Origin: a virus | Reading direction: 5' to 3' (one strand) | Length of the DNA: 64,000 nucleotides | IMG/VR virus record: IMGVR_UViG_3300025141_000060 | Span: 1-64,000 of that record | In this document: piece by piece, positions 1-64,000 of the stretch | Numbering within the stretch: position 1 is the stretch's first letter | How the letters are laid out: each line of letters opens with the position of its first letter | Notes under the pieces: model-generated | What the model saw: only the letters and a program-made list of their open reading frames with translations | Databases searched by the model: none | Told to the model about the DNA's origin: nothing | Made by a program: the position numbers and the translations under genes

Positions 1-195
1 TGGCGTCCCTAGAGCAGCAGTCAGAACCTGCTCAGGGGTATACTCTTGAACAATCTTATCTGGTTTCTCTTTCTTCTTCTGCGGTTCCTTTTTTTTAGAT
101 TTCTTTTTTGCCTTCTTCTCTTCCTTCTCCAACAAAACAAGCTCTCGCTTCTTTAAACGTGAGTAACTTTCAAGTAGTTCAGTAAAATAATCCAT
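1..195 (-). CDS. Lys-rich protein, N-terminal part only (runs off window start); probable internal head protein
   Basis: Not in ORF track. ATG at 195-193, frame open to base 1: MDYFTELLESYSRLKKRELVLLEKEEKKAKKKSKKKEPQKKKEK... LLE motifs resemble T4-type prohead-protease sites. Confidence 0.65.
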   Translation of the reverse strand, partial: MDYFTELLESYSRLKKRELVLLEKEEKKAKKKSKKKEPQKKKEKPDKIVQEYTPEQVLTAALGTP

Positions 196-209
196 ATTAT
201 ATGATAGCT

Positions 210-246
210 AAAAAAGAAACCCAACCCGCGTCCAAACGAGTTGGGT
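210..246 (-). terminator. Rho-independent terminator after tail tube gene
   Basis: Minus strand ACCCAACTCG-tttggacg-CGGGTTGGGT (10-bp stem, one G-U pair) followed by TTCTTTTTT, about 25 nt after the tube stop codon. Confidence 0.8.
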
Positions 247-270
247 CTTTAAAAAATTTACTATGGTTAA

Positions 271-906
271 TTATCCAACCTCACCATTAACAACGCCTTT
301 CTTATCGTTAGTGTTAATGAAATAATCATAGCGGAAGGTCATTTCAATGGTGTGGAAATCGTTGGTTCCGTAGTTGTACTCCCCATGAGTAATCTTCTTG
401 GGATAACAGCCATAAAGATGAATGACGTTTCGAGGTTGGCCTTTTCCATCAAGCTGAACAACGTCGATAGTTTGCTTGAAAGTATTTAACTGACCGTTGA
501 GCCCTGGAATTTTACCACCCTCAAGCTCTCCTGTGCGTGGATCATATGTTACAGCCATCAGTTCATAAAGAAGCTTATCAACCTTTGTCTTCTGTAAGTT
601 ATCAAAAGTTACAACCAACTCATCCATACTTGGACGACCAGGATAGTAAACTTTGTCGTTAACTCTATGAACCTCAATATCTTCTACACTAAATCCAATA
701 CCATTCACTTGCTTTGCTGCAAGAGTAAGGGGTTTTTGCATAGTATTTACTGGATCTTTTGCTCCAAAATGAAATGAGATCTCCCACTGATAAGCTCGTA
801 CTGAATCTAGTTCAGTAGAGATTACAGGGGTGGTTGGTTGCTCACCGCTAATTGTGCGAGCTACCTGACCATCGTTATTAATAAAATAGGGGTTTGCGTT
901 TGGCAT
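271..906 (-). CDS. gp19: Tail tube protein (T4 gp19-like)
   Basis: YYPGRPSMDELVVTF, VVQLDGKG, LYGCYPKKI, IEMTFRYDY motifs of the gp19 family; directly follows sheath; GGAG RBS. Confidence 0.9.
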   Translation of the reverse strand: MPNANPYFINNDGQVARTISGEQPTTPVISTELDSVRAYQWEISFHFGAKDPVNTMQKPLTLAAKQVNGIGFSVEDIEVHRVNDKVYYPGRPSMDELVVTFDNLQKTKVDKLLYELMAVTYDPRTGELEGGKIPGLNGQLNTFKQTIDVVQLDGKGQPRNVIHLYGCYPKKITHGEYNYGTNDFHTIEMTFRYDYFINTNDKKGVVNGEVG

Positions 907-919
907 GTTTTCTCCGTTA

Positions 920-3181
920 TCAGCCTATGTTTGCTGATTGATTTGTAATGTTAAGTTCAAAGACTAAGACTTCTGCTGCCTTTGTAGGTTTGATAAGAAT
1001 CTTGCACCAAAGCTCATTTCTATCAACTCTCACTGGAGTATTTACTGTCTCATCACAAATTACCTTAAATTCTGTGACACCCCTTCTTCGTTTTATATCC
1101 TCAAACAAGGGGACGAGAAGGGTTTGAATTCTTTCTTGAGTAATTTTATCATTAGGCTCAAAGATGAATCTCTGCGTTGACATGGTAATTACTCGCTTGA
1201 TGAAAACCATAAGCCTTCGAACATTAATCCGATCCAGCGCCGTTGGGGCACGTTGAGTGGTTCTTTGTCCAAAGATTGTGATTCCTTGCAAGGGGAAATT
1301 AACGATTGGGTTAACAATGTTACCTCCACTATAAAGACTGTCTCTATCACCTTGGTTTAAATCAACTTCAGTATCAAAAGGCTTAGTTAAACGACCACGA
1401 ACAAAGCCTGCTGGAGCGAACCAAAGCTCTGCAACACTGTCAGTGAAGCCCATTTGTCTTACAGCGAAGATAGCTGGGTCCATCCAAATATCCTTAGCCA
1501 TATAAGACTGGAATACTTTTACGGCTGGGTAGTAAAGGCATGCATAGGAGCTATTGAAAGCGGAATTCCTATAAGGGGTTTGTCCGTTTGCATATTCAAT
1601 AGCGTCTCCAGGGTTCCCAATTCCTATTGGGCAACCAAAGACTGCAAGGAAATTTCCAGTAGTTTCAGCCAGTGTTATTAAAGCATTCTGTACTCTCTGA
1701 TCACTAATACCAGGAACAATAGCGAGAGTAACAGGAACAAGCTCATCATTTAGTGCTTGCATCCCTGTTCTGGTAGGAGTTACCTGACCAATTAAAGCAT
1801 CAGCTTCTTTATCAGTATCTCCATCACCGTCACCATTTGTTCCACCAGCTAAGTTAACTGTCGTATCAACTAGTTTAATAAACCTAGGTGCTAATGGGTT
1901 CCAATCTCCAACCGTTGCACTAAATGTAGTAACTAAGACATCTGCATCGGCAGGCATCGAGACGTTGGGATATCCAGTGTAAGAATACCCGCCACCGTGA
2001 CCACTTACCTGAGTTACGCTATTGGTAAGAGCACTCAAATGAGACTCATAAAAAGGTACCGCAGCATCAGAGAAGATACTATCTTCTAAGATTAGATTGC
2101 CTTTAATGGTTTCTGATTTTAGGTCTGTAGCACCTGTGTTAATTACATCCTCTAAGTAATTTCCAGAAGCAACAAACGAGGCTTTGAATCCCTCCTCTGC
2201 TATTCCTCCATCATTAATATTAACTGTAAAGTTTCTAGAGCCTAAGGGACCTACTGTGATAGAATTTCCTAAGATACTACCATCTGCAAGTGTTGATGTG
2301 TTATACCCTGTACCAGGATAAAGTGATTCAGTTAGATAACCTATAGATGAAAGAGTATTATCTGATCCTAGTCTTGCACCAGGATTAAAAGAATAACCGT
2401 TTGTTTTTAAAGCAAAAGAGTAAGCTTGTGTTGCAGAGAGGGACGCTCTAGCACCACTTGTACTTAAGTGGTGAAGTATTCCAGAGAGACCAACAGAATA
2501 ATTACTGTCTGAGTAGGCCGAAACTGCTAAAGACGCACCTGAACCTGCATAGTTCCCTACTAAGTAAACTGCGCTGCCTTGGCTGGGTCCATCGTCGGGA
2601 CCTTGCAAAGTAGCACCAGAAGTAAAGTAAACACCAACTTCATCAGTGTCCATGTTACCACCAATGACTGACTTCATGGCTACATCTTGCGTTGTAGCAA
2701 GCTGACCACCAGACATTGTTCCTGATGGGATAGCGAAGCTTTTAGGCACGGCAAACCTTTCCCGTCCCGCACTATCAGTTACTTGAACTTTTAAATAACA
2801 GGGTTGACTAACACCAATGCCTGCCGCGCCTCCAGTATCGACAGCGGGTACTCCTGAAACAAGCATTGCAGGGCACGACCCCATAGGCATTACCCCACTT
2901 GCCGCATTGGCTCCTGTCTCAGCAACAGCGCGAACATAATATGTTTGGTTAGCCGTTTCTAAAATCTCTAAACCACCCTCTAAGCCTTGACCAGCTAAAG
3001 CCTCTTGGGGTCTACCAAAAGTTTTTACTAGATTCTCCTGGCTTGTTATAAGGGTAGCCTTATTAGTGGGGCCTTTGCTTGCAAAACCAACAATACCTAC
3101 AACCGTAGGGTTAACTGCTGGGGTGTAATCGCTAATGTCTTTCTCAATTACATATACACCTGGACTAACGAAATTTGCCAT
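920..3181 (-). CDS. gp18: Tail sheath protein (T4 gp18-like)
   Basis: N-terminus FVSPGVYVIEKD...GFASKGP; C-terminus WFAPAGFVRG, FGQRT, LDRINVRRL, FIFEPND, IKPTKAAE. Confidence 0.96.
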   Translation of the reverse strand: MANFVSPGVYVIEKDISDYTPAVNPTVVGIVGFASKGPTNKATLITSQENLVKTFGRPQEALAGQGLEGGLEILETANQTYYVRAVAETGANAASGVMPMGSCPAMLVSGVPAVDTGGAAGIGVSQPCYLKVQVTDSAGRERFAVPKSFAIPSGTMSGGQLATTQDVAMKSVIGGNMDTDEVGVYFTSGATLQGPDDGPSQGSAVYLVGNYAGSGASLAVSAYSDSNYSVGLSGILHHLSTSGARASLSATQAYSFALKTNGYSFNPGARLGSDNTLSSIGYLTESLYPGTGYNTSTLADGSILGNSITVGPLGSRNFTVNINDGGIAEEGFKASFVASGNYLEDVINTGATDLKSETIKGNLILEDSIFSDAAVPFYESHLSALTNSVTQVSGHGGGYSYTGYPNVSMPADADVLVTTFSATVGDWNPLAPRFIKLVDTTVNLAGGTNGDGDGDTDKEADALIGQVTPTRTGMQALNDELVPVTLAIVPGISDQRVQNALITLAETTGNFLAVFGCPIGIGNPGDAIEYANGQTPYRNSAFNSSYACLYYPAVKVFQSYMAKDIWMDPAIFAVRQMGFTDSVAELWFAPAGFVRGRLTKPFDTEVDLNQGDRDSLYSGGNIVNPIVNFPLQGITIFGQRTTQRAPTALDRINVRRLMVFIKRVITMSTQRFIFEPNDKITQERIQTLLVPLFEDIKRRRGVTEFKVICDETVNTPVRVDRNELWCKILIKPTKAAEVLVFELNITNQSANIG

Positions 3182-3191
3182 AATTTATCTC

Positions 3192-3368
3192 CTAAGCATT
3201 TCTGATACTAAGCATACGACGAGCAGATAAGGTCTGCATTTGTCCACTGACAAACGAAGGAGGGACAACCATTGTCTCTCTAGGCATAAGCCAGACTCTT
3301 TTCGCTCCGCTGCTGGTGGTTAAATACAACTCTAAGCGTTGTAAGCAATCATTTGTAATACTTTTCAT
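3192..3368 (-). CDS. Small 58-aa hypothetical protein upstream of sheath
   Basis: Not in ORF track. MKSITNDCLQRLELYLTTSSGAKRVWLMPRETMVVPPSFVSGQMQTLSARRMLSIRNA*. GAGG RBS 6 nt upstream, preceded by a late-promoter motif; its stop overlaps the sheath AGGAG. Confidence 0.7.
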   Translation of the reverse strand: MKSITNDCLQRLELYLTTSSGAKRVWLMPRETMVVPPSFVSGQMQTLSARRMLSIRNA

Positions 3369-3376
3369 AATAACCT

Positions 3377-3390
3377 CTATTTATATTTAG
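3377..3390 (-). promoter_or_regulatory. T4-type late promoter (CTAAATATAAATAG, contains TATAAATA)
   Basis: Exact T4 late consensus TATAAATA in the intergenic space upstream of the sheath-tube operon. Confidence 0.7.
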
Positions 3391-3404
3391 TAAATTTAGG
3401 CCCA

Positions 3405-3431
3405 AATAGTGCTAAAAAAATTAGCACTATT
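3405..3431. repeat. Perfect 11-bp inverted repeat (terminator- or operator-like)
   Basis: AATAGTGCTAA-aaaaa-TTAGCACTATT between the gp15-like stop and the late promoter. Confidence 0.65.
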
Positions 3432-3442
3432 CTTAATACCTA

Positions 3443-4168
3443 TTAAGAATCCACTATTATTGCATCTAAATTAAGCTCTTCAATCTGTCCCGTAGATGTT
3501 ATAAGATATTTTGGACTTTTTATGTACGTTTCAACAGAAGCAGTAAATGATTTCCGAATAACTCTATCTTCTCTATCCCCTAAAGAAAAGCTATAGTTAT
3601 TAGTTTCTGAAGCTAGAAAGACTTTACTATCCTTACTAAACTGTGTGTTTAATTCAATAGAAGGGTTAAATCTAAGCCTAATTTGCTGTGATAATTGGTC
3701 CATGTCTTCCATATACTTGGCCCAAACATTAATATTATACTGTATGGTAACAGGTCTATCACACAAACTAATTATCCTCTCTGCTTTTTGTTTATCTTTA
3801 TTCCAATAGGTACTATGCATAACTACAGGAAAATATTTTTGTCTATTGGGACTTTCTATAATACTATTTTGTGAGATAGTAAGAAAAGGCAATACTAAAT
3901 TATCTGTCTGGTGTAATTTTGCTATAGTTCTATCTGGGTTTCCATATCTACATTTAGATTTTATTATTTCTAATTCATCATTAAGATAGGGCAAATCATT
4001 AAACTCGCTTAGTAAAAATCTAACAATTTCTTTGTATCCATTTAAAGGAATAACACTTTTTTTGTCCATCTGAGATATTAAATTTAATAAATACTCTTGA
4101 GATGTTATCCTTGAGGTTTTGATTAAATCAAAATTACTAGAAGTTGTTATATCAAAATTATTTGTCAT
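3443..4168 (-). CDS. Tail terminator / sheath stabiliser (gp15-like)
   Basis: LPFLTI, PVTIQYNINVWAKYMEDMDQLSQQIRLRFNP, F-x-ASVETYI pattern; position between neck and sheath genes. Confidence 0.75.
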   Translation of the reverse strand: MTNNFDITTSSNFDLIKTSRITSQEYLLNLISQMDKKSVIPLNGYKEIVRFLLSEFNDLPYLNDELEIIKSKCRYGNPDRTIAKLHQTDNLVLPFLTISQNSIIESPNRQKYFPVVMHSTYWNKDKQKAERIISLCDRPVTIQYNINVWAKYMEDMDQLSQQIRLRFNPSIELNTQFSKDSKVFLASETNNYSFSLGDREDRVIRKSFTASVETYIKSPKYLITSTGQIEELNLDAIIVDS

Positions 4169-4632
4169 TTTATAATGCTCTCAGTTAGAGTAACTTTTAA
4201 TACCCTATCAGCTTCTCCCCCAGGAAAAGGAGGATCTTCAACTGTTTTTTCTCTTTTTGGTTTTGGTCGAGGGCAGGTACACGCATCTTCCGCTGGAAGC
4301 CCTTGTTCAAGTGCGTGAGGAACCCCCTTTCCATAAGGACCTGAGAACTTTATATACTTACTTGAAGCGCAAGCACACTCAAAATATCTATCATCATACT
4401 CATCAGAGGCTTCGACCATACTCCAACACACTGTTGGAGGAGAAAATTTTAGTTCATTACACTCATCATTAGAAAAATCAGGGCACTCGGCCTCTGGGTG
4501 AGACTCTTTACATTCCTCAAAGTAAGTCCCTTCAAAATCATAAGTAGGTTTGGGGTGACTAGGAGTTGTAGAAGTATTTTGTCTCCAAGACCCTTCAAAC
4601 CTTCGAAATTTACAACAGTTTACTGTGGTCAT
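4165..4632 (-). CDS. Cys-rich hypothetical protein
   Basis: 155 aa with 4-nt overlaps to both neighbours; about 10 Cys (CC, CAC, CTC). Confidence 0.6.
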   Translation of the reverse strand: MTTVNCCKFRRFEGSWRQNTSTTPSHPKPTYDFEGTYFEECKESHPEAECPDFSNDECNELKFSPPTVCWSMVEASDEYDDRYFECACASSKYIKFSGPYGKGVPHALEQGLPAEDACTCPRPKPKREKTVEDPPFPGGEADRVLKVTLTESIIK

Positions 4633-5198
4633 AGATCTTTATATCCCCCCACATCATTACTTAACTCGGTGAGGGGTTCATCTATAACACTTGCCTCATC
4701 ACGAAGAATCTTGGCAGCGCAGACCAGATGATAAACTCCATATAATTGAAAACTGTCTTCTTGAACCTCAAAAATTTCGTATTTTTGGTTCTGGAATTTT
4801 GGTTTGATTATATCCCCAGCAATAGGAGACCTATTGATCTTTGAGGTAATATAAGATTTATTAAAAATAAATAACTGATCGTTAGTTAACTCTAAGCCAA
4901 ACTCTGTAAGATTCTGTTCCACCGGCTTGGGTTCATAATGACCATAAACATTAATTGGTTCAGAAATTATAGGCTTATTCCTAGCCTCTAAATATATTTC
5001 ATCATAATCTTCAGAAATTAGGAACTTATAGTAGAGAAGTTCCGATCCTGCTATACGAATAAGCTCATCGTCTACTAGGTTAAAAAGATTGATATCAGCA
5101 TTCTCTTGGTCAAAAAAAGATAGATCACTCTTCCCTTCCAACTCAGGAAGAGGCAGCATGTCTGTAGACACCTCAAAAAGATCTTTCTTTCTGTCCAT
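4629..5198 (-). CDS. gp14: Neck protein / head closure (gp14-like)
   Basis: ELIRIAGSELLYY, DEIYLE, LTEFGLEL, PIAGDII, YEIFEV pattern; follows gp13-like gene. Confidence 0.8.
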   Translation of the reverse strand: MDRKKDLFEVSTDMLPLPELEGKSDLSFFDQENADINLFNLVDDELIRIAGSELLYYKFLISEDYDEIYLEARNKPIISEPINVYGHYEPKPVEQNLTEFGLELTNDQLFIFNKSYITSKINRSPIAGDIIKPKFQNQKYEIFEVQEDSFQLYGVYHLVCAAKILRDEASVIDEPLTELSNDVGGYKDL

Positions 5199-6088
5199 CA
5201 GAATGTAGTGAAGACGGGTGGCTCTTCAACCTCCATCAATAATTCTTCAATTAATGCCTGTTTTTCCTGCTGGCTTTCCGTTGCAAGCTGAGGTCCATTC
5301 AATACCGCTCCTCCCGCTGGGGAAGGAACTGAGGCAAATTTTCCTCTAATTTGAGATAAAACCCCTTTGGCAACAGCAAGGGCATATCTTTGGACCCAAT
5401 TAGTATAGTAAGGTAGAATCGTATCAGAATCAATAGCCCTATACTCCAAAATAACCTTCTCAGGAGTCTGGGAAGGAGAGGGATAAATCTGTAGGTATTT
5501 ACCACCAACAACATTAAACCCTCCGTCCTGGCTAAGAATCTTTCTGTACATCTCCAAGTTCTGTTGAAGCTGATAGAACTCAGCAATATTCATATCCCCA
5601 AACAAGAAGTTATCTTGGAAGTATTTTAAGAAAAAATCGAACTCAAGGGTACCATTCTGAGATGCGATAGTTAATAAGGTCTTTCTATATGCTACATATT
5701 CCAAATTTTGGAGCATGTAGAGAGGAATTTCATAAATATTCTGCCCCGCAGAAGCATCAAAGGTTGCATACTGTAGATTCCACAAAGGAGCATGATAATT
5801 TAATTTATTAATTGCTTCTTGTATGGATTGCTTTAATTGAAATCCCGTTAACTCTACACGGACAATAGGGAACCCTAACATCCCCAAAATATAGTCTTTA
5901 ATTATTGTCTCATAACCACTAAACTCTGTCGCAGATTCTAAAGTTAATCTATTAAGCGCAGGAGCATCTATATCCCCTGTTTGTTTGTAGTCTGTAAGTA
6001 AATATCCCCCATAATCACCTAAACTTGTTCCATAGCCATTAAGCCTTGGTTTTGGGATCTGAGGATGGTTGTTTGGTTGGCTCTTCAT
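5198..6088 (-). CDS. gp13: Neck protein / head-tail adaptor (gp13-like)
   Basis: DYILGMLGFPIVRVELT, WVQRYALAVAK...RGKF, GGAVLNG motifs. Confidence 0.88.
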   Translation of the reverse strand: MKSQPNNHPQIPKPRLNGYGTSLGDYGGYLLTDYKQTGDIDAPALNRLTLESATEFSGYETIIKDYILGMLGFPIVRVELTGFQLKQSIQEAINKLNYHAPLWNLQYATFDASAGQNIYEIPLYMLQNLEYVAYRKTLLTIASQNGTLEFDFFLKYFQDNFLFGDMNIAEFYQLQQNLEMYRKILSQDGGFNVVGGKYLQIYPSPSQTPEKVILEYRAIDSDTILPYYTNWVQRYALAVAKGVLSQIRGKFASVPSPAGGAVLNGPQLATESQQEKQALIEELLMEVEEPPVFTTF

Positions 6089-6278
6089 TCTTTATTTCCT
6101 CGTTATCATGTACTACTTTAGGTCTCCCCCTCTTGCGACTAGGATTATTTAAAAGAACTAAATAATCATTATCCAAAATAGCATTAGATTCAATTATTTG
6201 CTTAGGTCTAATCTCTATAATTTTATCGCCTATAGTAGTTAGCATTCTAAACTTACATTTGCTTTGATATTTATACAT
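6039..6278 (-). CDS. Small protein with AT-hook-like motif
   Basis: 79 aa between MCP terminator and gp13; contains RKRGRPK. Confidence 0.6.
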   Translation of the reverse strand: MYKYQSKCKFRMLTTIGDKIIEIRPKQIIESNAILDNDYLVLLNNPSRKRGRPKVVHDNEEIKNEEPTKQPSSDPKTKA

Positions 6279-6290
6279 TATTTACCACAT

Positions 6291-6326
6291 AAAAGAACAA
6301 GGGTGGGGGCCAGAGCCCCCACCCTT
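6291..6326 (-). terminator. Rho-independent terminator after major capsid gene
   Basis: 12-bp perfect stem AAGGGTGGGGGC/GCCCCCACCCTT with 4-nt loop, followed on the minus strand by GTTCTTTT. Confidence 0.9.
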
Positions 6327-6360
6327 TTAAAAATAATCAGTATTGTCTTAGCAATCCAAA

Positions 6361-7995
6361 TTAGACATTCGCGTTGTTTTTCACAGCGAAGAATGGTGTG
6401 AAGAGGTAGTTTGCAGTAGGCCCAACGAGTCTAATGATTCTGTAGAATCTAGACGCTGGAGCGACTTCTGCTTTACCGTAACGAGTAATGATGCCTTTTT
6501 TGGGCTGGAAAGTCTCGGGATCAGTGATGGTTGGTGTTTGCTGTAATGGAATGTAGGGGCAGTAAACATAACCCGAATCCATTGCGTTGGCACCTTTGTA
6601 ACCAATAAGAATCTCGTCCTCAGGATAAAGAGGATCAATATAGAGGTCAAACTGACCAGCAAGCTTACCCTTATACTCGACCTTAGCCCCAGCCATATTA
6701 GTGGGACCATCTGATTTCTCAATACCACCTTCCATCTTGGCAGCAGCAACAAGCATTGCGCCAACAGTGGGAGAGGTGACCATAAAGTTACCAGGACCGC
6801 GCAGGGTAGTCTTGTAAATGTCAGTTGCCGCTCTCTGGCAGAGTGCCATGAGGTTAGCATAGACATGACCAACGTGCTGAGGTGCAAAATCAAGAGCAGA
6901 GCTAGAGAAATCAATCAAGAACACGTTATCGTAAACTGACTCACCTTCGTTTCGGGTGTTGCCGTACTTACCAGCAAAATCATAATCGAATGCACTTGCA
7001 TTTGTGAAGTCTGGTTGGAAGCTCAAGTTAGGACCATTGGCTTGGTTCTGAGATTGATCCAAAGAACTTCTTTGCCAACCAAGACCAGAACCAGTATCTT
7101 GAGCAGACCTACCAACACCATAAGCAATCATCCGAAGATCTTCAATAAGTTCACGGTCGATCTCAAGGCGAAGCTCTTTACCTAGAAGGTCAGTAAGCTC
7201 CTGCTCAAGGTCGAGGTTGTGATAAGCCTTAAGGTCTTGAGAAGCCTCAAGAGTCCAAAGGGCTCTCATCTTACGAGTTCTTGCGGCAACGGGCTGCTGC
7301 TCGATGTTGAAGAGCATTTCTGGGATACCAGATCCAGAAAGACGCTCACCTGATGAGACGTTGAAGCCAAGCATTTGTGCTGGACCAGTAGAAACTACGG
7401 GTCTGTGGGTAGAACTTGCAGTGGGCCAATTAGCAATTTTACCACCAACAGTACTGGAAGGTGCGCCAGAAGCGGTCGGGGAGCCAGCGAGGGTCGCATC
7501 CCCAGCACCAATTAGACCTGAAACATCTAAACCATCGGGAACTGTATCTAGGTCGTAGCTTGCACCATCAAAGATGGGTGCCTGCACTAAACCTCTATAA
7601 GTAAGAGCATACTTACTGTAAATTGTTTGCTCGACGGGTGAGCCATCGGCGTTCCCGACTGCATCTCTTCTTGAATTACCAAGATAGAAAATCTGTGAAA
7701 CTGGTCCCTGCATAGGCTGGACGCCGACGATATTGTTGGCGATTAGCTCGGGATACACACGACGAACAAGGGGGAAAGCAAACTTTTGAAAAGTTCCCAT
7801 ACGACCAACGGTGTTCATACCACCATTGTCGCCTGCGATATCCTCATTAAGTCTATCAGAAATAATAGCCTTAGCTTGGTTCTCTAAAAGTTGTGCTGTT
7901 ACCTTCCTTGTATAGTCGTTAGTAAGTCCTTCTAATACAGGAGACCATTTATCTACGACTTCATTGGCAATACTACCATTAACGTCTACATTCAT
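6361..7995 (-). CDS. gp23: Major capsid protein (T4 gp23-like)
   Basis: KWSPVLEG, LLENQ, GVQPMQGPVSQIFY, ARTRKMRALWTLEASQDLKAYH, EIDRE, YCPYIPL, FQPKKGIITRYG; AAGGAG RBS. Confidence 0.97.
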   Translation of the reverse strand: MNVDVNGSIANEVVDKWSPVLEGLTNDYTRKVTAQLLENQAKAIISDRLNEDIAGDNGGMNTVGRMGTFQKFAFPLVRRVYPELIANNIVGVQPMQGPVSQIFYLGNSRRDAVGNADGSPVEQTIYSKYALTYRGLVQAPIFDGASYDLDTVPDGLDVSGLIGAGDATLAGSPTASGAPSSTVGGKIANWPTASSTHRPVVSTGPAQMLGFNVSSGERLSGSGIPEMLFNIEQQPVAARTRKMRALWTLEASQDLKAYHNLDLEQELTDLLGKELRLEIDRELIEDLRMIAYGVGRSAQDTGSGLGWQRSSLDQSQNQANGPNLSFQPDFTNASAFDYDFAGKYGNTRNEGESVYDNVFLIDFSSSALDFAPQHVGHVYANLMALCQRAATDIYKTTLRGPGNFMVTSPTVGAMLVAAAKMEGGIEKSDGPTNMAGAKVEYKGKLAGQFDLYIDPLYPEDEILIGYKGANAMDSGYVYCPYIPLQQTPTITDPETFQPKKGIITRYGKAEVAPASRFYRIIRLVGPTANYLFTPFFAVKNNANV

Positions 7996-8630
7996 TTTAA
8001 AATCTCCTTTTTAGGCATAAAAGCCATCATGTCTTCGGTAATGAACTCGTTTGAATAACCGGGTTCAACCTGTTGTGCTGCTATCTCTTCAGAATCAACG
8101 TCTTCTGAGATAACAACTGCCTGTTCACTACTTTTGAAAGGCAATGTAGCGGATTCTTCTAAAGAAAGGACAGCTTCCTGTAGATCAACTCGCTCTTCTT
8201 CAAGGATATCAATTTTACCTGACAAAACCCTCAAAGTATTTTCCATTTTTGAGCACTCAGTAAGTGCTGTATTTAATTCACGAATAAGAACATCATTTTC
8301 TTCTTGAACTTCATCAAACTCTTTACGAGTTTGACCGACTGCGTTCTCCTCATCATCACCATTAATCTCTAAGGCCATTAAAGTTTTAAGTGATTCGAAA
8401 ATACGAGCGTTCTTAAAGGTCTCATTCTCTTGTTCCAATTCTGCTATAGCATGGCTTTTAACTTCGTCAATTTTCATGCGAAGGAAGCCGTGGACTTTAT
8501 TCTCTAAATCTTTTACTTTATTCTCAACTTCTTCTGAGATAACCTCACTAACAAGAGTAGCGATCTCATTGACCGTCTCTTCAGTGAGCCCCTCAGGGAG
8601 AAGCTGTGAAATGCTATCGAATTTGCTCAT
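7992..8630 (-). CDS. Prohead scaffolding/core protein (gp22-like)
   Basis: Acidic coiled-coil protein between protease and MCP, with LxE-type sites (GLTEE, RIFES, SLEES, VISED, FITED). Confidence 0.8.
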   Translation of the reverse strand: MSKFDSISQLLPEGLTEETVNEIATLVSEVISEEVENKVKDLENKVHGFLRMKIDEVKSHAIAELEQENETFKNARIFESLKTLMALEINGDDEENAVGQTRKEFDEVQEENDVLIRELNTALTECSKMENTLRVLSGKIDILEEERVDLQEAVLSLEESATLPFKSSEQAVVISEDVDSEEIAAQQVEPGYSNEFITEDMMAFMPKKEILK

Positions 8631-8645
8631 AATTAAACTCCGTGT

Positions 8646-8659
8646 CTATTAATATTTAC
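8646..8659 (-). promoter_or_regulatory. Late promoter candidate (GTAAATATTAATAG)
   Basis: TAAATA-N4-TAG directly upstream of the GGAG RBS of the scaffold-MCP operon. Confidence 0.6.
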
Positions 8660-8699
8660 TAGTGAAAAAAAAGTAGGTCACTTTTTTTTATTTTTTTGC

Positions 8700-10217
8700 T
8701 TATTCTTCTTCTTCTGCTGCTATCTTTGCTTTAAGTGCTCGACCGACTCTTCCAGGCCGTCTCTTCTTTGCAGCGTCTTGTTGGGATTGTCGTTTCCCTT
8801 CTGGAGTCTTGGCGTGAGCGGTCATAACAGCAGCCGTTCCACCCCCATCATCGTGGCTTGGAGCTTCTCGTTTTACAGGAGTCGCTGCTTCTGGCGTTGG
8901 ATGGCTTCGAAGGTCTGTAGCTCTTGTAGATGGTCGCTTAACCTGAGCCTGTCGTTGAAGTCCTTTATCTTTCCGAATTGCGGCAAGTTTAGCATCAACC
9001 CTTGCACGAACAGCGGCTTTATCTACTTGACGAATACCAGTTTGAGTTAAAGCATCTCCTTTATCTCTTAGCTTCTCACCCTTCACATCCAGTTTCCCTG
9101 CTTTCTTTAGCAAACGACCCTTTCTCCATCCATGAATAGCACCTCTAATCCCGCCTGATGGGGTTGACATATCTTTTACAGCCTCTGTGTCTCTAGTAGC
9201 CTTCTTCATCATTTGGGCTCCTTTTTGAGCAATCGCACCACCTTTTGTCCTCAGCCTTGCTTGACGCCTTTGCGTTCTTTCTGACCCTCTATGGCGAAAT
9301 GCTTCATCTAAGTCTTCTAAAAGTAGTCCTTTTAAAGCAGCATAAGTATTTAATCCTTCATAATTCTCTACGTTCTCTACAAGAAACTCCCTTAAAAATG
9401 CATACTGATTTATGCCTTCAACTACTTCCTGAGGTTCTGTAACCGTTTCAGCATCCTCATACCCCCGTGTCTTTCTCGCAACGCGAGGAGGACCTGTGTA
9501 TGCTCCGTAGAAATCTTCCCAATTACGGAAAGGGTCTTCAGCGGTAGGCTTTTTCTTGTCCTTTTTAACTTCAGTAGGCTTTCCACCTTGGTTTCCCCAC
9601 TTTGAAGTTTTTTCTCTAAGCATGTCTTTAAGCATAGTGCTAAAAACTTTTTCCTTAGCTGCTTTATCTAAAGTATCTTTAACAATCTCTTCAACTAAGG
9701 CAGATTGATCGGTTGATTCCGCTAAACCAGGGAAGGCTCCTCTGGTAGAAGGATCAGCAACTAAATCAAAGGTTACAAGTTTAAAATCTTCATTAACGTG
9801 CTTTGAGCCATCAGCTTGTTCTGATAAAGTTCCCATGCCTCTAGAAGAAATACCTACCTTAACCCCACCTTCCACTAAAGCCTGGGCAACTTTACCAGCG
9901 GGAGTGTCTAAAATCTCACACTCACCAACCAACTCACTACCTTTAAAATCCAAATTTGTAATAAGGTGAGAAACATTGCTTAGTTTAACTGAATCGTGTG
10001 TAGGATGATCAAGTTCTCCTAAAAGTCTCCTTTCAGACATAGCCTCAGCTATACGCTTAACCTCTCTTTCTAAAATTGGCTTAGAGTAAATTCTACCGTT
10101 GTTATTTTTCTCATCACACCTGCCGAAAACTCCGCGCAGTTTGGTGATATTTTTCCCATCTCGGCTCTCTTGAACCAATTGGGCGTTCTCTACTATGAAT
10201 GTGTCAGTTAAAATCAT
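8700..10217 (-). CDS. gp21: Prohead protease (gp21-like) with long C-terminal extension
   Basis: NNNGRIY, LLGELDHP, ILDTPAG, GISSRGMG, TFDLVADPST in the first ~165 aa; last ~200 aa are Lys/Arg/Ala-rich. Confidence 0.92.
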   Translation of the reverse strand: MILTDTFIVENAQLVQESRDGKNITKLRGVFGRCDEKNNNGRIYSKPILEREVKRIAEAMSERRLLGELDHPTHDSVKLSNVSHLITNLDFKGSELVGECEILDTPAGKVAQALVEGGVKVGISSRGMGTLSEQADGSKHVNEDFKLVTFDLVADPSTRGAFPGLAESTDQSALVEEIVKDTLDKAAKEKVFSTMLKDMLREKTSKWGNQGGKPTEVKKDKKKPTAEDPFRNWEDFYGAYTGPPRVARKTRGYEDAETVTEPQEVVEGINQYAFLREFLVENVENYEGLNTYAALKGLLLEDLDEAFRHRGSERTQRRQARLRTKGGAIAQKGAQMMKKATRDTEAVKDMSTPSGGIRGAIHGWRKGRLLKKAGKLDVKGEKLRDKGDALTQTGIRQVDKAAVRARVDAKLAAIRKDKGLQRQAQVKRPSTRATDLRSHPTPEAATPVKREAPSHDDGGGTAAVMTAHAKTPEGKRQSQQDAAKKRRPGRVGRALKAKIAAEEEE

Positions 10218-10588
10218 TTTTTCTTTACCTTGTACTTGTCGAATTTTCGGGATTTTTGCTTCCCGTGTTTTTTCATTGTTCGGACTGAATGCCCTTTAAT
10301 ACTATCCCACTTCGCAGAGGGGGTCGCTGATCCAGGTGTAAATCCTTTAGCTATTCGGCCTGAACTTTTTTTACCCCAACCAGCTTTACTAATAACATAA
10401 AGCCGTGCTGCGCCTTTAGTTGAGAATATTTGACCGAGATATCCTCGACGTAAAGCAATTTTAATACTAGGGTAGTTTTTTACCTTTGATTTTTTAGCCG
10501 TTACAGGTCCATCCTTTAGAGTGTGGTATGACCCCCTCTTCTTTGGTCGGCTCTTGGCTTCAGCTAATATGTCTATTAATAAGGCCAT
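10214..10588 (-). CDS. Highly basic small protein, probable internal head protein
   Basis: MALLIDILAE leader followed by a Lys/Arg-rich body; translationally coupled to the protease gene. Confidence 0.65.
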   Translation of the reverse strand: MALLIDILAEAKSRPKKRGSYHTLKDGPVTAKKSKVKNYPSIKIALRRGYLGQIFSTKGAARLYVISKAGWGKKSSGRIAKGFTPGSATPSAKWDSIKGHSVRTMKKHGKQKSRKFDKYKVKKK

Positions 10589-11037
10589 GCTTTCTTACGT
10601 TTCTTTTTTTTGGTCGTTTTTCGTCTGGATCTCCCTTCTGAAGACCCAGTTCCGTTTCGTCCTACGGAATTAAATGCACCCGCATCACCACCAACCATAC
10701 CAAAGCTTTCCATTAAGGCAACAAGCTCTTTAAGATCTTCAACCTTTTTCTCATACTCTTTAACCAAATGCTGTTTGTAGACAGTTTCTTCGGTCAAAGG
10801 TACTTGAGGCTTAGGCTTAGGTTGTATTGTTTGGGGGGCTCTTTCTTTAACTTCAATGCCTGCCTTTGACCAAAGACCTTCAGACACCATTTGAGCAGCA
10901 AAATCATCGGGAACTTCGACATCGGAAACATCAGGCGCTTGGGGGGCCTGAGCAGCAGCAAACTGTACAGGCTTCCCCTTTTGCACATCTTCTTCAAGAA
11001 TGCTTTGCGCGAACTCAGCGATATCAAGCTCGTTCAT
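10576..11037 (-). CDS. Prohead core-like protein
   Basis: SILEE, MVSEG, PLTEE, LVKEY, ALMES motifs; basic C-terminal tail; head operon position. Confidence 0.55.
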   Translation of the reverse strand: MNELDIAEFAQSILEEDVQKGKPVQFAAAQAPQAPDVSDVEVPDDFAAQMVSEGLWSKAGIEVKERAPQTIQPKPKPQVPLTEETVYKQHLVKEYEKKVEDLKELVALMESFGMVGGDAGAFNSVGRNGTGSSEGRSRRKTTKKKKRKKAWPY

Positions 11038-11414
11038 TACTCGTCTTCTTCTTCTTCTTCGTCCTCTTCGCAGCCCTCGCCGCCCTCATTGAGTTGCTCA
11101 TAGGCTACATCAAAAACATCAAGCATGCTCATAGCATGCTCCATAAGAGAATCGTCATCTAAGTTGTCAAGAACTACCTGAAGATCATCAAGATCAAAAG
11201 TAAGGTCTTCCTCAGCCTGATCCAAACCCTGGGGCTCCTCATATTCATTAGCAACACCCTTTTCGTACTCAGCTACGGTACCAATCTCACCTTCATTCTC
11301 CGAAGACTCATTAACAGTTTCTCTCTTTACAACATTAATTTTTGCTTTTTGCCAGAGGGAACTCTCAAGGATTGCGTCAACAAAATCCTTGTCTACATTT
11401 TCATTAAAATTCAT
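11037..11414 (-). CDS. Acidic prohead core-like protein (gp67/gp68 position)
   Basis: Very acidic 125 aa with AILES, TVNES, QLNEG; GGAG RBS; first gene after a late promoter. Confidence 0.6.
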   Translation of the reverse strand: MNFNENVDKDFVDAILESSLWQKAKINVVKRETVNESSENEGEIGTVAEYEKGVANEYEEPQGLDQAEEDLTFDLDDLQVVLDNLDDDSLMEHAMSMLDVFDVAYEQLNEGGEGCEEDEEEEEDE

Positions 11415-11452
11415 ATTTATTCTCCATAAATCATAATAAGGGCGAAAACCCT

Positions 11453-11466
11453 CTACGAGTATGTAC
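11453..11466 (-). promoter_or_regulatory. Late promoter candidate (GTACATACTCGTAG)
   Basis: TACATA-N4-TAG upstream of the head-core/protease operon, followed by a small hairpin AGGGTTTTCGCCCT. Confidence 0.5.
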
Positions 11467-11510
11467 TGACTTACAGTGCTTTATAGCAAAAAAAAATCTT
11501 TTTGCAGAGA

Positions 11511-14500
11511 TCAGGCTGTCGGGTTAAATCCTCCTGGGTCTGGGGGGCCTCCAGGAGATGGTGTTGGAGTAGATATAGGAGCCCTCTTAGCGGATATTTT
11601 AGGAGCTTCAGCATTGTCAAGCAACAAAACAGGGGAGGCATTACTAATATTTGAAATTTCTTTTACGGGAACAAAATAAGTTTCATTTACCGTTTTATCC
11701 TCAGTTATTAAATTCTGTGCGAGCCTTGCTCGAAAAAAGTACCCCACTTCTTGATCAAAACCAAAAGACCGATAAGTACTTGGCTCTAACCTAGAGTATA
11801 AATCATAAATAGTTATTGAATCTCTACTTGTTAGTGAGTAGACTGTTTTTATTTTATTTATTTCAGCCAAAGCTTTTCCTGTAGGCAACACCTTCCTAGG
11901 CAAGGATTCAGTCCCCTCTGTATATTTTTTAATAGCATTAACTGCCGTAGTATCAAAAACATACTTCACCTTCTCCTGATAAATAATATTATTCTCAATA
12001 TCTAAATCAAAATTAATGCTATCTGTAGACGTATACTCTGTCTTTAAATACACAGGCTTAAAGTCCTGGTTTTTATTTTTTCTTGTAAAAGGGGATACTC
12101 TTAATGTAGCTCGTCTAGTATTAAAAGCAACTAGTTTGGATCTTTTGTGAGAGAAAACATTCTCAGTCCTATCGCTAGGAATAATCAAAATATGCTGCGG
12201 CAACTGTCGAATTAAAATAAGATTGTCTGGTGTATTAGAAAAATTATTTAACGTGAGATCTTTCCAAGTTAAGGTTCCTGTTTTTGTTTTCTCTAGGTGA
12301 TTAAACAACATATCATCATGTCGTAAATAAACAACCATATTAGGGAACGCATTGTTTTTAACGTACTCATCTATCCCAGTAGTGGTGTAGTCATACACAG
12401 CCTTAGTTTTTCTACTAAACAGCGTATCTCCGTTTGAAACTCCATTAGGCAAATCTTCAATCGTATCCTTGTTTAATTTGAGAAAATAATAATCTGCTCT
12501 GGCGCTAGTTGTGTCAACATTATATTCCACCAAATCTGAGATATCGGAACTACAGTCTAACCTCATATGGAAATCTTCACCAGCTAAGACTGAAGCCTGG
12601 GATATCACCTCTGGCCCTAATACTTTTGCTTTTTCTAAATCAGAATGCACTGTTAAGCGATCATCCCCACCGACAGTATCTGCTAAAAAGAAATCCCCGT
12701 TCTGCATCTCTAAAGTATGAGAAGTTCCAGTTGAATCAAAAACAGTTATTTTGTCGCTATTTGGGATATAAACAGGCGTATCTACTCCTTCGGATGTAGA
12801 AAATATAATATTTTTATTGAGGTCTTCTGAGAGAGGCTTCCAATTAATTAATTTATTTTTAAGAACAACTCCGTAATCGTTTGGGTTTATAGATACGCAA
12901 TTCTGAAGTATGAGGTTGAGTGCATTATAATTATCAACACCTAGTTTATTCGTTTTTTCTATTGAAGTAGTACTTAAATCTTCTTGTGACAAAGCTACAA
13001 AATCTTCTTCAGAAAAGTATATCTCATTCCTGATTAATCCTTGAGCCATACTTGAAATAAAAGCATTTTCTAGAGGAGCCCCAGCTAAAGACAGCTTACC
13101 CTCTAAAGAGGTTTTTATATTATCGCTTAAACTATTTTTTAATTTTTTATGGGTAAAAGCGCTGTATAAATAATCAGAATCTTCACTTCCTGCATTAACA
13201 TCTAAAATACCCTTAACTGTCTCATCAACTACTGTTCCAAAAATTGATTTCTTAACAAAAGGTAACCCTAAAGATTTGATTTGTTTTGATGCACTATAAA
13301 AAGTATAATTAGGATTGGTAATTCCATTACTGTAAGTAATAGTTTGTCTTTTTCTTGCCTCTGCTTGGGGAGATATTTCTACAGGAACACTCCTATGATA
13401 TGCTCGTTTTCCTGGAGCCTCTAAAGATACAAAGGTTCTTCGTGAAGAAGTTACAGGTTGTTTACTGCTAAGGCTTTTAGGTACTTTAATTTTAGTACCC
13501 GCAAGACCATTAGTTATGGTCGTAAAATTCTCAGGACTTCCACCAGCCCCACCAGATAATAAGACGGTTAATGTATATGTGTGGACCCCGCCTCCTCCAT
13601 CACCGACCTGTATATCAACAGCTACAGGGTTTGTCCCAGTATCAAAAGAATTCTCCAAAGGTCTGAAAATAATATTTCCTGTACTATTATCTGATTCAAC
13701 ACCATTATACGAATATCCGGTCCAGCCATAAGTTTCAGACCCGCCATCATAAGTAGGAGGATTTCCTTTACTATCACGAACCCAAATATGCTCAACCTCC
13801 GAACCAGCAGGCCAATCCGTAGGTTGAAGAGTATAAATAGATTCTAAACTAGAATCATTAGTAGTTATTGTGACTGCCTCCCCCTCATCGTATCCAGGAT
13901 TACCCCCAACAAAATCAACTAGATCTAGTGGGATTCCAATCTGAATTTGATCAAGATCCCCAGAAAAACCAGGCTTAGGAGCTATAGGAATTCTCAACCC
14001 CAACTGAGGGCTTGACGGACCAATTCCTTCCAAATCTATAATCGTTGATCTAGCTTGCAGCGTCCCCCCTGGCTGCATATTAAAATTATCGTCAGTGTAT
14101 CCCGCATACTCATAAGCAGGAGGAGGTGTTAAAGTTGGGGTGTCCGTTATTTCATAATCCCCCAAAAACCAAGTCTCTGGAGTTAAAGTATGTATAACCT
14201 CTTTTTCTACTGGAGTATTGTATTGAACTATAAGGTCCCCTTTGTAGGTAATAACAGGCTCTTCAGCTTCAGGGACATCAACATCAACAATGGTAGCAGG
14301 AACACTAATATATTCTTGTGTTCTATACCACTCATTATACTCATCCCCAGCATCAAAAGGGAAGCTAACAAGCCAAGAGACTTCAAACAGAGGTGAATTA
14401 GGTGATCCAATTAGTAAGCTATCCAATAATCCAGTGTTTGCCGCATAAAAAGACTGTGCTTCGGGCGACGTTGGTATAGTAACCTCTATGGTTGGATTAT

Positions 14501-14957
14501 AAACAAAGTTGTCTTCAGAGTCTATCGTTGGGTTATCAAGCCCATAAATACGCGCACTAAAACCGTCAGGGCAATCAGGATGGTTTAATAAATCCCCTGT
14601 AATAGGCATGGATACCTCAGTTATTTCACCCCCTACAGGATTAGTTGGGTCATAAAAAACAATATCAGTATCAGCGGTTGAGATAGGAATAGACTCACAT
14701 ATAACAACAATTACAGTAGAACCTGGAGAATCTTCCGCTGGAATAAACACCCTATCAGGAAGGTCAATAAAAGGCTCCCCTGGGTAGGGTGGTCCCCCTC
14801 CCCCATTTCCAGGAGGGGGAATTTTGTCCCCCTCCAATTCGCCACCTGGAACCTCAGGTTGGTCAACAAAAGTAACCCCTGGGGGCAGCCCCCCAGGAGG
14901 CTCTTCATTTCCACCTTCTCCTGGTTGCGCTGTAGTACAATCTGAAAAGCGAACCAT
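11511..14957 (-). CDS. Large virion structural protein, unknown function
   Basis: 1148 aa at the end of the baseplate/fibre operon; Pro/Gly-rich termini and an acidic, beta-rich N-terminal half. Confidence 0.6.
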   Translation of the reverse strand: MVRFSDCTTAQPGEGGNEEPPGGLPPGVTFVDQPEVPGGELEGDKIPPPGNGGGGPPYPGEPFIDLPDRVFIPAEDSPGSTVIVVICESIPISTADTDIVFYDPTNPVGGEITEVSMPITGDLLNHPDCPDGFSARIYGLDNPTIDSEDNFVYNPTIEVTIPTSPEAQSFYAANTGLLDSLLIGSPNSPLFEVSWLVSFPFDAGDEYNEWYRTQEYISVPATIVDVDVPEAEEPVITYKGDLIVQYNTPVEKEVIHTLTPETWFLGDYEITDTPTLTPPPAYEYAGYTDDNFNMQPGGTLQARSTIIDLEGIGPSSPQLGLRIPIAPKPGFSGDLDQIQIGIPLDLVDFVGGNPGYDEGEAVTITTNDSSLESIYTLQPTDWPAGSEVEHIWVRDSKGNPPTYDGGSETYGWTGYSYNGVESDNSTGNIIFRPLENSFDTGTNPVAVDIQVGDGGGGVHTYTLTVLLSGGAGGSPENFTTITNGLAGTKIKVPKSLSSKQPVTSSRRTFVSLEAPGKRAYHRSVPVEISPQAEARKRQTITYSNGITNPNYTFYSASKQIKSLGLPFVKKSIFGTVVDETVKGILDVNAGSEDSDYLYSAFTHKKLKNSLSDNIKTSLEGKLSLAGAPLENAFISSMAQGLIRNEIYFSEEDFVALSQEDLSTTSIEKTNKLGVDNYNALNLILQNCVSINPNDYGVVLKNKLINWKPLSEDLNKNIIFSTSEGVDTPVYIPNSDKITVFDSTGTSHTLEMQNGDFFLADTVGGDDRLTVHSDLEKAKVLGPEVISQASVLAGEDFHMRLDCSSDISDLVEYNVDTTSARADYYFLKLNKDTIEDLPNGVSNGDTLFSRKTKAVYDYTTTGIDEYVKNNAFPNMVVYLRHDDMLFNHLEKTKTGTLTWKDLTLNNFSNTPDNLILIRQLPQHILIIPSDRTENVFSHKRSKLVAFNTRRATLRVSPFTRKNKNQDFKPVYLKTEYTSTDSINFDLDIENNIIYQEKVKYVFDTTAVNAIKKYTEGTESLPRKVLPTGKALAEINKIKTVYSLTSRDSITIYDLYSRLEPSTYRSFGFDQEVGYFFRARLAQNLITEDKTVNETYFVPVKEISNISNASPVLLLDNAEAPKISAKRAPISTPTPSPGGPPDPGGFNPTA

Positions 14958-14968
14958 TAGTATCTTCC

Positions 14969-17179
14969 TTACCTAATAGTAGCTTCCGACCCGTCTATAT
15001 TCTGCTCTCGTTTAAGTCTTACACCACCACTAAGCCCAAAATTATTGCTTGTACTAGAACTGGTAGTAACAGTAAAGGCGACAGTTCTTTTGTGGTCTAT
15101 GTCCACTATAGTTTTATAACTTAAGTGTCCGTGAACAGTGTCTGAACCACTCGATGATACGTTCGGTTCTCCAATCCTTTCTCCATCAAGCCGTTGTTCA
15201 TGAGGAGCAGGAGCTAGTTTTTCGTCCGTATCAGCATCAACCATCTCAATCCAAAAGGTCTTACTTGCATCATGCTGTCTAGTGTCCCAAATACTTATGT
15301 CTAAGTCCAAGCTGTACCTCCCAGGGATAAGCTCTACCGTGACATCACCATCTGCGGGAGCACTAATAGCCGAAGGGGTTGAATATTCAGCAAAAGCCTC
15401 AGGCCAGTTCTCTACTAAATTACAATTAATATTTTTTGCATCATATAAAGGGCATTTAAATCCCACACCATTCGAATCTGCTACATAATTGGAACCATCT
15501 ATATGCACAGTATGTATAGTCGAGGTTAACTGGGGTTTAGGCACAACAGCAAAATTATCTAATTGACCAGTAATATCACCAGCAATGGTATTCACATACT
15601 TCATAATAAAATCTCTCATAGATTCAAGGCTATTATAAAGTTCGTATTTTCCTGTAGCTGGATTAGCCAAGGATAAAGGTGGGTTAGCAGCACCTACTCC
15701 AGCCCTCTCATTATATGTTAATTCAGCAGTTCTAAGGAAAGGACGGATATCAATAATATCATCTACCGTAATAACAGGACTACCCCTTTTAACAATTACA
15801 TAACATAAAGGAAGGACTGTTTGGCCTAAAGTAGTTAAATTAGATTCCGTCGCGTTATCTGCTAAAATAGGAGCTAAGTTCAAAAGATCATCAGGTGAAG
15901 GAAAATTATTTCCTACGTCTCTACCTTCTCCAAAAGGAGTATTATTAGTCCCTAACTGATCAGAAAGAGGGGATTGAATACTTAAATCTGCAAACTCAGA
16001 CAACTGCTGTTGTAGATCATAATATTTATCAGGATTATTCGCTTGGGAATCCCAAGGAGGAGTTCCAATAAAATCAGAATTGTTAATTATATCGTAGGCT
16101 ATGTCGCCTTGAAAACTCTTAGGGGTGAGGATTGCACCCGCACCCTTAACAACCCCTAAAGTAGGCTTCGTTATCTGCTGAGGTCCTCCTCCGCTATCTT
16201 TAACAATATGGGATGCAGGACTATCCACAGGATGAGAATACATAAATACTAAATCTATTCTAACTTGTGGGTCATACGTATCATTTTTGTCAATATAATC
16301 ATAATCTTCAAAAGGAGGAATGATTATTGATAACTGATCAGTAGAGTTAACTACAGAGGTCCTAAAGACCCCCTTCCATCTCCTACAGAAATCGACAGAT
16401 AGTTGCTGAAGGTCAGGGAGGTAAGGTGCTTCGAAAGCGGTATTACTTCTTTGTTGCCATACCGCCGATTTAATTTTTGGCAACATAGAAAGAGATAAAC
16501 TTCCAACTGATAAAAAGGTGGGATCTAAAACAGTAGTTAAAGTAAACGGGCCTCCGGGAACACTAGCGGAACTAATTGGTGGATCAGTTACAAATAAAGA
16601 GGCGTGATGTTGATAATGATCAAATAATCCATTATTATATAATAACTGATTAATTTCAGAACTTACCAGAGCTTGAAATAAAGGATTACTTAGAACAATC
16701 GAAGGTGTTGTATAAACAGGGCTTCGTGCTAAATCTATAGTAGCTACATCCTCAGAAAAAGATGCCCACAAATCTTGGGGGGATGAACTATAAGCATCAT
16801 TTATTCTAGCGGTAAACTTCCCTGGACGAACATATAAAACTCGATCAGAATTGGTTACAAATGGCTGTAAATCAGTAATCTTAGACAGTGGGATTCCCGT
16901 AACATCAGTATCAATCCCCATGATTTGATCTTTCAACCACAAACAGTTCTCATGGATTTGCTTAAGAGGAATATTATCTACTTCATAAAAGTAAGGATCA
17001 TTAGCCTTGTAATATCGAGGAGGGTCAGTAAACCTAAAAGGAGAGGATACAAAATCAAATGATGCGTCTATTGAAGCGTTTGTTAAATTAAGAACATTTG
17101 ATCCTCCGTCACCCCCTCCGTTTGAGTCATCGCCATAGGCGTTCATAAAAACATTAAAGTTATTCAAATAATTCATCAT
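14969..17179 (-). CDS. Tail fibre-like protein
   Basis: N-terminal anchor motif YFYEVDNIPLKQIHE shared with the adjacent spike gene; C-terminal beta-sandwich-like tip (LIPGRYSLDLDISI). Confidence 0.6.
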   Translation of the reverse strand: MMNYLNNFNVFMNAYGDDSNGGGDGGSNVLNLTNASIDASFDFVSSPFRFTDPPRYYKANDPYFYEVDNIPLKQIHENCLWLKDQIMGIDTDVTGIPLSKITDLQPFVTNSDRVLYVRPGKFTARINDAYSSSPQDLWASFSEDVATIDLARSPVYTTPSIVLSNPLFQALVSSEINQLLYNNGLFDHYQHHASLFVTDPPISSASVPGGPFTLTTVLDPTFLSVGSLSLSMLPKIKSAVWQQRSNTAFEAPYLPDLQQLSVDFCRRWKGVFRTSVVNSTDQLSIIIPPFEDYDYIDKNDTYDPQVRIDLVFMYSHPVDSPASHIVKDSGGGPQQITKPTLGVVKGAGAILTPKSFQGDIAYDIINNSDFIGTPPWDSQANNPDKYYDLQQQLSEFADLSIQSPLSDQLGTNNTPFGEGRDVGNNFPSPDDLLNLAPILADNATESNLTTLGQTVLPLCYVIVKRGSPVITVDDIIDIRPFLRTAELTYNERAGVGAANPPLSLANPATGKYELYNSLESMRDFIMKYVNTIAGDITGQLDNFAVVPKPQLTSTIHTVHIDGSNYVADSNGVGFKCPLYDAKNINCNLVENWPEAFAEYSTPSAISAPADGDVTVELIPGRYSLDLDISIWDTRQHDASKTFWIEMVDADTDEKLAPAPHEQRLDGERIGEPNVSSSGSDTVHGHLSYKTIVDIDHKRTVAFTVTTSSSTSNNFGLSGGVRLKREQNIDGSEATIR

Positions 17180-20100
17180 ATACTCCTATCTAAATCGAAC
17201 ATGTTAATTGATTTTAGTCCTGCTCCTTGTCCATATGTAGCCCCACCATTGCCTGGGTTCCCGATTCCACCCCAATGGGTTGTAGATTTATAAATAGATA
17301 CATTAGGTGAGGCTCTTCCTGCGATTGGGGGCGCGGCACAGTTCTTAGCATTTGCAAAAACATCAGCAGCCCCCTCATCCAAATAAACATTTGTTCCTCT
17401 ATTAGGATCTATCACAGAAGAGGGGAAATAATACCCAGATGCTTCGGCTTTTTGCCCTGAATACCCATATCTTGTGGTATAGTGCAAAAGACCTAGATTA
17501 GTTGAGGTAACATCGTGAATGCCGCTTGGAACCCCAATATTGCCAGAAAGATTATATCCTTGCGCTAAATGCTGCATAGGTCTTGTGTCACCTGTTGCAA
17601 ACTCATCTATTCCTGTATTAGTAGGGGTCGCAGAAACATACCCCACATATCTCAACATAGGATTAACACTGAAGAATAATCTAAAAGGCCCCTTATTTAA
17701 GAAAGATGAGTGTGGGAAATCTTTTACATCACCTGTATACGCTTTATTTATGGCGCTCATTTCTACCGTCATAAAAGCAGATGCGTCATTGAACCCTAAG
17801 CCGTAACGATCACAAACACTAAGGGTTGAGGTGTCTGGTGTAGAGCTTAATGCACCATATGCAATGGCAGATCCATCCCGCCAGTCACGAAAACCGTGTC
17901 CCCCCTCAGAGAGTCCGCTAAGGAAAGTAGATCTAGGCCCGTGATAAGGTGTGGCAGAGGGGGTTGCAGCACTCACGGCTAAATGGGAAGCATAGAGCTT
18001 AGAGGTATCGCCTATATTCCATATCCTAAGTTGGTTACAACCTCCTGCGGTTGAACTTGCATCGAAATAGGTCCCATCAGCTAAAGTATATCCCGTTAGG
18101 AAGTGAACGCTATTTGCTTTTACTATACTATTCCCAAAAGCTTGTACACACATCCCCCCCGTTGATAAGGTGCTTTGTATGGTAGCCGAAGCCGAATCAG
18201 TAAAAGGATTAGTTAATAGGTAATTATATGCAATTTTACCACCAGTAGCGGGTTGAATAAGCTGGTCATGTTCGGCTGCTGTCATAACATCAGAATCTAA
18301 ATCAACGTCTGCCAAATTAACATCTATATGGTTTGTAGCATAAGATGCTAAAGCGGCGTTAGGATAAAACTGCATAGACCCTGCACTAACGAATTTTGCT
18401 ATATTAGAATCACTAAAATCACTATTAGGAATAGCGCATACTGTATTAGGACTTCCTAAGTTCTCCATAATAAGTTGAGAATTATTCACAACCGCAGCAC
18501 AGGTTTTTCCTGTGGAGTGTAATTCAACAGAGGTATGGTTCCCTTTGTTTAGTAAATTAAACCCAGTAACATCTAAATTTTGATCCAACCTCTTATGCGG
18601 AACAAACTCTACCACTGAATCATTTTCGCCAAGAACACAGGTCCCAAACTGAACAATTGAGGTAGGTCCTCTGAAAGAGACCTTAGAAGAATTTTCTGCA
18701 CAAACCCCTGCTACATTCTCGGAATCTCCAAAGTCTGGGGATCCCACGATGATAGTAGCGCCTTTAACAGTCCCCATGAAATTAACTTGAGAAGAGTTAG
18801 AAGCTTTGAGAGCAGCACCCCTTAAGCCTGAAGTTGTGTTGCTTAAGGAACTAGTATGAATCCTTGCGTGAACCAAATCGGCTTTGGATCGGTTCACGGA
18901 GATAGCAGGTATGGGACCATACAGTTCCCCATGAGAATCGTTAAACCGTAATGCTCCAAATTTATCAGGTATATTAATTGTGGATACATCTAAATAAGGA
19001 CTAAACTCACTACTATTATTTAAGTTTAAATGACATCCGTTTCTATGGAAGAATGTTTGTGCCATTCTGTTGGAATCTTTATCCACAGAATAATCTCTTC
19101 GTACTAAACCGTTATTATATTTTATAACAGAATTGTCTGCTGTTATGCCATTTGTCGTATGATTTTCAACAGTTAATCGGTCAGTCGATACATAAGAGTT
19201 CTTTAGCTCTACACCTATTTTATTGTTATAAATATCTAGATTTCCACTAACATCAATAACAGAGTTGGTTGCTTTTATACCAACATCATTATATGCAACA
19301 GCTAAAGTGGCATCATTCATAGTAGTATAGGGTCTACTCTGTCCCCCAACAAAAGTACTATTTTCTAGTAGTATTCCTGTATCATGGTTTTGAATATTAA
19401 AAAAGTAATCACTTCCAGAGGCATAAGTTGGGTCTATCCTTGCATCCACCCTACTATTAATTAGGTGAAGCCCAATAGTCTTTCTACTATTCCTAGTTTC
19501 TCCAGGGTCATCAGTTCCTACTTCATAATTTCTATTCGCAACAAAACCCCGTGTTAATTTAACGTCTGAGTTAATAAATTTAGCCCCAACCTCTTTATTC
19601 CGTGTTACAGAACAATTTTCAATATAAGGGCTAGAGTTTACAACTGTAATACCAATATCATTCTTATAAGTACTGTTTTTAAATACAGTCCCACCACCAC
19701 TAACACCATCAACACAGAACCCGCGTAAATAAAGAGGCCCAGTGCAATCCTCTATAAGAACAGACGAAACAGAATTAGCGTAAGTAACTCCTGTCATTTG
19801 TCTGTCCCAAGTAGTTGCGGGAGTAGACCTTTGAATTATCGCTTCTGTATCCTGTCTGAAGGATGATACATCTAATGAAGAACAGGAACCATCTTTAACG
19901 TTATTTGTAGCTCCATAAGAGAAGTTTTCATAATTAAGAAAAGAAAATGTTGCCGATAGCTGGGTATCAGTGTTGAGGAAATTAGCATAGGAATTCGCTC
20001 CCACATCTACAAACCCATAATATAGTCTACTATTGCGACTTCTATTTCCAGCAAAATTAACTGATTGAGCAAAAGTTCTGTTATAATGTTGTACAAAAAG

Positions 20101-20685
20101 GGAAGAACAATTAGCGGAAGTGGATAACGCAGAAGTATTTAAAATAGTAGAACTTAAATCCACAGAGGATAATTCAGTTACATAACCTCTAGTCCTAGCC
20201 GCAGCAACACTTGACGCATTACCTAAGGCAGAAGCATTAACATGGGTAACTCCATTCCCTCTTCCCGAATAGATTTTAGCAAAACCTCTATTAATAATCT
20301 CTAAAACACCCGCACCTTCAACCCTGATATCCTTTAATTTTAAACCACCTAAATGACCACTAGCAGCAACTTCAATAAGGGTAGGGGTCCTAATTACCTG
20401 AGGAAGAGAGTCCACAGCATCCTGTAAATTTGTGAAAATATTGCGGTTATTAGGGTCAGCAGTCCCTGAAACAACTAAAGGCATTCCGTTTAAGGAAGAG
20501 GTAAAGTATCCTGTAGCTTTTTCCCAAAGGCCAAAAGTCCTTTCCTCTAGATCGTAGATAGGCTGATTGTCTTGTTCCCAATTGTAAAAAGATTGGCTAT
20601 CAAACTTTGTAACAAAGGGGTTAAAATATTTGTATAGTTCTGTTCCCGCTGAAGCAGAGTAAAGGTCATTTTGATTAAAAGGCAT
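17176..20685 (-). CDS. Tailspike with parallel beta-helix (pectin-lyase-like fold)
   Basis: FTNLQDAVDSLP lead-in helix followed by repeated GI-x-[AL]-xNS rungs (GITVVNS, GLHLINS, GILLENS, GIKATNS, GVELKNS, GITADNS). Confidence 0.75.
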   Translation of the reverse strand: MPFNQNDLYSASAGTELYKYFNPFVTKFDSQSFYNWEQDNQPIYDLEERTFGLWEKATGYFTSSLNGMPLVVSGTADPNNRNIFTNLQDAVDSLPQVIRTPTLIEVAASGHLGGLKLKDIRVEGAGVLEIINRGFAKIYSGRGNGVTHVNASALGNASSVAAARTRGYVTELSSVDLSSTILNTSALSTSANCSSLFVQHYNRTFAQSVNFAGNRSRNSRLYYGFVDVGANSYANFLNTDTQLSATFSFLNYENFSYGATNNVKDGSCSSLDVSSFRQDTEAIIQRSTPATTWDRQMTGVTYANSVSSVLIEDCTGPLYLRGFCVDGVSGGGTVFKNSTYKNDIGITVVNSSPYIENCSVTRNKEVGAKFINSDVKLTRGFVANRNYEVGTDDPGETRNSRKTIGLHLINSRVDARIDPTYASGSDYFFNIQNHDTGILLENSTFVGGQSRPYTTMNDATLAVAYNDVGIKATNSVIDVSGNLDIYNNKIGVELKNSYVSTDRLTVENHTTNGITADNSVIKYNNGLVRRDYSVDKDSNRMAQTFFHRNGCHLNLNNSSEFSPYLDVSTINIPDKFGALRFNDSHGELYGPIPAISVNRSKADLVHARIHTSSLSNTTSGLRGAALKASNSSQVNFMGTVKGATIIVGSPDFGDSENVAGVCAENSSKVSFRGPTSIVQFGTCVLGENDSVVEFVPHKRLDQNLDVTGFNLLNKGNHTSVELHSTGKTCAAVVNNSQLIMENLGSPNTVCAIPNSDFSDSNIAKFVSAGSMQFYPNAALASYATNHIDVNLADVDLDSDVMTAAEHDQLIQPATGGKIAYNYLLTNPFTDSASATIQSTLSTGGMCVQAFGNSIVKANSVHFLTGYTLADGTYFDASSTAGGCNQLRIWNIGDTSKLYASHLAVSAATPSATPYHGPRSTFLSGLSEGGHGFRDWRDGSAIAYGALSSTPDTSTLSVCDRYGLGFNDASAFMTVEMSAINKAYTGDVKDFPHSSFLNKGPFRLFFSVNPMLRYVGYVSATPTNTGIDEFATGDTRPMQHLAQGYNLSGNIGVPSGIHDVTSTNLGLLHYTTRYGYSGQKAEASGYYFPSSVIDPNRGTNVYLDEGAADVFANAKNCAAPPIAGRASPNVSIYKSTTHWGGIGNPGNGGATYGQGAGLKSINMFDLDRSI

Positions 20686-20687
20686 GT

Positions 20688-21275
20688 TTAGAAATTAATA
20701 GTCCACTTAAATAAAAGTGCAAAGTTGCTAGTTTTTTTCAAACCAGTAAAAGGTCGATAAGCTACCAAAATTGGTGCTATAGGTGATACTCCTCTAGGGT
20801 TTCTCAAAAACAACCCAATCTCATCTAGATTAGTATCCAAACCATTAGCTGTATATCTATCTAAAATTAAATTAAATCTAACAGAAGTAGGGGCTACTTT
20901 TTGAATATTAGAAAAGGGGATTCTCACAAAACCCTCAGTGCTTGCTTTGATATCCCTATTTTGTATAGGCATAAGATCTTCAAGTAAAACCTCACTGCCA
21001 GCGGTTAGATATTCAGAGGTAGCTCCTCCTGTTAAAGGGGTATTAAGCTTATAGCTAGAAGTTCCATAATTGTCAGTATCGCCGCCAGTACCTACTTGAA
21101 AATTCAAAATTTGAAAATCAGAGATTGCTCCTGCTCCAGAACCCGCAAAAAGGTGTGAAAGACCTACCCCCATCCCAGAAGTAATTACATTTTTTTCCGA
21201 GAAATGGACTTCCTCAGTCCCATCCTCAAATACTTTTACAACTTCTAAATATCCTTTTGGTTTAAATTTTTCCAT
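20688..21275 (-). CDS. Baseplate/tail-fibre adaptor protein (fibre N-terminal-domain-like)
   Basis: G-x-LEVVKV...NVITSG...ANG...DEIGLF...LVAY...KKTSNFALLFKWTINF, a pattern typical of fibre-attachment domains. Confidence 0.65.
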   Translation of the reverse strand: MEKFKPKGYLEVVKVFEDGTEEVHFSEKNVITSGMGVGLSHLFAGSGAGAISDFQILNFQVGTGGDTDNYGTSSYKLNTPLTGGATSEYLTAGSEVLLEDLMPIQNRDIKASTEGFVRIPFSNIQKVAPTSVRFNLILDRYTANGLDTNLDEIGLFLRNPRGVSPIAPILVAYRPFTGLKKTSNFALLFKWTINF

Positions 21276-24200
21276 TATTCCACTGGGTCATCACCCATAC
21301 TGCCATCAGAAGGCGAACTAAATATAGTGTTAGGTACTACCCTTGTATTATAAAAACGATTAAATCCTTGATGTAACGCATCAAAAATCCTTGCTAAGTT
21401 CCAATAGTGTACACTATTATCTAGTTGTCCACCATTAGCATTGCCATTATTTATACCCCCTTGTGCTACGGGCAATTGAATAGCAGAGACAATTAAAGAA
21501 CTAGCTATATGATTCGCATAAACTCCTTTATTTTCTTCTAAAATAAGATCATTTAGTTCGTACAAATCAACCCCACTAAAATCTACAAAGCTCTGTAGAT
21601 GATACATTTCTTCATACCATTTCCCAAAACCTTGCGTTAAAGCAGTTTGAATTTGATTACCATTTTCATCAAGAACATAATCTCCTGCCGCATCCGTTTC
21701 CCAAACAAGATCACCTACATCATGAGCAAAATTAGATCCCAACCCTACCTTGCCCGAACTAGGTCTTATTAGTTTCCATACACCACCGCTAGTATCGGGA
21801 ATAGCTTCTTTAGATTCTATTGTTATAGCCACATCGGGCGCATCATTAATATTTAAATAATTTATAGTCGGAGTCCATCTAGATGGAATATATCCAATAA
21901 AATCGTCTGGGACTAGTCTCAGTGTCAATGCTTGCCTACGTCTTCTAGGAGTTGTGGGCTGAGGGGTGTATCCACCTCGCATCCCACCCAACATCTCGGG
22001 TGGGCAAAGGACACTGCTTGTAAATGATCCGTGCATTTTTTGATCGCCTGTACTATTACCTATAGGGAAGAAAGCTTCACCCCAAGAATACTGTCTTGCA
22101 TGACTTGAGGCATCGGTTACACCTTTAAGAACATTATAAAAAGAAATCGAATCAGAAGGTATATTAAGAGGGTCTCTCGCAGGCAAAGTCGTCGCCCCTG
22201 CTATATCAGCAATAGTCGCTACAATATCCGTTAAATCAATCATAGCATGCGAGCTTACGCCTGCGGAAACTCCTGCACCACTAACAAACATTGGGACAAG
22301 CATACCTCTGTCATAAAGAGTTGCTTTAAACCCATTTGCGGTGTCGTTTTCTCCTCCCCGTCTAACGGCAGAAGGTGATAACCCAGAGCAATAAGCACCT
22401 AAGTTAAGCATCTTATCGTAAGTGGCCCCTAAACCCCCTGAGCCTGTGTAACTCCCACCCAAACTACTTGCATACCCAAGACCAATAGAAGAGGCATACG
22501 CTGCTCTCCGTCCTATATCAGGGCCTAATGCTCCATTATCGGAAGTTATAATAAAAACTGTATTCGATTTTTTCGTTTCATCCAAACCTTGTAAGAAAGA
22601 ACTTAGAGTTGAATCAAAGTTTTCTAGCATAGCATTAACTGTAACCCAAGTAGAAGACGCTGAATCCGTTGCTCCTACGCCTGCCTCTAATAAGGTATGC
22701 TGATTTATAGAGGACAACCCACTATTATATATGCCTCCTGAAGGGGGCCATGTATACGGAGTGTGTGGTATGTTGGGCGAAACATACATGAAAAAGGGCT
22801 CTTGGGCTGTATTAAAATAAGCACTAGCAGCCGAGAAGATGTAGTTTGTAGTATAAGAACTTGCGTCCCCTTGCCCGTACTCAACCTCGTCCGCAGACTG
22901 CTTAAAGCTTACATAATTGGAGTCAGAAACGGTATAAGTATCAGCAGTGGGAACACCTTCCTTCGTTGGTATCCCTGGTTTGGCGACAAAATAATTAACA
23001 TATCCCATATTTTTACCACCAGTATAGTACGAAGTTGATCCATTGTTAGGCCAATCATCTGGCTCAATAAACGCACCACTATTAGGATTAAGTCCAGGTA
23101 TTGGATCAGCATCCAAATTAGAGAAAGTAGCTAAATAATCATCCCAGTAACCCTTTAAAGCAATGTGTGACCAACCATCACCTTTCCTAGTCGGGCTATT
23201 ATCTTCACAATAAACAATATCATCTTCCCATATAGATAAGTGCCATTTACCAAACATAGCACACTGATAATCAATATCAGGTCTCTTTAAAAAGTTTCCT
23301 ATGACAGGAGTAGTTGTTATAGTATTCACTCCCCCCAATCCGTCCTCAACCTGATTAGTTAAGTTTTCAAGATCTCCGGTCTTATTTAAAAACCTAAACC
23401 CAGAATTCAGGCCCTTTAAACCACCTCGCGTCCTTCTTGCCGAACTTGGGACAATTCCTATCCCAGGACCCCAGAACCCACGACCTGTGCCTCCGAAATT
23501 TTTAGTACTAAAATTATATCTTCCTGTAAGTAAAGCTGCTCTGGTGGGAGCGCAGGCTGGTTGCGCCCTAACATTAAACATTTGCATTCCAGCAGCAGCA
23601 ATTGCACTTAAGGTAGGGGTATAAGGATATAAACTACTTCCATTAACAGGATCATCTAAAACACTAAACGGGGTGGCGGCTGTATGGTTATCATTCTGTA
23701 TTTCGTAAGGATTAATAGCATCGTAGTTTCCTAAATGATCCATCCCTACATCATCTATCATAATAAGAACAACATTCTTTCGATCACCTCCAGGCGTAGT
23801 TTCCGAACTCTCCTCATCTACGATAAACTTTAATTGCCAATCAATAACTAAAGAAAAATCGCTTGTTTTTGTTATTCCTGATCCATCTGCTAACTGTTTA
23901 TATGCCACTAAAACTGATTGATCTTTTTTTATATTAGCCTTTCCATCTCTAATAAATAAACCAAATTCTGTGATAGGCACATTATTCAAATTATTTGCCA
24001 TCTCTTCTGTTAACGTCAATCTATAGTGTACCACTCCATCTATAACTTTAGTGGAATGAGAATCAGGTAAAACGGCAAACACCCCCTCATCATACTGAGT
24101 AGCGAAAGCAGCATCAAAATTTGAAGGATGATACTTGAGAATTTCGTGAGTATTAATCCGAATCTCTGAGTCTTTTCCATAATCATCTTCAAGCATTAAA

Positions 24201-24442
24201 GGATTATTGAGAGTACTTATATATTTTGCTGTGCCTGCTTCAACATGATCATCTGGGTTTAGTCTGCCTAAACCAACTTGAAAATAGCCTACGAGATGAT
24301 CTGAAAGATCAGTGGATCCCGTATCCGTAAAGATGTTGCAAAGCCCAACACCAAGTCCATCGGTAAGAATGTTATGATCTTTACATACACACTCTTCTGT
24401 ACCATCCTTAAAAACTTTAGTAATTTCTACTGATCCTTTCAT
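21275..24442 (-). CDS. Fibre-adaptor domain (aa 1-~207) fused to formylglycine-dependent sulfatase (family S1)
   Basis: N-terminus paralogous to 20688-21275. Then KNVVLIMIDDVG, TPTL, CAPTRAALLTGRY, GKWHL, PFFMYVSPNIPHTP, NTVFIITSDNG, GFKATLYDRGMLVPM, DIVATIADIAG. Confidence 0.9.
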   Translation of the reverse strand: MKGSVEITKVFKDGTEECVCKDHNILTDGLGVGLCNIFTDTGSTDLSDHLVGYFQVGLGRLNPDDHVEAGTAKYISTLNNPLMLEDDYGKDSEIRINTHEILKYHPSNFDAAFATQYDEGVFAVLPDSHSTKVIDGVVHYRLTLTEEMANNLNNVPITEFGLFIRDGKANIKKDQSVLVAYKQLADGSGITKTSDFSLVIDWQLKFIVDEESSETTPGGDRKNVVLIMIDDVGMDHLGNYDAINPYEIQNDNHTAATPFSVLDDPVNGSSLYPYTPTLSAIAAAGMQMFNVRAQPACAPTRAALLTGRYNFSTKNFGGTGRGFWGPGIGIVPSSARRTRGGLKGLNSGFRFLNKTGDLENLTNQVEDGLGGVNTITTTPVIGNFLKRPDIDYQCAMFGKWHLSIWEDDIVYCEDNSPTRKGDGWSHIALKGYWDDYLATFSNLDADPIPGLNPNSGAFIEPDDWPNNGSTSYYTGGKNMGYVNYFVAKPGIPTKEGVPTADTYTVSDSNYVSFKQSADEVEYGQGDASSYTTNYIFSAASAYFNTAQEPFFMYVSPNIPHTPYTWPPSGGIYNSGLSSINQHTLLEAGVGATDSASSTWVTVNAMLENFDSTLSSFLQGLDETKKSNTVFIITSDNGALGPDIGRRAAYASSIGLGYASSLGGSYTGSGGLGATYDKMLNLGAYCSGLSPSAVRRGGENDTANGFKATLYDRGMLVPMFVSGAGVSAGVSSHAMIDLTDIVATIADIAGATTLPARDPLNIPSDSISFYNVLKGVTDASSHARQYSWGEAFFPIGNSTGDQKMHGSFTSSVLCPPEMLGGMRGGYTPQPTTPRRRRQALTLRLVPDDFIGYIPSRWTPTINYLNINDAPDVAITIESKEAIPDTSGGVWKLIRPSSGKVGLGSNFAHDVGDLVWETDAAGDYVLDENGNQIQTALTQGFGKWYEEMYHLQSFVDFSGVDLYELNDLILEENKGVYANHIASSLIVSAIQLPVAQGGINNGNANGGQLDNSVHYWNLARIFDALHQGFNRFYNTRVVPNTIFSSPSDGSMGDDPVE

Positions 24443-26292
24443 ACTGTCCCTATAAAGTTAAGCTTCCAAACAATTGTTAGATCGGAGTACTGGTCCGCCC
24501 CAGCAACGGTCCCCGCATCTTTTATAGCACACAAATTTTTAGTTAAACTCTTTTCTGCAAATAACTTATATACTATTTTATTATAGCCTGCCCCAAATTT
24601 AAGGGGGAAACTTGGTAAGGCTTTTGGTTGTCCATCAAGTCGAGTAGTGGATAAGGTTTTATCTAAATCAAGTGTCCACAAGCCTAACTTATATATACCA
24701 CCATACATATTAGCTAACCCTAAATCACCTGATGATATTGTACAAATACAGGATAATTCACTCCCCCCAATAGCTGAAAAATCAGCGTCTGCTGAGACAA
24801 TTAATCCTGATGCTGGGTCAATAATACGGTTAGGATATATTGGTTTTCCACCTTCATCTACATTAGTAAAAGCAGTCGTTGAAGAGGGCATATACGCTCT
24901 AACAAAGCCATCTCTATCCATAGCTCTTACTGAAGACGAGTTGAAAAAGTTATCGTCCCCTGGGCTTTTTGGATAAGTCCCACTAAAATAAATGCTGCTT
25001 GTGCCACCAGTGGAATTTTCAATCTTTGATAACGACGATAAAATTGCATAATCAGTGCCGCTAGTATGGGGATAACACCCTAAAAATATATCTCCATCAA
25101 GCCCCCCTTCCTCAAAAGTTGGGCGCACACCCGACACTTTTTGGTATTTAGTGGCTCCATAGCTTTCCTCTAACTGCCAACCCCACATAAATAGGCTCCC
25201 ACCAGTAGGAGATCCATTGGAAATATTATACCTAACTTCTACTTGATCGCCATTCACAGTATTTGCATCAGTACCCAACCCTTCTAAATACGCATCCAAT
25301 CTATACCAACCAGTAGAAGACGTTTCGGAAACTACAGGAGTAACACTACCTAGTATACCATTTGTGCCTGTTACAAACTCTGGGGGAATATGCTTTCCTG
25401 CTGTTGAATCCCATAGAGAGAAGGTAGCAATATGGTTAACAGCCGTTCCTGTCTTATCTCTTATGTGCATAGTAAATCCAGAAGTTTCATTACCAAATTC
25501 AGGTTGCTTAATATAAAGACTTAGAGTATGGTCTACATTATCATGAAAACTTGTTTTCCATAAATTAACCGAGGATTGTCTTAGGCTGCCTACCGTGTTG
25601 TATGTCGAACTTACATAATAAGCAGATGTTCCGTAGAAGGGGCCTGTATGCGTTCCCGACAAAGTAGCAGTTGCAACATTAGCAGAAGTCCAGTAAGCTA
25701 AAGGAGGGTCACTCCAAGGACCTTCAGTGTAAGACAGAAGATTTGGGTTACTTTGAGAGCCAAGCCTATTTAAATTATGTCCCACCGCATGGGCTCTACC
25801 TTGCATCAACGTAGCTCCCATGTGATGATATTGACCAGACGCTGCATCTATCGCAGCCATTGTGTCAGGCTCTAATTGCTTATCTGTAGGGTTGGGAGCT
25901 AGACCTGGATCTCTTTTGGGATCGTAAGAGGATGTGGTAGAGGCTATATTTTCATTAACAAGAGACACGGCGCGAACTCTATTATCACTTTTAACGGAGC
26001 TTACATACGAATGATACTTAGAACCCACGCTCGTATAATCCGAGACACTGTGGGGATAAAAATGACCATTATTTCTATAAGCATCAGAGCTTTTACCAAA
26101 TGATATTGCCTTTATGGTAAAGTTTGAAGCGTCTGTAACACCTTTAACAGGTGCTACATTAATAGAAGAGGGGGTTGTTAAAAGAGTACAGATGTTCTCA
26201 GAAGCCCCATCGACCCACAAATTGGATTCTTTATGAACTAGTTTTTGATTATCTGTTGCAAAATTTTGATAAATTTCTACGGTACCAAACAT
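24439..26292 (-). CDS. Fibre-adaptor paralog with inserted carbohydrate-binding-like domain
   Basis: Split adaptor motifs (MFGTVEI...NLWVDG; KLGLW...LFAEK...DLTIVWKLNF) around a CBM-like insert (HTLSLYIK, GWYRL, MWGWQLEE...ATKYQ). Confidence 0.6.
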   Translation of the reverse strand: MFGTVEIYQNFATDNQKLVHKESNLWVDGASENICTLLTTPSSINVAPVKGVTDASNFTIKAISFGKSSDAYRNNGHFYPHSVSDYTSVGSKYHSYVSSVKSDNRVRAVSLVNENIASTTSSYDPKRDPGLAPNPTDKQLEPDTMAAIDAASGQYHHMGATLMQGRAHAVGHNLNRLGSQSNPNLLSYTEGPWSDPPLAYWTSANVATATLSGTHTGPFYGTSAYYVSSTYNTVGSLRQSSVNLWKTSFHDNVDHTLSLYIKQPEFGNETSGFTMHIRDKTGTAVNHIATFSLWDSTAGKHIPPEFVTGTNGILGSVTPVVSETSSTGWYRLDAYLEGLGTDANTVNGDQVEVRYNISNGSPTGGSLFMWGWQLEESYGATKYQKVSGVRPTFEEGGLDGDIFLGCYPHTSGTDYAILSSLSKIENSTGGTSSIYFSGTYPKSPGDDNFFNSSSVRAMDRDGFVRAYMPSSTTAFTNVDEGGKPIYPNRIIDPASGLIVSADADFSAIGGSELSCICTISSGDLGLANMYGGIYKLGLWTLDLDKTLSTTRLDGQPKALPSFPLKFGAGYNKIVYKLFAEKSLTKNLCAIKDAGTVAGADQYSDLTIVWKLNFIGTV

Positions 26293-29200
26293 TTAATTAT
26301 CAACCTCCAACTGAGTATAATTTCCATAAGTTCCATCCTCACCAGTCCCCACGGGGTCTGGGTGATTTCTATAAGAAAGCCTACTTCCACCACTAGCACA
26401 ATGTACAGCAGAAGAATCAGACCAGACACGAGTATTAAATCCCTTCCTTGTTGCTGCTTTCCCTAGTTTATTAAAGTACCTAAATAAATGTAATAAATCA
26501 ATCGGCTCTATAGATTTATACCCTTTCACTGATTTTCCTATATTGGTTCCTTCTATAGACCCCGATAAAGTTAAAACCCGTGCGCTTTCTGGTTCCTGTG
26601 AGAAATTCTCGGGCCTTAAAATCCTCTTACCCAGGCTAAAGTTTATTGGACCTGAATACTCTAACCCACTATTATCGTAAAATTTAATACCTTTATAAAG
26701 ATTGGCCTTAAAAACAGAATAGGGCGCAGATGATTTAACTAAAGTTAGCTTTTTTAAACTCGAAAGATCTTTCTCATAAGTATAGACCTCGTCATTACTA
26801 TCTTTATATAATTTCCTACCTACTAAAACCTCTTCGTTTTCATATATAGTAAGCATATTTGTCTGCGCTGAGTCGTAACTAATTACATTTGCTATTTCTC
26901 CTGTAGCAGCATTGCCTCCATTATTTGAGGGTGTGGGATTAAGTTGGTTGTGCCCTAATCTAAATACACGAGACTGTTCGTATCGCCTAAAATCCCCAGC
27001 CCTAGTTGCAGCATATAATCCATACCCCCAAGTAAGTAGTTTGCAAGGAGTGTGCAGGATAGCTTCTCGCTGATTATTGCCTACTGGAAGGTCTTCAGGG
27101 AGTAACCCATCAAACCTATCGTTATACGCCTGCACAAAACATCTAAGCCCCTTATTTTGTACAGCATCTATTCCTAAGGTGGCATTTCCAGCATTCATCT
27201 CAAATGCATCATAAGGAATAGTTACCCTGACCTTATACCAGGACACTTTATCTGCGTTAGGGTATAGGGTAGTCCAAGGAACAACAATTTCTTCAACAGA
27301 AGCAGCATCATCGCCCGTATAAGAATGTCCGTTGGTTAGAATAGAGCTTGTATAGGCCCCTGCCCCCCAATAGGGAGAGGCAACAGGCTCTCCTAATTTA
27401 AGTACTAATCTTGTGTAACTATTATTACTTCCTATAGGCGCAATCGTGACCATCGCTGATGTGGCATAGTTATCTTGAAAAGATTCGTCTCCCTTAGCTT
27501 TTCCTCTAAGATAAACACAAAAACTATATGGTTGCCCTTGTATTAATTTATTTCGTTCAACATCTCGATAAACGGACAAAGGAGGGAAAGTTATACCTCC
27601 CGCCTCTGAAAAACTATTATATTGTTCGTCCGATACACCCCAAACATTTGTATTAGGGTGAGCGCGGCTTCTTCCAGCCTGGAGTTGGAAGAATGATCTT
27701 GCTGCCCCAACCATCCCTGTTGGGTCTAAAACAGTTGGAAGAAGGGGGTCCACCCCTGCTGGTACATACTCCCAATTATCTTCATCCCCTAACGCATCTA
27801 TATCTAAGAAAACATTATCGGATTCTGTTATAGTAGGTTTAACTCTCTTACTAGTAAAATCTATCTCAATGGGTTCTCCAATAGAAAAACCCACAATCCA
27901 ACCAGAAAAAGGGTTATTACCTGTATAATTTTCTAAATCACTATAAAAGAATCTATCATCTTCTTTAGAATATCCTAATGGATTAGTGTTTCCAGGTAAT
28001 AGTGTATTGAGTTCCAAGAATGTTTTTGGTGTTGAGACCATATGTTGTTCTATGCACGAGTGCCCTGGTCTAGCTAATGCTAATAATGGAGAACCCAACA
28101 AGGACCCTCGCTGGTGTGTATGGAAATAAGGCCAAACCGCTAAACCCCCTCCAAAACCCAAACTGGTTGGGTTTTGGCTGATCTCTTCTCTTTTGCCTTG
28201 AGGTATATAATCTGACCATTGGTTATAGGAGTGGAAGCCCTTTCTGGCTACCCAATAAGCTGTATGAAGATCACCGTCGTTCGCTCCGCCAGGGGCATGA
28301 TTCTCACCAAAACCACTAGGCCATTTTGTCATAGTAGAATTACATATTCCTGTGTATGGAATTTTGCCCATCAATCCATCATCTCCTACATCATCCCCAT
28401 GCTCTGAATAGAAGTTAAGAATCGCCCCACCTGGAAAAAACTCACCGCTATTGGGGTTTCTATAGCTATTCCAGTCAGGTGCTCCAATAACTGTCCACAA
28501 CTCACTAGCGTAACTCATGGGTCCACAATCACCCCCTGGATTCTCACAAACCGCTAAAATATTAGGAAGATCCCCAACAGAGGTTCTAAAGAGATCATAG
28601 GTAAGGTCCCCAGCTATATCTGTACCTACAGTAGTTGAGGATTTGGTTAATGCTAGAGGGCTTCCATCTGGCATACGTAATTCAATCTCCTGTGGAGCAT
28701 CTTGCTGCAAAGTTAAATCAGGAATAACGGCTTCATAAGGTACTTGAGCGGCATCGTTAAGTGTTTTATCTACTAAACTTATGTCATCAAAAACAACAAA
28801 TCTTTTTTCGGAATTTAGGTTGGGATATTGGAATAACTCTAAAATATAATCTTGCGATAGATCTGAATCAAAAATGTTCGCTCTATGAAGTTGAACGTGA
28901 CGCCCGTTATATATGCTGGAAAGCGAGGAATCAGCATTATAATAAGTTCCATACTCAAAAGGAACTGGAGTTTTTTGGTTTTTTGTATGGAACTTAAGCT
29001 TTACGGACTGCTTATCCTCTTCTGTTATATACCTAAGTAGTGTATTATTATCACTGATAACGTCACACTGAGTATCTTGAATCTGTATATTAGTTTCTTC
29101 CTTTCCTAAGAAAGTATGTGTATAGTTATTTAATATATTGGAAATACCTGAAGCAGCATTATTTATATTTGAAACTTTTTCCATCTTCCACTCCCCATTA

Positions 29201-32200
29201 GGAGCCCAAAAGAAAACCACAGAATCACCGTTATTAGTTTTTTCAACTTTAGTTCTAAGAACCGCACCAATGCTTCCTCCCCCTAAAATCGAAGAATCTA
29301 ACTTACCCGTAAAAAAGTTAACAGTTAACTCAAAATCATGATCAGGAATAAGTATATTTTTTTCCATCTCTGTGTAGCCAGACAAATCGAATTTTATTCT
29401 AGGTAAGCCTGCTCCTCTTGTTCGCATATAAACACACGGATTCTTTATTAGATAATTATCAAACGTAGAATTTACAGTCTTTTGGTCTGAATCAAAATTT
29501 AATATAGCAAAATCAGTAGCTATAGAACCTAAATTCAATCTATCAGATGAAGAAGTGTCAATAAAAGAAATACCGCTCAAGAAGTGAGAGGCAACAAATT
29601 CAGGATTACCGTAGTAAGGGGTGTTTGCATTTTGCACAGACGAAACACCTACCTCACCGTCAAGAAGTGCGGCACCAGAAACATTTAATTGTATATAAAA
29701 AGGATTCTGAATTTTTGTAGTTATAAGGTTTGTTGCTGGGGTGGAATCAGGCAAAAGTATCTCAGGATCTATTGCTGAACCATCAATAGAAAAATCAGAA
29801 TTATAATAAATGGGTCCGTATGTATGAGATAAAATCGTAGGACCTCCTTGCTTAACAGTAACAAGCTGATTTTCAGGCAACGAGCTTCCATCAAGTGCAG
29901 AAAGAAAATATTTATTATATGTGTTGTATATCGTATGAATCCCATTAGCGTTTCTTCTTCTAAGACTAAACTCTCTCTTATCGAGCTTAGGGGATAAATA
30001 TTTATCGAACCCAACATCCTCTATCATATTAGCAAAAGACCTTGGTACATCTTTCCAAATCGAAGAAGCAGAAAATAGGTTATAGTTAAGTTTATAAGTC
30101 TCATCAGCAATACCTTCTTTCTTCAACTCATGAAATTTAAACAATGTATAGATCTCTTCTGGTAGCGTATCCCTCCTAACAAACTGATCACAAGAGGAAA
30201 AAGCAAGTGAGTCATAGTTTCTTGATAAGAAAGCACTACTAACATTTAAATTAAAGTAAGAATCATTAGATGCAGAGCCTGCGCAATCTTTTGAATACAC
30301 CCCACTAAGGTTTTCTGGAGTTGCAGGAACTAAACCAAATGAAGAAGGATTCCAACCTAAAGGAAGAAAATCTAGTATAGAACTTGTATTATTATAGAAA
30401 GTAGGCATATTACGTCCACCTCTGTCAAACCATCCTTTTTGTTCTAAAGTGTTATGAAAATCTCTTCTTCTTAAGGATTTTCTTTTTACTGGTTGTCCTA
30501 TATTGGTAGCTGTTGGGGGCACTATCTCAATAGTATTGACAACCGAAGATACAATGTTATTAGAATATTTGGCTTGTTCTCTAGTGAATACGGGTAACTT
30601 AGCATGTTCGATGGTGCTTTGGGAATCATCAAAACCATTATATTTCTCTTCTCCTAATGCAAACCCTGTAATTCTATCGTAGATACCTGACGCAGAAAAG
30701 TTATTAAGCATTCCTGAGACTCCACAAACATCTTGCCCCCTAGCGCCAACCTCACCTACGTCTTTACGCGGAACAATAATACTAGGACATATATAATCAA
30801 TACCGCTTGCATACTCCGCTGCTTTTAAAACAACTCTTGTTCTAGGAATTGCTTTAGCAGGCACAAAATCATCCATTATAGACAAAGATTGAAGTATCTC
30901 TGCATTGCTGTACTGCCCAGAGGAGTCTTGAAATAAAATACTGGAGAAATCGCCCGAACATACCGTAAAATCAAAAGTTGAGGATTTCCCATTCCACAAA
31001 CTTAAAGCATCATAATCTTGGTATACTTTATTATCAATAATACTATCGTAATTTGGAGGTAGCTGTACGGAGGAGGTAAAGAAGACATACCCATTATCTA
31101 AATATAAATCAGTACGATCATTCCCAGATAAGATATAATTATTGGTATAATCATAGAAGCTGTTTGTAAAATTAACATCAATACAGAATCGCTCTAATTC
31201 AGATTTGTAAAAATGAAGGAGTTCGTCAGTTACAGCACAATTTCTAAAAAACTTTTCATCATCCCAAGGTGGGACAGGTGTAGTACGCCCTCTGTAATGA
31301 AATCTAAAATTATCATCGCCTTTAATAGCTAATTTTTTTGAGTATAGTTTGGAATAATACTCTCCTGTGTACCAAGTCCCCTCCCAGTTAACAATAGGCC
31401 CAAGCCAACCTCGCCCGTCCTCAGTTATATTAAGTCTAAAAGGCTCATTTCTGATAAAGAATAGATACGGATAGGCTTCTACGGCATTACTTATAATGCT
31501 GTCAACAGCCGCTCTAATATTTTGGTCTTTATTATTTGAACTATAGGTTTGTGGATCAATACCATAAGAAATAGCGGTATCAATACTGTATGTTTTTGGA
31601 TTAAACATATCAGTCTCAGTTATTAGTAAATAATAAAGTAATTGAGGAATATAGGACTCAAACATTTCTGATATTGCGCCACTAACATCAATAGGATTAT
31701 TTACAATAATGGTATCAAGTGCATCAATTAACCCTTGTTTAGTTCCTTTTTTTCTATAAAGGGATGCAGCATTTCTTATTTGATTCCTCCATGATGCAGG
31801 ATTATTTCCATAGAGTTTCCACCCTAATAAGCTGGCGAGGTATGGAAGGTACTCAGGAGGACAATTTTCAATAGATCCTAATGTTTCTAAAGATTCTACT
31901 TGATTGTCAATATCTCTTAAAGAATAAGAAAGCCCTCGTAAAAATTTATGAAAGGGACCTTTAGGTTCTGTGCTTTGTAATTCGTAATTTGAAGAGCCTA
32001 AACCAGCTTCTATAGCATTTTTTACTACTTCATCTTCCCTGTCAATATAAAGCGGGGAATAAATAACATCAATTAGAGTTTTTAGCTTATCAAGGTTTTG
32101 GGTCCCACTTGTATACGATCCAGTTCCTGACTGAAAACTCCCAGGAAGCATCTTAGCGTCTAAAGAGCTAAAATTAGAGAAGTTAGTCCAAAGATATTCT

Positions 32201-32796
32201 TGATAATCTTTAATGCCGTCATTTATTAAATACGTTGTATTTTTATAAAGGTTCTTAACAATAGAACTAGCTATCAATGATGATGGAGAAGACACAGGAC
32301 CGCTAGTATTTAAAAAATACAACCAACTTAGATTTGATATAAGGTACGCATGCGTACCTGAAGTCGTTGTTGCATAGTTTGCGGACGTATCAGAAAGCAA
32401 AGTACTAGAATTTAATGTTATTTTTGGGAGAAGAGTACCACTCAAAAAAGTAAGAAATTCAGAGGAGGTACCATAGTCCGAATACTTATAACCCAACGGA
32501 GTTAATATGTTCTGTTGGAAGTCATTAGAAGTAATGTCTGTTAGCTTATTTTGTTTTACAAAGTACTGACTAAACCCGCTTGGGGTATTTATTGCACTTA
32601 AAGTATTTGATTCAGATAGAGCACTAATATTTAATGTCTGTGCTATTTTATTGATTGATGCTAAATGGCTATTAATGATTAAGTCTGTAAGCTTAACCTG
32701 CGAGCCGCTTAAAGCGAGATCATCTTCCAGATACAAGTCTGGAGTTACTATCTTTACTGCATCTACAAAGTTTAGTTTTGAATACTTTTTTGCCAT
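26293..32796 (-). CDS. Giant baseplate wedge protein (gp7 / P2 gpI-like) with extra domains
   Basis: CPPEYLPYLASLLGW...WRNQIRNAASLYRKKGTKQGL is the P2 gpI-type motif; follows gp6-like gene; 2167 aa. Confidence 0.75.
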   Translation of the reverse strand: MAKKYSKLNFVDAVKIVTPDLYLEDDLALSGSQVKLTDLIINSHLASINKIAQTLNISALSESNTLSAINTPSGFSQYFVKQNKLTDITSNDFQQNILTPLGYKYSDYGTSSEFLTFLSGTLLPKITLNSSTLLSDTSANYATTTSGTHAYLISNLSWLYFLNTSGPVSSPSSLIASSIVKNLYKNTTYLINDGIKDYQEYLWTNFSNFSSLDAKMLPGSFQSGTGSYTSGTQNLDKLKTLIDVIYSPLYIDREDEVVKNAIEAGLGSSNYELQSTEPKGPFHKFLRGLSYSLRDIDNQVESLETLGSIENCPPEYLPYLASLLGWKLYGNNPASWRNQIRNAASLYRKKGTKQGLIDALDTIIVNNPIDVSGAISEMFESYIPQLLYYLLITETDMFNPKTYSIDTAISYGIDPQTYSSNNKDQNIRAAVDSIISNAVEAYPYLFFIRNEPFRLNITEDGRGWLGPIVNWEGTWYTGEYYSKLYSKKLAIKGDDNFRFHYRGRTTPVPPWDDEKFFRNCAVTDELLHFYKSELERFCIDVNFTNSFYDYTNNYILSGNDRTDLYLDNGYVFFTSSVQLPPNYDSIIDNKVYQDYDALSLWNGKSSTFDFTVCSGDFSSILFQDSSGQYSNAEILQSLSIMDDFVPAKAIPRTRVVLKAAEYASGIDYICPSIIVPRKDVGEVGARGQDVCGVSGMLNNFSASGIYDRITGFALGEEKYNGFDDSQSTIEHAKLPVFTREQAKYSNNIVSSVVNTIEIVPPTATNIGQPVKRKSLRRRDFHNTLEQKGWFDRGGRNMPTFYNNTSSILDFLPLGWNPSSFGLVPATPENLSGVYSKDCAGSASNDSYFNLNVSSAFLSRNYDSLAFSSCDQFVRRDTLPEEIYTLFKFHELKKEGIADETYKLNYNLFSASSIWKDVPRSFANMIEDVGFDKYLSPKLDKREFSLRRRNANGIHTIYNTYNKYFLSALDGSSLPENQLVTVKQGGPTILSHTYGPIYYNSDFSIDGSAIDPEILLPDSTPATNLITTKIQNPFYIQLNVSGAALLDGEVGVSSVQNANTPYYGNPEFVASHFLSGISFIDTSSSDRLNLGSIATDFAILNFDSDQKTVNSTFDNYLIKNPCVYMRTRGAGLPRIKFDLSGYTEMEKNILIPDHDFELTVNFFTGKLDSSILGGGSIGAVLRTKVEKTNNGDSVVFFWAPNGEWKMEKVSNINNAASGISNILNNYTHTFLGKEETNIQIQDTQCDVISDNNTLLRYITEEDKQSVKLKFHTKNQKTPVPFEYGTYYNADSSLSSIYNGRHVQLHRANIFDSDLSQDYILELFQYPNLNSEKRFVVFDDISLVDKTLNDAAQVPYEAVIPDLTLQQDAPQEIELRMPDGSPLALTKSSTTVGTDIAGDLTYDLFRTSVGDLPNILAVCENPGGDCGPMSYASELWTVIGAPDWNSYRNPNSGEFFPGGAILNFYSEHGDDVGDDGLMGKIPYTGICNSTMTKWPSGFGENHAPGGANDGDLHTAYWVARKGFHSYNQWSDYIPQGKREEISQNPTSLGFGGGLAVWPYFHTHQRGSLLGSPLLALARPGHSCIEQHMVSTPKTFLELNTLLPGNTNPLGYSKEDDRFFYSDLENYTGNNPFSGWIVGFSIGEPIEIDFTSKRVKPTITESDNVFLDIDALGDEDNWEYVPAGVDPLLPTVLDPTGMVGAARSFFQLQAGRSRAHPNTNVWGVSDEQYNSFSEAGGITFPPLSVYRDVERNKLIQGQPYSFCVYLRGKAKGDESFQDNYATSAMVTIAPIGSNNSYTRLVLKLGEPVASPYWGAGAYTSSILTNGHSYTGDDAASVEEIVVPWTTLYPNADKVSWYKVRVTIPYDAFEMNAGNATLGIDAVQNKGLRCFVQAYNDRFDGLLPEDLPVGNNQREAILHTPCKLLTWGYGLYAATRAGDFRRYEQSRVFRLGHNQLNPTPSNNGGNAATGEIANVISYDSAQTNMLTIYENEEVLVGRKLYKDSNDEVYTYEKDLSSLKKLTLVKSSAPYSVFKANLYKGIKFYDNSGLEYSGPINFSLGKRILRPENFSQEPESARVLTLSGSIEGTNIGKSVKGYKSIEPIDLLHLFRYFNKLGKAATRKGFNTRVWSDSSAVHCASGGSRLSYRNHPDPVGTGEDGTYGNYTQLEVDN

Positions 32797-34409
32797 TAGA
32801 TAAAGGTTATGTTTATAGTTACATTATTTAATTGAACTACCTCATTAAAGTCTATCGAAATAGCGTCAGAGATATTATCAATTGTTGAGTAACGTACATT
32901 TGTAAGATCAAATATCTTTCTATTTAATTCCTGAGGAACAAAAGCGTCCCCAAAACCAAATCTAGAGTAGGAAAAGAAATTAGTTATAATATTAGATGCT
33001 TCTTGTTTTACAGATTCTTCTTTATCACTTAAAGAAGAATCAACGAATAATGTAACTATAAGATCTAATGTTCTTATTAATCCATCCACAACGACAATCT
33101 CATCGGTAAGCATCTTCTTGTTCTTTATAGCTGAAAGAAGATTTGCTTTATATTCTATTGTAGCCTTCTGAAGTTGCGTTTCAGTCGCCTTTTGTAAAAC
33201 AAACAGGTCAATAATATTAGCTGAAGAGTATGCTTTTCGTGTTGAAGCAGTTCCTATCGCTGCACCCCCTGAAGGGCTACGATACCTAGAAACATACGAA
33301 GCGAAGTCTCCTAAAGTAACTAACCGATCTTGTTGTTTAAACACTAAAGGTCCATTTACCTTAGCGTTTTCAACAGTTTCCGCGTCAACACCTCCTGTTA
33401 TTACACTTGTATTTGTTAATGTTCCCGCTCCTGCATTTTTGGTTACTATAGGGGCGTTAATAATAGAGCCGAGCAAATTGCCGCGACTTCCTCCCCCAAC
33501 TCTATAAAGAACTCGATACGAAGAAGAGTTTGGTGGTGCAGCACCTACGTTGCCATCACCAAACCGAACCAAGCCATTGTAATCTTCATCATAAATAACT
33601 TCAAAAATTTTATTAGTACTTCCTGACGCAGAATAAAGATTACCTACCTGTGTGTATGTTCCTGATAAAGAATCAGAAGAATCTATATAAATTTGAACAC
33701 TATTTTCAATAATAGGTCCTTGTGTTAAAGAAATAGTCTTAAATACTTGAGTGGTATCAAATGTACCCACTTCTTCAACTAATGCCCCCTCTAATAATGC
33801 TAGATTATTCCACGATATATTTTCTTCACCCTCAGAGCTAGAGCGGGATAATGTAATCTCTGAGGTATTACTGCCTAAATTTTGTATTTTTCCCGCAACA
33901 ACAGGGTATAATGTATAAGTTACCTGACCTCCATCTTGAGGAGATGAAAGCGTAATAATTCTACTGTCTGCTTCTACAATTGGATCTGCATCTGTAGATG
34001 CTGTATCGAGTGATATTCTCGCGTTTCCCCCCGCGCTGGTGGGGCCTTTCATTCGTATACCTATAAGCTCTAACAGCTTTCGAACATTTCTTCTACTTCT
34101 AGCGGTGGGTAAAAAGTTTTCATTCGCTAAAGCATCTGCTTTAAACGATAAAACAGCACCCATATACGAAATCAGTTCAGCAAACATTACACCAAAATCA
34201 GACTCACTAAAATTTTGATAGTCCTCTGGGTATACAGCTTGCATATAATTAAATAAAGAATCCCTTAAACTACCGAAATCCGTAGCGGCATAGTTTATTA
34301 AAGAATCTTTGTTTTCAAAGTTTGCCCCCTGCTGAATTAATTTTTGGAAATCTGACGAAGCAGTTGTGAAAGGTATTGTTGTAGGAAGATTATAATTTGA
34401 TGTACTCAT
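32796..34409 (-). CDS. gp6: Baseplate wedge subunit (gp6 / P2 gpJ-like)
   Basis: NYAATDFGSLR, ENFLPTA, VRFGDG, YRVGGGSRGN, GGVDAET, QDRLVTLGDF. Confidence 0.9.
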   Translation of the reverse strand: MSTSNYNLPTTIPFTTASSDFQKLIQQGANFENKDSLINYAATDFGSLRDSLFNYMQAVYPEDYQNFSESDFGVMFAELISYMGAVLSFKADALANENFLPTARSRRNVRKLLELIGIRMKGPTSAGGNARISLDTASTDADPIVEADSRIITLSSPQDGGQVTYTLYPVVAGKIQNLGSNTSEITLSRSSSEGEENISWNNLALLEGALVEEVGTFDTTQVFKTISLTQGPIIENSVQIYIDSSDSLSGTYTQVGNLYSASGSTNKIFEVIYDEDYNGLVRFGDGNVGAAPPNSSSYRVLYRVGGGSRGNLLGSIINAPIVTKNAGAGTLTNTSVITGGVDAETVENAKVNGPLVFKQQDRLVTLGDFASYVSRYRSPSGGAAIGTASTRKAYSSANIIDLFVLQKATETQLQKATIEYKANLLSAIKNKKMLTDEIVVVDGLIRTLDLIVTLFVDSSLSDKEESVKQEASNIITNFFSYSRFGFGDAFVPQELNRKIFDLTNVRYSTIDNISDAISIDFNEVVQLNNVTINITFI

Positions 34410-34870
34410 AATGATATAGATAATTCGCTTTGTTCTTCTGATATTCTAGAGGCTACTAGAAGCCTAATCTTTAGTCCTGGTAGCCCAAATCCTTGAGCTT
34501 TATCTGATTTTAAAATATCTAGTCTCAATATTCTAACAGTAGGCAGGTAATTACTGACTCCTCCAACTATCTCCTTTTTCATACTAATTATGAGATCCTC
34601 TGTTATGGGCTCAAAAAGAAACCTTTTTAAAGATAGTCCAAAGTTAGGAAGCATAACCCGCTCCCCTCGTTCTGTTTTAATGAATTGTCTAAGCTCACTC
34701 TTAACCAGTTCAAAGCCTTTTGTCTTAACAAAGATTCCTTTAGCAGAATTAGTTTTATCATATAAAGGATATCGAACTCCAAAAATAGCCTCAGTAGAAA
34801 CTGCATTTATTATTTCATCAGTTACTGTTGTCGCAGGGGGTACACCAAAAATATTTGTATTAGTAATCAT
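34406..34870 (-). CDS. gp25: Baseplate wedge / sheath initiator (gp25-like)
   Basis: TERGERVMLPNFGLSLKRFLFEP, YLPTV motif. Confidence 0.9.
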   Translation of the reverse strand: MITNTNIFGVPPATTVTDEIINAVSTEAIFGVRYPLYDKTNSAKGIFVKTKGFELVKSELRQFIKTERGERVMLPNFGLSLKRFLFEPITEDLIISMKKEIVGGVSNYLPTVRILRLDILKSDKAQGFGLPGLKIRLLVASRISEEQSELSISL

Positions 34871-37533
34871 GTTGCTATATTTTTATAAAATCCTTTTTGA
34901 GCATTGTAGTTTTGAAGAACTTCCTTATTAGTTAGGGGCCTAGAATAAAACTTTAAACTTCCTACGAACCCGTTTAAGCCGCTTGTGAGTCCATGCCTCA
35001 TCCCCATGAAGCCACCGACTTTGCTTGAATTGATTGGGTACCCGTCTGTCCAACCTCCTCCCACAATCCATGGAGTGAAATAAGTATCATTTAAAGGGCC
35101 ATTATTAAAAACAGTAGTACCTATATTTTGAGTAACCGTAGCTGAAGAATAATAAAAACTACTAGTCTCGGAATCCTTTGGGGAAATAAAGGTAGGTAGT
35201 CTTGGGGCTTGCCCTGGATTACCCCCTAAAACTTTAGATAATGATGAAGTTGTCATTTTTACGCCATCTAAATAAACAATACATTCATTATTATCAATAT
35301 TAAAAGACATATGCAAGTGACTAAAGCTACCTGAGACATCTGTGAACTTCTTTCCACCTACACTCAAATTATCTCTAATTGTTAATTTATTATAAGTTAA
35401 ACTGTCATTAGAGCAGTTAGTATCTGGAACAAACTCAACGGAACTGCTATTAAAAGACATTGTAGGAGCAATAAAAAAGCAACTAGATGCGGTGGTAGCA
35501 GAAACATGCACACCGTTATTGGCACCAGGATCTAAATTGGAGCCAGGAATTATATAGGAATCCTCATAAATAACAGGATCTCTACTAAAACCAATTAATA
35601 AGCCTTTAGTAGTTTCTGATCCACCTGAATTATATAAACTACTAACATCAGGAACTGATTGCTCTCCCCCCGTATTCTCATTACCTAATAGGATTTTATA
35701 ATAATTATAATCTCCCCACGCACCTGCGGTCAACGGACGGAAAGCGTCTGACCCTATTTCCTTAGAAGTAGCTGATGTACCATAATTTGGGATATGCAAC
35801 CAACAATCAATACTACACCCACTTGGATTATAAAAAAGGTTCTGCATCTCCGTTGTAGGAGGAAGTCTTAAATAATTTGGTGACTTAGTTAATTTAAAGT
35901 TATTAATTTTCCACCTCGCTACGCCTCCTAGATAAGGTATACCAACACCAGACGTAAAGGCTGTTGCAACATTGCCCACTAATTGCGAGTTACCATGTGT
36001 TCCTAAAACAGCACAATTCACCACGTTATATTGATCCGAATCTGGAGAAACTACATCAGGCTTCAAGAAGTTATAAATCGCAAACAGCCCAGAACTCTCA
36101 ATGCTGTCCGTTAAAGAAATAGCGGGTGCGGCAGTTGAAGAAACAGAAGGACTGAATACAACAGAACCTTTCCCTATAGGAGGAACGACTAGAGGGTCAA
36201 CTAAAACTCTAGAGGTAACACCATAATTAGTAACAAACAGAGGTTTGATTGGTAGAACCACTCCTTCAACATCACCCGAACCAAAAGTTAAATTTTGTTG
36301 TTTATCTAAAGCAACACTTAAATTTATAGAGCTTAAGAAAGAAAAATCATTAACGGGAACATCACCTACAGCATACGCTTGTTCAGCGCCAAACAAGTCA
36401 GGAGCCTTTACCGCCACCTCTATTTGTTTTTTTCTCTTTTTAATCTTTGTATCATAAGCATCGGTAATAGAGTTCAAATTTAATCTATGATTCACTACCA
36501 AGGCGGAGTCTTCTATGTAGCCGCCATTCAACAGTTCCGTAATTTCATTAATTATTAGTTCTACCTGCTTTGTTTTTTGTCCAAGCAAAACATTCAATAA
36601 ATGATCAGCACTGTAATAATCATCTAAAGTAGATGAATCATCAATAACATTTAAATCGAAAATAGTATCTACATATTTGTTTAATACGTCAGTAGAAACT
36701 AAGGTGCCTTTTCCCCCTAGACTTGGGAAGTGGTCCATCTTCCATTTTTCACTATTTAAAACAAACCCCACATCAGAAGCAGACGGTATAGGTTTTCCGT
36801 TATACAGCCGGTTCTGGGAGTCATAGTACATTCCATCCTCTGATAAAATAAATAAACCATTCTTGGAGACAGGAGGCCCAAACACTAATCTAAAGATAGG
36901 ATCTTCTTCCGCTGCCTCGACGCTAATAGCTTGCTGTCGCTCGTATAGAATTACTCCAATATTCTGTATTAAAGTATTACACTTATCTGAAAACTCGGTG
37001 GCTTCTTCTACTTGTTGTCGCGCTAAACCTAAAGCAGCTACCCTAGCATTTTCAGTATACTGATCGGAGTGCCCACCACCAACACCCCCAGTCCCCGTCA
37101 TAGGCGCGGGTCCTGTGCTATTAAGCCAATTTTCATAGTCTTGAAGGCATCCTAATACCTCATTATACATTGCTTCTCCTTGATCAATTAAATCTTGAAA
37201 GGCTGATATAGCACCTGCCGCGCCTGCTGCCGCATTCAAAAACCCTAAATCAATCCCAAATTTACTTGAGTCGGAGAACAAGGCGAGCTTCCCTGTGTCT
37301 ACGTCATAATCGAGGATCCCCATGTCCGCAAAAAGGCCATTAACAACGCCTGCAATTGCCGCTCGGGCAGCGGCTTGACCCTCGGCTGCTGCCTTAGCCA
37401 TGCCGTTTAGAGCACCAGAATCAATAAGATTTAGCGCACCAACAGCTAAATCTAGCATGCATGTGGGGATACCAAAAGCTGTATTTAAACTAGCTACGGG
37501 GTTTGTAAAAAATTGTGGGTTAAAAGTTGCCAT
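34867..37533 (-). CDS. Baseplate-associated protein with C-terminal LamG/concanavalin-like domain
   Basis: SIDCWL, HLHMSF...IVYLDGVK, GFVGSLKFYSRPLTNKEVLQNYNA; helical N-terminal half; lies between spike and gp25. Confidence 0.7.
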   Translation of the reverse strand: MATFNPQFFTNPVASLNTAFGIPTCMLDLAVGALNLIDSGALNGMAKAAAEGQAAARAAIAGVVNGLFADMGILDYDVDTGKLALFSDSSKFGIDLGFLNAAAGAAGAISAFQDLIDQGEAMYNEVLGCLQDYENWLNSTGPAPMTGTGGVGGGHSDQYTENARVAALGLARQQVEEATEFSDKCNTLIQNIGVILYERQQAISVEAAEEDPIFRLVFGPPVSKNGLFILSEDGMYYDSQNRLYNGKPIPSASDVGFVLNSEKWKMDHFPSLGGKGTLVSTDVLNKYVDTIFDLNVIDDSSTLDDYYSADHLLNVLLGQKTKQVELIINEITELLNGGYIEDSALVVNHRLNLNSITDAYDTKIKKRKKQIEVAVKAPDLFGAEQAYAVGDVPVNDFSFLSSINLSVALDKQQNLTFGSGDVEGVVLPIKPLFVTNYGVTSRVLVDPLVVPPIGKGSVVFSPSVSSTAAPAISLTDSIESSGLFAIYNFLKPDVVSPDSDQYNVVNCAVLGTHGNSQLVGNVATAFTSGVGIPYLGGVARWKINNFKLTKSPNYLRLPPTTEMQNLFYNPSGCSIDCWLHIPNYGTSATSKEIGSDAFRPLTAGAWGDYNYYKILLGNENTGGEQSVPDVSSLYNSGGSETTKGLLIGFSRDPVIYEDSYIIPGSNLDPGANNGVHVSATTASSCFFIAPTMSFNSSSVEFVPDTNCSNDSLTYNKLTIRDNLSVGGKKFTDVSGSFSHLHMSFNIDNNECIVYLDGVKMTTSSLSKVLGGNPGQAPRLPTFISPKDSETSSFYYSSATVTQNIGTTVFNNGPLNDTYFTPWIVGGGWTDGYPINSSKVGGFMGMRHGLTSGLNGFVGSLKFYSRPLTNKEVLQNYNAQKGFYKNIAT

Positions 37534-37546
37534 TTAAGTTCCTTCT

Positions 37547-38767
37547 CTATGGGCCATGTCCGCCCCCGCCGAAGGGGTCCGTGCCGTCGCTTCCTTCATC
37601 CGTAAGGTCGGACCAAAAATCGGAAGCAGATTGTTTTAATCTAATGTCCGTATTAGGTCCTGCTGTATAGTTATCATGCCATAGCGGATCAAAGAAAAAA
37701 GGAAAAACTCCAAAAAAAGTCTCCCAATCAATTTCATCGTTTCGCTTTCTTATTCCTATGGATCCCTGGTCTAACGTCTTATTTGTTTCGTAGGGATTAA
37801 GTTCAATAGTTCCTTCGTTCTCAACATCTGATTGGAGTATGATTGATCTTCCTGATATATTTATATCTCCCAAAGATTTTAGGTCAATTCCATTGTCAGC
37901 AAATAACTGAATTTTATTGTTGCTTCGTACCTGAAATGATGCACCTGTTGTTCCATCTTGTTGCTCGTCTCCTATACAATCAATAAAAATGCCATTACCG
38001 TGATTAACAATACTTATATCACCCCTATCAGACACAATACTTATATTCCCAGAACTACTTCTACGATTATTTTTACTAGCATGGGATCTAGTAGAACTGT
38101 TTATTATCTTTAAGTTTCTACCATCCTTGACGCGAAACACCATATCCCCCTCTTTTGATTCTACTGTTACATTTCTAGAGGCTCGCAACAATGCACCCTC
38201 AGGGCCAATCTCATCGTCACCTGCGTCTAAATCAGTTAACTTAAGAGTAGCTGCTTGATTTTTACTGTATAAGTTAACTTTTTTAGTATTAGAAGAATCA
38301 TCTAAATTAAGGCCTCGACCTTCAGCACTCCCTAACCTAACGCCCTTCCTATCTTCACTATCGTTTCTATTATCTCGTAACAACATATGATTACCTAAAG
38401 GAGTAGAAATACCATAAGACATGCTTTGGTTATTTTGTTTATAATCATCAGAATCAGCAGGATTTTTATTTTCTCCCCCTAAAGAAGGATTTTTATCAGA
38501 TGGGTGCATCTCAGTTTTCTGTATTCTATCAATACTAGGATTCACAACAGATCCTATGTAATAATAATGTGCTTCTGGGTCATTCTCTGCTCGATCATAT
38601 AAAATCTGCGTATTTGTCTCAGGAATAAAGGTTGCACCTGCATATTCCCCCCCACCATAGAAACTGACATACTTTACCTCAATCGTACTTTCCTGTTTCG
38701 CAGGGAGCACAGTAAGAGTGCCCTGTCCAGTAAAGTCTTTTTTAGATACCACAGTCCCAACATACAT
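37547..38767 (-). CDS. Central spike (gp5/VgrG-like), no lysozyme domain seen
   Basis: OB-fold-type N-terminus (YVGTVV..KD...GTL; FIPETNTQI; YYIGSV), then STPLGNHMLLRD and beta-strand repeats (GDISI, GDINISGRSIIL). Confidence 0.7.
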   Translation of the reverse strand: MYVGTVVSKKDFTGQGTLTVLPAKQESTIEVKYVSFYGGGEYAGATFIPETNTQILYDRAENDPEAHYYYIGSVVNPSIDRIQKTEMHPSDKNPSLGGENKNPADSDDYKQNNQSMSYGISTPLGNHMLLRDNRNDSEDRKGVRLGSAEGRGLNLDDSSNTKKVNLYSKNQAATLKLTDLDAGDDEIGPEGALLRASRNVTVESKEGDMVFRVKDGRNLKIINSSTRSHASKNNRRSSSGNISIVSDRGDISIVNHGNGIFIDCIGDEQQDGTTGASFQVRSNNKIQLFADNGIDLKSLGDINISGRSIILQSDVENEGTIELNPYETNKTLDQGSIGIRKRNDEIDWETFFGVFPFFFDPLWHDNYTAGPNTDIRLKQSASDFWSDLTDEGSDGTDPFGGGGHGP

Positions 38768-38768
38768 A

Positions 38769-38963
38769 CTAAGATCCTCCTAATTTTTTTAAGTCTTCTT
38801 TTATTTTGTCTTTTTGGGCCTGCGATAAGGAGGACCTTTGAAAAATATTAAGTGTTCCGCTGCCTTTTTGATCTACTATTTTTTTATAAGGAAAAACAGG
38901 CATGCTATCTTTCTGGGAATCTAAACGAAAAATGTTCGAATCTTGTGGATTATTATTTATCAT
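38769..38963 (-). CDS. Small hypothetical protein
   Basis: 64 aa filling the space between hub and spike; its GGAGG supplies the spike RBS. Confidence 0.5.
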   Translation of the reverse strand: MINNNPQDSNIFRLDSQKDSMPVFPYKKIVDQKGSGTLNIFQRSSLSQAQKDKIKEDLKKLGGS

Positions 38964-41900
38964 GATTTAAAGTACTCGCAATGTCTTTTACTACAGTAAA
39001 CTCTGAATGAGCTTTATTACTTTTTATTGAATGCTTAAAACCAAGTATTCTGTACATCCCACTAAAGAAATCAGTGGTAGATCTATTTAAGGTACTCCCT
39101 CCGTTTAAGCTAGGAGTACCCTTTAACATAACAACTGCTGGTTTCGTTATATCACTATATCGAGATATATTAAACATAGGTAAGCTTTTTACGTGGCCCT
39201 TAAACTGACTTTGAAATAACGACCTAAACAACATACACATACTAATAACACCTGAACCAAAGTTTTTACTCACCTTTCTCTTTATACCATCTGACTCCAT
39301 TAAGAAAATATCGGCTAGATCAGTACTAAGTTTTGTTAAATCTAGCTGAGGACTTCCTTTGAAAGCATCGCTATAATAAGACCCAGCCGCTCCTCCGCTC
39401 TTCCTAATACGATCTAAAACACCATATATCTGCTCAAAAACCTGATCTGAGGACATGACTCCCTTAATATCTTTGTTTTGTGCGCCTAATTTTACATACC
39501 TGTACGTCATATTATAGTATATCTCCTGTATAGTTCCAAAAAACTGAGTAAATATAAAATTATCGGCATCGAATGTGTATGACATTACATTTGAATTCTT
39601 AGTATTGCCTAAAAAGAAAGGGACCCCCAGTTCAAATAAAGAATCTAAAGCTGCTTTATTTTCATCTTTTACTAAGATACCAAACTCATCAGGTATAGAG
39701 GGTATATACGCTTGCATGGCAACATCATAATCATTAAAAAATCCCAAAGGAGTCGGTTTTAAGGATCCTCTATTTACTATTTCTTGTATTTGCGCGAAAT
39801 AAGTCCCACGCATCTTACTCCTTAGCTTAGATCGAGTAGCGGGTGTAGATTTTCTTTCTTTCAGATCTTTTATAGGTGCTTGAACAATTAAGTTCATCGC
39901 CATATCCTTGTATATTCTGTTCCAAAAGGGATCTAAGAAGTAATTAGCTCCTCGGGGGGCAATTTCGCCAACAGCAGGCACACCTCGCGCAACCTGAGAT
40001 AGAATGGATCTACTCTCAGGAGTGTATATCGCTTTATTTAATATATCTCCATAAAGATAATCTTGAATTAAATCCACATCGCCAAAAATAAAGAAATTAT
40101 CATCAGAAATATTTAATGGGGTATCAGCTAAATTTTCAGCGGAGCCCCATGGCCCAGCGCGACCCCCCCTATCCACTAGAACATTTTCTTTATATCCCAC
40201 ATACGTTCCACTACCAAACTTCTCCTTAAACTTCTGAACAACTGTAGCATCATTTTCCCAAAAACTTGTGATGTGACTCATTAAAGACGGACTTTTATTT
40301 ACTACTGCCTGTAATAACTTCTTAACTGGTTCAATGAAGTTTCCATCTTGTAAAATATCTTTTTTTGTAACCCATTCTTCAAACGTGTCCAAAGGTAATT
40401 GTAAAGACAGAATCGCATCAGCAAAGACTGTCTCTTTAGCGGGAGTAAAGGGGTCCATTACGGGTATCCGCAGCTTTCGAAGGTTTTCTTCTACGTTTTC
40501 TCTAAATTCAGTATCGTCCAAAAAACCTACCCAAAATGCGGCGTCTCGGGCTGTAACAAGAGTCTCTGAGACTGCGAATAACCCTAAACCGCCAATTTTG
40601 TCCCAATAACCTATTTCTCCGTCATCCGCTCCCACATCCATAATAGAACCTTGCAAGGTCGCTTCACCTTTGGCCTCTTCTTTAATGTAATCAGGGCTAT
40701 CTTCCCACGAAAAACCACGAACTAAACGGGGATCTACTTCTGAGCCTTCCCTTTCTCGACCGCTACCCCTTAAACCGATTTTGAATAATACATCCTTTTG
40801 TAGTTGTACCAATTCCTCCATAGTTAACTTATATAAATGATCTCCTCCTGCTACACCCCCTCCTAAATCATATCGCCCAGTTTGTAACCCAAAAATTCTC
40901 TGATTCTGATAAACAATGGATTGGAGTAGGTTTTCTGTACTTAATAAAGTCGTCTCATCCTCACCCTCTCTAGCAAATCGTTCCTGAAGCTGCTTTAACC
41001 ATGCTGACGATCCTAATGTTGATGCAATAACAGGGGCTAATAAATAATCTAAATTAGGGAGGACAATTAAATGATTCTTAATTCCTAAACCATATAAATA
41101 ATGAGAAATTAATTTAACTATATTATCATGAAGAGAAGGGGTAAACCCAGGGAAGTCCAGAATCTCACGAGTGTAACCCTTCGCTCCAAAGCGGAAGTAG
41201 AGGTCCGCAGCGGCCTTCGGTGTATCTCTATATGCCATAATTGGAATAGTTGCATTCATCATCTCCTCAAGGAAATCGCTGTTCGTGTTAGGCAGTTCAT
41301 CAAACTGGCGTCCTATATGATCAGGAGTGAAATGATAGGTTACTGTTTCTTTTTTTCCATCATTCCCATATTCTAATCTTCCTAAAATATTAGAATAACA
41401 GCCACTCCAATACCTTAAATCATCGCCCACACCATAAGCAATAAAAACACGCTGACCTCTGATATTATTTCTTATGTCTTGTTTTACCCGACTCTCAGCT
41501 ATGTCTTTAAGTTCCGATCCGATAACAAGCTCTCCTGTATCGGGAAGCCGAATCCCCTCAAGCTGGTCCCTATCGGCAGCCGAATCAAGCTTTTTAGATA
41601 AAGTCTCTAATTCACTCTTTCTATACTTAATTTCAGAGATCTTTTCTCCAAGAAAAAGATAATAAAACTTCTTTAGTATCTCTAATCCTGGCTCGAAAGT
41701 AGTTAGTTTTATAATCGGCGCACCACTGTTTGAATCTCCGAAGTTATACTCATGCGTAAACTCAAGTAAATTTACGTCAGAGGAAAGTAATACAAGACTT
41801 TTTTTACCTGCGCTCTTTCTTTGATATTCTTCAATGTCCCCGTAAAGATATTGACGATTCGCTTTAGCTACTTCCCGCTCCATATCCTGCTTGAGTAGTG

Positions 41901-42033
41901 AAAAACTGTTATAATTTGCAAAGTTTTCCGCTAGAGCCTTATCTGTAGTTAAGAATATATTATAAGTTCCAACCCTAAGATCAGTTAAACTATCCACATC
42001 ACCAAAAATATTCTTTCTTCTTTGTTGCGCCAT
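38953..42033 (-). CDS. Baseplate hub (gp27-like), enlarged
   Basis: C-terminus FFSGMYRILGFKHSI...SEFTVVK and SNVMSYTF are typical hub motifs; lies between gp53-like and spike genes. Confidence 0.65.
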   Translation of the reverse strand: MAQQRRKNIFGDVDSLTDLRVGTYNIFLTTDKALAENFANYNSFSLLKQDMEREVAKANRQYLYGDIEEYQRKSAGKKSLVLLSSDVNLLEFTHEYNFGDSNSGAPIIKLTTFEPGLEILKKFYYLFLGEKISEIKYRKSELETLSKKLDSAADRDQLEGIRLPDTGELVIGSELKDIAESRVKQDIRNNIRGQRVFIAYGVGDDLRYWSGCYSNILGRLEYGNDGKKETVTYHFTPDHIGRQFDELPNTNSDFLEEMMNATIPIMAYRDTPKAAADLYFRFGAKGYTREILDFPGFTPSLHDNIVKLISHYLYGLGIKNHLIVLPNLDYLLAPVIASTLGSSAWLKQLQERFAREGEDETTLLSTENLLQSIVYQNQRIFGLQTGRYDLGGGVAGGDHLYKLTMEELVQLQKDVLFKIGLRGSGREREGSEVDPRLVRGFSWEDSPDYIKEEAKGEATLQGSIMDVGADDGEIGYWDKIGGLGLFAVSETLVTARDAAFWVGFLDDTEFRENVEENLRKLRIPVMDPFTPAKETVFADAILSLQLPLDTFEEWVTKKDILQDGNFIEPVKKLLQAVVNKSPSLMSHITSFWENDATVVQKFKEKFGSGTYVGYKENVLVDRGGRAGPWGSAENLADTPLNISDDNFFIFGDVDLIQDYLYGDILNKAIYTPESRSILSQVARGVPAVGEIAPRGANYFLDPFWNRIYKDMAMNLIVQAPIKDLKERKSTPATRSKLRSKMRGTYFAQIQEIVNRGSLKPTPLGFFNDYDVAMQAYIPSIPDEFGILVKDENKAALDSLFELGVPFFLGNTKNSNVMSYTFDADNFIFTQFFGTIQEIYYNMTYRYVKLGAQNKDIKGVMSSDQVFEQIYGVLDRIRKSGGAAGSYYSDAFKGSPQLDLTKLSTDLADIFLMESDGIKRKVSKNFGSGVISMCMLFRSLFQSQFKGHVKSLPMFNISRYSDITKPAVVMLKGTPSLNGGSTLNRSTTDFFSGMYRILGFKHSIKSNKAHSEFTVVKDIASTLNHDK

Positions 42034-42347
42034 TAGACTAAGTTAGGTATAGAGATCGCTGCGCCTGCCTGTAAATCTTCAAAAGGATCAAAATACGAAT
42101 TAAATTGCATAGGATACCACCAATACCCAGGAGAATCATAAAAAGTATCCGAAATTAAGTCTGGCCTCTCTTTAAACATTGCGGGGATTCTCCCTGACCT
42201 CGATGGAACAGAATTTAAGGTCATAACCATATTATCATAATCTGATCCAACAGAGGTTGTTGTTGTTTTCCCTTTGTGGGTCAAATACTCTACCCCAAAG
42301 TTGTAGCGAGTATAGCTCTTGCCCATATTATTTGTTGTTACTTCCAT
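42033..42347 (-). CDS. Baseplate LysM-like wedge protein (gp53-like)
   Basis: ERPDLISDTFYDSPGYWW...N...DPF..L.AG..ISIP. Confidence 0.85.
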   Translation of the reverse strand: MEVTTNNMGKSYTRYNFGVEYLTHKGKTTTTSVGSDYDNMVMTLNSVPSRSGRIPAMFKERPDLISDTFYDSPGYWWYPMQFNSYFDPFEDLQAGAAISIPNLV

Positions 42348-42358
42348 AAGTGCCTCCT

Positions 42359-43330
42359 TTAAAGACCATCACCATAAATTAAATCATGATCCCACAACAG
42401 AGGGTCGAGAGTCGTAGTTGCTTCATGTAGCATATCATCCCACCCCTTAACTTGATCAATATGTATCACATTAGTCATATCTCGGGGATCCTTATTTCGT
42501 TGAATCTCTAATAAGGATAAAGATATCTTAATTCTATTTGGCATCAAGGTTACTACATCAAAGCCAGCCTGTTCTTCCATTGATATACTATAATTTTCAA
42601 GTACGGTAGCTATATTCTGATACAAAACACCGTGAGTAAACCGTAATATTGGAGGGCCTAAAGTAGGCTGCTTTCTGTTATTAAGACAACTCATACGAAT
42701 TAAACTTACCCAAAACAACATAATATCTAAAGCTTTTGGGTATAATTTGTCGCCAACAAACCCATCTTTATGATAAGCCACCAACTCTTCATGTAACTTA
42801 AAGTCTGTAGTTAACCCATCAGTCTCTGGAATGGTGTCCCTGTCTTCTGCGGTAGCCTCATTTATTGCTTTGGCTATTTTTTTAGATTCAGATTTAGTCT
42901 TACCATCATTAAGTTTTTTCAGAAACGCTTTTCTCTTTTTATAGTAAGTAGTTTCCATTTTAGGACCCGAATTCGCATATTTCCAAGCTTCAAAAAACAT
43001 CGCAATTTTTTCTTCTTTGCTCACAGGTGCTGGGGGTTGTGCTGTTAGTTCATTTGTTGCCATATCTACAACATGTTGTAATGTGATAAAGAACTCAAGT
43101 GTATATTTTTTGGACTTAGCTCCTGTATACCCTAGAAAATTGCTTGTTCTGCCTAAAACATCATATTTAATTAAATTTGAAGACTTTTTTTCACTAATTT
43201 TAGGGTTTTCAAAAAAAGGACAAACTCGATCTAAAGTTGCATTTGATTCGTTCGTAGGAAACTCAAATACAAGACGAGATCTTTCTTGTAATAAGTTATC
43301 AATTTTAGTTGGTTCTCCATTAAATGACAT
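42359..43330 (-). CDS. Tail tube initiator (gp48/gp54-like, CIS tube-like)
   Basis: ISEKKS....YDVLGR, PPILRFTHG, VLENYSI, PNRIKISLSLLE; directly after tape measure. Confidence 0.7.
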   Translation of the reverse strand: MSFNGEPTKIDNLLQERSRLVFEFPTNESNATLDRVCPFFENPKISEKKSSNLIKYDVLGRTSNFLGYTGAKSKKYTLEFFITLQHVVDMATNELTAQPPAPVSKEEKIAMFFEAWKYANSGPKMETTYYKKRKAFLKKLNDGKTKSESKKIAKAINEATAEDRDTIPETDGLTTDFKLHEELVAYHKDGFVGDKLYPKALDIMLFWVSLIRMSCLNNRKQPTLGPPILRFTHGVLYQNIATVLENYSISMEEQAGFDVVTLMPNRIKISLSLLEIQRNKDPRDMTNVIHIDQVKGWDDMLHEATTTLDPLLWDHDLIYGDGL

Positions 43331-43332
43331 TA

Positions 43333-44961
43333 TTATCTTTTCCTTAAGTTAGGCTTTCCTGTTTTTTCAACTGCGTCTGTTGTCTCATGAATAGCCTCTA
43401 CCACCTGAGCTGTGAATTCAGTCATCTCTTCCGATCTAGCTGAGTCCAAGGTTTGAACAGTATTCATTTGATTATTTATTAACATTCTTGTAAACTCTTC
43501 AAATCTGTTTGGGCCTTCATCGCGTTTAAGTTTTGCTAGTTCAATTTTATTTCTTTCTGATTCTAAATCAGCAATTTTTGAGGTAGAGCCTAGGAGATTA
43601 GGTAAGAAAAACAGTAATGTTGATAGTGCGGCATGAAGAAGCATAGACGTCCAAGTGCCAGTTTTTAAAGCGAACGTGTTCTGTTGCAAAGCTATATCAT
43701 GCTTCAGGGCTCGACGAGCTTTTCTCCAGTCTCGAATCTTCTCAACTATATGGTTATACTTATCCCAAACAAGTCTTGACGCACTGAACGCCATAAAAGC
43801 TTTTAATATGGTACCAATAGGGATGATATCATTAATAAACGTCAATATTGTAGTGGTTGTATTCAAAAGTCCAAGCACTAACCTACCAATATCTTCAGAT
43901 AAGGGTTGTAAAAGGGTATCAAAAGCTGTTCTAAAATCTGACATTAGGTTCTCCATAGCCTCTTGGTGGGGAGTAATGGCTCCATCTTTAAAGCCTTGTA
44001 CCAATTGATTAGCCATAACACCTACTGGACCTGCATAATCCATTCTAGCTCTACGCCCTGCAACTCCTGTAACTCCCGCTCCAAATCCTTGTACTTTGTC
44101 AGCAATACGCTCGAAAGTCGCTTTTAAATGTTCCGCAGAAGATCGTCCTGCCATGATTTTCTCAATATCATCGTGGATGCCCAACTTGCCTATTGAAGCC
44201 CAATCAGCGGTTACCAGTTGGTCTGTAAGTTCTCCGATTAAATCACCATGTTTTGGGAATTGTTTTGCTAAATCTTTAACACCTTGCATTGTTGCAGCAG
44301 CACCTCCTGTAAACCCTAGAACAGTTAAAGACTCTCCTAGCTTATTAATAGAGGAAATTAAGGTATCTGTACTAACTCCATAACGTAAACTACTTTTTTC
44401 TAATGAAGCAATTAAATTATTTTGCTGAAGATTGGTCATTACCCCCTGTGTTGCCATTTTTTTGTTAATATTTATTAAGGCAGCCACATTCTGACCAGTA
44501 ATCTTCATTCGGTTAGCTAATCTTATTGTCTCCCTATTGGCACTAAAAATACCTTCTCTTTGAAAGGACACCACAGAGTCCATTGATTTTTTTAACCCTC
44601 CAGGTAATCCATCAATTTTACTGCGATTAGCATCTAAAGCTTTTGTAAAATCTTGATTAAAAGCTAAAGTATTCTTTTGCGTTTCAATAGCCTCAGTTGC
44701 ATATCGCTGCAACTGCTTGCCAAACCACATCATAGGGAGTTTTACAGCAGTAAATGACCCTATGAGTTTTGGGAACTGGTTTTCGAGCTTAGTGAGCGCC
44801 ATTAGTAAAGGATCATACGACTCTTCATAAGTTCCGATATACTCCCTTTGCTTGGAGTCGTCCTGTGAGCCTTTACCTCCACCTCCATGGCCCCCACCTC
44901 CATGGGAATGAGTGCCGTCTTGCTGCAAAAGGGGGTATCTTTCTAATAAGTTAAAAATCAT
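43333..44961 (-). CDS. Tape measure protein
   Basis: 542-aa helical Ala/Gly/Leu-rich protein with hydrophobic C-proximal segments (MLLHAALSTLLFFLPNLLG); canonical position before tube initiator. Confidence 0.7.
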   Translation of the reverse strand: MIFNLLERYPLLQQDGTHSHGGGGHGGGGKGSQDDSKQREYIGTYEESYDPLLMALTKLENQFPKLIGSFTAVKLPMMWFGKQLQRYATEAIETQKNTLAFNQDFTKALDANRSKIDGLPGGLKKSMDSVVSFQREGIFSANRETIRLANRMKITGQNVAALININKKMATQGVMTNLQQNNLIASLEKSSLRYGVSTDTLISSINKLGESLTVLGFTGGAAATMQGVKDLAKQFPKHGDLIGELTDQLVTADWASIGKLGIHDDIEKIMAGRSSAEHLKATFERIADKVQGFGAGVTGVAGRRARMDYAGPVGVMANQLVQGFKDGAITPHQEAMENLMSDFRTAFDTLLQPLSEDIGRLVLGLLNTTTTILTFINDIIPIGTILKAFMAFSASRLVWDKYNHIVEKIRDWRKARRALKHDIALQQNTFALKTGTWTSMLLHAALSTLLFFLPNLLGSTSKIADLESERNKIELAKLKRDEGPNRFEEFTRMLINNQMNTVQTLDSARSEEMTEFTAQVVEAIHETTDAVEKTGKPNLRKR

Positions 44962-44964
44962 CTA

Positions 44965-45582
44965 CTAACCATCTAAATTTAGTCTGTATAAGGAATGCAT
45001 CCCTAAATTAAGCCTAAAGGTTCTAAACTCTGTAGTTGGAAAAAGTGCTTGCATTCCCTCAGGGGAAATATTTCCTGCATCTTTTCTTACATCTCGATTA
45101 CTTTTTTCGTTTTCCAAACTCTGGTAGGCCCTTTCTTGCTTTCTCGTTTCCATTGAATGTAAAACATTAACAACCGAAGCCATAGTATTTAGGTCTGTGC
45201 CAGAATCAATCAAAAAACACGACATCAAATCATTCTTGGTGCTTATATTTCCATAAACCCCATTTCCATATTTAGTAGCAACAATAATAGCAAAGTAAGC
45301 TTTCTTTATATACTTTAAAGAGGTATACGAAAAAACGACTAAATTTCCCGCTGTGAGAGTGCTATAACTTTTACTAGCATCTCTAGCATATAGTCGTATA
45401 AGATCCTCGGCTCTTTCTGATATTGAAGAGTTTAAACCTACAGTGTCTTCCTTAAAGCTTTGCCAAGAGAAATCATCCTCCCCCTCATTTTCCCTAATAT
45501 TATAGTAGTTCTGGAGAAAGGACGCCAAAGTATCCTTAAGGCGAAAAAAATCTCCAAAATTAGGTGTCAAAAATTCAAACAT
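44965..45582 (-). CDS. Possible DNA end-protector (gp2-like)
   Basis: AGNLVVFSY and FRTFRL patterns resemble gp2-like proteins; weak. Confidence 0.4.
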   Translation of the reverse strand: MFEFLTPNFGDFFRLKDTLASFLQNYYNIRENEGEDDFSWQSFKEDTVGLNSSISERAEDLIRLYARDASKSYSTLTAGNLVVFSYTSLKYIKKAYFAIIVATKYGNGVYGNISTKNDLMSCFLIDSGTDLNTMASVVNVLHSMETRKQERAYQSLENEKSNRDVRKDAGNISPEGMQALFPTTEFRTFRLNLGMHSLYRLNLDG

Positions 45583-45608
45583 GGTCTTATTATATATAAA
45601 TATTAAAT

Positions 45609-45905
45609 ATGTATAGTAATAGTGATATAGAGTTTATTGATTTCATAGATTTAATCAATGTTACCTTAAGTAATGATTTCATTGAAAAATGGAGATATAG
45701 ATTTAGTGAAAAATTTATTAAACATTTTCAAATAAAGATATTAAATTCATTAACCAAAAGAAAAGTAATTAAAATAGAAACTTTATATAACTATCTAACG
45801 AAAAAGTGTAAATACTCAGAAGAACAGGTAGATAACTTTTTCGATGCTATTGATATTTACCTATACTCACCGATTATTCAAGGTAAATTAAAGAAGAATA
45901 AATAA
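45609..45905 (+). CDS. Hypothetical protein
   Basis: 98-aa very AT-rich ORF exactly filling the gap; TATAAATA 6 nt before ATG. Confidence 0.6.
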   Translation: MYSNSDIEFIDFIDLINVTLSNDFIEKWRYRFSEKFIKHFQIKILNSLTKRKVIKIETLYNYLTKKCKYSEEQVDNFFDAIDIYLYSPIIQGKLKKNK

Positions 45906-46670
45906 TTATTCTTTCTTCTTTGCTTCTTGGAGTCTTTGCTCGATCAAGCAATGGTCTGTAAATTCAGGGCATAGAGACTTATAAGAACACCAATTGCAAA
46001 ACTGATTCCTAATAGGAACTAGATCAGTTTTCTTGGACTTTCTAATCTTCCAAACATCATCAACAACGGATCTGATGTGTGCATGAATTTGATTAGTAGT
46101 ATATTGTACGTTTACAAAAGTATTTGTTAGTGGGTAGTAATGTGCGGCAGTTATCTTGTTAAGCGGCACGTTATACAGTTTATGGACTGCATAAACATAA
46201 CCCTTTAGTTGGGGGTCTTGGTAAAGTTCGACCTTACTCTTCTCCCTCTTGGATGTTTTGTAGTCTATAACTAAATAACCACCCTCTTTTCCTTTTATTA
46301 TCCTATCAATATATCCATTAATAGTGATACCTTCTGCTACTTCCAGATCGAAGTGTTGTTCTGATATACCTATTTCAGGTAAAGTAGCGTTAAATCTTAA
46401 GAAATTCCTTAAACAAGGAAGAACTTTACTATTATAAGATGAAGCAAAAGTATATTTTTCTTTTTTTTCTTCTGCCAATTTCTCTAATGTATCTAAATCG
46501 GTCGCCTCGACCCCATCTTCAAAAATTTGGTGAATATATGAACCAAAATGAAGGGCATCGGTGTTTGATAGATCGTAGTCAGCAATGCGGTCTACATAGC
46601 GATAGCGATATTTAAGTTTACATTGGTTGAACGTGTCGCGTTTTGAATTACTAATTGTATTTATGAACAT
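45906..46670 (-). CDS. PD-(D/E)XK exonuclease, Cas4/RecB-like with Fe-S cysteines
   Basis: FNQCKLKY, FGSYIH, GYIDRI...VIDYKT, QLKGY, CNWCSYKSLC. ATG at 46670 with GAGGA RBS is preferred over the track's TTG at 46685. Confidence 0.85.
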   Translation of the reverse strand: MFINTISNSKRDTFNQCKLKYRYRYVDRIADYDLSNTDALHFGSYIHQIFEDGVEATDLDTLEKLAEEKKEKYTFASSYNSKVLPCLRNFLRFNATLPEIGISEQHFDLEVAEGITINGYIDRIIKGKEGGYLVIDYKTSKREKSKVELYQDPQLKGYVYAVHKLYNVPLNKITAAHYYPLTNTFVNVQYTTNQIHAHIRSVVDDVWKIRKSKKTDLVPIRNQFCNWCSYKSLCPEFTDHCLIEQRLQEAKKKE

Positions 46671-47675
46671 ATGTTTAATCCTCAATTTATTAAAGACTAC
46701 CTTACCGAAAAGTTGAATACGGATTATCGTCTATCTTCTAATAGTGCGGAGTTAATCATCCCCTCTGTATTTATAGAGGATGATTATAAAAGGCATATGA
46801 GCGTTAACCTTGAAACAGGACTCTGGCAGTGCTTTAAAACGGGCAATCAAGGTAATTTCATTAAACTTTACTCAATTTTAGAGGGGATTAGCTACAGGGC
46901 TGCTGAATCAAAGCTCCTTTTTCAAGGCGCTGAGACGGGTTTATGGGATTTATGGGAGGACCAAACTGCAAAACCCAAAGAAACCCACGAAATAACGCAA
47001 AAACTAGACACCAGCGGCTTTATTCCAGTAAATATTGATAGTTATGACTCAAATAACCAACTCGTAGTTAGAGCATGGAAGTTTTTGATGGACAGAAAGC
47101 TCTTTAATCTTAAGGAGTTTGACGAAGAGCCGTATTATGTGGCTTGCGAGGGTAAATATCGAGGAAGACTTATTATCCCCTTTAAAGATTACGATGGAGA
47201 GATCTTCTTTTTCCAAGCCAGAAGCCTTATGCATGGGCTTACTCCTAAGTACCTGAATCCTAGCTCTGAAAATGGTGTAAAATCGAGCAATATTCTTTAC
47301 CCCTTCGACTTTGAGCGTGAACACCTATGCGTTTGCGAAGGACCCTCCGATGCGATTACGCTCAATTTAAATGGCTTAAATGCAACATGTACCGTAGGTA
47401 GCACAATCTCCAATGTTCAAATGCAAACCTTAAGGGAGTTCGAAGGTAGAATTATCTTAACTTACGACAACGATGCTGCTGGGACCCGTGGAATTGAAAA
47501 GTTCGAACACTTAAGAAAGAAGTACCTGATGCCGACATTTTCCATTTGCACTCCTCCCATTAAATATAAAGACTGGAATGAAGCTCATCAAGCAGGAGAG
47601 GATTTATATGAATGGTTTACTGAAAAAACCTACGAATACAACTACGATAATAAAACGCTTAGAAGCTTAGATTAA
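46671..47675 (+). CDS. DNA primase (DnaG-like, TOPRIM)
   Basis: WQCFKTG, GRLIIPF, FQARS, KYLNP, VCEGPSDA, YDNDAAG, KDWNE. Confidence 0.9.
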   Translation: MFNPQFIKDYLTEKLNTDYRLSSNSAELIIPSVFIEDDYKRHMSVNLETGLWQCFKTGNQGNFIKLYSILEGISYRAAESKLLFQGAETGLWDLWEDQTAKPKETHEITQKLDTSGFIPVNIDSYDSNNQLVVRAWKFLMDRKLFNLKEFDEEPYYVACEGKYRGRLIIPFKDYDGEIFFFQARSLMHGLTPKYLNPSSENGVKSSNILYPFDFEREHLCVCEGPSDAITLNLNGLNATCTVGSTISNVQMQTLREFEGRIILTYDNDAAGTRGIEKFEHLRKKYLMPTFSICTPPIKYKDWNEAHQAGEDLYEWFTEKTYEYNYDNKTLRSLD

Positions 47676-49547
47676 TTAAGTCTGCTTTACCTGAATAACA
47701 ATGGAGTTAGGACCTCTATTTCCTGGGTTTCTTTGGTTACTGTCTAAAATCTTAATTTGAAGTTCAGGAAAGCTTCTCCCATTAGCAGTGTAAGCATCCC
47801 AGCGTAATACAGTGTTGTAATCTTCTGCGTCTATCTTTTTTACGACTCCCGTAGAAAATCTAGCAGGAAAATGACTAGGGCAACCCATCAGCAAACCAAT
47901 ACCCTGAGGACCCCAATCAACAACTAAAGCTCCGTTGTTTGGACCATCAATATCTGGTCCATGAACGTCCAAAGGACGGAACCAAGCATTTCTTCTATAT
48001 GATATTGCTAAATATCTTTCTTCAGTTGGACAGTCATCCGCCAGATTAGCATGAACACAATTATTTTCTATCCACATCTCACTTCGATCAATATCTCTTC
48101 TTAGTAAAAGAAGCATTGTTTTAGAGTCAGCAACATTGGCTACCATATCTGGATCATCAAAAGCTTGATCATGAGCAAATAGTGTAATTTTTTGAACACC
48201 CTCTACGATTGCTGCTGGGTCTGGAAAATGAACGCATTGAGGTGGGAATTTCTCTTTAAAATGTACTCGATCAGCAGGTCCTGTTATTGGTCTCGCGCCT
48301 TTATTGGTTATAAACTTTTTAAATGCCGTAAAATGAGCCTCCTCCCACGCCCCGTACCTATTTTCAGAAGCTCCTCCAAAAGACATGAGATCCAAATTAT
48401 CTACACCCTCATAAGCATAACTAACACCATTGCAAGCATCATGCGGTGCGAGATGGTAATTATCATAACAATGCATGTCTGGCAAGCCTGCACGTTGAGG
48501 ATAATATTTTGAATCGTGGCTGTGTCCTATACTATGTCCAATTTCATGAAGGGTTACTTGAGTAACTCTTGCATCACCTAAAACTTGCGCTGCACTTGTC
48601 AAGTCTAAGAGTGCAGGAGGGTCATTAGCAAGACCTGCATCAGGCATTACAACGGTAAATACGAAAGGATCGCCCCCCGCATTACCTCCTAGATCATGGA
48701 CTTCGGGACAACCACCAAGAACAATTCCAATTTTTAGATCATATCCCACCAGATCCACACCCCCATCCCAGGATGCGCCATTCCCGTAACCATTATCCAT
48801 AAACCAGTTCTTCATCAACGTGCGAAAACCATCAGGTCCACCACAATCACAAGTCATCATGTGGCCAGGATTGCCACAAGGGTTTGTTGGGTTTGGGGAA
48901 TCAGGATTACCTACCCAAACAAAATCTAAATCAGAATTATTTGCTCCTGTATCTGGCATATTAGAACCACCAACTAATTCAAGCTGACCATGCGTGTAAT
49001 CCCTTATGCCTTTTTTAAGGTTATTACCCATTAGAGTCATGAACTCTGCCTGAGTCCAATCTGGACCCGTATAATTCTCTAGCTCGCTTGTCGAGGGCCA
49101 AAAAATTCCTACAACGGTACGGACTTCGGTTGATGTACCCCAACCAGCACCATAACCCACGGTGTCTGATGCTTTAATACCTTTTTCACCAACTTTTTTA
49201 AATTTACTTTCTATATCTTTAAAAGGGGTTTCTGGAGGAGTCATATGCCTAAAATCAGGATCTGGGGTGAGGTCGCAAGAATCAACAGAGTAGGTTCCGT
49301 CAGGATTTACTGTATGAGCACCTCCCCCAGGGTGAATACATTCTTTTCCTGGAGGCAAAAAATATCCCTTATAGTTATACGGATTGCTCATTCCGTTTAC
49401 CTCAGGACAAGTAGTATTACCCTCAGCATCGGGGTAGTTTCCGTTTGGGCCGATAGCACCCCGCCCACCAACACCTGCTCTAGGTACTCCAGCCCAAGGT
49501 GATCGTCCTCTTAATATATTCTTTCCCGATGCTCCTATTTTTGCCAT
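47676..49547 (-). CDS. Zinc metalloprotease, metzincin (M6/M11-like), paralog 1
   Basis: HEIGHSIGHSH (HExxHxxGxxH; HEIGH at 48534-48548) and Met-turn DLMSF; AGGAG RBS. Confidence 0.8.
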   Translation of the reverse strand: MAKIGASGKNILRGRSPWAGVPRAGVGGRGAIGPNGNYPDAEGNTTCPEVNGMSNPYNYKGYFLPPGKECIHPGGGAHTVNPDGTYSVDSCDLTPDPDFRHMTPPETPFKDIESKFKKVGEKGIKASDTVGYGAGWGTSTEVRTVVGIFWPSTSELENYTGPDWTQAEFMTLMGNNLKKGIRDYTHGQLELVGGSNMPDTGANNSDLDFVWVGNPDSPNPTNPCGNPGHMMTCDCGGPDGFRTLMKNWFMDNGYGNGASWDGGVDLVGYDLKIGIVLGGCPEVHDLGGNAGGDPFVFTVVMPDAGLANDPPALLDLTSAAQVLGDARVTQVTLHEIGHSIGHSHDSKYYPQRAGLPDMHCYDNYHLAPHDACNGVSYAYEGVDNLDLMSFGGASENRYGAWEEAHFTAFKKFITNKGARPITGPADRVHFKEKFPPQCVHFPDPAAIVEGVQKITLFAHDQAFDDPDMVANVADSKTMLLLLRRDIDRSEMWIENNCVHANLADDCPTEERYLAISYRRNAWFRPLDVHGPDIDGPNNGALVVDWGPQGIGLLMGCPSHFPARFSTGVVKKIDAEDYNTVLRWDAYTANGRSFPELQIKILDSNQRNPGNRGPNSIVIQVKQT

Positions 49548-49558
49548 TTTATAAACTC

Positions 49559-49571
49559 CTAATATATGTAG
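49559..49571 (-). promoter_or_regulatory. Late promoter candidate (CTACATATATTAG)
   Basis: TACATA-N3-TAG running into the AGGAG RBS of metalloprotease paralog 1. Confidence 0.5.
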
Positions 49572-49588
49572 ATGCCCTATTATAAGGT

Positions 49589-49873
49589 ATGGAATATTTT
49601 GTCAATTTTTTAGTGTGGATTTTTACTTTAATGGGTATAACAATTATTGTTACCCAATCTTCTATCTTTAATGCTATTAGACAGAAGATAGCAAAACTTA
49701 ATAGTTATTTAGGAATGCTAGTTAGTTGCCCACTATGCTTCTCTTTTTGGGCGGGTTTATTTCTATCCCATTTTTATACAAGCTTGACGGGAAATATGTT
49801 TTTTGATGCATTACTTGCAAGCGGAGTATCTTGGTATATGACCTATGAATCTCCTCAAATGCATCACCACTGA
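49589..49873 (+). CDS. Small membrane protein, DUF1360-like
   Basis: Hydrophobic segments and LGMLVSCPLCFSFWAG (L-x2-CPxC-x3-W). Confidence 0.7.
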   Translation: MEYFVNFLVWIFTLMGITIIVTQSSIFNAIRQKIAKLNSYLGMLVSCPLCFSFWAGLFLSHFYTSLTGNMFFDALLASGVSWYMTYESPQMHHH

Positions 49874-49906
49874 AAGAAAAACGGAGATCGTTCTGTAGAG
49901 TGATTT

Positions 49907-51595
49907 TCACCCTTGAACTATTTCTAGTTTTATCTTTTCTGGTCCTTGGTTCCCTGGCCCATCTGCTGCTTCTATGATTCTAATGGTTAACTTAGGATAA
50001 GTTATTCCATTTGCAGTATACGCTTCAAAAACTTTTTGTTCCCCTGGTCCCCCTGCTGGATAAGTAACCGAAGTATCTAACCCATATAAAGTAATTGGTC
50101 CATAAGCGGTTGAACCACAACCGTAGCCTTCTACCTGCCTCATTGGACCCCAATCTATCATTAGAGTTCCATTCATGTGCCAATCATCGGGGTAAACCTG
50201 ACCTCCAACAGTGCCTCCATTAGGTTGCGCTCTAGGTCCTTTGTACGAAGTATTTTTTCTATATGAAATACCTAGATATCTTTCTTTAGGATCCCCAACG
50301 CTTGCCATATCATCACAAGGCTGTATCTGGGACAGATCAATATCTCGACGCACTTTTATCAACATGGGCTTTCCTGTGTTTAATATATCTTGAGTTAGAG
50401 CATCTTCATAAACTCTGTCCTGTGCATATAAATCACCTGTCCAAATAACACCAGTACCAAGTCCTGATAAAGTAACTGCATTAGTATCAGTTAAATGAGC
50501 AGGACCTTGGCTTCCTACACCCCACATTTGATCAGGGATTCTTCCTATCATGTTTTTAGCATGAGCAGATGGGTGCGGTTCTCTCCACACATTAAAATTA
50601 TTTGTAAAGTATGAGGTATCCCAAGCCATTGTATCCCACATATCTATCCCCCCATAGCCTCCCTTCATTTCTGTACAAGGAAATATAGGTCCATTTGCTC
50701 TAAATGTTTCTATACAAGGATAAGGACCTCCCCCATTCGAGTACCTACCATTATGTGCATACCCCACGCTATGCAAAATTTCATGTAACGAAACTTGCCT
50801 AAGGTAACCACTAGTAAGGACACTTTCAGCTAATGCTATATAACCAGTGTCATCTGGCTGGTAAGGAGGCGCGGTCACGCTATTACGAAAAATTTCCGTA
50901 TAAAAATCAAGAAAAACAAGAGGATCCAAACTAGCACTTCCATATGAGCCGGTCCCAGGACCCGTCCAGCCATTGTGAGAACAACCAACACCAAGAGCAT
51001 ATTTAAGCTCATAATTAGCATCAGTGTATCCATTATTGTTAAACCAATTTTTTACTAATGTATGAATATTATTTGGTCCCCCACAATTACATGTCGTCAG
51101 TCCTGTTGTGCCACAATTAACGCTGGGAAGCTCACCTATCCAAACGAAATCAACATTAGATCCATTGGCTCCAACTAGTTGAACACTTCCGTAAGTAACA
51201 TCAGCTAAAGCTTTATTAATATCATTAACAAAATGCGTTTGAACTTCAGTTTGAGTCCACGGTTTAACCTCCTCCCCCAAACTACCAGTTGCTGTAAGAG
51301 GGCTATTTGGTGGATAATAAACAGCTATCACAGTCCTAAGGTTACCAGTCTGAAGTTGAACATTTGAATTGGTGTTGTATAGAGGGGGGTGCCCTATGTA
51401 CTTAGCATTTTCAGGCGGGATAGCGGTATCATTTCCACCGTTAGCATCATTAGCACACCTAAACCCAGGAGGCATTCCATTCCAATCAACACCCTCAGGG
51501 ATTTCCTGTTTTCCAACTGAGGGTATCCATCCCTGCGCTAACCGTTTTCCCCTCCCGAACCGTGATCCTCTCCCTACTGGTGTTATTCCTACCAC
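49907..51595 (-). CDS. Zinc metalloprotease, metzincin, paralog 2
   Basis: HEILHSVGYAH and Met-turn DTMAW; GTG start. Confidence 0.8.
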   Translation of the reverse strand: MVGITPVGRGSRFGRGKRLAQGWIPSVGKQEIPEGVDWNGMPPGFRCANDANGGNDTAIPPENAKYIGHPPLYNTNSNVQLQTGNLRTVIAVYYPPNSPLTATGSLGEEVKPWTQTEVQTHFVNDINKALADVTYGSVQLVGANGSNVDFVWIGELPSVNCGTTGLTTCNCGGPNNIHTLVKNWFNNNGYTDANYELKYALGVGCSHNGWTGPGTGSYGSASLDPLVFLDFYTEIFRNSVTAPPYQPDDTGYIALAESVLTSGYLRQVSLHEILHSVGYAHNGRYSNGGGPYPCIETFRANGPIFPCTEMKGGYGGIDMWDTMAWDTSYFTNNFNVWREPHPSAHAKNMIGRIPDQMWGVGSQGPAHLTDTNAVTLSGLGTGVIWTGDLYAQDRVYEDALTQDILNTGKPMLIKVRRDIDLSQIQPCDDMASVGDPKERYLGISYRKNTSYKGPRAQPNGGTVGGQVYPDDWHMNGTLMIDWGPMRQVEGYGCGSTAYGPITLYGLDTSVTYPAGGPGEQKVFEAYTANGITYPKLTIRIIEAADGPGNQGPEKIKLEIVQG

Positions 51596-51601
51596 AATTA
51601 T

Positions 51602-53614
51602 TTAACCTTTAGTAATTTTTATCTTAATCTTCCGTCTTTGGTTTGGAGCTACTCCCTGCTCCTCATCAACAACATAAACTTTCCATCCAGGAAAAACTAG
51701 TCCTGCTGAGGTAAATGACTCAATTTCAAACTTTTCATTATTAGGGTCAACGCCAAGGTCCACAACTCGCTCCATCGCTGCGAAAGAATTTAATCCGTTA
51801 ACCGTACTCCAAGGACCCCAATAAACCATCAAAACACCTAAGTCACTTGCTTTATATCTAGGGCTTTCTATATAACCAAAAGGCCCTGATTGTTCCATAT
51901 GAGTGTGGGATCGCCTTCTGGGACCATACTGATCAATGTGCCCCCTAGAGTAGTAAACAATATTTAAAAATCTTCTAGGAACAGGATCCAAAGCCATCCA
52001 AAAGGGAGGTTTTGGTCTATTCGATTCTAAAACTGTTTTAATCATCACCTTTTTTCCCTCTGGTGGGTCTTCTGGGAATTTAAACATATAATCTGCGGCA
52101 TCTAACCAACCTTCCCAACTCCAATTAGAAGCATTCTGATTTTCGCTTGTTAAATCATGCGTCATATCATCGGGAATAATACCCCTCCAATTTTGCATAG
52201 GTACATTAGGTTGTACAGTTCCTCCCCCAAAAGCGGTGTATCCCATTTTCTTTATTTTGGGAGCCTCTTGTGAAACATTATACGCCCCTACCGTTCCCAT
52301 AACATCGTAAATATCATTACCTACATAAAAGATAGCTGCATCTTGACACCCACCTCCATCAGGACCAGCGGATAAAAAGTAACATGGTGTATTTTGGCTA
52401 GAGTAGGAACTACTGCAATCTGCATTAGGCCAATTTTGCTCATTATATAAAAAAGAACAACCTCCATACTGTGGGACGTTGAAATTATGTAAATGAGAAA
52501 ACCCAGCACCAAAACCTTGAGTAACTAAATTATGGGCATACTCATGCAAAGCCATATTAATATAGCCTCTATTTTCGTGAACATCTTTAAAATCAGCCCA
52601 TTTTAAAATACCGTTGTCCCAAGCATCAAAATTCATAGAACCATAACACCCATACCATGGAGATGTAGGATAGTCAGTAGTTGCGTAAGGTATTTGCCAC
52701 TCCCTATCATCAGTCATACCCCAATATGGAGTTCCAGGTAAACCCCTAACGGGGCTCAAGAAAATATATAAATGCTTCCTTCCATCATCCCCTGTTGGAG
52801 ATGCGCCACCTGCCGTCCAGCAACCTGCAACAATATGAACAATTAAATTATATTCATCAAAATCAGAATCATTTTCAATGGTATCATACATTTTAGTTCT
52901 AGAGCCTGAAGTGTTACATAATTTATTAAGTAGCGCACTATTGCTGCCACCTTGAACCCCTGCACAATTTGGTCCCGTGTAAGCGGTTGTGCTTCCACAG
53001 GGCTCAGTACCGTCAAACATATACTTCGTTCCTTGGTAAACATCAGGAGAATCACTATTTTTACCAATTAAAGTAATGTTTCCTAAGAAAGCGGCTCTAA
53101 AGGCTTCAGCCCAATCTTTAGATACTACAGTGTCAAGATATGTTTGGTCCCACTTATGCTTGCTTCCGTATTCCTGTTTATCCCTATCATTAACTAATTT
53201 ATATACTTCTTCGGATGGAGCACCAGGGTTAGGACCATTCAAACACATGTTCCCATCACCCATCTTCCATAAAACAATTGCTGTTTTTTGGTTTTTTAAG
53301 AAAAGAGGAGGAGGCGTCTCCGAATTAGGGCCTACCGTCATATTTTGTGTGGGGGTTTCTGGCAATGGTTGTCCACGAAACTGTTCTCCATAAGTTTTAG
53401 GAAATTCTTCAGCATACTCTAACGCCTTGGCGTAAAAAGCTTTTTCTTCTTCTACCGTATCAGGTAATTCTTTGTTACTATCTGGCAAATAACAATGCCA
53501 CGCTGATTGATAAGGCCAACCAGTTTTGTTGTTTTTTCCATCAGAAAGTATATCCCTACTTAAATATCTCTTTACTGCCCCAGGGCCTTTAAAAATTCCT
53601 CTTCTTCCTACCAT
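51602..53614 (-). CDS. Zinc metalloprotease, metzincin, paralog 3 (most divergent)
   Basis: HEYAHNLVTQGFGAGFSH (insertion before third His) and DVMG. ATG at 53614 with GGAG RBS is preferred over the track's 53626. Confidence 0.75.
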   Translation of the reverse strand: MVGRRGIFKGPGAVKRYLSRDILSDGKNNKTGWPYQSAWHCYLPDSNKELPDTVEEEKAFYAKALEYAEEFPKTYGEQFRGQPLPETPTQNMTVGPNSETPPPLFLKNQKTAIVLWKMGDGNMCLNGPNPGAPSEEVYKLVNDRDKQEYGSKHKWDQTYLDTVVSKDWAEAFRAAFLGNITLIGKNSDSPDVYQGTKYMFDGTEPCGSTTAYTGPNCAGVQGGSNSALLNKLCNTSGSRTKMYDTIENDSDFDEYNLIVHIVAGCWTAGGASPTGDDGRKHLYIFLSPVRGLPGTPYWGMTDDREWQIPYATTDYPTSPWYGCYGSMNFDAWDNGILKWADFKDVHENRGYINMALHEYAHNLVTQGFGAGFSHLHNFNVPQYGGCSFLYNEQNWPNADCSSSYSSQNTPCYFLSAGPDGGGCQDAAIFYVGNDIYDVMGTVGAYNVSQEAPKIKKMGYTAFGGGTVQPNVPMQNWRGIIPDDMTHDLTSENQNASNWSWEGWLDAADYMFKFPEDPPEGKKVMIKTVLESNRPKPPFWMALDPVPRRFLNIVYYSRGHIDQYGPRRRSHTHMEQSGPFGYIESPRYKASDLGVLMVYWGPWSTVNGLNSFAAMERVVDLGVDPNNEKFEIESFTSAGLVFPGWKVYVVDEEQGVAPNQRRKIKIKITKG

Positions 53615-53615
53615 A

Positions 53616-55235
53616 TTAAACTCCAACGGGCTCTATTAAAACCTTAATCCTATCTGGCCCTTGTTCATCCGAGGTTCCTGCATTCTCTAGAACCCTAATG
53701 TTTAATGTTTTGTAATTTACCCCATTACCAAGATATCCGTTGTAAGTTGCTGTGGGGGTTCCTGTGGTGGTAATTATTTCTGCATTAAAGGTTTCCAACG
53801 AGCAGCTTCCATAGTTATTCAAATGATTACAATTTGTAATACTAGTATTATTACGGCAAGGACCCCAACTTGTTACAAGAGCACCATTTTGCCAATAAGG
53901 ATCTCTATACCAAGCATTTTTTCTATAATAAAGAGCTAAGTATCGGGGCTCTCCAACACCTATAGAATCACATGGAGGAAGCTCAGTAATATCTGCATCC
54001 CTTCTTATTTTTAAAAGCATAGGCTTCCCTGTAGCTAACACATCTTGAGTTCTAGGATCATCAAACTTTCTATCCATTGCGTATAAATAACCTTCCCAAC
54101 TCTCCCCGTTAGCTAAAGTTATTGTGTTAGCAGCAGGTAAGTGTGCAACCCCTTGGTTCCCTTCATGAGAAGCCCACATATAAGGCTGCCCCATCAGACT
54201 CTTTTTAAGAGCATCAGGGTGTGGTTCTCGCCAAACACTAAAGTTATTTCTTCCAGGAGTCGCACCCCAAGCCATAGTACTATAATGATCGGCTCCGCCA
54301 TAGCTGTAGCTTACCTGGGTACATCTTCCTTCGCCAAAAATAGGCCCGTTTAACCTATGCTCTTCACCACAATCAGTATTTAAATAATAAGCTGAATCAT
54401 GTGTGTATCCAATACCATGTAAAATTTCATGAATAGCGACTTGTCTTACATTACCAAACCCTAAAACGCTTGGAGCGAAAGTATCAGAAACAGTATCTTG
54501 GGGATATGGAGGAATGTTTGAGATTGTAGCATCCTCTGGATCACTCATATAGACAAACAAAGTAGGATCATAGCTCGCTGAACCACCAATAGTAACTGAA
54601 TCACTGCAACCCATAATAATAGCTAATTTCACTTCATAATTAGCATCAGAGTATCCATTATTGTTAAACCAACTTATTATGTTAGGTTTAATAGTACCAG
54701 CCCCTCCACATGTACACTGGTACTGATTATTAGTACCACAAATAGTTGATGGAATCGAGCCCACAAAAACTGCATCAACCTCAGAAGTAGCAGATCCTAT
54801 TAAGGTAGTAGTTCCATAGGTCATATCGGAAATAGCTTCTTGCATCTGCTTTCCAAAAAATTGCCGTATAGCTTCGGGGGTCCACTCATCAACTACAGCC
54901 CCTTGAGGCCCTACAGCCGCAAATTCCGCGTTAAGAGGTGAAGTATCTGGAATAAAAATACCAATTACTGTTCTGAGAGCACCACTTTGTAACTTATTGC
55001 TTCCAGGACCCACTGCTAGAGAAGCTGGTCTTGTCGAAACACTTGGGAAGGCTACTTCAGTATAATCCCCTGACTCATTTCCAGGAAGAATACAAGATAC
55101 TCCTGGTGGGAGATAGTATTGTCCACCACGAAACTCATCCCCCGTGAATCTAGTGCTATAAACCTGCTGCCTCCCTGGAGAGGTTAAATTTTGCATCCCT
55201 GCTGGGGTTAACAAACTTCTTGCTTTTCCTATCAT
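53616..55235 (-). CDS. Zinc metalloprotease, metzincin, paralog 4
   Basis: HEILHGIGYTH and Met-turn STMAW. Confidence 0.8.
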   Translation of the reverse strand: MIGKARSLLTPAGMQNLTSPGRQQVYSTRFTGDEFRGGQYYLPPGVSCILPGNESGDYTEVAFPSVSTRPASLAVGPGSNKLQSGALRTVIGIFIPDTSPLNAEFAAVGPQGAVVDEWTPEAIRQFFGKQMQEAISDMTYGTTTLIGSATSEVDAVFVGSIPSTICGTNNQYQCTCGGAGTIKPNIISWFNNNGYSDANYEVKLAIIMGCSDSVTIGGSASYDPTLFVYMSDPEDATISNIPPYPQDTVSDTFAPSVLGFGNVRQVAIHEILHGIGYTHDSAYYLNTDCGEEHRLNGPIFGEGRCTQVSYSYGGADHYSTMAWGATPGRNNFSVWREPHPDALKKSLMGQPYMWASHEGNQGVAHLPAANTITLANGESWEGYLYAMDRKFDDPRTQDVLATGKPMLLKIRRDADITELPPCDSIGVGEPRYLALYYRKNAWYRDPYWQNGALVTSWGPCRNNTSITNCNHLNNYGSCSLETFNAEIITTTGTPTATYNGYLGNGVNYKTLNIRVLENAGTSDEQGPDRIKVLIEPVGV

Positions 55236-55238
55236 AAT

Positions 55239-56234
55239 TTATTTAACCGTAAAGTACATTAAGGGACTTACAATTTTTTCGGCTAACATATTGTAAGTTA
55301 CTTGAACAGAATAAGTTCCTGTTTTACTGCCCAGATCACCAACCTCTAAGTCCGCTGGATTTCCGTTTTTTAAGTCGTTTACAGTATCAAAAGTGTACAC
55401 GATTGTATCATCTGATGTTATGGAAACATCAGAAGTTGCACTAACGACAGTAACTCTAGAAGGTAAATTAGAGTCTTCATTATGCTTTTTGATTACAACC
55501 GTAGCACTCGTTATAACGGAGTCTTTAAAAATGTTTTTTATATCTTCATTGATATTTTCATTTTCTACTGTAATCTCTGTTCCAATCTTTAGATCTGTTT
55601 TAGATCCTAAGATAACACGCTTATTATAAAGCCTATTTTTGGAACGTAATAATAGCGGTTCAGTTACTGTAAATACGGTGTTATCATATAGCTCAAAGTT
55701 ATTGATGTAAATTGACCAAGCAGAGTCTGTGCTCATTTTAACGGTCCATACATCAATATATCGCCCTGTACTTGAGGTAGCGTTTTGTATAACATCCCCA
55801 TTTTGGTCAAGCCCAGATAAGATACTTCCTAGACCACCATCAAGTACAGAGGCAAATTCACCAGTACCAAGTTTGTATATTCCACTCACCCCACTACATT
55901 GACGCTCAAATACCCCAGCCTCAACCTCAACATTAGGCGCTTCTCCTGTATAATTAGAAGAATCAAAACTTGTATCGGTTCCAAGTTCTCCCGTCCCGCT
56001 TGGACTAAAAACCATCCTAGCTTGTCCTGTCATAGAACTTGCTACGAGCCCCCTATCATCTAAGATAGTATTTGGGGAGAGGTTATTTGAACGATCAAAA
56101 ACGTGTACAGTACTTACAGCATAGGGATCTTGATAAGTTCCATCATTAATAAAATAGGTTCTAAGCATTACTTTAGAATCTACTTGGGGTCGATTATTTC
56201 TATCTGAAACAGGTATATTATTGATTGAGGGCAT
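55239..56234 (-). CDS. Hypothetical virion structural protein
   Basis: 331 aa, beta-rich (GRYIDVWTVK, GTYSVQVTY); in the late operon upstream of the proteases. Confidence 0.55.
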   Translation of the reverse strand: MPSINNIPVSDRNNRPQVDSKVMLRTYFINDGTYQDPYAVSTVHVFDRSNNLSPNTILDDRGLVASSMTGQARMVFSPSGTGELGTDTSFDSSNYTGEAPNVEVEAGVFERQCSGVSGIYKLGTGEFASVLDGGLGSILSGLDQNGDVIQNATSSTGRYIDVWTVKMSTDSAWSIYINNFELYDNTVFTVTEPLLLRSKNRLYNKRVILGSKTDLKIGTEITVENENINEDIKNIFKDSVITSATVVIKKHNEDSNLPSRVTVVSATSDVSITSDDTIVYTFDTVNDLKNGNPADLEVGDLGSKTGTYSVQVTYNMLAEKIVSPLMYFTVK

Positions 56235-56397
56235 CTTTTTCTCTTTGTTTCTCTTCTGCTAAAAGCTCTAGGAAAGTAACTCTTTCCGTCCTAGTGAGTG
56301 TTTTAACATCACTATAGGATAAACCTATGTGTTTCACAAGTATATAGGCTTCACGAAGTAAGTCTGAGACTTCTATGGACCCATTTAATTCACTGAG
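56218..56397 (-). CDS. gp51-like / chaperone GT extension reached by -1 frameshift
   Basis: 59-codon frame without ATG: LSELNGSIEVSDLLREAYILVKHIGLSYSDVKTLTRTERVTFLELLAEEKQREKDALNQ*. It is -1 relative to the upstream gene at A AAT TTT TTC. Confidence 0.7.
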   Translation of the reverse strand, partial: LSELNGSIEVSDLLREAYILVKHIGLSYSDVKTLTRTERVTFLELLAEEKQREKDALNQ

Positions 56398-57137
56398 AAA
56401 AAATTTTCGTCTAGAGGTAGGCTAACTAAATTAGAATTATTACAAGAATCGCACACATAACGAACCGAAGGTTGAACCCCATAATCAGATAACATAAGTT
56501 CTTTAATCAAAATATGGATATCCATTATAGGAAGCTGAGAAATAACCTTAGAAATTATTCTTTGGTCATCAACTCCGTCAATACTAGTAACATACCTCCA
56601 GATGTTCTCACTAAGAACAGCGGGATCTAAAAAGTTCTCATCCCCTACTGTCAAAAAAGATACAGTTGCATTCTTTTTAATACCTTTTAAGAAAACCTCT
56701 CGACCCATAAAATTAAAATCTTTAGGGACTGAAACAGATAATAACTTATCAATCTCTAGATTCAACGTATTTTCATAATTACATTGAGGACACACAGACC
56801 CAACTTTATAATCAGCGCCATAAGATAATTCTCTTACTTTTAGTAATAAAAATAATTTATCTAGTAATAAAAGCTTATCTACATCAACATTAGAAACACA
56901 TTTAGATAGTAGATAATTTGCAGGGTTAAAAGAAGCTGTTCGTGATCCTGTACTTAAAGATTTCTCATCTTCAAAAGTCATAGGCCTAACCCGCAATAAC
57001 CCTTCTTTGCCAAAATAAGGAATACCTCTTGATGGAACTTCAACATCAATCTCAGTTTCTGCTGGTAGATGCTCTAATATAGACGCAATTTGCTCGTCTT
57101 CTGTTAACACTTCTGTTTCTGGAATTTCGTTATTCAT
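56385..57137 (-). CDS. Baseplate hub / tail assembly chaperone (gp26-like)
   Basis: VPSRG, VRPMTFEDE, DKLFLLLKVRELSYG, CPQC...CDSC, ends NFF. ATG at 57137 with GAGGA RBS is preferred over 57176. Confidence 0.85.
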   Translation of the reverse strand: MNNEIPETEVLTEDEQIASILEHLPAETEIDVEVPSRGIPYFGKEGLLRVRPMTFEDEKSLSTGSRTASFNPANYLLSKCVSNVDVDKLLLLDKLFLLLKVRELSYGADYKVGSVCPQCNYENTLNLEIDKLLSVSVPKDFNFMGREVFLKGIKKNATVSFLTVGDENFLDPAVLSENIWRYVTSIDGVDDQRIISKVISQLPIMDIHILIKELMLSDYGVQPSVRYVCDSCNNSNLVSLPLDENFFSVN

Positions 57138-57164
57138 AGTATCCTCTAATCTATAATAGTATGT

Positions 57165-58526
57165 ATGGAAGTACACGTAAATACAATAAATTCGACCTTG
57201 GTTACTGATAATCCAAAACTAATCAGTGCTTTAGTGGGATTATATTCATTCAAGGTTCCAGGGGCTGAATACTCGCCCCAATATAAGCGTCGATCCTGGG
57301 ACGGCAAAAAAAAGTTTTTCTCTAAAAAAGGACAATTTAAGACAGGGCTTCTAGAAAGAGTATTAGCAGACCTTAAAAAAGTAGAAGCAGAACCCAAAAT
57401 TATAGATAATAGAAAAATAGTAAATAATAACAAGAACTATGATTTTGAAAAATTTACTTACTATGACTATCAAGAGAAAACTATACAAAAAGCTTTAGAG
57501 AAAAAAAGAATGGTTATAAAAGCACCTACAGGATCAGGAAAAACACTAATCATGGCTGGTCTTGTAAAAGCCTTAGAGGGCAAAAAAATGGTATTGCTTT
57601 TTAACGCCAAGCAGCTTTTAACACAAACATATGAATTCCTAAAGGCGTTGGATATTTCAAACTTAGGTTTGTGTTATAGTGAGGGGTTTATTTTAGGGGA
57701 TATTATGCTTTGTACTGTGCAAAGCATTGAGAAAATACTTGACACACATTTAGATGCTGATGTCTTGATGGTAGATGAGTGCCATGAGTTTAGTAATGGA
57801 AAAACTACCGTTGCAGCCATACAATCCTTCCCTAACGCTAATCATCGCTATGGGTTTACTGCTACACCTCCCGCCAACAATATTAGTAAATTTAATCTAG
57901 AGGGGGGTTTAGGTCCCGTGTACTCTGTAGCCACAACAAAAGAACTCGTTGATAAAGGGAAACTAACGAAACCAATTATTCAAATAATACATAGACCTTA
58001 TACTGCTGCATATCAAGATAATAATTTATCTTACCTTGAGATATATAATGAATTTATTATTAATAATTCTTCTAGAAATACTACTATAAAGGAGATTGTA
58101 GATGACATTAAAGAAAAAAACAAAAGAGCCCGTATACTTATACTTACCAAATCACTTGATCACGGAAGAACCTTGGAAAACTTACTTGGAGGGAGTTGTG
58201 AATTCCTCCAAGGGTGTGATTCAATCGGAGAAAGGTATGAAGCTATATCTAGATTCCGAGGATGTGGAGGATCTAGCGTCCTCATTGGTACTAAAATCCT
58301 CCAAACAGGGGTTAATATTGAAGAAATCACCCACTTCATAAATGCGAGAGGCATGAAATCAGAAATTGCCACCCTTCAGGCGCTAGGTAGAGCGTTACGG
58401 ACACATGAAACAAAAGAAAAGGTTTATGTTTATGATTTTTTCGACCAAGAAAAGTACTTAGTCGATCATTCTTTAGAAAGAGAGAAACATTATAAGGCTG
58501 AAGGCCATGAAATTAAAATAATATGA
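57165..58526 (+). CDS. uvsW: SF2 DNA helicase (UvsW-like)
   Basis: YDYQ, APTGSGKT, DECH, GFTATP, TGVNI, QALGRALR; N-terminal Y-K-x3-WDG-x3-F typical of UvsW. Confidence 0.85.
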   Translation: MEVHVNTINSTLVTDNPKLISALVGLYSFKVPGAEYSPQYKRRSWDGKKKFFSKKGQFKTGLLERVLADLKKVEAEPKIIDNRKIVNNNKNYDFEKFTYYDYQEKTIQKALEKKRMVIKAPTGSGKTLIMAGLVKALEGKKMVLLFNAKQLLTQTYEFLKALDISNLGLCYSEGFILGDIMLCTVQSIEKILDTHLDADVLMVDECHEFSNGKTTVAAIQSFPNANHRYGFTATPPANNISKFNLEGGLGPVYSVATTKELVDKGKLTKPIIQIIHRPYTAAYQDNNLSYLEIYNEFIINNSSRNTTIKEIVDDIKEKNKRARILILTKSLDHGRTLENLLGGSCEFLQGCDSIGERYEAISRFRGCGGSSVLIGTKILQTGVNIEEITHFINARGMKSEIATLQALGRALRTHETKEKVYVYDFFDQEKYLVDHSLEREKHYKAEGHEIKII

Positions 58527-58750
58527 AAACATATAGCGAAATTAATAAAAAGTTATCTAAATTAACAGATCACGATCACCAAAAGGTACAAGAAATAGTA
58601 AAAGGTCTTCAAAATTTTTCTAAAAAGGGCGAACTTTCACCAGAAGGACTAAAAACACTTCAGAATATGCAAACATCCTTAAATACCTTTGTGGAACAAT
58701 ACTCTGACAGGGTAATTAGGCTATTAAAACAACATCATATGGTAGATTAG
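58523..58750 (+). CDS. Small helical hypothetical protein
   Basis: 75 aa, 4-nt overlap with helicase stop. Confidence 0.6.
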   Translation: MKTYSEINKKLSKLTDHDHQKVQEIVKGLQNFSKKGELSPEGLKTLQNMQTSLNTFVEQYSDRVIRLLKQHHMVD

Positions 58751-58754
58751 TATT

Positions 58755-58985
58755 TTACTCAGGAATATCAATGTCAGGATTTCCCATCTTAAGCTTTAAT
58801 CCCCAATTTTCCATATCGCGTCTAGTCCAATTGTCTTCCAGCTTCTCTTCCAGCAGATCTAGCTTATAATTAATACTAGTAAGCTGACTGCTAATCCAGA
58901 CCACACCTCCACAAAGGGCAATCACCATGCCCAGCGGCATTAATGTTTCTTTCGAGAGTACGTTTTTTTTATCTTGTGTGCCCAT
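58755..58985 (-). CDS. Small single-TM membrane protein (holin-like possible)
   Basis: LMPLGMVIALCGGVVWI hydrophobic segment followed by a short coiled coil. Confidence 0.5.
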   Translation of the reverse strand: MGTQDKKNVLSKETLMPLGMVIALCGGVVWISSQLTSINYKLDLLEEKLEDNWTRRDMENWGLKLKMGNPDIDIPE

Positions 58986-59767
58986 TATTTTAATCTTCCA
59001 ATTCTAAATGTAGACCCTGTTTCTAAATGAATGGTTTTGGTTGATCCCATTTCAATAGAGATCGTTACATTCTGTCCTGCCGTTGCTGTTAATACACATT
59101 GGAATGTTCTTTCAACAGGACCTACATTTCCATAAAGTCTTGGAAGAATAGTTACACCTGCTACCCCGTCTACCTTAGCCTTAATAGTTAGTATATCATT
59201 CTGGGCTCCTGCGTCTACGACTAAATTAGCCAGTAGTTCGTATGTTCCTGCCTTAGCAACTACAAAGTATTTATTTGTGTCATCCCAAGTAATATCATCA
59301 GTATCAGATACGATACTCGTAATTGTTGCCCCAAGTCCAAAGTTTTGCTCATCTGTAGAGTCTGTGCCAGCATCATCACATTGGGCATACCCAAAAGGAG
59401 GAGGATAAGACATTCCATTAAATGTAACCCCAGAAACGGCAGTAGCTGATACACTAGTTCCCGTAATAGCAGGGGAAGTAAGTGTCGTAGAAGAGACGGT
59501 TGCTGCCACAATAGCTCCCCCTGAAAGTGAACCAAACTCAATAGTAGGAGAAATAAGTGTTGTAGAAGAAACATTTGTTCCTGTAAAAGTTCCACCTATG
59601 AAGGAGGCAGCAGATACAGAGGTAGAGGAAACAGAAGGCCATAAACTAAGTGAAGAAACCCCTGTACCTCCGTTAGAAACAGAAACAGTATCTTCGCTAG
59701 TGAACTCTCCTAAAGCAGATGGGGTTGTTCCACCATACTTAAATTTTACGGGTATTTTATCGACCAC
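58985..59767 (-). CDS. Short fibre / decoration protein with C1q/TNF-like tip
   Basis: VSNGGTG fibre motif, Ser/Thr repeats (VSSTSVSA, VSSTTLISP, VSSTTLTSP, VSATAVSG), then YFVVAKAGTYELLANL. Confidence 0.6.
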   Translation of the reverse strand: MVDKIPVKFKYGGTTPSALGEFTSEDTVSVSNGGTGVSSLSLWPSVSSTSVSAASFIGGTFTGTNVSSTTLISPTIEFGSLSGGAIVAATVSSTTLTSPAITGTSVSATAVSGVTFNGMSYPPPFGYAQCDDAGTDSTDEQNFGLGATITSIVSDTDDITWDDTNKYFVVAKAGTYELLANLVVDAGAQNDILTIKAKVDGVAGVTILPRLYGNVGPVERTFQCVLTATAGQNVTISIEMGSTKTIHLETGSTFRIGRLK

Positions 59768-60215
59768 GACCTCTTCCTCCCGTCATCGGGATAGCGTCCC
59801 CAGCCGTTATGCCTGTAGCCCCCGTATAGTCTATGTTAGTTGCATTGTTAAGTAAGGTCGCAGTAACAAAATTCCCTAAATTAGAACTATTAATCTTTGA
59901 TACAATCCCCGCTGCGGTTGTGGCTCCTTCAGCGACACCTGCGGTACTCACTGTACCATTATTTTTATCTCCATCAAACTCAAAACAAGATAGAACATAT
60001 CTAACCCCTGCTTGACGAAAAACCCCAAACTTTAAAAAATTACCTTTTCTTCCTCGATAAGGTCCTTTATCGGCTGTTACCTTAAATGCAGGAGTCTCAC
60101 TATTAAAAAAAGTTATAGAAGCTTGAACATTGGAGGATTTTGTAATACCAATGCCTCTACCAAAAAACCCCTTAGACGATACAGGAGCGACAGTCGTTAA
60201 ATTTACTATACTCAT
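59757..60215 (-). CDS. Hypothetical virion protein
   Basis: 152 aa; TTAAGIVSKIN helix and GGRGRGR C-terminus. Confidence 0.55.
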   Translation of the reverse strand: MSIVNLTTVAPVSSKGFFGRGIGITKSSNVQASITFFNSETPAFKVTADKGPYRGRKGNFLKFGVFRQAGVRYVLSCFEFDGDKNNGTVSTAGVAEGATTAAGIVSKINSSNLGNFVTATLLNNATNIDYTGATGITAGDAIPMTGGRGRGR

Positions 60216-60955
60216 CTAGCATCAGGTAATTGTTGATCCCGTACGGCATTAGCCCGTTTAACTACGCCGTAATTTATAGCAAACAGCCCCTCAGCTACGT
60301 CAGTTTCGTTTTCAATTGCAATCGCACTAATTTTCTGACTTGGCTGTAAAGTAAGTGTAGCCGTACCACCTCCTTGGGCAATAGCACCAGGAATCCCTGA
60401 TGTAGTGCTGGAAACACTTATACTTGATACGATTACCCCAGAGGTAGGTCCGTGATCAAAAGCGGATAGATATAATGCTGTTCCTGTACCTGAAGAGGGT
60501 TGAACCCTAAAGAATCCTTTAGATCCACTTAAATCAACTACGGAAACGTAAGGAACTTCAACTTCTGCATTGGACATTGTAACTGTAAATACGCCCGAAG
60601 TACCTGTAGGCATTACTGTTGAACAATCAACCCCAGAAGCACCACCGTTTGCATCATAAGCTCCACCAGTAAGCACTCTAACAGTAGTTTTATTTGTGTT
60701 TGTATCAAGTCGTACAGTAATGACCTCAAAAGTACAAGAAGCTGCAACAGGCCAACCCGCTAAGAAACCTCCTGATGCGGTGAAGGATGAAGTGCCTAGT
60801 GAACACGAAGCATCAGAAATGGCAATAGAATCTACAGTAAGCGCAGTGTTTACCAAATCAAACGACGAAGCATTACAACTCCCAGCCCCATCAGCAATAC
60901 GCTTTACTTCAACTAGCTTGCAGACTGGAAGGATTGTTTCTCTGAGATCACTCAC
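60212..60955 (-). CDS. Hypothetical Ser/Gly-rich virion surface protein
   Basis: 247 aa, beta-rich, translationally coupled to neighbours. Confidence 0.55.
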   Translation of the reverse strand: MSDLRETILPVCKLVEVKRIADGAGSCNASSFDLVNTALTVDSIAISDASCSLGTSSFTASGGFLAGWPVAASCTFEVITVRLDTNTNKTTVRVLTGGAYDANGGASGVDCSTVMPTGTSGVFTVTMSNAEVEVPYVSVVDLSGSKGFFRVQPSSGTGTALYLSAFDHGPTSGVIVSSISVSSTTSGIPGAIAQGGGTATLTLQPSQKISAIAIENETDVAEGLFAINYGVVKRANAVRDQQLPDAR

Positions 60956-62709
60956 TCCTCACCTTCCTCGTCTTTTTCAACTTCTTGCTCTTTTTCTACT
61001 TCTTCTTCATGCTCTTCTTCTTTCTCTTTTTCTGTATCTAAACTGTCAAAATCTATTGAGTTTAAAATATCCTCAAAACTTTTGAAATCCTTCATAATTT
61101 CATCAGAAGTAGGTGTTTTTTTCTTTTCTTCCTTTTCCTCTTCTTTTTGGGGTAGCTCCTCAACTGCGGTAGTCGGATCAAGGCCCCCAGCTTCCGCATC
61201 ATTTTTAGCTTCTTTCTCATCCATGCGGGAATCATCTTCGTTAGACTCAATATGATCCTTCATACTGCTAGTCTTGAAGGCGTCAGTTTCCGTTTGCGCT
61301 TCTTCTGCCTCTGCTTTCTTTTTAGCTTCTTCGCCTCTCGCCTGAGCAGCTTTTGTCTTCTTGGATCGTTTATCGCCGCCCTCTTCTTTCTTTCTCTTTG
61401 TTTCAAGTATAATCTCTACCAATTCTTCTATAGAATCAATTTCAGAAAAAGTTTCTTTAATGGTAAGATTCTCAATTAAAGCATCATCCAAAATATCAGT
61501 ATAACCTGCTTTCTCAAAAAGAAGCTCAATAAATCTATTAACATCAATAGACTCTACTCCATTTCTCGTCCTTAGCATTTTTGCTGTTTCCAAAAGAACA
61601 TCCTTTTGCACTGAGCTTTTAGGACTAAGTTTTGATAACGCCTCAAAAATCAAAACTTGAGTATTTAAAAGACTTTTAAAAGTGGGGATATCTTTAAGAT
61701 TTTGTACACTAATCCCATACTTTTCATTCAACATAGAGAGGAAAATCTCTTTAAGTGGTTTTTTACTTTCAAAAAGATAGCTGCTAAATGCTTTAATCTC
61801 TTTAAGACTTACTTTTACTGTATCATTTAATTCCAAACTATTTGCTAGTGTTTCAGCTATCTGCTTTTTAGTGGCTAATGAGAAATAAGGGACTTCTACG
61901 ATAACTTCAACTAAAGCCTGTGCAATTGTCTGTTCATCACTCTCATAAACGAGAGAAGCTAAATTAGAGATTTTATCATTATTCAACCAAACAAGATCAA
62001 AGTTATTTTTAGACTCAACTAACTCTTTTCTAATTAATTCCTGTTTGCAAATCATCTCATATATATTATGATTTATTTCAGGAGGAATCACATAAGAAGA
62101 TTCATTTAGGTCATCATAAGAGAGTCTAGGGATATTGAAGGCATGAGAAACAGCAGAAGATAACCTAACCATGTTTTTAATTTCTGGGATATTGGCTAAA
62201 TTCTTGTTCTCAACTAAAAACTCTACTATCTGAGGCGCGACCTGTGCCATTTTTTGAAACTCTTCAGAATCAATGATTCTATTAGTTCCGTTAAATTTTT
62301 GGGACTTCTCGTAAAGTTTATTCTTTACTGACGAGAACTTAACTCTATTCTCCCATAGTTGAAGAACTTTGTTAAAACTAGTATCAGCTTCAGCAAAGTC
62401 CTCTTCAAAAATATTTTGAATAAAGTTCGATATTTTATAATCTACAAATTCATCAAATTGGTTAGTGTCTTCAAATAAATCATCTGTTTCAATTTGAATA
62501 TTTCTTAATGCTACGGTATTATCGAAATCATAATCAGCCGCAATAATATAGCCGCTTTCCGTGATAAAAGTTACCTTTTGCTCACTATCATCAATCGAAA
62601 AAACTTCTACATTCTCTCGTAAAGATCTACCCAAATAATCAGATAATTTAATTATATTGGTTACTTTCTTGTCTCTATTCTCAAAAATATGATCAAACAT
62701 GTTTTTCAT
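60952..62709 (-). CDS. Head core/internal protein with many LxE-type sites
   Basis: Follows portal; HIFEN, SLREN, FITES, KLYEK, FLVEN, DLNES, ELVES, YLFES, MLNEK, VLLET, ALIEN, IILET; AGGAG RBS. Confidence 0.65.
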   Translation of the reverse strand: MKNMFDHIFENRDKKVTNIIKLSDYLGRSLRENVEVFSIDDSEQKVTFITESGYIIAADYDFDNTVALRNIQIETDDLFEDTNQFDEFVDYKISNFIQNIFEEDFAEADTSFNKVLQLWENRVKFSSVKNKLYEKSQKFNGTNRIIDSEEFQKMAQVAPQIVEFLVENKNLANIPEIKNMVRLSSAVSHAFNIPRLSYDDLNESSYVIPPEINHNIYEMICKQELIRKELVESKNNFDLVWLNNDKISNLASLVYESDEQTIAQALVEVIVEVPYFSLATKKQIAETLANSLELNDTVKVSLKEIKAFSSYLFESKKPLKEIFLSMLNEKYGISVQNLKDIPTFKSLLNTQVLIFEALSKLSPKSSVQKDVLLETAKMLRTRNGVESIDVNRFIELLFEKAGYTDILDDALIENLTIKETFSEIDSIEELVEIILETKRKKEEGGDKRSKKTKAAQARGEEAKKKAEAEEAQTETDAFKTSSMKDHIESNEDDSRMDEKEAKNDAEAGGLDPTTAVEELPQKEEEKEEKKKTPTSDEIMKDFKSFEDILNSIDFDSLDTEKEKEEEHEEEVEKEQEVEKDEEGEE

Positions 62710-62721
62710 TACTCCTAGGTG

Positions 62722-62737
62722 CTAAATTTATATATAG
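62722..62737 (-). promoter_or_regulatory. Late promoter candidate (CTATATATAAATTTAG)
   Basis: TATATA-N4-TAG upstream of an AGGAG RBS. Confidence 0.5.
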
Positions 62738-62756
62738 CAATCATTTACCTAAAATT

Positions 62757-64000
62757 TTAAGATTCTTTGATTTTTCCTAAAATTCTTTGCCAAGTTTTTT
62801 GTTCATCTACCCTATACCCCTCTTTCTTTTTAATTTTGTCTCTATACTTCATTAAAGAAGAAAAATCCTCATTCGGTCTTTCTTGCTGTGTCGGTGTTGA
62901 ATTTAGCCCTCCAGGGGTATTACCTTGAGGCAGTTCACCCGCTCCTGGTGATATCTGATTAAGCTCCTGCTGTTGGTATGCAGCTTCTTCCGACTCTTTT
63001 TTTAGTTTCTCTTTTAATAACAAAATCTCACCCTCACTCATATTATAGTATTCCTTGTAGATATAATCTTTTGGAAATAATTGAGTTTGAGTAACAGTTT
63101 GAACTATTGCTAAACGAGCCTGATCAATTTCTAATCTTCTTTTTGTAAATCTATCAGAAGGATCTGGCAATTGAATCCTTAAGTCTTTAATTAAGCTTAA
63201 AGGAAAATTCTTCATCACAAGATGACGTTTAACTAAAATCTCTAAACCTACTTCAATATCGTGTTGCACTCTCGCAACAGCCCTAGCGAATTTAACATCC
63301 AATTCCGACAGGTTCGCTTTTTTATCTGGTGCCTTATCTTTTGTTTCCACCACATAATCGCGTGGAACTTTAAGAGCCGCTAACAGCTTGTCCCTAAAGT
63401 AAGATACATCAGTCACTTCGCCTAAATTTTGCGCCCCAGGAAGGGTCTCAATCCGAGTTCCCTGGTTTCCTTTGATAGGGACAAAATAATCTTCGTCTGC
63501 TGCTAATGGGTTGTATCGAGTATCAACACCATTACCTCGCATATATTTCTCTTTTTTAAATTTTTCCTTAACTCTCTCAATAAACATCTCAGCTTTACTA
63601 GAGGGCAAGTTGCCTACATCAATATAAAAGATTCGTCTTTCTGGGGCTCTTGAGAGCCTATAAATAAGCATTGCATCTTCCATCAGACGCAATGATCTGA
63701 ATGTTTGAACCCCATAAGCAGCTACTGACTTGCCGTAGGGGTAAAATTTAGGATCAGATGTAAATAAACGAAAATGGACTATTTGATTCTTATCTAGCTC
63801 AATAAATTTAGAGTTCTTTGTTCCTGTTTGATCAATATCAAACGCACCTCCTTGAGCATAATCACTTTTTCCTGCATCTGGAATTTGCTGAAGGAATGTT
63901 TTTAGATAACCATAATCATCCTCAACGCGCAAAAGAAAATTTGGATTTAGTACCTTAACTTTTTGTATTCCAGCATCGGGGTTATTTACATCAGCAATAG
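62757..64000 (-). CDS. gp20: Portal protein (T4 gp20-like), 5' end outside window
   Basis: LRLMEDAMLIYRLSRAPERRIFYIDVGNLP, EDYFVP, TLPGAQNLG, YFRDKL. Frame stays open from 63932 to the window edge (IADVNNPDAGIQKVKVLNPNF). Confidence 0.96.
   Translation of the reverse strand, partial: IADVNNPDAGIQKVKVLNPNFLLRVEDDYGYLKTFLQQIPDAGKSDYAQGGAFDIDQTGTKNSKFIELDKNQIVHFRLFTSDPKFYPYGKSVAAYGVQTFRSLRLMEDAMLIYRLSRAPERRIFYIDVGNLPSSKAEMFIERVKEKFKKEKYMRGNGVDTRYNPLAADEDYFVPIKGNQGTRIETLPGAQNLGEVTDVSYFRDKLLAALKVPRDYVVETKDKAPDKKANLSELDVKFARAVARVQHDIEVGLEILVKRHLVMKNFPLSLIKDLRIQLPDPSDRFTKRRLEIDQARLAIVQTVTQTQLFPKDYIYKEYYNMSEGEILLLKEKLKKESEEAAYQQQELNQISPGAGELPQGNTPGGLNSTPTQQERPNEDFSSLMKYRDKIKKKEGYRVDEQKTWQRILGKIKES

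Follow-up and report, generated by a model that had tools for sequence, protein, structure and literature searches.

A sulfatase domain fused to baseplate-module proteins, and a metzincin-like peptidase island, in an uncultured marine T4-like phage

When a single stretch of phage DNA encodes a putative sulfatase, a fibre-like protein and several metalloproteases, do these form one machinery for breaching the host envelope, or do they belong to separate systems? The question is raised by the window analysed here (i.e., the 64,000-nucleotide stretch IMGVR_UViG_3300025141_000060:1-64000), which derives from an uncultured marine T4-like phage, and in which a first-pass annotation had seen one morphogenesis region whose products bind, desulfate, depolymerise and then proteolyse the envelope in a coordinated manner. 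We lean, if only modestly, towards a different reading, in which the span holds three separate things (i.e., a sulfatase-bearing host-recognition module, a protease island and a lysozyme-less spike) and no single system.

The sulfatase protein and the adaptor gene row

T4-type baseplate genes were confirmed in the window (i.e., gp6, gp25 and a Tail_P2_I/gp7-like protein), and the gene order gp5-like, 888 aa, gp25, gp6, gp7-like, adaptors and beta-helix protein was colinear in all relatives. The features of this region are:

37547..38767, minus strand: 406-aa gp5-like central spike, likely with an OB-fold and beta-helix-like repeats (Atlas features, sequence reading)
34867..37533, minus strand: 888-aa conserved baseplate-module protein, C-terminus weakly LamG-like (at least 427 IMG/VR loci; sub-threshold PF13385 in homologues)
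32796..34870, minus strand: gp6-like (537 aa) and gp25-like (154 aa) baseplate wedge genes (Baseplate_J; phrog_219, 2e-34; GPW_gp25)
26293..32796, minus strand: 2167-aa gp7-like baseplate wedge protein, C-terminal ~800 aa variable (PF09684 Tail_P2_I, 1.3e-6)
24439..26292, minus strand: 617-aa protein of the adaptor row, conserved in its N- and C-terminal parts and variable in a central insert of ~260 aa (comparison with L005)
21275..24442, minus strand: 1055-aa protein with a ~205-aa N-terminal adaptor domain and a family S1 formylglycine-type sulfatase (PF00884, motifs, BLAST paralogy); sulfatase domain at aa ~221-980 (nt 21503-23782), Cys297 codon at 23552-23554
20688..21275, minus strand: 195-aa bare adaptor-domain protein (phrog_5417, PHROG match 5.5e-9), a paralogue of residues 1-206 of the sulfatase protein
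17176..20685, minus strand: 1169-aa conserved fibre/tailspike-like protein (sub-threshold PF13229, Asn-Ser ladder, Atlas lead)

The 1055-aa protein matched PF00884 (Sulfatase) with 81.3 bits against a Pfam cut-off of 25, which was also passed by its homologues in two related records (G004 and L005). The motifs DD230/231, C297-A-P-T-R301 (followed by AALLTGR), GKWH401, PH560, SDN636 and K706 could be read in it, so that the C/S-x-P-x-R maturation motif is present at the nucleophile position. Among 18 aligned homologues of 26-57% identity, all ten catalytic residues (D230, D231, C297, R301, K399, H401, H560, D635, N636 and K706) were invariant, including the metal ligands (DD ... DN) and the catalytic Lys/His pairs, and P299 was nearly so. 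At the other end of the protein, aa 1-206 shared 36% identity (7e-24 via BLAST) with the neighbouring 195-aa protein, itself conserved in G001 and G004-G008, and the two are hence paralogous. The sulfatase-adaptor recognised in the first-pass annotation was thereby borne out and, with its catalytic residues intact, the phage sulfatase is apparently functional.

The sulfatase family forms a phage-only clade of ~30 clusters. A sharp drop in match significance, from E 1e-84 to 1e-21, precedes the first cellular sulfatase, and identity to any cellular sulfatase is at most 26%. The Planctomycetota or Verrucomicrobiota host suggested earlier found no support. Its sequences stem from marine metagenomes (one source name carrying a TARA_018_DCM '<-0.22' label, read as the <0.22 µm viral size fraction), and the PDB sequence matches of the domain are carbohydrate sulfatases, including kappa-carrageenan sulfatase. 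A literature search returned no paper on a phage-borne sulfatase and only unrelated uses of the terms, and a baseplate-borne sulfatase seems not to have been described previously in any phage.

Neither the formylglycine-generating enzyme (PF03781) nor a radical-SAM maturase (PF04055) was found in five sulfatase-bearing records, all of them fragments (G000, G004, G006, G007 and G008), so that the maturase would have to come from the host or from an unsampled part of the genome. The same result could be taken to mean that the sulfatase fold lacks sulfatase chemistry and serves either as a never-matured binding module or as a phosphate- or phosphonate-ester hydrolase (e.g., for phosphodiester-linked surface polymers). 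Enzymes of the S1 fold include phosphonate- and phosphate-ester hydrolases, and both the promiscuity of the alkaline-phosphatase superfamily and the large insertions and low cellular identity of the phage domain count in favour of such a role. However, the ten catalytic residues and the full CxPxR signature are invariant over deep divergence, which is unexpected for a mere binding module, and we consider a loss or change of chemistry quite improbable.

The other members of the row were less clear-cut. All-against-all BLAST did not pair the 617-aa protein with the 195-aa or 1055-aa adaptor proteins, so the adaptor domain earlier assigned to it went undetected and its placement in the adaptor row follows from gene order. 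Its alignment with a 416-aa homologue in L005 covers aa 1-141 and 403-614 only, and the insert is real only as an indel against that homologue. As the insert gave no match in Pfam, PHROG or PDB searches, and Pfam and PDB searches were likewise without a match for the insert of the 2167-aa protein (whose homologues of 1512-2215 aa align over aa 3-1350), the "CBM-like" inserts reported in both proteins found no support. For the 888-aa protein, described before as a LamG protein, PF13385 appeared at sub-threshold level in the C-termini of homologues but not in the window's own copy, and the LamG call is weak.

In line with the earlier tailspike call, the 1169-aa protein probably forms a fibre with a right-handed parallel beta-helix. 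It contains an Asn-Ser ladder with invariant N-S pairs at residues 350, 372, 410, 442, 474 and 518, Atlas provides a supporting lead to beta-helix clusters, and PF13229 matched at nt 19564-19776 below its cut-off (20.1 bits, E 1.8e-5); both this assignment and that of gp5 thus draw on sub-threshold or feature-based evidence. The protein is full-length in all relatives, whether the sulfatase is present or not.

Carriers and probable virion location of the sulfatase

The sulfatase was found on two types of carrier, being adaptor-borne in L002-L004, G004 and G008 and borne by an 888-aa-type protein in the sister subclade of L005, G006 and G007, where homologues of the 888-aa protein with a C-terminal sulfatase fusion reach 1682-1708 aa. 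In a tree of the sulfatase domain, the copies of the 888-aa carrier type form one supported clade (95/93) that is nested among the adaptor-borne copies, indicating a single switch of the sulfatase from one baseplate-module carrier to another. In G001 this adaptor bears a different cargo, 730 aa long and unrelated. Moreover, the sulfatase is present in every close relative (at least 52% identity in the 888-aa protein) in which the adaptor region is covered, and it is encoded within the stretch that runs from the gp7-like gene to the fibre gene, as a fusion with a structural anchoring domain. The single move between two baseplate-module carriers argues that the sulfatase is virion-borne, and it is very probably a virion (baseplate-module) protein; attachment of the adaptors to the baseplate rests on gene order, and hhalign did not connect the adaptor with T4 gp8-gp12.

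We therefore propose a host-recognition module located downstream of gp25, gp6 and the gp7-like gene, and composed of three genes in adaptor position followed by the beta-helix fibre. At least two of the three adaptor-position genes share the ~200-aa domain (bare in the 195-aa protein, with sulfatase cargo in the 1055-aa protein), the 617-aa protein being included by gene order. The sulfatase cargo would most likely be displayed at the baseplate periphery of the virion, following conversion of Cys297 to formylglycine inside the infected cell, and the mature enzyme would hydrolyse the sulfate esters of a glycan that belongs to the host surface or surrounds it. Such desulfation would constitute a receptor-processing step that allows the fibre to bind and the tail to contract.

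The same evidence for an active virion-borne enzyme would also suit a sulfatase directed at the surrounding matrix (e.g., sulfated algal or exopolymer gels, or marine-snow polysaccharide) instead of the host envelope, thereby aiding particle movement or retention. The marine metagenomic source and the carbohydrate sulfatases (including kappa-carrageenan sulfatase) as nearest solved relatives agree with this. However, the sulfatase lies in the host-recognition gene row beside fibre genes, like receptor-specific enzymes, and the apparent <0.22 µm label of one member is read as free virions and not as particle-attached material, so that a matrix target appears unlikely.

The only host leads are a single-cell genome labelled Prochlorococcus, which contains one complete relative that itself has no psbA or hli, and an Altibacter MAG. 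The strong Shine-Dalgarno sites remarked upon in the first-pass annotation held to a moderate extent, with a 5-mer core in 19 of 61 genes vs. a 4.5% background.

The metzincin-like peptidase island

The remaining enzymes lie at some distance from the adaptor row, in the following context:

55239..57176, minus strand: 331-aa conserved protein and gp26-like hub protein (T4_baseplate; PF12322, 4.5e-12), backbone upstream of the protease insertion
53616..55235, minus strand: metzincin-like zinc peptidase paralogue 1, 539 aa (zinc motif H269-H279 at nt 54399-54431; Met321)
51602..53626, minus strand: metzincin-like paralogue 2, 674 aa, the most divergent copy (HEYAH at residue 361)
49907..51595, minus strand: metzincin-like paralogue 3, 562 aa (HEILH at residue 271)
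49589..49873, plus strand (opposite to the array in which it lies): 94-aa DUF1360 small protein (PF07098, 24.4 bits)
47676..49547, minus strand: metzincin-like paralogue 4, 623 aa (HEIGH at residue 334)
45906..47675: PD-(D/E)XK nuclease (minus strand) and DnaG-type primase (plus strand), replication genes (Pfam and PHROGs)

Among 44 ORFs, HExxH motifs occurred only in the four protease paralogues. In an alignment of 15 sequences, H269, E270, H273 and H279 of the extended zinc motif (HExxHxxGxxH) were invariant, as was the Met-turn candidate M321 downstream of the third zinc ligand, and G276 was invariant among the five closest sequences. In a weak profile match (E 0.014), M321 fell on the Met of the SIMHY turn of astacin, and the weak PDB profile matches were all metzincins. 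The AlphaFold model of paralogue 1, of moderate confidence (pLDDT 66.5, pTM 0.74), was matched to InhA2 (Z 12.5 over 322 aa), ADAM17 (Z 9.3), adamalysin (Z 8.7) and archaemetzincin (Z 7.8) via VIA-align, and again to InhA2 via Foldseek (8e-4). The four metalloproteases announced by the earlier annotation are thus metzincin-type zinc peptidases, with a catalytic fold that is metzincin-like in the predicted structure. No curated peptidase family exceeded its Pfam cut-off in the paralogues (Reprolysin_5 reaching 19.5 bits vs. a cut-off of 27, in paralogue 4 only), and the PHROG search was without a match.

The family counts only 17 representatives among 1.84 billion proteins, and its members sit on contigs that look like phage. 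Paralogue 3 shares 38% identity with paralogue 1, the orthologue of paralogue 2 in L006/L007 is 42% identical, and L008 carries tandem copies that are 91% and 57% identical to paralogue 4. The peptidases display an InhA/M6-like multidomain fold, and since they combine a disordered N-terminal leader of ~80 aa with the absence of a signal peptide, they are probably zymogens.

The array occupies 7.5 kb and is inserted at a point where a hub-module gene borders on the primase. Downstream of the 331-aa gene, G001 and G005-G008 have the primase or a single small ORF, and the island is an insertion relative to these as well as to L050, L059, L066 and L075; none of ten related records spanning the hub-primase junction contained the array. 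Protease genes were found in other contexts, among small ORFs, in G005, L006/L007 and L008, the single copy of G005 lying past the terminase side, in a part of the genome for which G006-G008 have no sequence. The DUF1360 homologue adjoins protease genes in L006/L007 and G005, and the nuclease in G001 and G008, both of which are without the array.

These data bear directly on the view that a spike lysozyme is replaced by a single co-evolved machine of the virion, built from the sulfatase, the beta-helix fibre, lectin-like inserts and the four proteases, by which a sulfated glycoprotein envelope would be bound, desulfated, depolymerised and then proteolysed. All enzymes are indeed encoded by the same strand of a single contig, the upstream 331-aa hub-module gene and the first three protease genes follow one another closely (3-11 nt of gap or overlap), and a muralytic domain was not found in the contig. 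However, the nuclease and primase separate the proteases from the baseplate genes, so that the region is not one continuous morphogenesis block as had been supposed, and in G005 and L007 the protease genes lie far from baseplate genes. Moreover, the ten records with an array-free junction include three that bear the sulfatase, i.e., G008 (sulfatase-adaptor present, a 184-aa ORF alone at the array site) and G006 and G007 (sulfatase on the other carrier, 331-aa gene abutting the primase), all sulfatase-bearing records being fragments of 30-67% completeness in which a protease gene elsewhere in the genome is possible. The complete relatives G001 and G002 contain neither sulfatase nor protease and are likewise without a recognisable muralytic family. 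The components thus occur largely independently across relatives, the coordinated system put forward at first is unsupported, and we regard a single machine as highly improbable.

The preferred reading instead has the four-metzincin island inherited separately and inserted at the junction of hub and replication genes, where its tight packing behind the upstream hub-module gene suggests late expression. A virion role of the proteases is a candidate only and unproven, the position of the island not being conserved in relatives. The four metzincins may instead be non-virion proteins that act inside the infected cell (e.g., in host takeover or anti-defence) or at lysis, as arms-race genes diversifying by duplication. 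A variable position, often among small non-structural ORFs, a copy number of 1 to 4, the lack of a detectable signal peptide, and a tiny family restricted to apparent phage contigs all point in this direction. In contrast, the close packing behind hub-module genes, an InhA-like multidomain build with C-terminal beta-domains that is typical of extracellular proteases, and conserved cysteines that would suit an oxidising environment point away from it, and we rate an intracellular or lytic role as a serious contender that falls somewhat short of an even chance.

The spike and the comparison with known systems

The 406-aa protein is likely a gp5-like spike of OB-fold and beta-helix. It resembled Gp5_OB clusters in Atlas (score 0.94, 192 shared features), with no match in Pfam (for Gp5_OB even at E up to 1), PHROG or GenBank-phage searches, and with none to T4 gp5 via hhalign. 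With only ~90 aa between its N-terminal and repeat regions it is too short to hold a lysozyme domain, and PF00959 (GH24 lysozyme) was not found in the contig or its relatives, in keeping with the lysozyme-less spike described earlier. The reported absence of muralytic domains also held for Pfam domains in the contig, which represents ~67% of a genome. Since the complete ~130-kb relatives G001 and G002 lack both enzymes and yet returned none of seven muralytic Pfam families, this absence is either lineage-wide or a limit of detection. Lysozyme-less gp5-type proteins are common (Atlas Gp5_OB clusters of 330-367 aa with 60-155 members), and the lysozyme-less spike is best read as a trait of the whole lineage, widespread among uncultured phages, and as no genome-specific substitution.

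A bolder reading would make this the first virus-borne sulfatase to serve as a receptor-processing enzyme and, together with the lack of a recognisable peptidoglycan hydrolase and the accessory metzincins, would point to a sulfated glycoprotein or glycan layer as host barrier, with no classical exposed wall. We give it little credence; if true, the host could be, e.g., an S-layer-bearing marine archaeon or a planctomycete-like bacterium.

Compared with known family S1 sulfatases (human arylsulfatase A, GalNAc-6-sulfatase and the kappa-carrageenan sulfatase S1_16), the phage domain possesses the full set of ten catalytic and metal-binding residues, together with the C-x-P-x-R-x4-TG maturation motif and the C-terminal subdomain, but it is fused to baseplate-module carriers, lacks a signal peptide and a nearby maturase gene, and measures ~760 aa against ~480 owing to large insertions. 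The arrangement recalls enzymatic tail fibres and tailspikes (depolymerases, SGNH deacetylases such as phage G7C gp63.1, and sialidases), in which the enzyme is likewise C-terminal cargo on a modular N-terminal anchor, in the host-recognition row and beside a beta-helix fibre, with cargo varying between relatives; the phage sulfatase would differ in its chemistry, i.e., sulfate-ester hydrolysis that requires a Cys-to-formylglycine step. The order gp6, gp7, adaptors and fibre, with small paralogous adaptors before the fibre gene, agrees with the T4 gp10-gp11-gp12 peripheral complex, an analogy that is positional only given the absence of sequence or profile similarity to T4 gp8-gp12. Relative to the T4 gp5 hub and tail lysozyme, the 406-aa protein is gp5-like by Atlas and precedes the wedge genes, but has no lysozyme domain. 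Finally, the phage peptidases share HExxHxxGxxH, a downstream Met and a predicted fold with InhA2 (MEROPS M6, PDB 4YU5) and the adamalysin/ADAM metzincins (M12B), further domains of the model also aligning with InhA2 and the N-terminal leader suggesting a zymogen, but unlike these they lack a signal peptide, fall below the cut-off of every Pfam peptidase family and form a tiny family on phage-like contigs.

The virus and its relatives

The source contig measures 74,990 bp (64 kb of which constitute the window) with a completeness of ca. 67% according to CheckV, and nearly all genes in the window are located on the minus strand. Gene calls via PHROGs and Pfam identify the virus as a T4-type myovirus, with head and tail genes (i.e., tail tube, sheath, gp15-like, neck, gp23 major capsid protein and gp21 prohead protease), baseplate genes (i.e., gp6, gp25 and a giant Tail_P2_I/gp7-like protein) and a gp26-like hub protein; the portal and large terminase lie just outside the window. 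The capsid protein shares at most 34% identity with GenBank phages (the top match being an uncultured 595-kb phage, and the next-ranked matches being cyanophages at ca. 29% identity). Moreover, since the 1055-aa sulfatase protein, the 888-aa baseplate-module protein and the 406-aa gp5-like spike yielded zero matches among GenBank phages, the virus appears to belong to a clade without close cultured relatives. This clade is nevertheless large in metagenomes (at least 427 loci for the 888-aa protein in IMG/VR, and ca. 30 sulfatase clusters). Two complete relatives of ca. 130 kb each, the metagenomic genome G001 and G002, are colinear with the contig and are 97% identical to each other across the compared 12.7-kb stretch.

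Some window genes depart from their relatives. The prohead protease gene (8700–10217, minus strand) encodes 505 aa, compared to 309–415 aa in relatives and 261 aa in the related record G007, and because its conservation is limited to the first ca. 280 aa, the C-terminal ca. 220 aa would represent a lineage-specific extension. Behind the head genes, an 1148-aa protein (11511–14957, minus strand) aligns to its relatives (618–1058 aa) via its C-terminal half only, its N-terminal ca. 480–570 aa being unique to the window genome and devoid of domain matches. A 542-aa protein (43333–44961, minus strand) with hydrophobic segments and helical repeats is tape-measure-like (gp29-like) and fast-diverging (26–33% identity to relatives). 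Four tRNA genes (Ile-TAT, Asn-GTT, Leu-TAA and Arg-TCT) are located at 30189–31175 of G001 (10189–11175 of its locus L094), and a tRNA scan covering the final 13 kb of the contig (62–75 kb) yielded none.

A putative sulfatase in the baseplate gene row

The sulfatase is encoded by the following gene:

21275–24442, minus strand: 1055-aa protein, Pfam Sulfatase (81 bits)

Direct reading of this protein revealed a DD metal pair, C297-A-P-T-R, GKWH, PH and SDNG motifs, and a second lysine. Across an alignment of 18 phage homologues (26–57% identity), residues D230, D231, C297, R301, K399, H401, H560, D635, N636 and K706 were invariant. By sequence, these ten residues make up the complete family S1 catalytic set, and their invariance points to selection on catalysis, beyond the fold alone. 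Among solved structures, carbohydrate sulfatases come closest, although overall similarity to them is weak. Together, the homologues make up a clade that contains only phage sequences (ca. 30 clusters, many from Tara or other marine metagenome sources), and the first cellular-type sulfatase follows only after a fall in E-value from 1e-84 to 1e-21, so that the phylogeny of the domain carries no host signal. A 59-kb, high-GC record (G009, locus L124) with a 26% identical sulfatase was set aside as unrelated.

Residues 1–206 of the 1055-aa protein are paralogous (via BLAST) to the adjoining 195-aa bare adaptor, which corresponds to phrog_5417. The 617-aa protein occupies the next place in the adaptor row; since BLAST did not pair it with either the 195-aa or the 1055-aa adaptor, its adaptor status derives from the motif reading of the first-pass annotation and from gene order. 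This order (gp5-like, 888, gp25, gp6, gp7-like, 617, 1055, 195 and 1169) was kept in every relative examined, and parallels the gp6, gp7 ... gp10, gp11, gp12 order of the T4 baseplate. However, when ten local families were compared with T4 gp5–gp12 and wac via hhalign, the sole match was that of a 104-aa protein to gp53 (80% probability), so that any likeness of the adaptors to gp10/gp11 is one of gene order.

The sulfatase is adaptor-borne in every close relative in which the adaptor region was covered (L002, L003, L004, G004, G008 and L110), the G004 protein having an extra insert that brings it to 1355 aa. L005, G006 and G007, which form a subclade at greater distance, have bare adaptors, and their sulfatase resides at the C-terminus of the 888-aa homologue, yielding fusions of 1682–1708 aa. 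In the sulfatase-domain tree, this second carrier type forms one clade (support 95/93) nested within the adaptor-borne copies, which indicates a single relocation. Since the domain thus switched between two members of the baseplate row and served as C-terminal cargo in each case, display of the enzyme on the virion would be the best explanation.

In G006 the fusion is a single 1708-aa ORF, and in G007 (35402–40725; L137/L138) it is split into 1117-aa and 657-aa ORFs, which could be a true split or result from a frameshift or an assembly error. In G001, the adaptor paralogue that corresponds to the sulfatase-carrying one (95463–98327; L097:15463–18327) bears an unrelated cargo of ca. 730 aa with no Pfam match or known domain, suggesting that the adaptor serves as an exchangeable socket.

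The 1169-aa protein is probably a tailspike-like beta-helix, as it displays a sub-threshold Pfam Beta_helix match (20.1 bits, E 1.8e-5), a conserved Asn-Ser ladder with a spacing of roughly 22–44 residues, and Atlas feature matches to beta-helix clusters. Since relatives encode it at full length whether or not they have the sulfatase, it seems to be core equipment and not a sulfatase-specific partner. The 406-aa protein matched Gp5_OB clusters (Atlas score 0.94, 192 shared features) and has an OB-like N-terminal start and beta-helix-like repeats with only ca. 90 residues in between, which fits a gp5-type spike without lysozyme; a search with Pfam Gp5_OB itself, run at E up to 1, had no match in the contig. 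Such spikes are common, given that Atlas gp5-type clusters of 330–367 aa count 60–155 members. The LamG protein reported earlier is probably the 888-aa protein: Laminin_G_3 lies slightly below threshold in the C-termini of three of its homologues, and neither the window copy nor the rest of the contig matched at E up to 1. PDB searches by sequence and by profile were empty for the families of the 617-aa, 888-aa and 1169-aa proteins, and the proposed CBM-like inserts found no support in domain or PDB searches.

The metzincin island and the proposed envelope-breaching system

The island (47676–55235, minus strand) encodes four paralogues of 539–674 aa, which are the sole HExxH carriers among 44 ORFs; BLAST puts their mutual identity at 24–38%. 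When 1.84 billion representative proteins were searched exhaustively with a profile, only 17 relatives emerged, in 15 of which H269, E270, H273, H279 and M321 are invariant. All weak matches to PDB profiles are metzincins, and M321 falls on the Met-turn in the alignment with astacin. An AlphaFold model built from 15 sequences (pLDDT 66.5, pTM 0.74) aligned best with the InhA2 zymogen (Z 12.5 over 322 residues, across several domains), followed by ADAM17, adamalysins, archaemetzincin and ulilysin (Z 7–9), and Foldseek agreed. Motifs and model thus identify the four proteins as predicted metzincin-type zinc peptidases of a small, undescribed family. No curated peptidase family scored above cut-off, and IMG/VR scans gave no matches. 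The distant alignment offered no usable conserved block. The first ca. 80 residues are disordered and basic, without a signal-peptide core, which makes a propeptide plausible.

In relatives, the 331-aa hub-module gene is followed by the primase, directly or after one small ORF (G001, G005–G008, L050, L059, L066 and L075), and the same goes for G002, given its near-identity to G001. Hence, the 7.5-kb array represents an insertion specific to the window genome, and synteny marks its position here as accidental. Elsewhere, a single protease gene lies beyond the terminase, amid small ORFs (G005), three tandem copies are flanked by small ORFs (L006/L007), and L008 has two copies. Within the island, a small gene lies on the opposite strand, next to the protease genes:

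49589–49873, plus strand: DUF1360 gene, 94 aa

The same neighbourhood recurs in L006 (6019–6306) and G005 (3591–3896), and the DUF1360 gene of G001 and G008, both without the array, adjoins the nuclease. In the window, the first three protease copies are packed tightly behind the hub-module gene, an arrangement suggestive of late expression. The T4 late-promoter motif TATAAATA was not enriched (15 observed vs. 11 expected) or sited before genes, and sigma-70-like promoters and terminators were at or under shuffle level.

The first-pass annotation had combined these components into one candidate system without a spike lysozyme. Its inventory was partly borne out (i.e., the S1 sulfatase, four metzincins, a probable beta-helix and a probable lysozyme-less spike, though not the CBM-like inserts), but its integration was not, as the island was separately inserted and no protease match occurred anywhere in sulfatase-bearing G006, G007 and G008 (46–67 kb each), nor at the junction. 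Complete G001 and G002 have neither enzyme. There is no positive evidence of linkage, although the sulfatase-bearing records are fragments and may encode a protease elsewhere. Likewise, Phage_lysozyme, SLT, M23, Amidase_2, M15_4, GH19 and GH108 were absent from the contig and also from G001 and G002 (with weak answers for GH19 and GH108, whose controls were silent). This absence would be a lineage property or a detection limit, and offers no evidence for the sulfatase and proteases replacing lysozyme; the endolysin of the lineage either belongs to another family or is too divergent for detection. Recognizing the island and the missing lysozyme as unlinked stops an unsupported four-step machine from spreading.

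Host leads and comparison with known tail enzymes

G002 is a contig (QCKN01000003.1, L145; 130,604 bp) of the single-cell genome "Prochlorococcus sp. AG-409-P03". T4-like cyanophages normally carry psbA and hli; both are absent from complete G001 and G002, so that the label is not backed by these hallmark genes, and QCKN01000003.1 comes either from an unusual phage of Prochlorococcus or from a particle that was sorted together with the cell. Because G001 and G002 also lack the sulfatase, the lead has little weight where the sulfatase subclade is concerned. A 32%-identical locus was found in an Altibacter MAG. SD-like 5-mers precede 19 of 61 genes (vs. 4.5% background), and this moderate use mildly argues against a Bacteroidota host.

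Neither an FGE nor a radical-SAM maturase was present in five sulfatase-bearing records (all fragments), suggesting that Cys297 conversion is supplied by the host or by the unsampled genome. Host-type maturation of Cys to formylglycine would tie virion infectivity to a host enzyme, and this requirement provides a concrete route for narrowing host candidates.

Two findings retain their interest: a small new metzincin family and, as predicted from sequence, a conserved, carrier-switching S1 sulfatase with intact catalytic residues, encoded in the baseplate module of this uncultured clade of marine T4-like phages. Full-text literature searches turned up no description of a sulfatase carried by a phage, the matches concerning host sulfatases, "FGE-sulfatase" C-type-lectin folds in DGR targets, and phage-encoded FGE. 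A tail-borne sulfatase, if true, would imply that abundant open-ocean microbes expose infection-relevant sulfated surface polymers. The phage tail enzymes described to date cut or deacylate glycans, and such a sulfatase would add a new chemistry to viral receptor preparation.

What the first reader, a model, noticed from the sequence alone, without database searches (positions are those of the whole stretch)
21275..24442. Complete formylglycine-type sulfatase built into a phage baseplate/fibre adaptor
Seen: aa 1-~207 match the stand-alone adaptor next door (NILTDG/NVITSG, TEFGLF/DEIGLF, LVAYK/LVAYR, KTSDFSLVIDWQLKF/KTSNFALLFKWTINF). From aa 221 (nt 23782) every catalytic motif of family S1 sulfatases follows: metal-binding DD, C297-A-P-T-R (Cys codon 23552-23554), GKWH, PH, SDNG and the second Lys in GFKATLY. 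Established: such enzymes need Cys-to-formylglycine conversion by FGE or anSME, and no such gene is in this window. Inference: the virion displays an active sulfatase to desulfate or bind a sulfated capsule or exopolysaccharide, and relies on a host or distant phage maturase to modify a structural protein. Familiar tail enzymes are glycosidases, lyases, esterases and peptidases; I know of no characterised virion sulfatase.
Basis: partly seen in the sequence, partly recalled or inferred. Interest (0 to 1): 0.92.

Follow-up and report, generated by a model that had tools for sequence, protein, structure and literature searches.

The report
Baseplate-anchored sulfatase of marine phages
An uncultured marine contractile-tailed phage, and about 25 relatives, carry an apparently intact sulfate-removing enzyme fused to a tail-baseplate anchoring domain, which would be a chemistry not reported for virus particles.

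Summary
ORF 21275-24442 (-) encodes 1055 aa. Residues 1-206 are 36% identical to the neighbouring 195-aa protein (E 4e-25). Residues about 222-790 are a family S1 formylglycine-type sulfatase (Pfam E 1e-22) with all ten catalytic residues.

The gene lies in a myovirus baseplate operon, after the gp25-like, J-like and P2-I-like genes. About 25 full-length homologues from marine metagenomes (32-85% identity) keep the active site, and dN/dS is 0.1-0.3.

Across about 45 related viral contigs, the slot before the conserved stand-alone anchor gene varies. It holds anchor+sulfatase, anchor+esterase-like hydrolase, anchor+unknown cargo, anchor alone, or nothing. In one lineage the sulfatase is fused to another baseplate-module protein instead.

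The anchor fold resembles phage baseplate and fibre-adaptor proteins (Z 6.3-9.3). A model supports dimerisation of the anchor with the neighbouring paralogue (0.74 against 0.00 for controls).

No FGE or radical-SAM gene is present in the 75-kb contig, but one third of the genome is missing. Virion presence, activity, substrate and host remain untested. I found no publication on a virion sulfatase. Earlier unchecked notes from this scan report other tail-associated phage sulfatases on other DNA.

The parts
23825..24442 (-). N-terminal anchor domain of the sulfatase protein (aa 1-206)
   Evidence: 36% identical to the stand-alone neighbour, E 4e-25. 177 representative clusters carry this domain, either alone or at the N-terminus of proteins of 560-1800 aa. 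pLDDT is about 75-85 in the full-length model. dN/dS is 0.10 against the L003 orthologue.
23780..23824 (-). Acidic, Gly/Pro-containing linker (aa 207-221)
   Evidence: Residues 209-219 have pLDDT below 50. It lies between the end of the paralogue alignment (aa 206) and the first sulfatase block NVVLIMIDD.
22073..23779 (-). Family S1 (formylglycine-type) sulfatase domain, aa 222 to about 790, with long insertions at about 312-392 and 403-530
   Evidence: Pfam PF00884 E 9.8e-23. Foldseek top hits are carbohydrate sulfatases, for example PsS1_19B 6psm at E 1.5e-14. The family profile against PDB reaches E 4.6e-23. D230, D231, C297, R301, K399, H401, H560, D635, N636 and K706 are conserved in 23 of 25 homologues.
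23552..23554 (-). Codon of Cys297, the predicted formylglycine precursor in C-A-P-T-R-A-A-L-L-T-G-R
   Evidence: Read directly from the sequence. It is Cys in 23 of 25 homologues, Ser in one and Gly in one. It is also Cys in the alternative fusion architectures.
21275..22072 (-). C-terminal extension (aa about 791-1055) of unknown fold, conserved in the family
   Evidence: BLASTP matches in the anchor-fused orthologues. Invariant residues include R842, S885, G887, G940, E945, Y947, D959, E962 and R1034. There is no Pfam hit. The Atlas search gave only weak leads. dN/dS is 0.31.
20688..21275 (-). Stand-alone anchor-domain paralogue (195 aa), translationally coupled (TAATG overlap)
   Evidence: Model pLDDT is 95.7. 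Fold matches are HFTV1 tail (Z 9.3), phiKZ gp139 (Z 7.7), the GP4 fibre-tail adaptor (Z 6.4) and the phi812 baseplate (Z 6.3). It is present directly before the 1169-aa-like gene in every related locus that reaches that point. The gene overlap is shown.
24439..26292 (-). Upstream 617-aa gene. Its first ~47 aa and last ~10 aa resemble the anchor domain, suggesting a split anchor with a large insertion. It is coupled to the sulfatase gene by an ATGA overlap.
   Evidence: BLASTP of the N-terminus against the sulfatase protein gives E 2e-4. Split two-stretch matches occur in the representative search. Orthologues of 310-1442 aa sit at the same position. The overlap is shown.
26293..32796 (-). 2167-aa baseplate protein with a P2 gpI-like domain
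   Evidence: Pfam Tail_P2_I E 1.3e-6.
32796..34409 (-). Baseplate J / gp6-like wedge protein
   Evidence: phrog_219 E 2e-34 and Pfam Baseplate_J.
34406..34870 (-). gp25 / gpW-like baseplate wedge protein
   Evidence: Pfam GPW_gp25 E 3.7e-8, plus phrog_261 and phrog_43.
34867..37533 (-). 888-aa baseplate-module protein. Its orthologue carries the sulfatase module at its C-terminus in another lineage (L013, L017, L020).
   Evidence: 35% identity and E 4e-137 to aa 23-902 of the 1708-aa ORF of L017. The rest of that ORF is the sulfatase module.

Best explanation
The gene encodes a peripheral baseplate protein of a marine T4-distant myovirus.

**Anchoring.** The N-terminal ~206 residues form an anchor domain. 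It probably pairs with the conserved stand-alone paralogue encoded immediately downstream and so docks onto the baseplate periphery or fibre platform.

**Enzyme.** A flexible linker joins the anchor to a complete Cys-type family S1 sulfatase, followed by a ~260-aa extension of unknown role.

**Maturation.** The protein folds in the infected cytoplasm, since it has no signal peptide. There Cys297, in the canonical C-x-P-x-R-x-x-x-L-T-G-R context, would be converted to formylglycine. The enzyme responsible would be a host one (FGE or anSME type) or a maturase encoded in the unsequenced third of the phage genome.

**Action.** On the virion the enzyme would bind a sulfated surface glycan and strip sulfate esters from it. 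Candidate glycans are capsule, exopolysaccharide, O-antigen or a surrounding sulfated matrix. It would act as a receptor-modifying or receptor-destroying enzyme, in the way acetyl-esterase tail proteins do. It would not cut the polymer backbone.

**Shown here:** domain composition, intact catalytic residues, purifying selection, operon position, the modular cargo slot, and the fold class of the anchor.

**Inferred:** incorporation into the virion, formylglycine formation, sulfatase activity, the substrate, and the role in adsorption.
For: **Sulfatase identity**
- Pfam E 9.8e-23.
- The family profile matches solved S1 sulfatases at up to E 4.6e-23, and all five conserved blocks align.
- The best Foldseek matches of the model are carbohydrate sulfatases at E about 1e-14.

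**Active site kept**
- All ten catalytic positions are conserved in 23 of 25 homologues of 32-85% identity.
- They are also conserved in the two alternative fusion architectures.
- dN/dS against the closest orthologue is 0.10 (anchor), 0.20 (sulfatase) and 0.31 (C-terminal extension).

**Structural context**
- The gene is co-directional and translationally coupled within the order gp25-like, J-like, P2-I-like, 617 aa, sulfatase, 195 aa, 1169 aa.
- Sheath, tube, capsid, protease and portal genes are in the same contig.

**Modularity**
- The anchor domain occurs in 177 representative clusters, alone or N-terminal to long proteins.
- Of 43 long members, several carry esterase-type alpha/beta hydrolases (7 match BD-FAE, 6 Abhydrolase_3, 4 COesterase) and 3 carry sulfatases.
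- In about 45 syntenic viral loci, the slot before the conserved stand-alone anchor holds sulfatase, esterase-like, unknown, anchor-only or no cargo.

**Independent second fusion**
- In L013, L017 and L020 the slot is empty. The sulfatase module is joined to the C-terminus of the orthologue of the 888-aa protein encoded just upstream of gp25.

**Anchor fold**
- The five best matches among 48,161 chains are all phage tail or baseplate proteins: HFTV1 tail (Z 9.3, rmsd 2.2 A over 125 aa), phiKZ gp139 (Z 7.7), GP4 fibre-tail adaptor (Z 6.4), KP1 baseplate (Z 6.4) and phi812 baseplate (Z 6.3).
- phiKZ gp139 forms dimers that attach the fibre platform to the wedges (PMC13250141).
- The named BFVD matches are tail fibre proteins.

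**Pairing model**
- For the anchor of the sulfatase protein with the 195-aa paralogue, the complex model supports binding but does not show it. The score is 0.74 and the best of 3 controls is 0.00.
- That mark was reached by 58 of 80 solved complexes and 2 of 110 mismatched pairs. These counts hold only roughly, because my own alignments were used.
- The runs agree in at least 80% of their contacts, and the partner's pLDDT is at least 85.

**Phage-specific family**
- No close homologue exists in 185,579 prokaryotic species genomes. The best hits are about 22-28% identical over long segments, at E about 1e-10.
Against: - There is no direct evidence that the protein is in virions, that Cys297 is modified, or that the enzyme hydrolyses sulfate esters.
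- The anchor-fold matches are middling (Z 6-9, TM 0.33-0.47). The tool warns that a best Z of 7-8 is common for models without true relatives.
- The complex pass may reflect a homodimer interface shared by paralogues, not this specific pair.
- Sulfatases alone do not depolymerise glycans, so the benefit for adsorption is conjectural.
- The host is unknown, so it is not known whether it has a sulfated surface or a maturase.
- One homologue (P0019) has Gly in place of the nucleophile and Asn in place of H560. This shows that a non-catalytic form can persist.
- The full-length model is only moderately confident (mean pLDDT 66.8), with low confidence in the insertions.
Confidence: 0.6

Rival explanations
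1. The sulfatase module is on the virion but acts as a binding module only. It recognises a sulfated receptor glycan without hydrolysing it, because the Cys is never converted to formylglycine in the host or because turnover is irrelevant.
For: No FGE or radical-SAM gene is in the contig or in five sulfatase-bearing relatives. One family member has lost the nucleophile and a catalytic His (P0019). From established knowledge, Cys-to-Ser or Cys-to-Ala sulfatase mutants still bind substrate in crystals; entry titles include such complexes.
Against: The nucleophile, both metal-binding pairs and both Lys/His pairs are conserved in 23 of 25 homologues and in all three architectures over 32-85% identity. 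The full FGE recognition motif, including L-T-G-[KR], is kept in nearly all of them. Binding alone would not need these residues. Esterase-like cargo in the same slot points to catalytic removal of substituents.
Confidence: 0.15
2. The domain is a formylglycine-dependent hydrolase of the same superfamily that acts on a different ester. Examples would be a phosphonate monoester or a phosphodiester in a surface polymer, rather than a sulfate ester.
For: Phosphonate monoester hydrolases share the same catalytic residues, and one (4upk) is matched by the family profile at E 5.6e-9. Identity to any characterised sulfatase is only 12-17%, so specificity cannot be read from homology.
Against: The strongest sequence and fold matches are all carbohydrate or aryl sulfatases, at E 1e-23 to 1e-17 against 1e-9 for the phosphonate hydrolase.
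Confidence: 0.08
3. The protein is not a virion component. It is a soluble accessory enzyme made late and released at lysis, for example to free progeny from sulfated debris or to feed host metabolism.
For: Phage-borne sulfatases outside tail modules were noted elsewhere in this scan (unchecked notes). Stand-alone sulfatases exist on other viral contigs (L021, L022).
Against: There is no signal peptide, and the N-terminus is the anchor domain. The gene is translationally coupled inside the baseplate operon. The module is fused to two different baseplate-module carriers in different lineages. The anchor fold matches baseplate and fibre-adaptor proteins.
Confidence: 0.07

Closest known systems
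Family S1 formylglycine-dependent carbohydrate and aryl sulfatases. Examples are PsS1_19B (PDB 6psm/6prm), Bacteroides thetaiotaomicron mucin sulfatases (7an1, 7oqd, 7p26), Pseudomonas aeruginosa arylsulfatase PAS (1hdh) and human ARSA/ARSB/GALNS.
   Same: The alkaline-phosphatase-like fold and the C-x-P-x-R-x-x-x-L-T-G-R signature. The metal ligands D230, D231, D635 and N636, and the K399/H401 and H560/K706 pairs, are all present.
   Different: Identity to any solved member is only 12-17%. There are long insertions at about 312-392 and 403-530 and a ~260-aa C-terminal extension. There is no signal peptide. It is fused to a phage baseplate anchor domain, and it has no close cellular homologue.
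Phage tail proteins that carry substituent-removing enzymes, such as the O-antigen deacetylase tailspike gp63.1 of phage G7C, and modular tailspikes with conserved N-terminal anchors (recalled from memory, not tested here).
   Same: A conserved N-terminal attachment module with an exchangeable C-terminal enzyme, encoded in the tail or baseplate operon. In related contigs the same slot carries esterase-like alpha/beta hydrolases.
   Different: The chemistry would be desulfation rather than deacetylation or backbone cleavage. The catalytic residue needs a post-translational Cys-to-formylglycine conversion. The fold is not a trimeric beta-helix.
phiKZ gp139, a dimeric band protein that secures the outer fibre-attachment platform to the baseplate wedges (PDB 9xpg/9xqd; PMC13250141), and a domain of an unidentified 953-residue chain in the HFTV1 tail structure (9h4p_BD).
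   Same: The fold of the anchor domain (Z 7.7 and 9.3). A predicted dimer-type interface. The location in the baseplate gene module.
   Different: There is no detectable sequence similarity (10-14% identity) and the Z scores are middling. gp139 carries no enzyme cargo. Homology is not established.
Other phage-borne S1 sulfatases noted earlier in this scan on other DNA (e1-5911266 distal-tail fusion, e1-5851964, e1-3196639, e1-5346504).
   Same: Intact Cys-type sulfatases in or next to tail genes of uncultured phages.
   Different: They are on different genomes with different carriers and architectures. They are unchecked AI notes, and none shares short sequence words with this protein.

Membership tests
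Family S1 (type I, formylglycine-dependent) sulfatases | Alkaline-phosphatase-like sulfatase fold (Pfam PF00884) | tested here: met
   Pfam E 9.8e-23, 81 bits against a cut-off of 25. Foldseek gives probability 1.00 to many S1 structures. The profile against PDB reaches E 4.6e-23.
Family S1 (type I, formylglycine-dependent) sulfatases | Nucleophile motif (C/S)-x-P-x-R followed by x-x-x-L-T-G-R | tested here: met
   C297-A-P-T-R-A-A-L-L-T-G-R. The core motif is conserved in 24 of 25 homologues, with Cys in 23 and Ser in 1.
Family S1 (type I, formylglycine-dependent) sulfatases | Divalent-metal ligands (Asp, Asp, Asp, Asn) and the two Lys/His pairs of the sulfate-binding site | tested here: met
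   D230, D231, D635, N636, K399, H401, H560 and K706 align with the conserved blocks of solved sulfatases. All are invariant in the family except H560, which is Asn in one homologue.
Family S1 (type I, formylglycine-dependent) sulfatases | Cys/Ser actually converted to formylglycine, and sulfate ester hydrolysis | not testable with these tools
   This needs mass spectrometry and enzyme assays.
A named SulfAtlas S1 subfamily | Membership by subfamily HMM or phylogeny | not tested
   No SulfAtlas library was available. The nearest solved members belong to several subfamilies (S1_19, S1_16, S1_15 by their entry titles), all at 12-17% identity, so no assignment is made.
Virion-associated glycan-modifying tail enzymes (tailspike or tail-fibre enzymes) | Gene within the tail or baseplate structural module | tested here: met
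   It lies between the J/P2-I-like baseplate genes and further large structural genes, and is translationally coupled. The synteny holds in about 45 loci.
Virion-associated glycan-modifying tail enzymes (tailspike or tail-fibre enzymes) | Conserved N-terminal attachment module with an exchangeable C-terminal cargo | tested here: met
Virion-associated glycan-modifying tail enzymes (tailspike or tail-fibre enzymes) | Protein physically present in the virion | not testable with these tools
   No isolate or proteome is available.
Classical tailspike depolymerases | Trimeric right-handed beta-helix catalytic domain | tested here: not met
   The cargo is an alpha/beta sulfatase fold. I therefore do not file it as a classical tailspike, although it may work like a tail enzyme.
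phiKZ gp139-like baseplate periphery proteins | Shared fold and homology | tested here: inconclusive
   Z 7.7, rmsd 3.3 A over 140 aa, 10% identity. Foldseek probability 0.92-0.97 at E 0.015-0.03.

The most novel reading that the evidence does not exclude
A whole clade of abundant marine myoviruses displays a catalytically active sulfatase on the baseplate. Its nucleophile must be created by the infected cell's formylglycine machinery. The particle's adsorption competence would then depend on a host post-translational modification enzyme. Sulfated surface glycans would be a common phage receptor layer in the sea. Desulfation, alternating with deacetylation in the same exchangeable slot, would be a host-range determinant.
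Probability: 0.4. Interest if true: 0.85.

Novelty: new variant of a known kind. Interest (0 to 1): 0.72.

Why it matters
Known virion enzymes cut glycan backbones, peptides or acetyl esters. A particle-borne sulfatase would add a new chemistry to phage adsorption. It would also be a structural virus protein that depends on Cys-to-formylglycine maturation.

The exchangeable slot (sulfatase, esterase, unknown cargo) behind a conserved anchor gives a natural, testable system for how marine phages adapt to surface glycan decorations. It also points to sulfated bacterial envelopes or matrices as receptors or barriers in the ocean.

The family is a deeply divergent, phage-only branch of S1 sulfatases, and it could yield polymer-active sulfatases of new specificity.

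Tried and rejected
- **Cultured phage collection.** tblastn of the sulfatase protein and of the 195-aa paralogue against the phage collection found no match. The nearest portal is at most 34% identical, so no cultured relative or host could be named.
- **Host identification failed.** There are no tRNA genes. There is no close cellular or prophage homologue in 185,579 species genomes.
- **C-terminal extension.** The Atlas search gave only scores of 0.86, which are leads and not evidence.
- **Esterase search.** A single-protein scan of viral contigs with the esterase-bearing P0051 found nothing. The alignment-based scan recovered only the anchor part.
- **Expression.** No RNA holder was listed among the sequencing runs, so expression could not be examined.
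- **T4 gp8-gp11 idea.** I considered that the anchor might be a relative of T4 gp8, gp9, gp10 or gp11 because of gene order. None of these appeared among the 50 best fold matches, so I make no such claim.
[quoted passage not shown] Pfam found nothing, so this is not claimed.
- **Literature.** Searches for phage, viral or virion sulfatase phrases, for sulfatase with tailspike or receptor-binding protein, and for arylsulfatase with tail fibre returned no relevant paper. The library does not cover subscription journals.


Full report
**1. Observation**

The minus-strand ORF 21275-24442 is open for 1055 codons. Cys297 is encoded at 23552-23554. BLASTP of the protein against the product of the adjacent gene 20688-21275 (195 aa) aligns residues 2-206 with 7-195 at 36% identity, E 4e-25.

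Pfam Sulfatase (PF00884) matches with E 9.8e-23, at 81 bits against a 25-bit cut-off. phmmer against PDB chains finds only sulfatases.

**2. Genomic setting**

The window is the first 64 kb of a 74,990-bp IMG/VR viral contig that is estimated to be 67% complete. On the same strand and in this order lie:

- a gp25/gpW-like gene (34406-34870);
- a Baseplate_J/gp6-like gene (32796-34409);
- a 2167-aa protein with a P2 gpI-like domain (26293-32796);
- a 617-aa gene;
- the sulfatase gene;
- the 195-aa gene;
- three large genes without family matches (1169, 736 and 1148 aa).

Tail sheath, tail tube, major capsid, prohead protease and baseplate hub genes are also in the window. A T4-type portal and the large terminase lie in the rest of the contig. 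A DnaG-type primase, a UvsW-like helicase and a PD-(D/E)XK nuclease indicate a bacterial host.

The sulfatase gene overlaps its upstream neighbour by ATGA and its downstream neighbour by TAATG. This is the usual signature of translational coupling in a structural operon. The nearest cultured phages have portals at most 34% identical. The gene itself is held by marine metagenome runs from several studies.

**3. The sulfatase domain**

A search of 5.8 billion proteins returned about 25 full-length homologues of 1015-1388 aa and 32-85% identity. All come from marine or metagenomic sources and all carry PF00884. After them the scores drop abruptly to generic cellular sulfatases (E 1e-13 and worse).

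In the alignment, D230, D231, P299, T300, R301, K399, H401, D635, N636 and K706 are invariant. C297 and H560 are conserved in 23 and 24 of the 25 sequences. One homologue has Ser at the nucleophile position, which is the other natural precursor. One has Gly together with H560N, and is probably inactive.

A profile of the family matches solved S1 sulfatases down to E 4.6e-23. All conserved blocks align: DD, C-x-P-x-R, GKWH, P-H and DNG, and the second Lys is also aligned.

An AlphaFold model has mean pLDDT 66.8. The core strands score 80-93 and the insertions are low. Its best Foldseek matches are carbohydrate sulfatases: PsS1_19B at E 1.5e-14, Bacteroides mucin sulfatases, PAS and human ARSA/ARSB.

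Against the closest orthologue (L003, 85% identity), Nei-Gojobori dN/dS is 0.10 for the anchor, 0.20 for the sulfatase domain and 0.31 for the C-terminal extension.

A scan of one genome from each of 185,579 prokaryotic species found nothing closer than about 22-28% identity over long segments, at E about 1e-10. This is therefore a divergent branch of S1 seen only on viral contigs. Subfamily assignment was not possible with the tools at hand.

**4. The N-terminal domain is a reusable baseplate anchor**

An exhaustive HMMER search of 1.84 billion representatives with residues 1-210 found 177 clusters. About half are stand-alone proteins of 185-220 aa. The rest have the domain at the N-terminus of proteins of 560-1800 aa. 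A few have it split by a large insertion, as the upstream 617-aa gene appears to.

Among 43 long members, Pfam finds esterase-type alpha/beta hydrolases (7 match BD-FAE, 6 Abhydrolase_3, 4 COesterase). It also finds three further sulfatases and an fn3 domain.

The stand-alone paralogue folds with pLDDT 95.7. When it was aligned to 48,161 PDB representatives, its five best matches were all phage tail or baseplate proteins:

| Match | Z | Detail |
|---|---|---|
| HFTV1 tail chain 9h4p_BD | 9.3 | rmsd 2.2 A over 125 aa |
| phiKZ gp139 | 7.7 | |
| Fibre-tail adaptor of phage GP4 | 6.4 | |
| Klebsiella phage KP1 baseplate protein | 6.4 | |
| phi812 baseplate protein | 6.3 | |

Foldseek adds A511 gp105 and the phi812 arm segment. 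In phiKZ, gp139 dimers form the band that secures the fibre-attachment platform to the wedges (PMC13250141).

In BFVD, 43 viral proteins match at E <= 1e-3. The few that carry names are tail fibre proteins, and two weaker matches are tail-collar fibre proteins. These scores are middling. They show fold class and context, not homology.

**5. Comparative synteny**

BLASTP of the window's proteins against ORFs of about 45 related viral loci shows a constant frame:

gp25-like, J-like, P2-I-like, 617-aa-like (310-1442 aa), [variable slot], stand-alone anchor (185-217 aa), 1169-aa-like, 736-aa-like.

The stand-alone anchor is present in every locus that reaches that point. The variable slot holds one of the following:

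- **Anchor + sulfatase:** the window and L003-L012, with L015 carrying a longer variant; L123, L128 and L133 are repeat fetches of three of these records.
- **Anchor + esterase-like alpha/beta hydrolase:** L112, L113 and L119. These Pfam hits are weak and below the cut-off. The protein family as a whole has clear hits.
- **Anchor + cargo without a family match:** L117, L120, L116/118/126 and L129.
- **A second bare anchor:** L114, L115, L131 and L132.
- **Nothing:** L111, L121, L122 and L134.

In the lineage of L013, L017 and L020 the slot is empty. There the sulfatase module, with all catalytic residues intact, is joined to the C-terminus of a 1708-1717-aa protein. The first 900 residues of that protein are the orthologue of the window's 888-aa protein encoded just upstream of gp25 (35% identity, E 4e-137). 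L015 shows a third form: anchor, then 500 aa, then sulfatase.

The sulfatase has therefore been kept through divergence comparable to that of the flanking structural proteins. It has been attached to at least two different baseplate-module carriers. This is what one expects of a virion-borne, host-specific module. It is hard to reconcile with a soluble accessory enzyme.

**6. Pairing with the neighbour**

The stand-alone anchor always follows the cargo-bearing gene, and gp139 forms dimers. I therefore asked for a complex model of residues 1-210 with the 195-aa paralogue. The verdict was that the model supports binding but does not show it.

- The score is 0.74, and the best of 3 controls is 0.00.
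- That mark was reached by 58 of 80 solved complexes and 2 of 110 mismatched pairs. These counts hold only roughly, because my own alignments were used.
- The runs agree in at least 80% of their contacts, and the partner's pLDDT is at least 85.

The interface is pseudo-symmetric and uses the conserved helix at about residues 29-51 of both chains. Because the two are paralogues, the pass may reflect a generic homodimer interface.

**7. Maturation**

Neither FGE (PF03781) nor any radical-SAM protein (PF04055) is encoded in the 75-kb contig. The same holds for five sulfatase-bearing related records, which are 30-59% complete.

A complete relative of 111.6 kb with terminal repeats carries the esterase-like cargo. 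It has no FGE, but it does have a 368-aa radical-SAM/SPASM gene flanked by two glycosyltransferases at about 20 kb. Its best NCBIfam matches are far below every cut-off, and the anaerobic sulfatase maturase model is not among the 25 best.

By the position of the terminase gene, that region corresponds to the part missing from our contig. No homologue of it is in the sulfatase-bearing records, which are incomplete. The source of formylglycine is therefore open. A host enzyme is the simplest reading, but a phage maturase in the unsequenced third is not excluded.

From established knowledge, bacterial FGE and anSME act in the cytoplasm on unfolded substrates. Maturation of a cytoplasmically assembled virion protein is therefore plausible.

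**8. Mechanism proposed**

The anchor docks the protein onto the baseplate periphery, probably together with the stand-alone paralogue. The linker lets the enzyme reach the cell surface. The matured sulfatase then binds and desulfates a sulfated surface or matrix glycan. This would modify or destroy a primary receptor, so that the particle can move through the layer or commit to infection. Esterase cargo in sister phages would do the same with acetyl groups.

I put this at about 0.6. The rivals are a binding-only module (0.15), a formylglycine hydrolase of another ester (0.08) and a non-virion enzyme (0.07). The remainder is unassigned.

**9. Comparison and novelty**

The enzyme meets every sequence-testable criterion of family S1. 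The criteria that cannot be tested here are formylglycine formation and activity. It works like a modular tail enzyme, but it is not a classical beta-helix tailspike.

Full-text searches of the held library found no report of a virion or tail sulfatase. The library lacks most subscription journals, so this absence is not proof.

Earlier notes from this scan describe other intact sulfatases in or beside tail genes of uncultured phages on other DNA. They are unchecked. They share no sequence words with this protein, which suggests independent acquisitions of the same idea.

I class the finding as a new variant of a known kind, namely virion-associated glycan-modifying enzymes. It has unusually good comparative support and is directly testable.

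Noticed in passing
window 24439-26292 (-): The 617-aa gene upstream of the sulfatase shares only its first ~47 residues (E 2e-4) and its last strand (LTIVWKLNF) with the anchor domain. It looks like an anchor split by an insertion of about 500 aa. Orthologues at this position vary from 310 to 1442 aa.
   Followed up: partly
L020:7196-12519: In this relative the fusion of the 888-aa-like protein with the sulfatase is split into two ORFs (1117 and 657 aa) that overlap by 4 nt, inside the sulfatase domain. This could be a frameshift, a sequencing error or a genuine split.
   Followed up: no
L011:10001-14068 and L012:9424-13593: These sulfatase orthologues are 1355-1389 aa long because of an extra insertion of about 300 aa inside the sulfatase domain, between the C-x-P-x-R block and the GKWH block.
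   Followed up: no
P0019 and P0026 (homologues): One homologue has Gly at the nucleophile position and Asn at H560, so it is probably catalytically dead. Another has Ser, a Ser-type precursor that would need a radical-SAM maturase.
   Followed up: partly
L139 (complete 111.6-kb relative, about 18.4-21.9 kb of its record): A 368-aa radical-SAM/SPASM gene lies between two glycosyltransferase genes (Gly_transf_sug and Glycos_transf_2). It matches no NCBIfam model above its cut-off. The region corresponds to the part missing from the window's contig.
   Followed up: partly
L138 and L140 (67.6-kb relative): Two B12-binding radical-SAM enzymes (475 and 598 aa, the second KedN5-like at E 1.6e-74 but below the cut-off) are encoded about 2 kb apart in a related phage.
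   Followed up: no
L124:3686-6127, L125:7180-8394, L127:7050-7781: In another set of relatives a long anchor-domain protein (at least 813 aa, no Pfam match) sits at a different place, directly after the homologue of window ORF 3443-4168 in the head-tail joining region. The anchor domain is therefore used at more than one position.
   Followed up: no
window 11511-20685 (-): Three large co-directional genes (1169, 736 and 1148 aa) downstream of the anchor gene have no Pfam or PHROG match. They are conserved in synteny across the clade and are likely fibre or other distal tail components.
   Followed up: partly

What the first reader, a model, noticed from the sequence alone, without database searches (positions are those of the whole stretch)
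47676..55235. Array of four paralogous Cys-rich metzincin proteases in the late-gene region
Seen: four 539-670 aa genes share colinear blocks: [RK]T[VA][IV], W[TD]xxE, Y/H-G-xx-L[IV]G, CG...CxCGG, HExxH..GxxH, a Met-turn, R[YF]Lx[IL]xY, G-x-L-x3-WGP, and a C-terminal [YF]TxxG...IK[ILV]xI. They are co-oriented with the structural genes, downstream of the tail chaperone, and paralog 1 has its own late-promoter motif. Established: this architecture fits M6 (InhA) / M11 (gametolysin) metzincins, which degrade extracellular proteins and wall glycoproteins. Inference: an expanded set of virion-carried or lysis-released proteases aimed at an S-layer, proteinaceous wall or biofilm, each paralog with its own specificity. 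A four-copy expansion is very unusual for a phage.
Basis: partly seen in the sequence, partly recalled or inferred. Interest (0 to 1): 0.88.

Follow-up and report, generated by a model that had tools for sequence, protein, structure and literature searches.

The report
Four phage metzincin zinc-protease paralogs
An uncultured marine T4-like phage carries four neighbouring, anciently duplicated genes for zinc proteases of a very rare family seen so far only in similar phage contigs; they have the fold of bacterial InhA-type secreted proteases but no export signal, so they probably cut host-surface or matrix proteins after lysis or from the virion, which is untested.

Summary
Four minus-strand genes (47676-55235; 623, 562, 670/674 and 539 aa) are paralogs. 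Three match each other at E 1e-45 to 1e-103. The fourth (51602-53626) is very divergent and is linked only by profile methods (hhalign 98.9%, E 2e-17).

Across 17 family members, His-Glu-His-His of the zinc site and a downstream Met are invariant. An AlphaFold model (pLDDT 69, pTM 0.76) is a metzincin. It is closest to Bacillus anthracis InhA2 (M6; Z 12.7, 321 residues, catalytic plus C-terminal domains). ADAM/adamalysins (Z about 9) and OgpA (M11-annotated) follow.

No Pfam, NCBIfam or PHROG model reaches its threshold, and the third zinc ligand is His, not the Asp of M6. This is therefore a new metzincin family, not an M6 or M11 member.

The family is rare: 15 clusters among 1.84 billion representatives, none in 50,697 deposited phage genomes. 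Every contig with identifiable neighbouring genes is T4-like. Copy number ranges from 1 to at least 4.

No member has a signal peptide or membrane segment. All full-length members carry an N-terminal leader, unstructured in the one model made, with one conserved Cys (a Cys-switch candidate).

The protease identity is well supported. Virion or lysis-released action, the S-layer target and late expression remain inference. The claimed late promoter was not confirmed.

The parts
53616..55235 (-). Paralog P4 (539 aa, clade B). First of the translationally close-packed run. The N-terminal leader is residues 1-82, the catalytic domain about 84-364, and the C-terminal beta domain about 365-539.
   Evidence: The AF2 model was made on this copy. 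An ortholog with 50% identity is in L005/L006.
54399..54431 (-). P4 zinc site HEILHGIGYTH (H269, E270, H273, H279). The Met-turn segment YGGADHYSTM lies at 54273-54302 (M321).
   Evidence: These residues are invariant in 17 sequences.
51602..53626 (-). Paralog P3 (674 aa from TTG; 670 aa from ATG 53614; clade C). It is very divergent. Its zinc motif HEYAHNL-VTQGFGA-GFSH lies at 52493-52546 and carries a 7-residue insertion. Its Met-turn segment lies at 52298-52327.
   Evidence: Homology rests on profile methods only. An ortholog with 46% identity is in L005/L006.
49907..51595 (-). Paralog P2 (562 aa, GTG start). It is a singleton lineage, closest to P4 (41% identity). Its zinc motif HEILHSVGYAH lies at 50753-50785 and its Met-turn segment at 50627-50656.
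47676..49547 (-). Paralog P1 (623 aa, clade A, the most widespread type). Its zinc motif HEIGHSIGHSH lies at 48516-48548 and its Met-turn segment at 48384-48413. Its stop abuts the convergent primase gene.
   Evidence: It is 91% identical to a copy on TARA contig L012. The start at 49547 is supported by the shared MAKIGASGKNILRGR leader of the orthologs.
55086..55109 (-). Conserved N-terminal PPGxxC[IAY]x motif with the one conserved leader cysteine (P4 C48). It is a candidate cysteine-switch of a propeptide. The equivalents are at 49332-49355 (P1), 51449-51472 (P2) and 53486-53506 (P3).
   Evidence: The Cys column is filled in 16 of 16 sequences that cover it. The leader has pLDDT <50 in the model. 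The function is inferred, not shown.
49589..49873 (+). A 94-aa DUF1360 membrane protein with a CxxC motif, on the opposite strand between P2 and P1. A homolog lies directly after a protease gene in two other genomic contexts.
   Evidence: Pfam PF07098 at E 2.9e-5. Orthologs are in L009/L010/L013 and in L005/L006. Any functional link to the proteases is speculative.
55239..56234 (-). A 331-aa gene of unknown function directly upstream. Its stop is 3 nt before the P4 start, so it is probably co-transcribed with the array.
   Evidence: No PHROG or Pfam hit. The ESM Atlas returns only unnamed viral clusters. Syntenic 329-335-aa genes are in L009/L010.
56385..57176 (-). A gp26-like baseplate-hub gene that heads the co-oriented run.
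   Evidence: PF12322 T4_baseplate at E 4.5e-12 and phrog_150 at E 7.6e-16.

Best explanation
Each of the four genes encodes a zinc endopeptidase of the metzincin clan, in a previously undescribed family seen only on phage-like marine contigs.

Each protein has three parts. First comes a basic leader of about 80 residues, unstructured in the model, with one conserved cysteine; it has no signal peptide. Second comes a catalytic domain of about 280 residues, with zinc held by three histidines, a catalytic glutamate and a Met-turn. Third comes a C-terminal beta-rich domain of about 175 residues, arranged as in Bacillus InhA2.

I propose the following mechanism. The proteins are made in the infected cell as latent zymogens, with the leader cysteine capping the zinc. 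Because they cannot be exported, they reach their substrates only when the cell lyses or as passengers on the virion. Outside the cell they cut proteins or glycoproteins of the host surface or the surrounding matrix. The anciently diverged paralogs supply different specificities.

Shown here: the paralogy, the conserved active-site residues, the predicted metzincin fold, the absence of export signals, and the rarity and phage restriction of the family. Inferred: catalytic activity, latency through the cysteine, site of action, substrates and timing of expression.
For: Active site: H269, E270, H273, H279 and M321 (P4 numbering) are invariant in 17 sequences that share only 19-54% identity with the reference copy P4. 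A family profile hits only metzincins in the PDB. The best alignment (myroilysin, E 0.0045) runs from the zinc motif to the Met-turn.

Fold: the AF2 model has pLDDT 69 and pTM 0.76. InhA2 4yu5_A gives Z 12.7, rmsd 4.3, 321 residues aligned, spanning model residues 84-539. ADAM17 and adamalysins give Z 8.5-9.6 over residues 84-364. Eighty chains score Z>=8, and all 50 entries listed are metzincins. Foldseek ranks InhA2 (E 1.6e-4) and OgpA (E 6.6e-4) first. The nearest ESM Atlas clusters carry PF05548/PF05547.

Action outside the cytoplasm: Cys content is 2-3 times that of the other ORFs in the window. Two pairs of Cys columns are present or absent together across clades, as disulfide partners would be. 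One Cys is conserved in the leader. The structural relatives are secreted zymogens. A sulfatase domain sits in a 1055-aa protein of the tail region of the same phage (PF00884, E 9.8e-23), which fits an enzyme-assisted attack on a complex envelope or matrix.

No export route: no signal peptide or transmembrane segment in any of the 17 sequences.

Gene layout: P4, P3 and P2 are packed within 1-6 nt of each other, behind the gp26-like hub gene and the 331-aa gene. Family members sit next to morphogenesis genes in two other T4-like contexts (L009: syntenic; L011: upstream of terminase and portal).
Against: There is no direct evidence of activity, expression time or location.

The array is flanked by helicase, primase and exonuclease genes. 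In L005/L006 it lies among small unknown ORFs, so the structural-module context is not constant.

No T4-type late promoter lies upstream. P1 has a sigma-70-like TTGACA-N15-TATAAT.

The conserved Cys166/174/176/210 cluster could be a structural zinc site rather than disulfides, and that would suit a cytoplasmic enzyme.

The leader is unmodelled (pLDDT <50), so the Cys-switch idea rests on one conserved residue.

P3 has an insertion inside the zinc motif and may be impaired.

The model came from a 17-sequence alignment, and its coordinates could not be inspected for zinc-site geometry.
Confidence: 0.5

Rival explanations
1. These are intracellular proteases. They act inside the infected cell on host proteins, for takeover, destruction of defence proteins, or recycling of host protein into amino acids in a nutrient-poor ocean. 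The four paralogs cover different targets.
For: No export signal in any member. The neighbours include replication genes, and in L005/L006 only small ORFs typical of accessory regions. A sigma-70-like promoter lies before P1, and no late motif was found. The CG...CxC...C cluster could be a Cys4-type structural zinc site, as in cytoplasmic archaemetzincins (PMC12237041 describes such sites; archaemetzincins score Z 6.7-8.2).
Against: The closest structural relatives over the whole length are secreted zymogens (InhA2). Cys columns that co-occur in pairs look like disulfides. A latency leader makes little sense for an enzyme meant to work at once in the cytoplasm. P4, P3 and P2 are chained behind a baseplate-hub gene.
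Confidence: 0.25
2. These are true structural components of the baseplate or tail. They would be depolymerase-like enzymes fixed to the particle that digest a proteinaceous layer at adsorption. This is the stronger form of the virion hypothesis.
For: They are co-oriented and close-packed behind the gp26-like hub gene. The position is syntenic in the L009/L010/L013 phages. The same phage carries a sulfatase domain on a protein of the tail region.
Against: No domain is shared with any other ORF of the window, so no recognisable attachment or adaptor module is present. Copy number varies from 1 to 4 or more between related phages, which is awkward for fixed baseplate stoichiometry. No PHROG structural family matches. 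The gp25, gp6 and spike-region genes lie more than 10 kb away.
Confidence: 0.15
3. These are non-catalytic proteins: binding or structural proteins that merely keep a protease-like fold.
For: P3 and its orthologs have a 7-10-residue insertion inside the zinc motif. No activity data exist.
Against: All four zinc-site residues and the Met are invariant across 17 members at 19-54% identity to the reference copy, P3 included. Pseudo-enzymes usually lose such residues.
Confidence: 0.07

Closest known systems
Immune inhibitor A peptidases (InhA/InhA2, 'thuringilysins', MEROPS M6), e.g. Bacillus anthracis InhA2 zymogen, PDB 4YU5/4YU6
   Same: Best structural match, and the only one that spans both the catalytic and the C-terminal domains (Z 12.7, 321 residues, model residues 84-539). 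It is a metzincin catalytic core with beta-rich domains packed after it. It is a zymogen with an N-terminal pro-segment.
   Different: Sequence identity is about 10%. PF05547 and TIGR03296 do not reach threshold. The third zinc ligand here is His, not the Asp of thuringilysins (PMC12237041). There is no signal peptide. The proteins are smaller (539-674 aa against a 695-aa chain). They are phage-encoded and in tandem arrays.
Gametolysin family (MEROPS M11, Pfam PF05548), including the M11-annotated O-glycopeptidase OgpA of Akkermansia (PDB 6Z2D etc.)
   Same: Three-His motif HExxHxxGxxH plus a Met-turn, as in OgpA's H205/H209/H215/M231 (PMC7518263). The nearest ESM Atlas clusters carry PF05548. 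Foldseek gives E 6.6e-4 to OgpA. By my own recollection, M11 enzymes attack glycoprotein cell walls and are made as proenzymes.
   Different: PF05548 finds nothing in the genome at E<=10. The fold match to OgpA is weak (Z 6.8, rmsd 5.5). The Met lies 42-65 residues after the third His, against 16 in OgpA.
Adamalysin/ADAM/reprolysin metzincins (MEROPS M12B)
   Same: The catalytic domain superposes at Z 8.5-9.6 with about 187 residues aligned and rmsd 3.5. Seven of 17 members give sub-threshold Reprolysin_3/4/5 hits. They are Cys-rich, and latency by a cysteine switch is known in this family (my own knowledge).
   Different: All Pfam scores are below the gathering cut-offs. There are no disintegrin or Cys-rich ancillary domains. 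The C-terminal domain resembles that of InhA2 instead.
Other phage-borne metalloprotease arrays noted in this scan (freshwater giant Bacteroidota phage with three stalked M12-like proteases; e1-6032164)
   Same: A tandem array of diverged metzincin-like paralogs in an uncultured phage, with no counterpart in deposited phage genomes.
   Different: According to that note, those proteins carry export signals, FN3 stalks and Reprolysin Pfam matches. The proteins here have no export signal, belong to another family and sit in a T4-like marine phage. I did not test that finding here.

Membership tests
Metzincin clan MA(M) | Extended zinc motif HExxHxx[G/N]xx[H/D] | tested here: met
   The motif is exact in P1, P2 and P4. 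H, E, H and H are invariant in 17 sequences, and clade D has N in place of G. P3 and its orthologs keep all the residues but carry a 7-10-residue insertion before the Gly.
Metzincin clan MA(M) | Met-turn downstream of the third zinc ligand | tested here: met
   M321 is invariant, 42-65 residues after the third His, within Y.G.D....M. It aligns with the Met-turn region of myroilysin in a profile search. The turn geometry could not be inspected.
Metzincin clan MA(M) | Metzincin catalytic-domain fold | tested here: met
   AF2 pTM is 0.76. Eighty PDB chains score Z>=8 and all 50 entries listed are metzincins; the top hit is Z 12.7. This is a predicted model, not a solved structure.
Metzincin clan MA(M) | Zinc-dependent endopeptidase activity | not testable with these tools
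   This needs a biochemical assay.
MEROPS M6 / Pfam PF05547 (InhA) | Match to the family model above its cut-off | tested here: not met
   PF05547 finds no match in the whole record at E<=10. Pfam scans of 17 members give none. TIGR03296 matches one member at E 0.07.
MEROPS M6 / Pfam PF05547 (InhA) | Asp as the third zinc ligand (HExxHxxGxxD) | tested here: not met
   His is invariant at that position. The Asp of thuringilysins is stated in PMC12237041.
MEROPS M6 / Pfam PF05547 (InhA) | Catalytic domain followed by tightly packed beta-rich C-terminal domains | tested here: met
   The model aligns to InhA2 over residues 84-539, well above matches that cover only the catalytic domain (Z 12.7 against 9.6).
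MEROPS M6 / Pfam PF05547 (InhA) | Secretion signal peptide | tested here: not met
   No hydrophobic N-terminal segment in any of the 17 members (maximum KD15 is 1.25). That InhA is secreted is my own knowledge.
MEROPS M11 / Pfam PF05548 (gametolysin) | Match to the family model above its cut-off | tested here: not met
   PF05548 finds no match in the record at E<=10, and none in the Pfam scans.
MEROPS M11 / Pfam PF05548 (gametolysin) | Three-His zinc motif plus Met-turn | tested here: met
   The motif for M11/M12 and for OgpA is given in PMC7518263.
MEROPS M11 / Pfam PF05548 (gametolysin) | Fold similarity to an M11-annotated structure (OgpA) | tested here: inconclusive
   Foldseek gives E 6.6e-4, but VIA gives only Z 6.8 at rmsd 5.5. 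ESM Atlas clusters with PF05548 score 0.95-0.96, which is a lead only.
MEROPS M12B / Pfam Reprolysin_3/4/5 | Match to a family model above its cut-off | tested here: not met
   The best values are E 4e-4 to 1e-3, e.g. 19.5 bits against a cut-off of 27. Only the zinc helix matches. Seven of 17 members give such hits.

The most novel reading that the evidence does not exclude
The four latent metzincins, together with the sulfatase-bearing protein of the tail region in the same phage, form a virion-carried or lysis-released multi-enzyme kit. The kit lets a T4-like phage get through a proteinaceous or sulfated-glycoprotein envelope, or a particle matrix, of an unidentified marine host. That would be a mode of phage entry or spread by proteolysis with no characterised precedent. 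The adjacent DUF1360 CxxC membrane protein might take part in their maturation.
Probability: 0.2. Interest if true: 0.8.

Novelty: new variant of a known kind. Interest (0 to 1): 0.58.

Why it matters
Phage enzymes known to breach host envelopes are almost all glycan- or peptidoglycan-directed. Dedicated endoproteases are rare, and none of this family occurs in any cultured or deposited phage.

The family is phage-restricted and conserved, and it has been duplicated repeatedly while every catalytic residue was kept. That implies strong selection for proteolysis in a group of uncultured marine T4-like phages. It also hints that their host presents a protein or glycoprotein barrier, or lives in a proteinaceous matrix.

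The genes are short enough to express and assay. They therefore offer a direct route to the substrates, and possibly to the host's identity. They may also add a new branch between M6 and M11 in metzincin classification.

Tried and rejected
- The first AF2 run, on the 4-sequence alignment, failed (pLDDT 33). It was replaced by a run on the 17-sequence alignment.
- A profile of A1 against PDB sequences gave no hits at E<=10. The A4 profile gave only weak hits, all of them metzincins.
- PHROGs gave nothing for the four proteins. NCBIfam gave nothing significant.
- tblastn of P1, P3 and P4 against 50,697 phage records gave no match.
- A pattern scan of 185,579 prokaryote genomes found no relative.
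- IMG/VR scans found only one other record, L014, which is the same contig as L011.
The long contigs that hold P0009 and P0022 (92 kb) could therefore not be fetched.
- Metagenome records behind L006, L009, L010 and L013 are not held for whole-record searches. Copy numbers on those contigs are minima for the stretches seen.
- The promoter and terminator scan was uninformative, with fewer sites than in shuffled sequence. Upstream gaps across the window showed no shared late motif.
- Tat signal: one paralog has an RRGIFK-like string, but no hydrophobic segment follows it. Rejected.
- Replacement of the gp5 spike lysozyme: the C-terminal part resembles InhA2's C-terminal domains rather than a spike, and the gp25/gp6 genes and the ORFs just before them lie more than 10 kb away. 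Rejected.
This was not pursued.
- The N-terminal leader is not better conserved than the rest within clade A. No special claim is made for it beyond the conserved Cys motif.
- The ESM Atlas gave nothing useful for the 331-aa neighbour.
- Literature searches found no description of this family or of M6/M11-like proteases in phage virions.


Full report
**What is there**

The window is the first 64 kb of a 74,990-bp IMG/VR virus record, with a CheckV completeness of 67%. It is a distant T4-like myovirus. It encodes:
- a gp20 portal (PF07230, E 9e-62);
- a gp26-like hub protein (PF12322);
- gp25-like and gp6-like wedge proteins;
- a Dda/UvsW-type helicase, a gp61-like primase and an exonuclease.

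Its portal and gp6 proteins are at most 38% and 25% identical to anything among 50,697 deposited phage genomes. The best match is an uncultured 595-kb phage.

Four ORFs lie on the minus strand at 53616-55235 (P4, 539 aa), 51602-53626 (P3, 674/670 aa), 49907-51595 (P2, 562 aa) and 47676-49547 (P1, 623 aa). They follow the gp26-like gene and a 331-aa gene of unknown function. The gaps between the 331-aa gene, P4, P3 and P2 are only 1-6 nt. P1 is separated from P2 by 359 nt, which hold a 94-aa gene on the opposite strand.

**Check of the observation**

P1, P2 and P4 match each other at E 9e-45 to 1e-102.

P3 is not found by pairwise searches. A profile built without P3's clade detects P3 at E 1.2e-6 with filters off. 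hhalign joins the two profiles at 98.9% probability, E 2e-17, over 441 columns. The four are therefore true paralogs, one of them very old.

The record holds exactly four copies. Cys content is 1.6-2.1%, against 0.72% in the other ORFs of the window.

Two side claims are weaker:
- No TATAAATA lies upstream of any copy. The P1 upstream region has TTGACA-N15-TATAAT instead.
- The 'tail chaperone' is a gp26-like hub gene, one gene removed from the array.

**Family and distribution**

An exhaustive HMM search of 1.84 billion cluster representatives found only 15 proteins, including the window's own. A word-based search of 5.8 billion found three. There are no hits in deposited phage genomes, none in a scan of 185,579 prokaryote genomes, and one other IMG/VR record.

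Nine metagenome loci were recovered; their contig names include TARA, JGI, VTLG and FUFK records. Copy number per locus:
- The syntenic 27-98-kb contigs L009, L010 and L013 have one copy. It lies between the gp26-like, 335-aa and 181-aa genes on one side and a DUF1360 gene plus primase on the other.
- L005/L006 have three adjacent copies among small ORFs.
- L007, L008 and L012 each have at least two tandem copies on short contigs.
- L011 has one copy, upstream of the terminase and a T4-like portal.

A maximum-likelihood tree shows old clades shared between phages:
- clade A: P1 plus the copies on L007-L010 and L012, with further tandem duplications;
- clade B: P4 plus the 548-aa protein of L005;
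- clade C: P3 plus the 660-aa protein of L005/L006, on a long branch;
- clade D: absent from this window;
- P2: alone.

The expansion is therefore ancient and recurrent, and copy number runs from 1 to at least 4.

**What the proteins are**

In a 17-sequence alignment (19-54% identity to P4), the invariant residues are H269, E270, H273, H279, C289, P298, C305, Y312, M321, A386, D388, Y437, G451 and W457-G458-P459. These include the metzincin zinc motif and a methionine 42-65 residues after it.

Pfam gives only sub-threshold reprolysin or matrixin hits to the zinc helix, in 7 of 17 members. PF05548 (M11) and PF05547 (M6) find nothing in the genome at E<=10. NCBIfam and PHROGs give nothing significant. 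A family profile against PDB sequences returns metzincins among all 60 hits shown, all weak. The best is myroilysin at E 0.0045, aligned from the zinc motif through the Met-turn.

AlphaFold2 on the 17-sequence alignment gave pLDDT 69 and pTM 0.76, with residues 1-82 unstructured. VIA-align against 48,161 PDB representatives ranks the matches as follows:
- B. anthracis InhA2 first: Z 12.7, rmsd 4.3, 321 residues aligned, spanning model residues 84-539;
- ADAM17 and adamalysins: Z 8.5-9.6, catalytic domain only;
- Amuc_1438 and OgpA: Z 6.8-6.9.

Foldseek agrees, with InhA2 at E 1.6e-4 and OgpA at E 6.6e-4. The ESM Atlas independently places P4 nearest to clusters carrying PF05548 or PF05547 (0.95-0.96) and to M11/M6 models by structure (TM about 0.5). 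In BFVD the best match is an uncharacterised Gaeavirus protein (E 1.4e-7).

Family membership is not supported, because the family models fail and the third ligand is His. Thuringilysins (M6) use Asp at that position (PMC12237041). M11, M12 and OgpA use three His (PMC7518263). I file this as a new metzincin family with InhA-like domain architecture.

**Features that bear on mechanism**

- None of the 17 members has a signal peptide or transmembrane segment.
- Every full-length member has a basic, Gly/Arg-rich leader followed by a PPGxxC[I/A/Y] motif, whose Cys is conserved in 16 of 16 sequences that cover it. This is a candidate cysteine switch. I confirmed only the conservation.
- Two pairs of Cys columns (C422/C469, and alignment columns 107/363) are present or absent together across clades, as disulfide partners would be. 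C289 and C305 are invariant.
- The C166/C174/C176/C210 cluster could be either disulfides or a structural zinc site.
- P3 and its orthologs carry a 7-10-residue insertion between HExxHxx and GxxH. Their activity is less certain.
- The proteases share no domain with any other ORF of the window.

**Most likely mechanism**

I think these are active zinc endopeptidases (about 0.8). They would be made as latent precursors that cannot be exported, so they act only after lysis or as virion passengers. Their substrates would be protein or glycoprotein components of the host surface or surrounding matrix. The old paralogs would give different specificities. Overall confidence in this reading is about 0.5.

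A sulfatase domain in a 1055-aa protein of the tail region of the same phage (PF00884, E 9.8e-23) fits an enzyme-assisted attack on a complex envelope.

The rivals are:
- an intracellular role (0.25), supported by the missing export signal, the replication-gene neighbours and the sigma-70-like promoter;
- fixed baseplate components (0.15), weakened by variable copy number and the lack of an attachment module;
- non-catalytic proteins (0.07), contradicted by the invariant catalytic residues.

Expression time, location and substrates are not shown by anything I could compute.

**Novelty and verdict**

This is a new, very rare metzincin family seen only on phage-like contigs, in tandem arrays of variable size in uncultured marine T4-like phages: a new variant of a known kind.

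The scan has noted a different phage protease array before on other DNA (stalked, exported, M12-like proteases in a freshwater giant phage). Multi-copy phage metzincins are therefore not unique, but this family, its lack of export signals and its InhA-like build are.

Limits:
- Whole metagenome records were not searchable.

Noticed in passing
window 49589-49873 (+); L009 11688-11960 (-); L006 8755-9042 (-): A 90-95-aa DUF1360 membrane protein with a conserved CxxC motif (PF07098, E 2.9e-5) lies convergent, directly after a protease gene, in three different genomic contexts. It may be functionally linked, for example through thiol chemistry or membrane action, but this was not tested.
   Followed up: partly
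window 21275-24442 (-): A 1055-aa protein in the tail and baseplate region carries a sulfatase domain (PF00884, E 9.8e-23, residues 373-750).
   Followed up: partly
window 52493-52546 (-); P0009: The P3 clade has a 7-10-residue insertion between HExxHxx and GxxH of the zinc motif. That is unusual for metzincins. All ligand residues are kept.
   Followed up: partly
window 49579-49605 (-): TTGACA-N15-TATAAT lies upstream of P1 and overlaps the start region of the opposite-strand DUF1360 gene. No T4-type TATAAATA lies near the array.
   Followed up: partly
L012 150-3800; L008 159-3725; L007 344-3589: Other marine contigs hold two tandem clade-A copies. One L012 copy is 91% identical to P1 but is followed by a further paralog rather than by primase, so that phage may carry more than four copies.
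   Followed up: partly
window 4165-4632 (-): A 155-aa ORF has 10 cysteines (6.5%), by far the most Cys-rich ORF in the window.
   Followed up: no
window 26293-32796 (-): A 2167-aa protein directly after the gp6-like gene has a Tail_P2_I domain (PF09684, E 1.3e-6). It is probably a giant gp7-like wedge or fibre-base protein.
   Followed up: no
window 32796-34409 and 62757-63932 (-): Among deposited phages, the nearest relative of the gp6-like and portal proteins is the 595-kb uncultured phage LR756511.1 (25% and 38% identity). This lineage has no cultured relative.
   Followed up: no
BFVD A0A3G5A2V9 (Gaeavirus): An uncharacterised 603-aa giant-virus protein is the best viral fold match to the P4 model (Foldseek E 1.4e-7, TM 0.40).
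   Followed up: no
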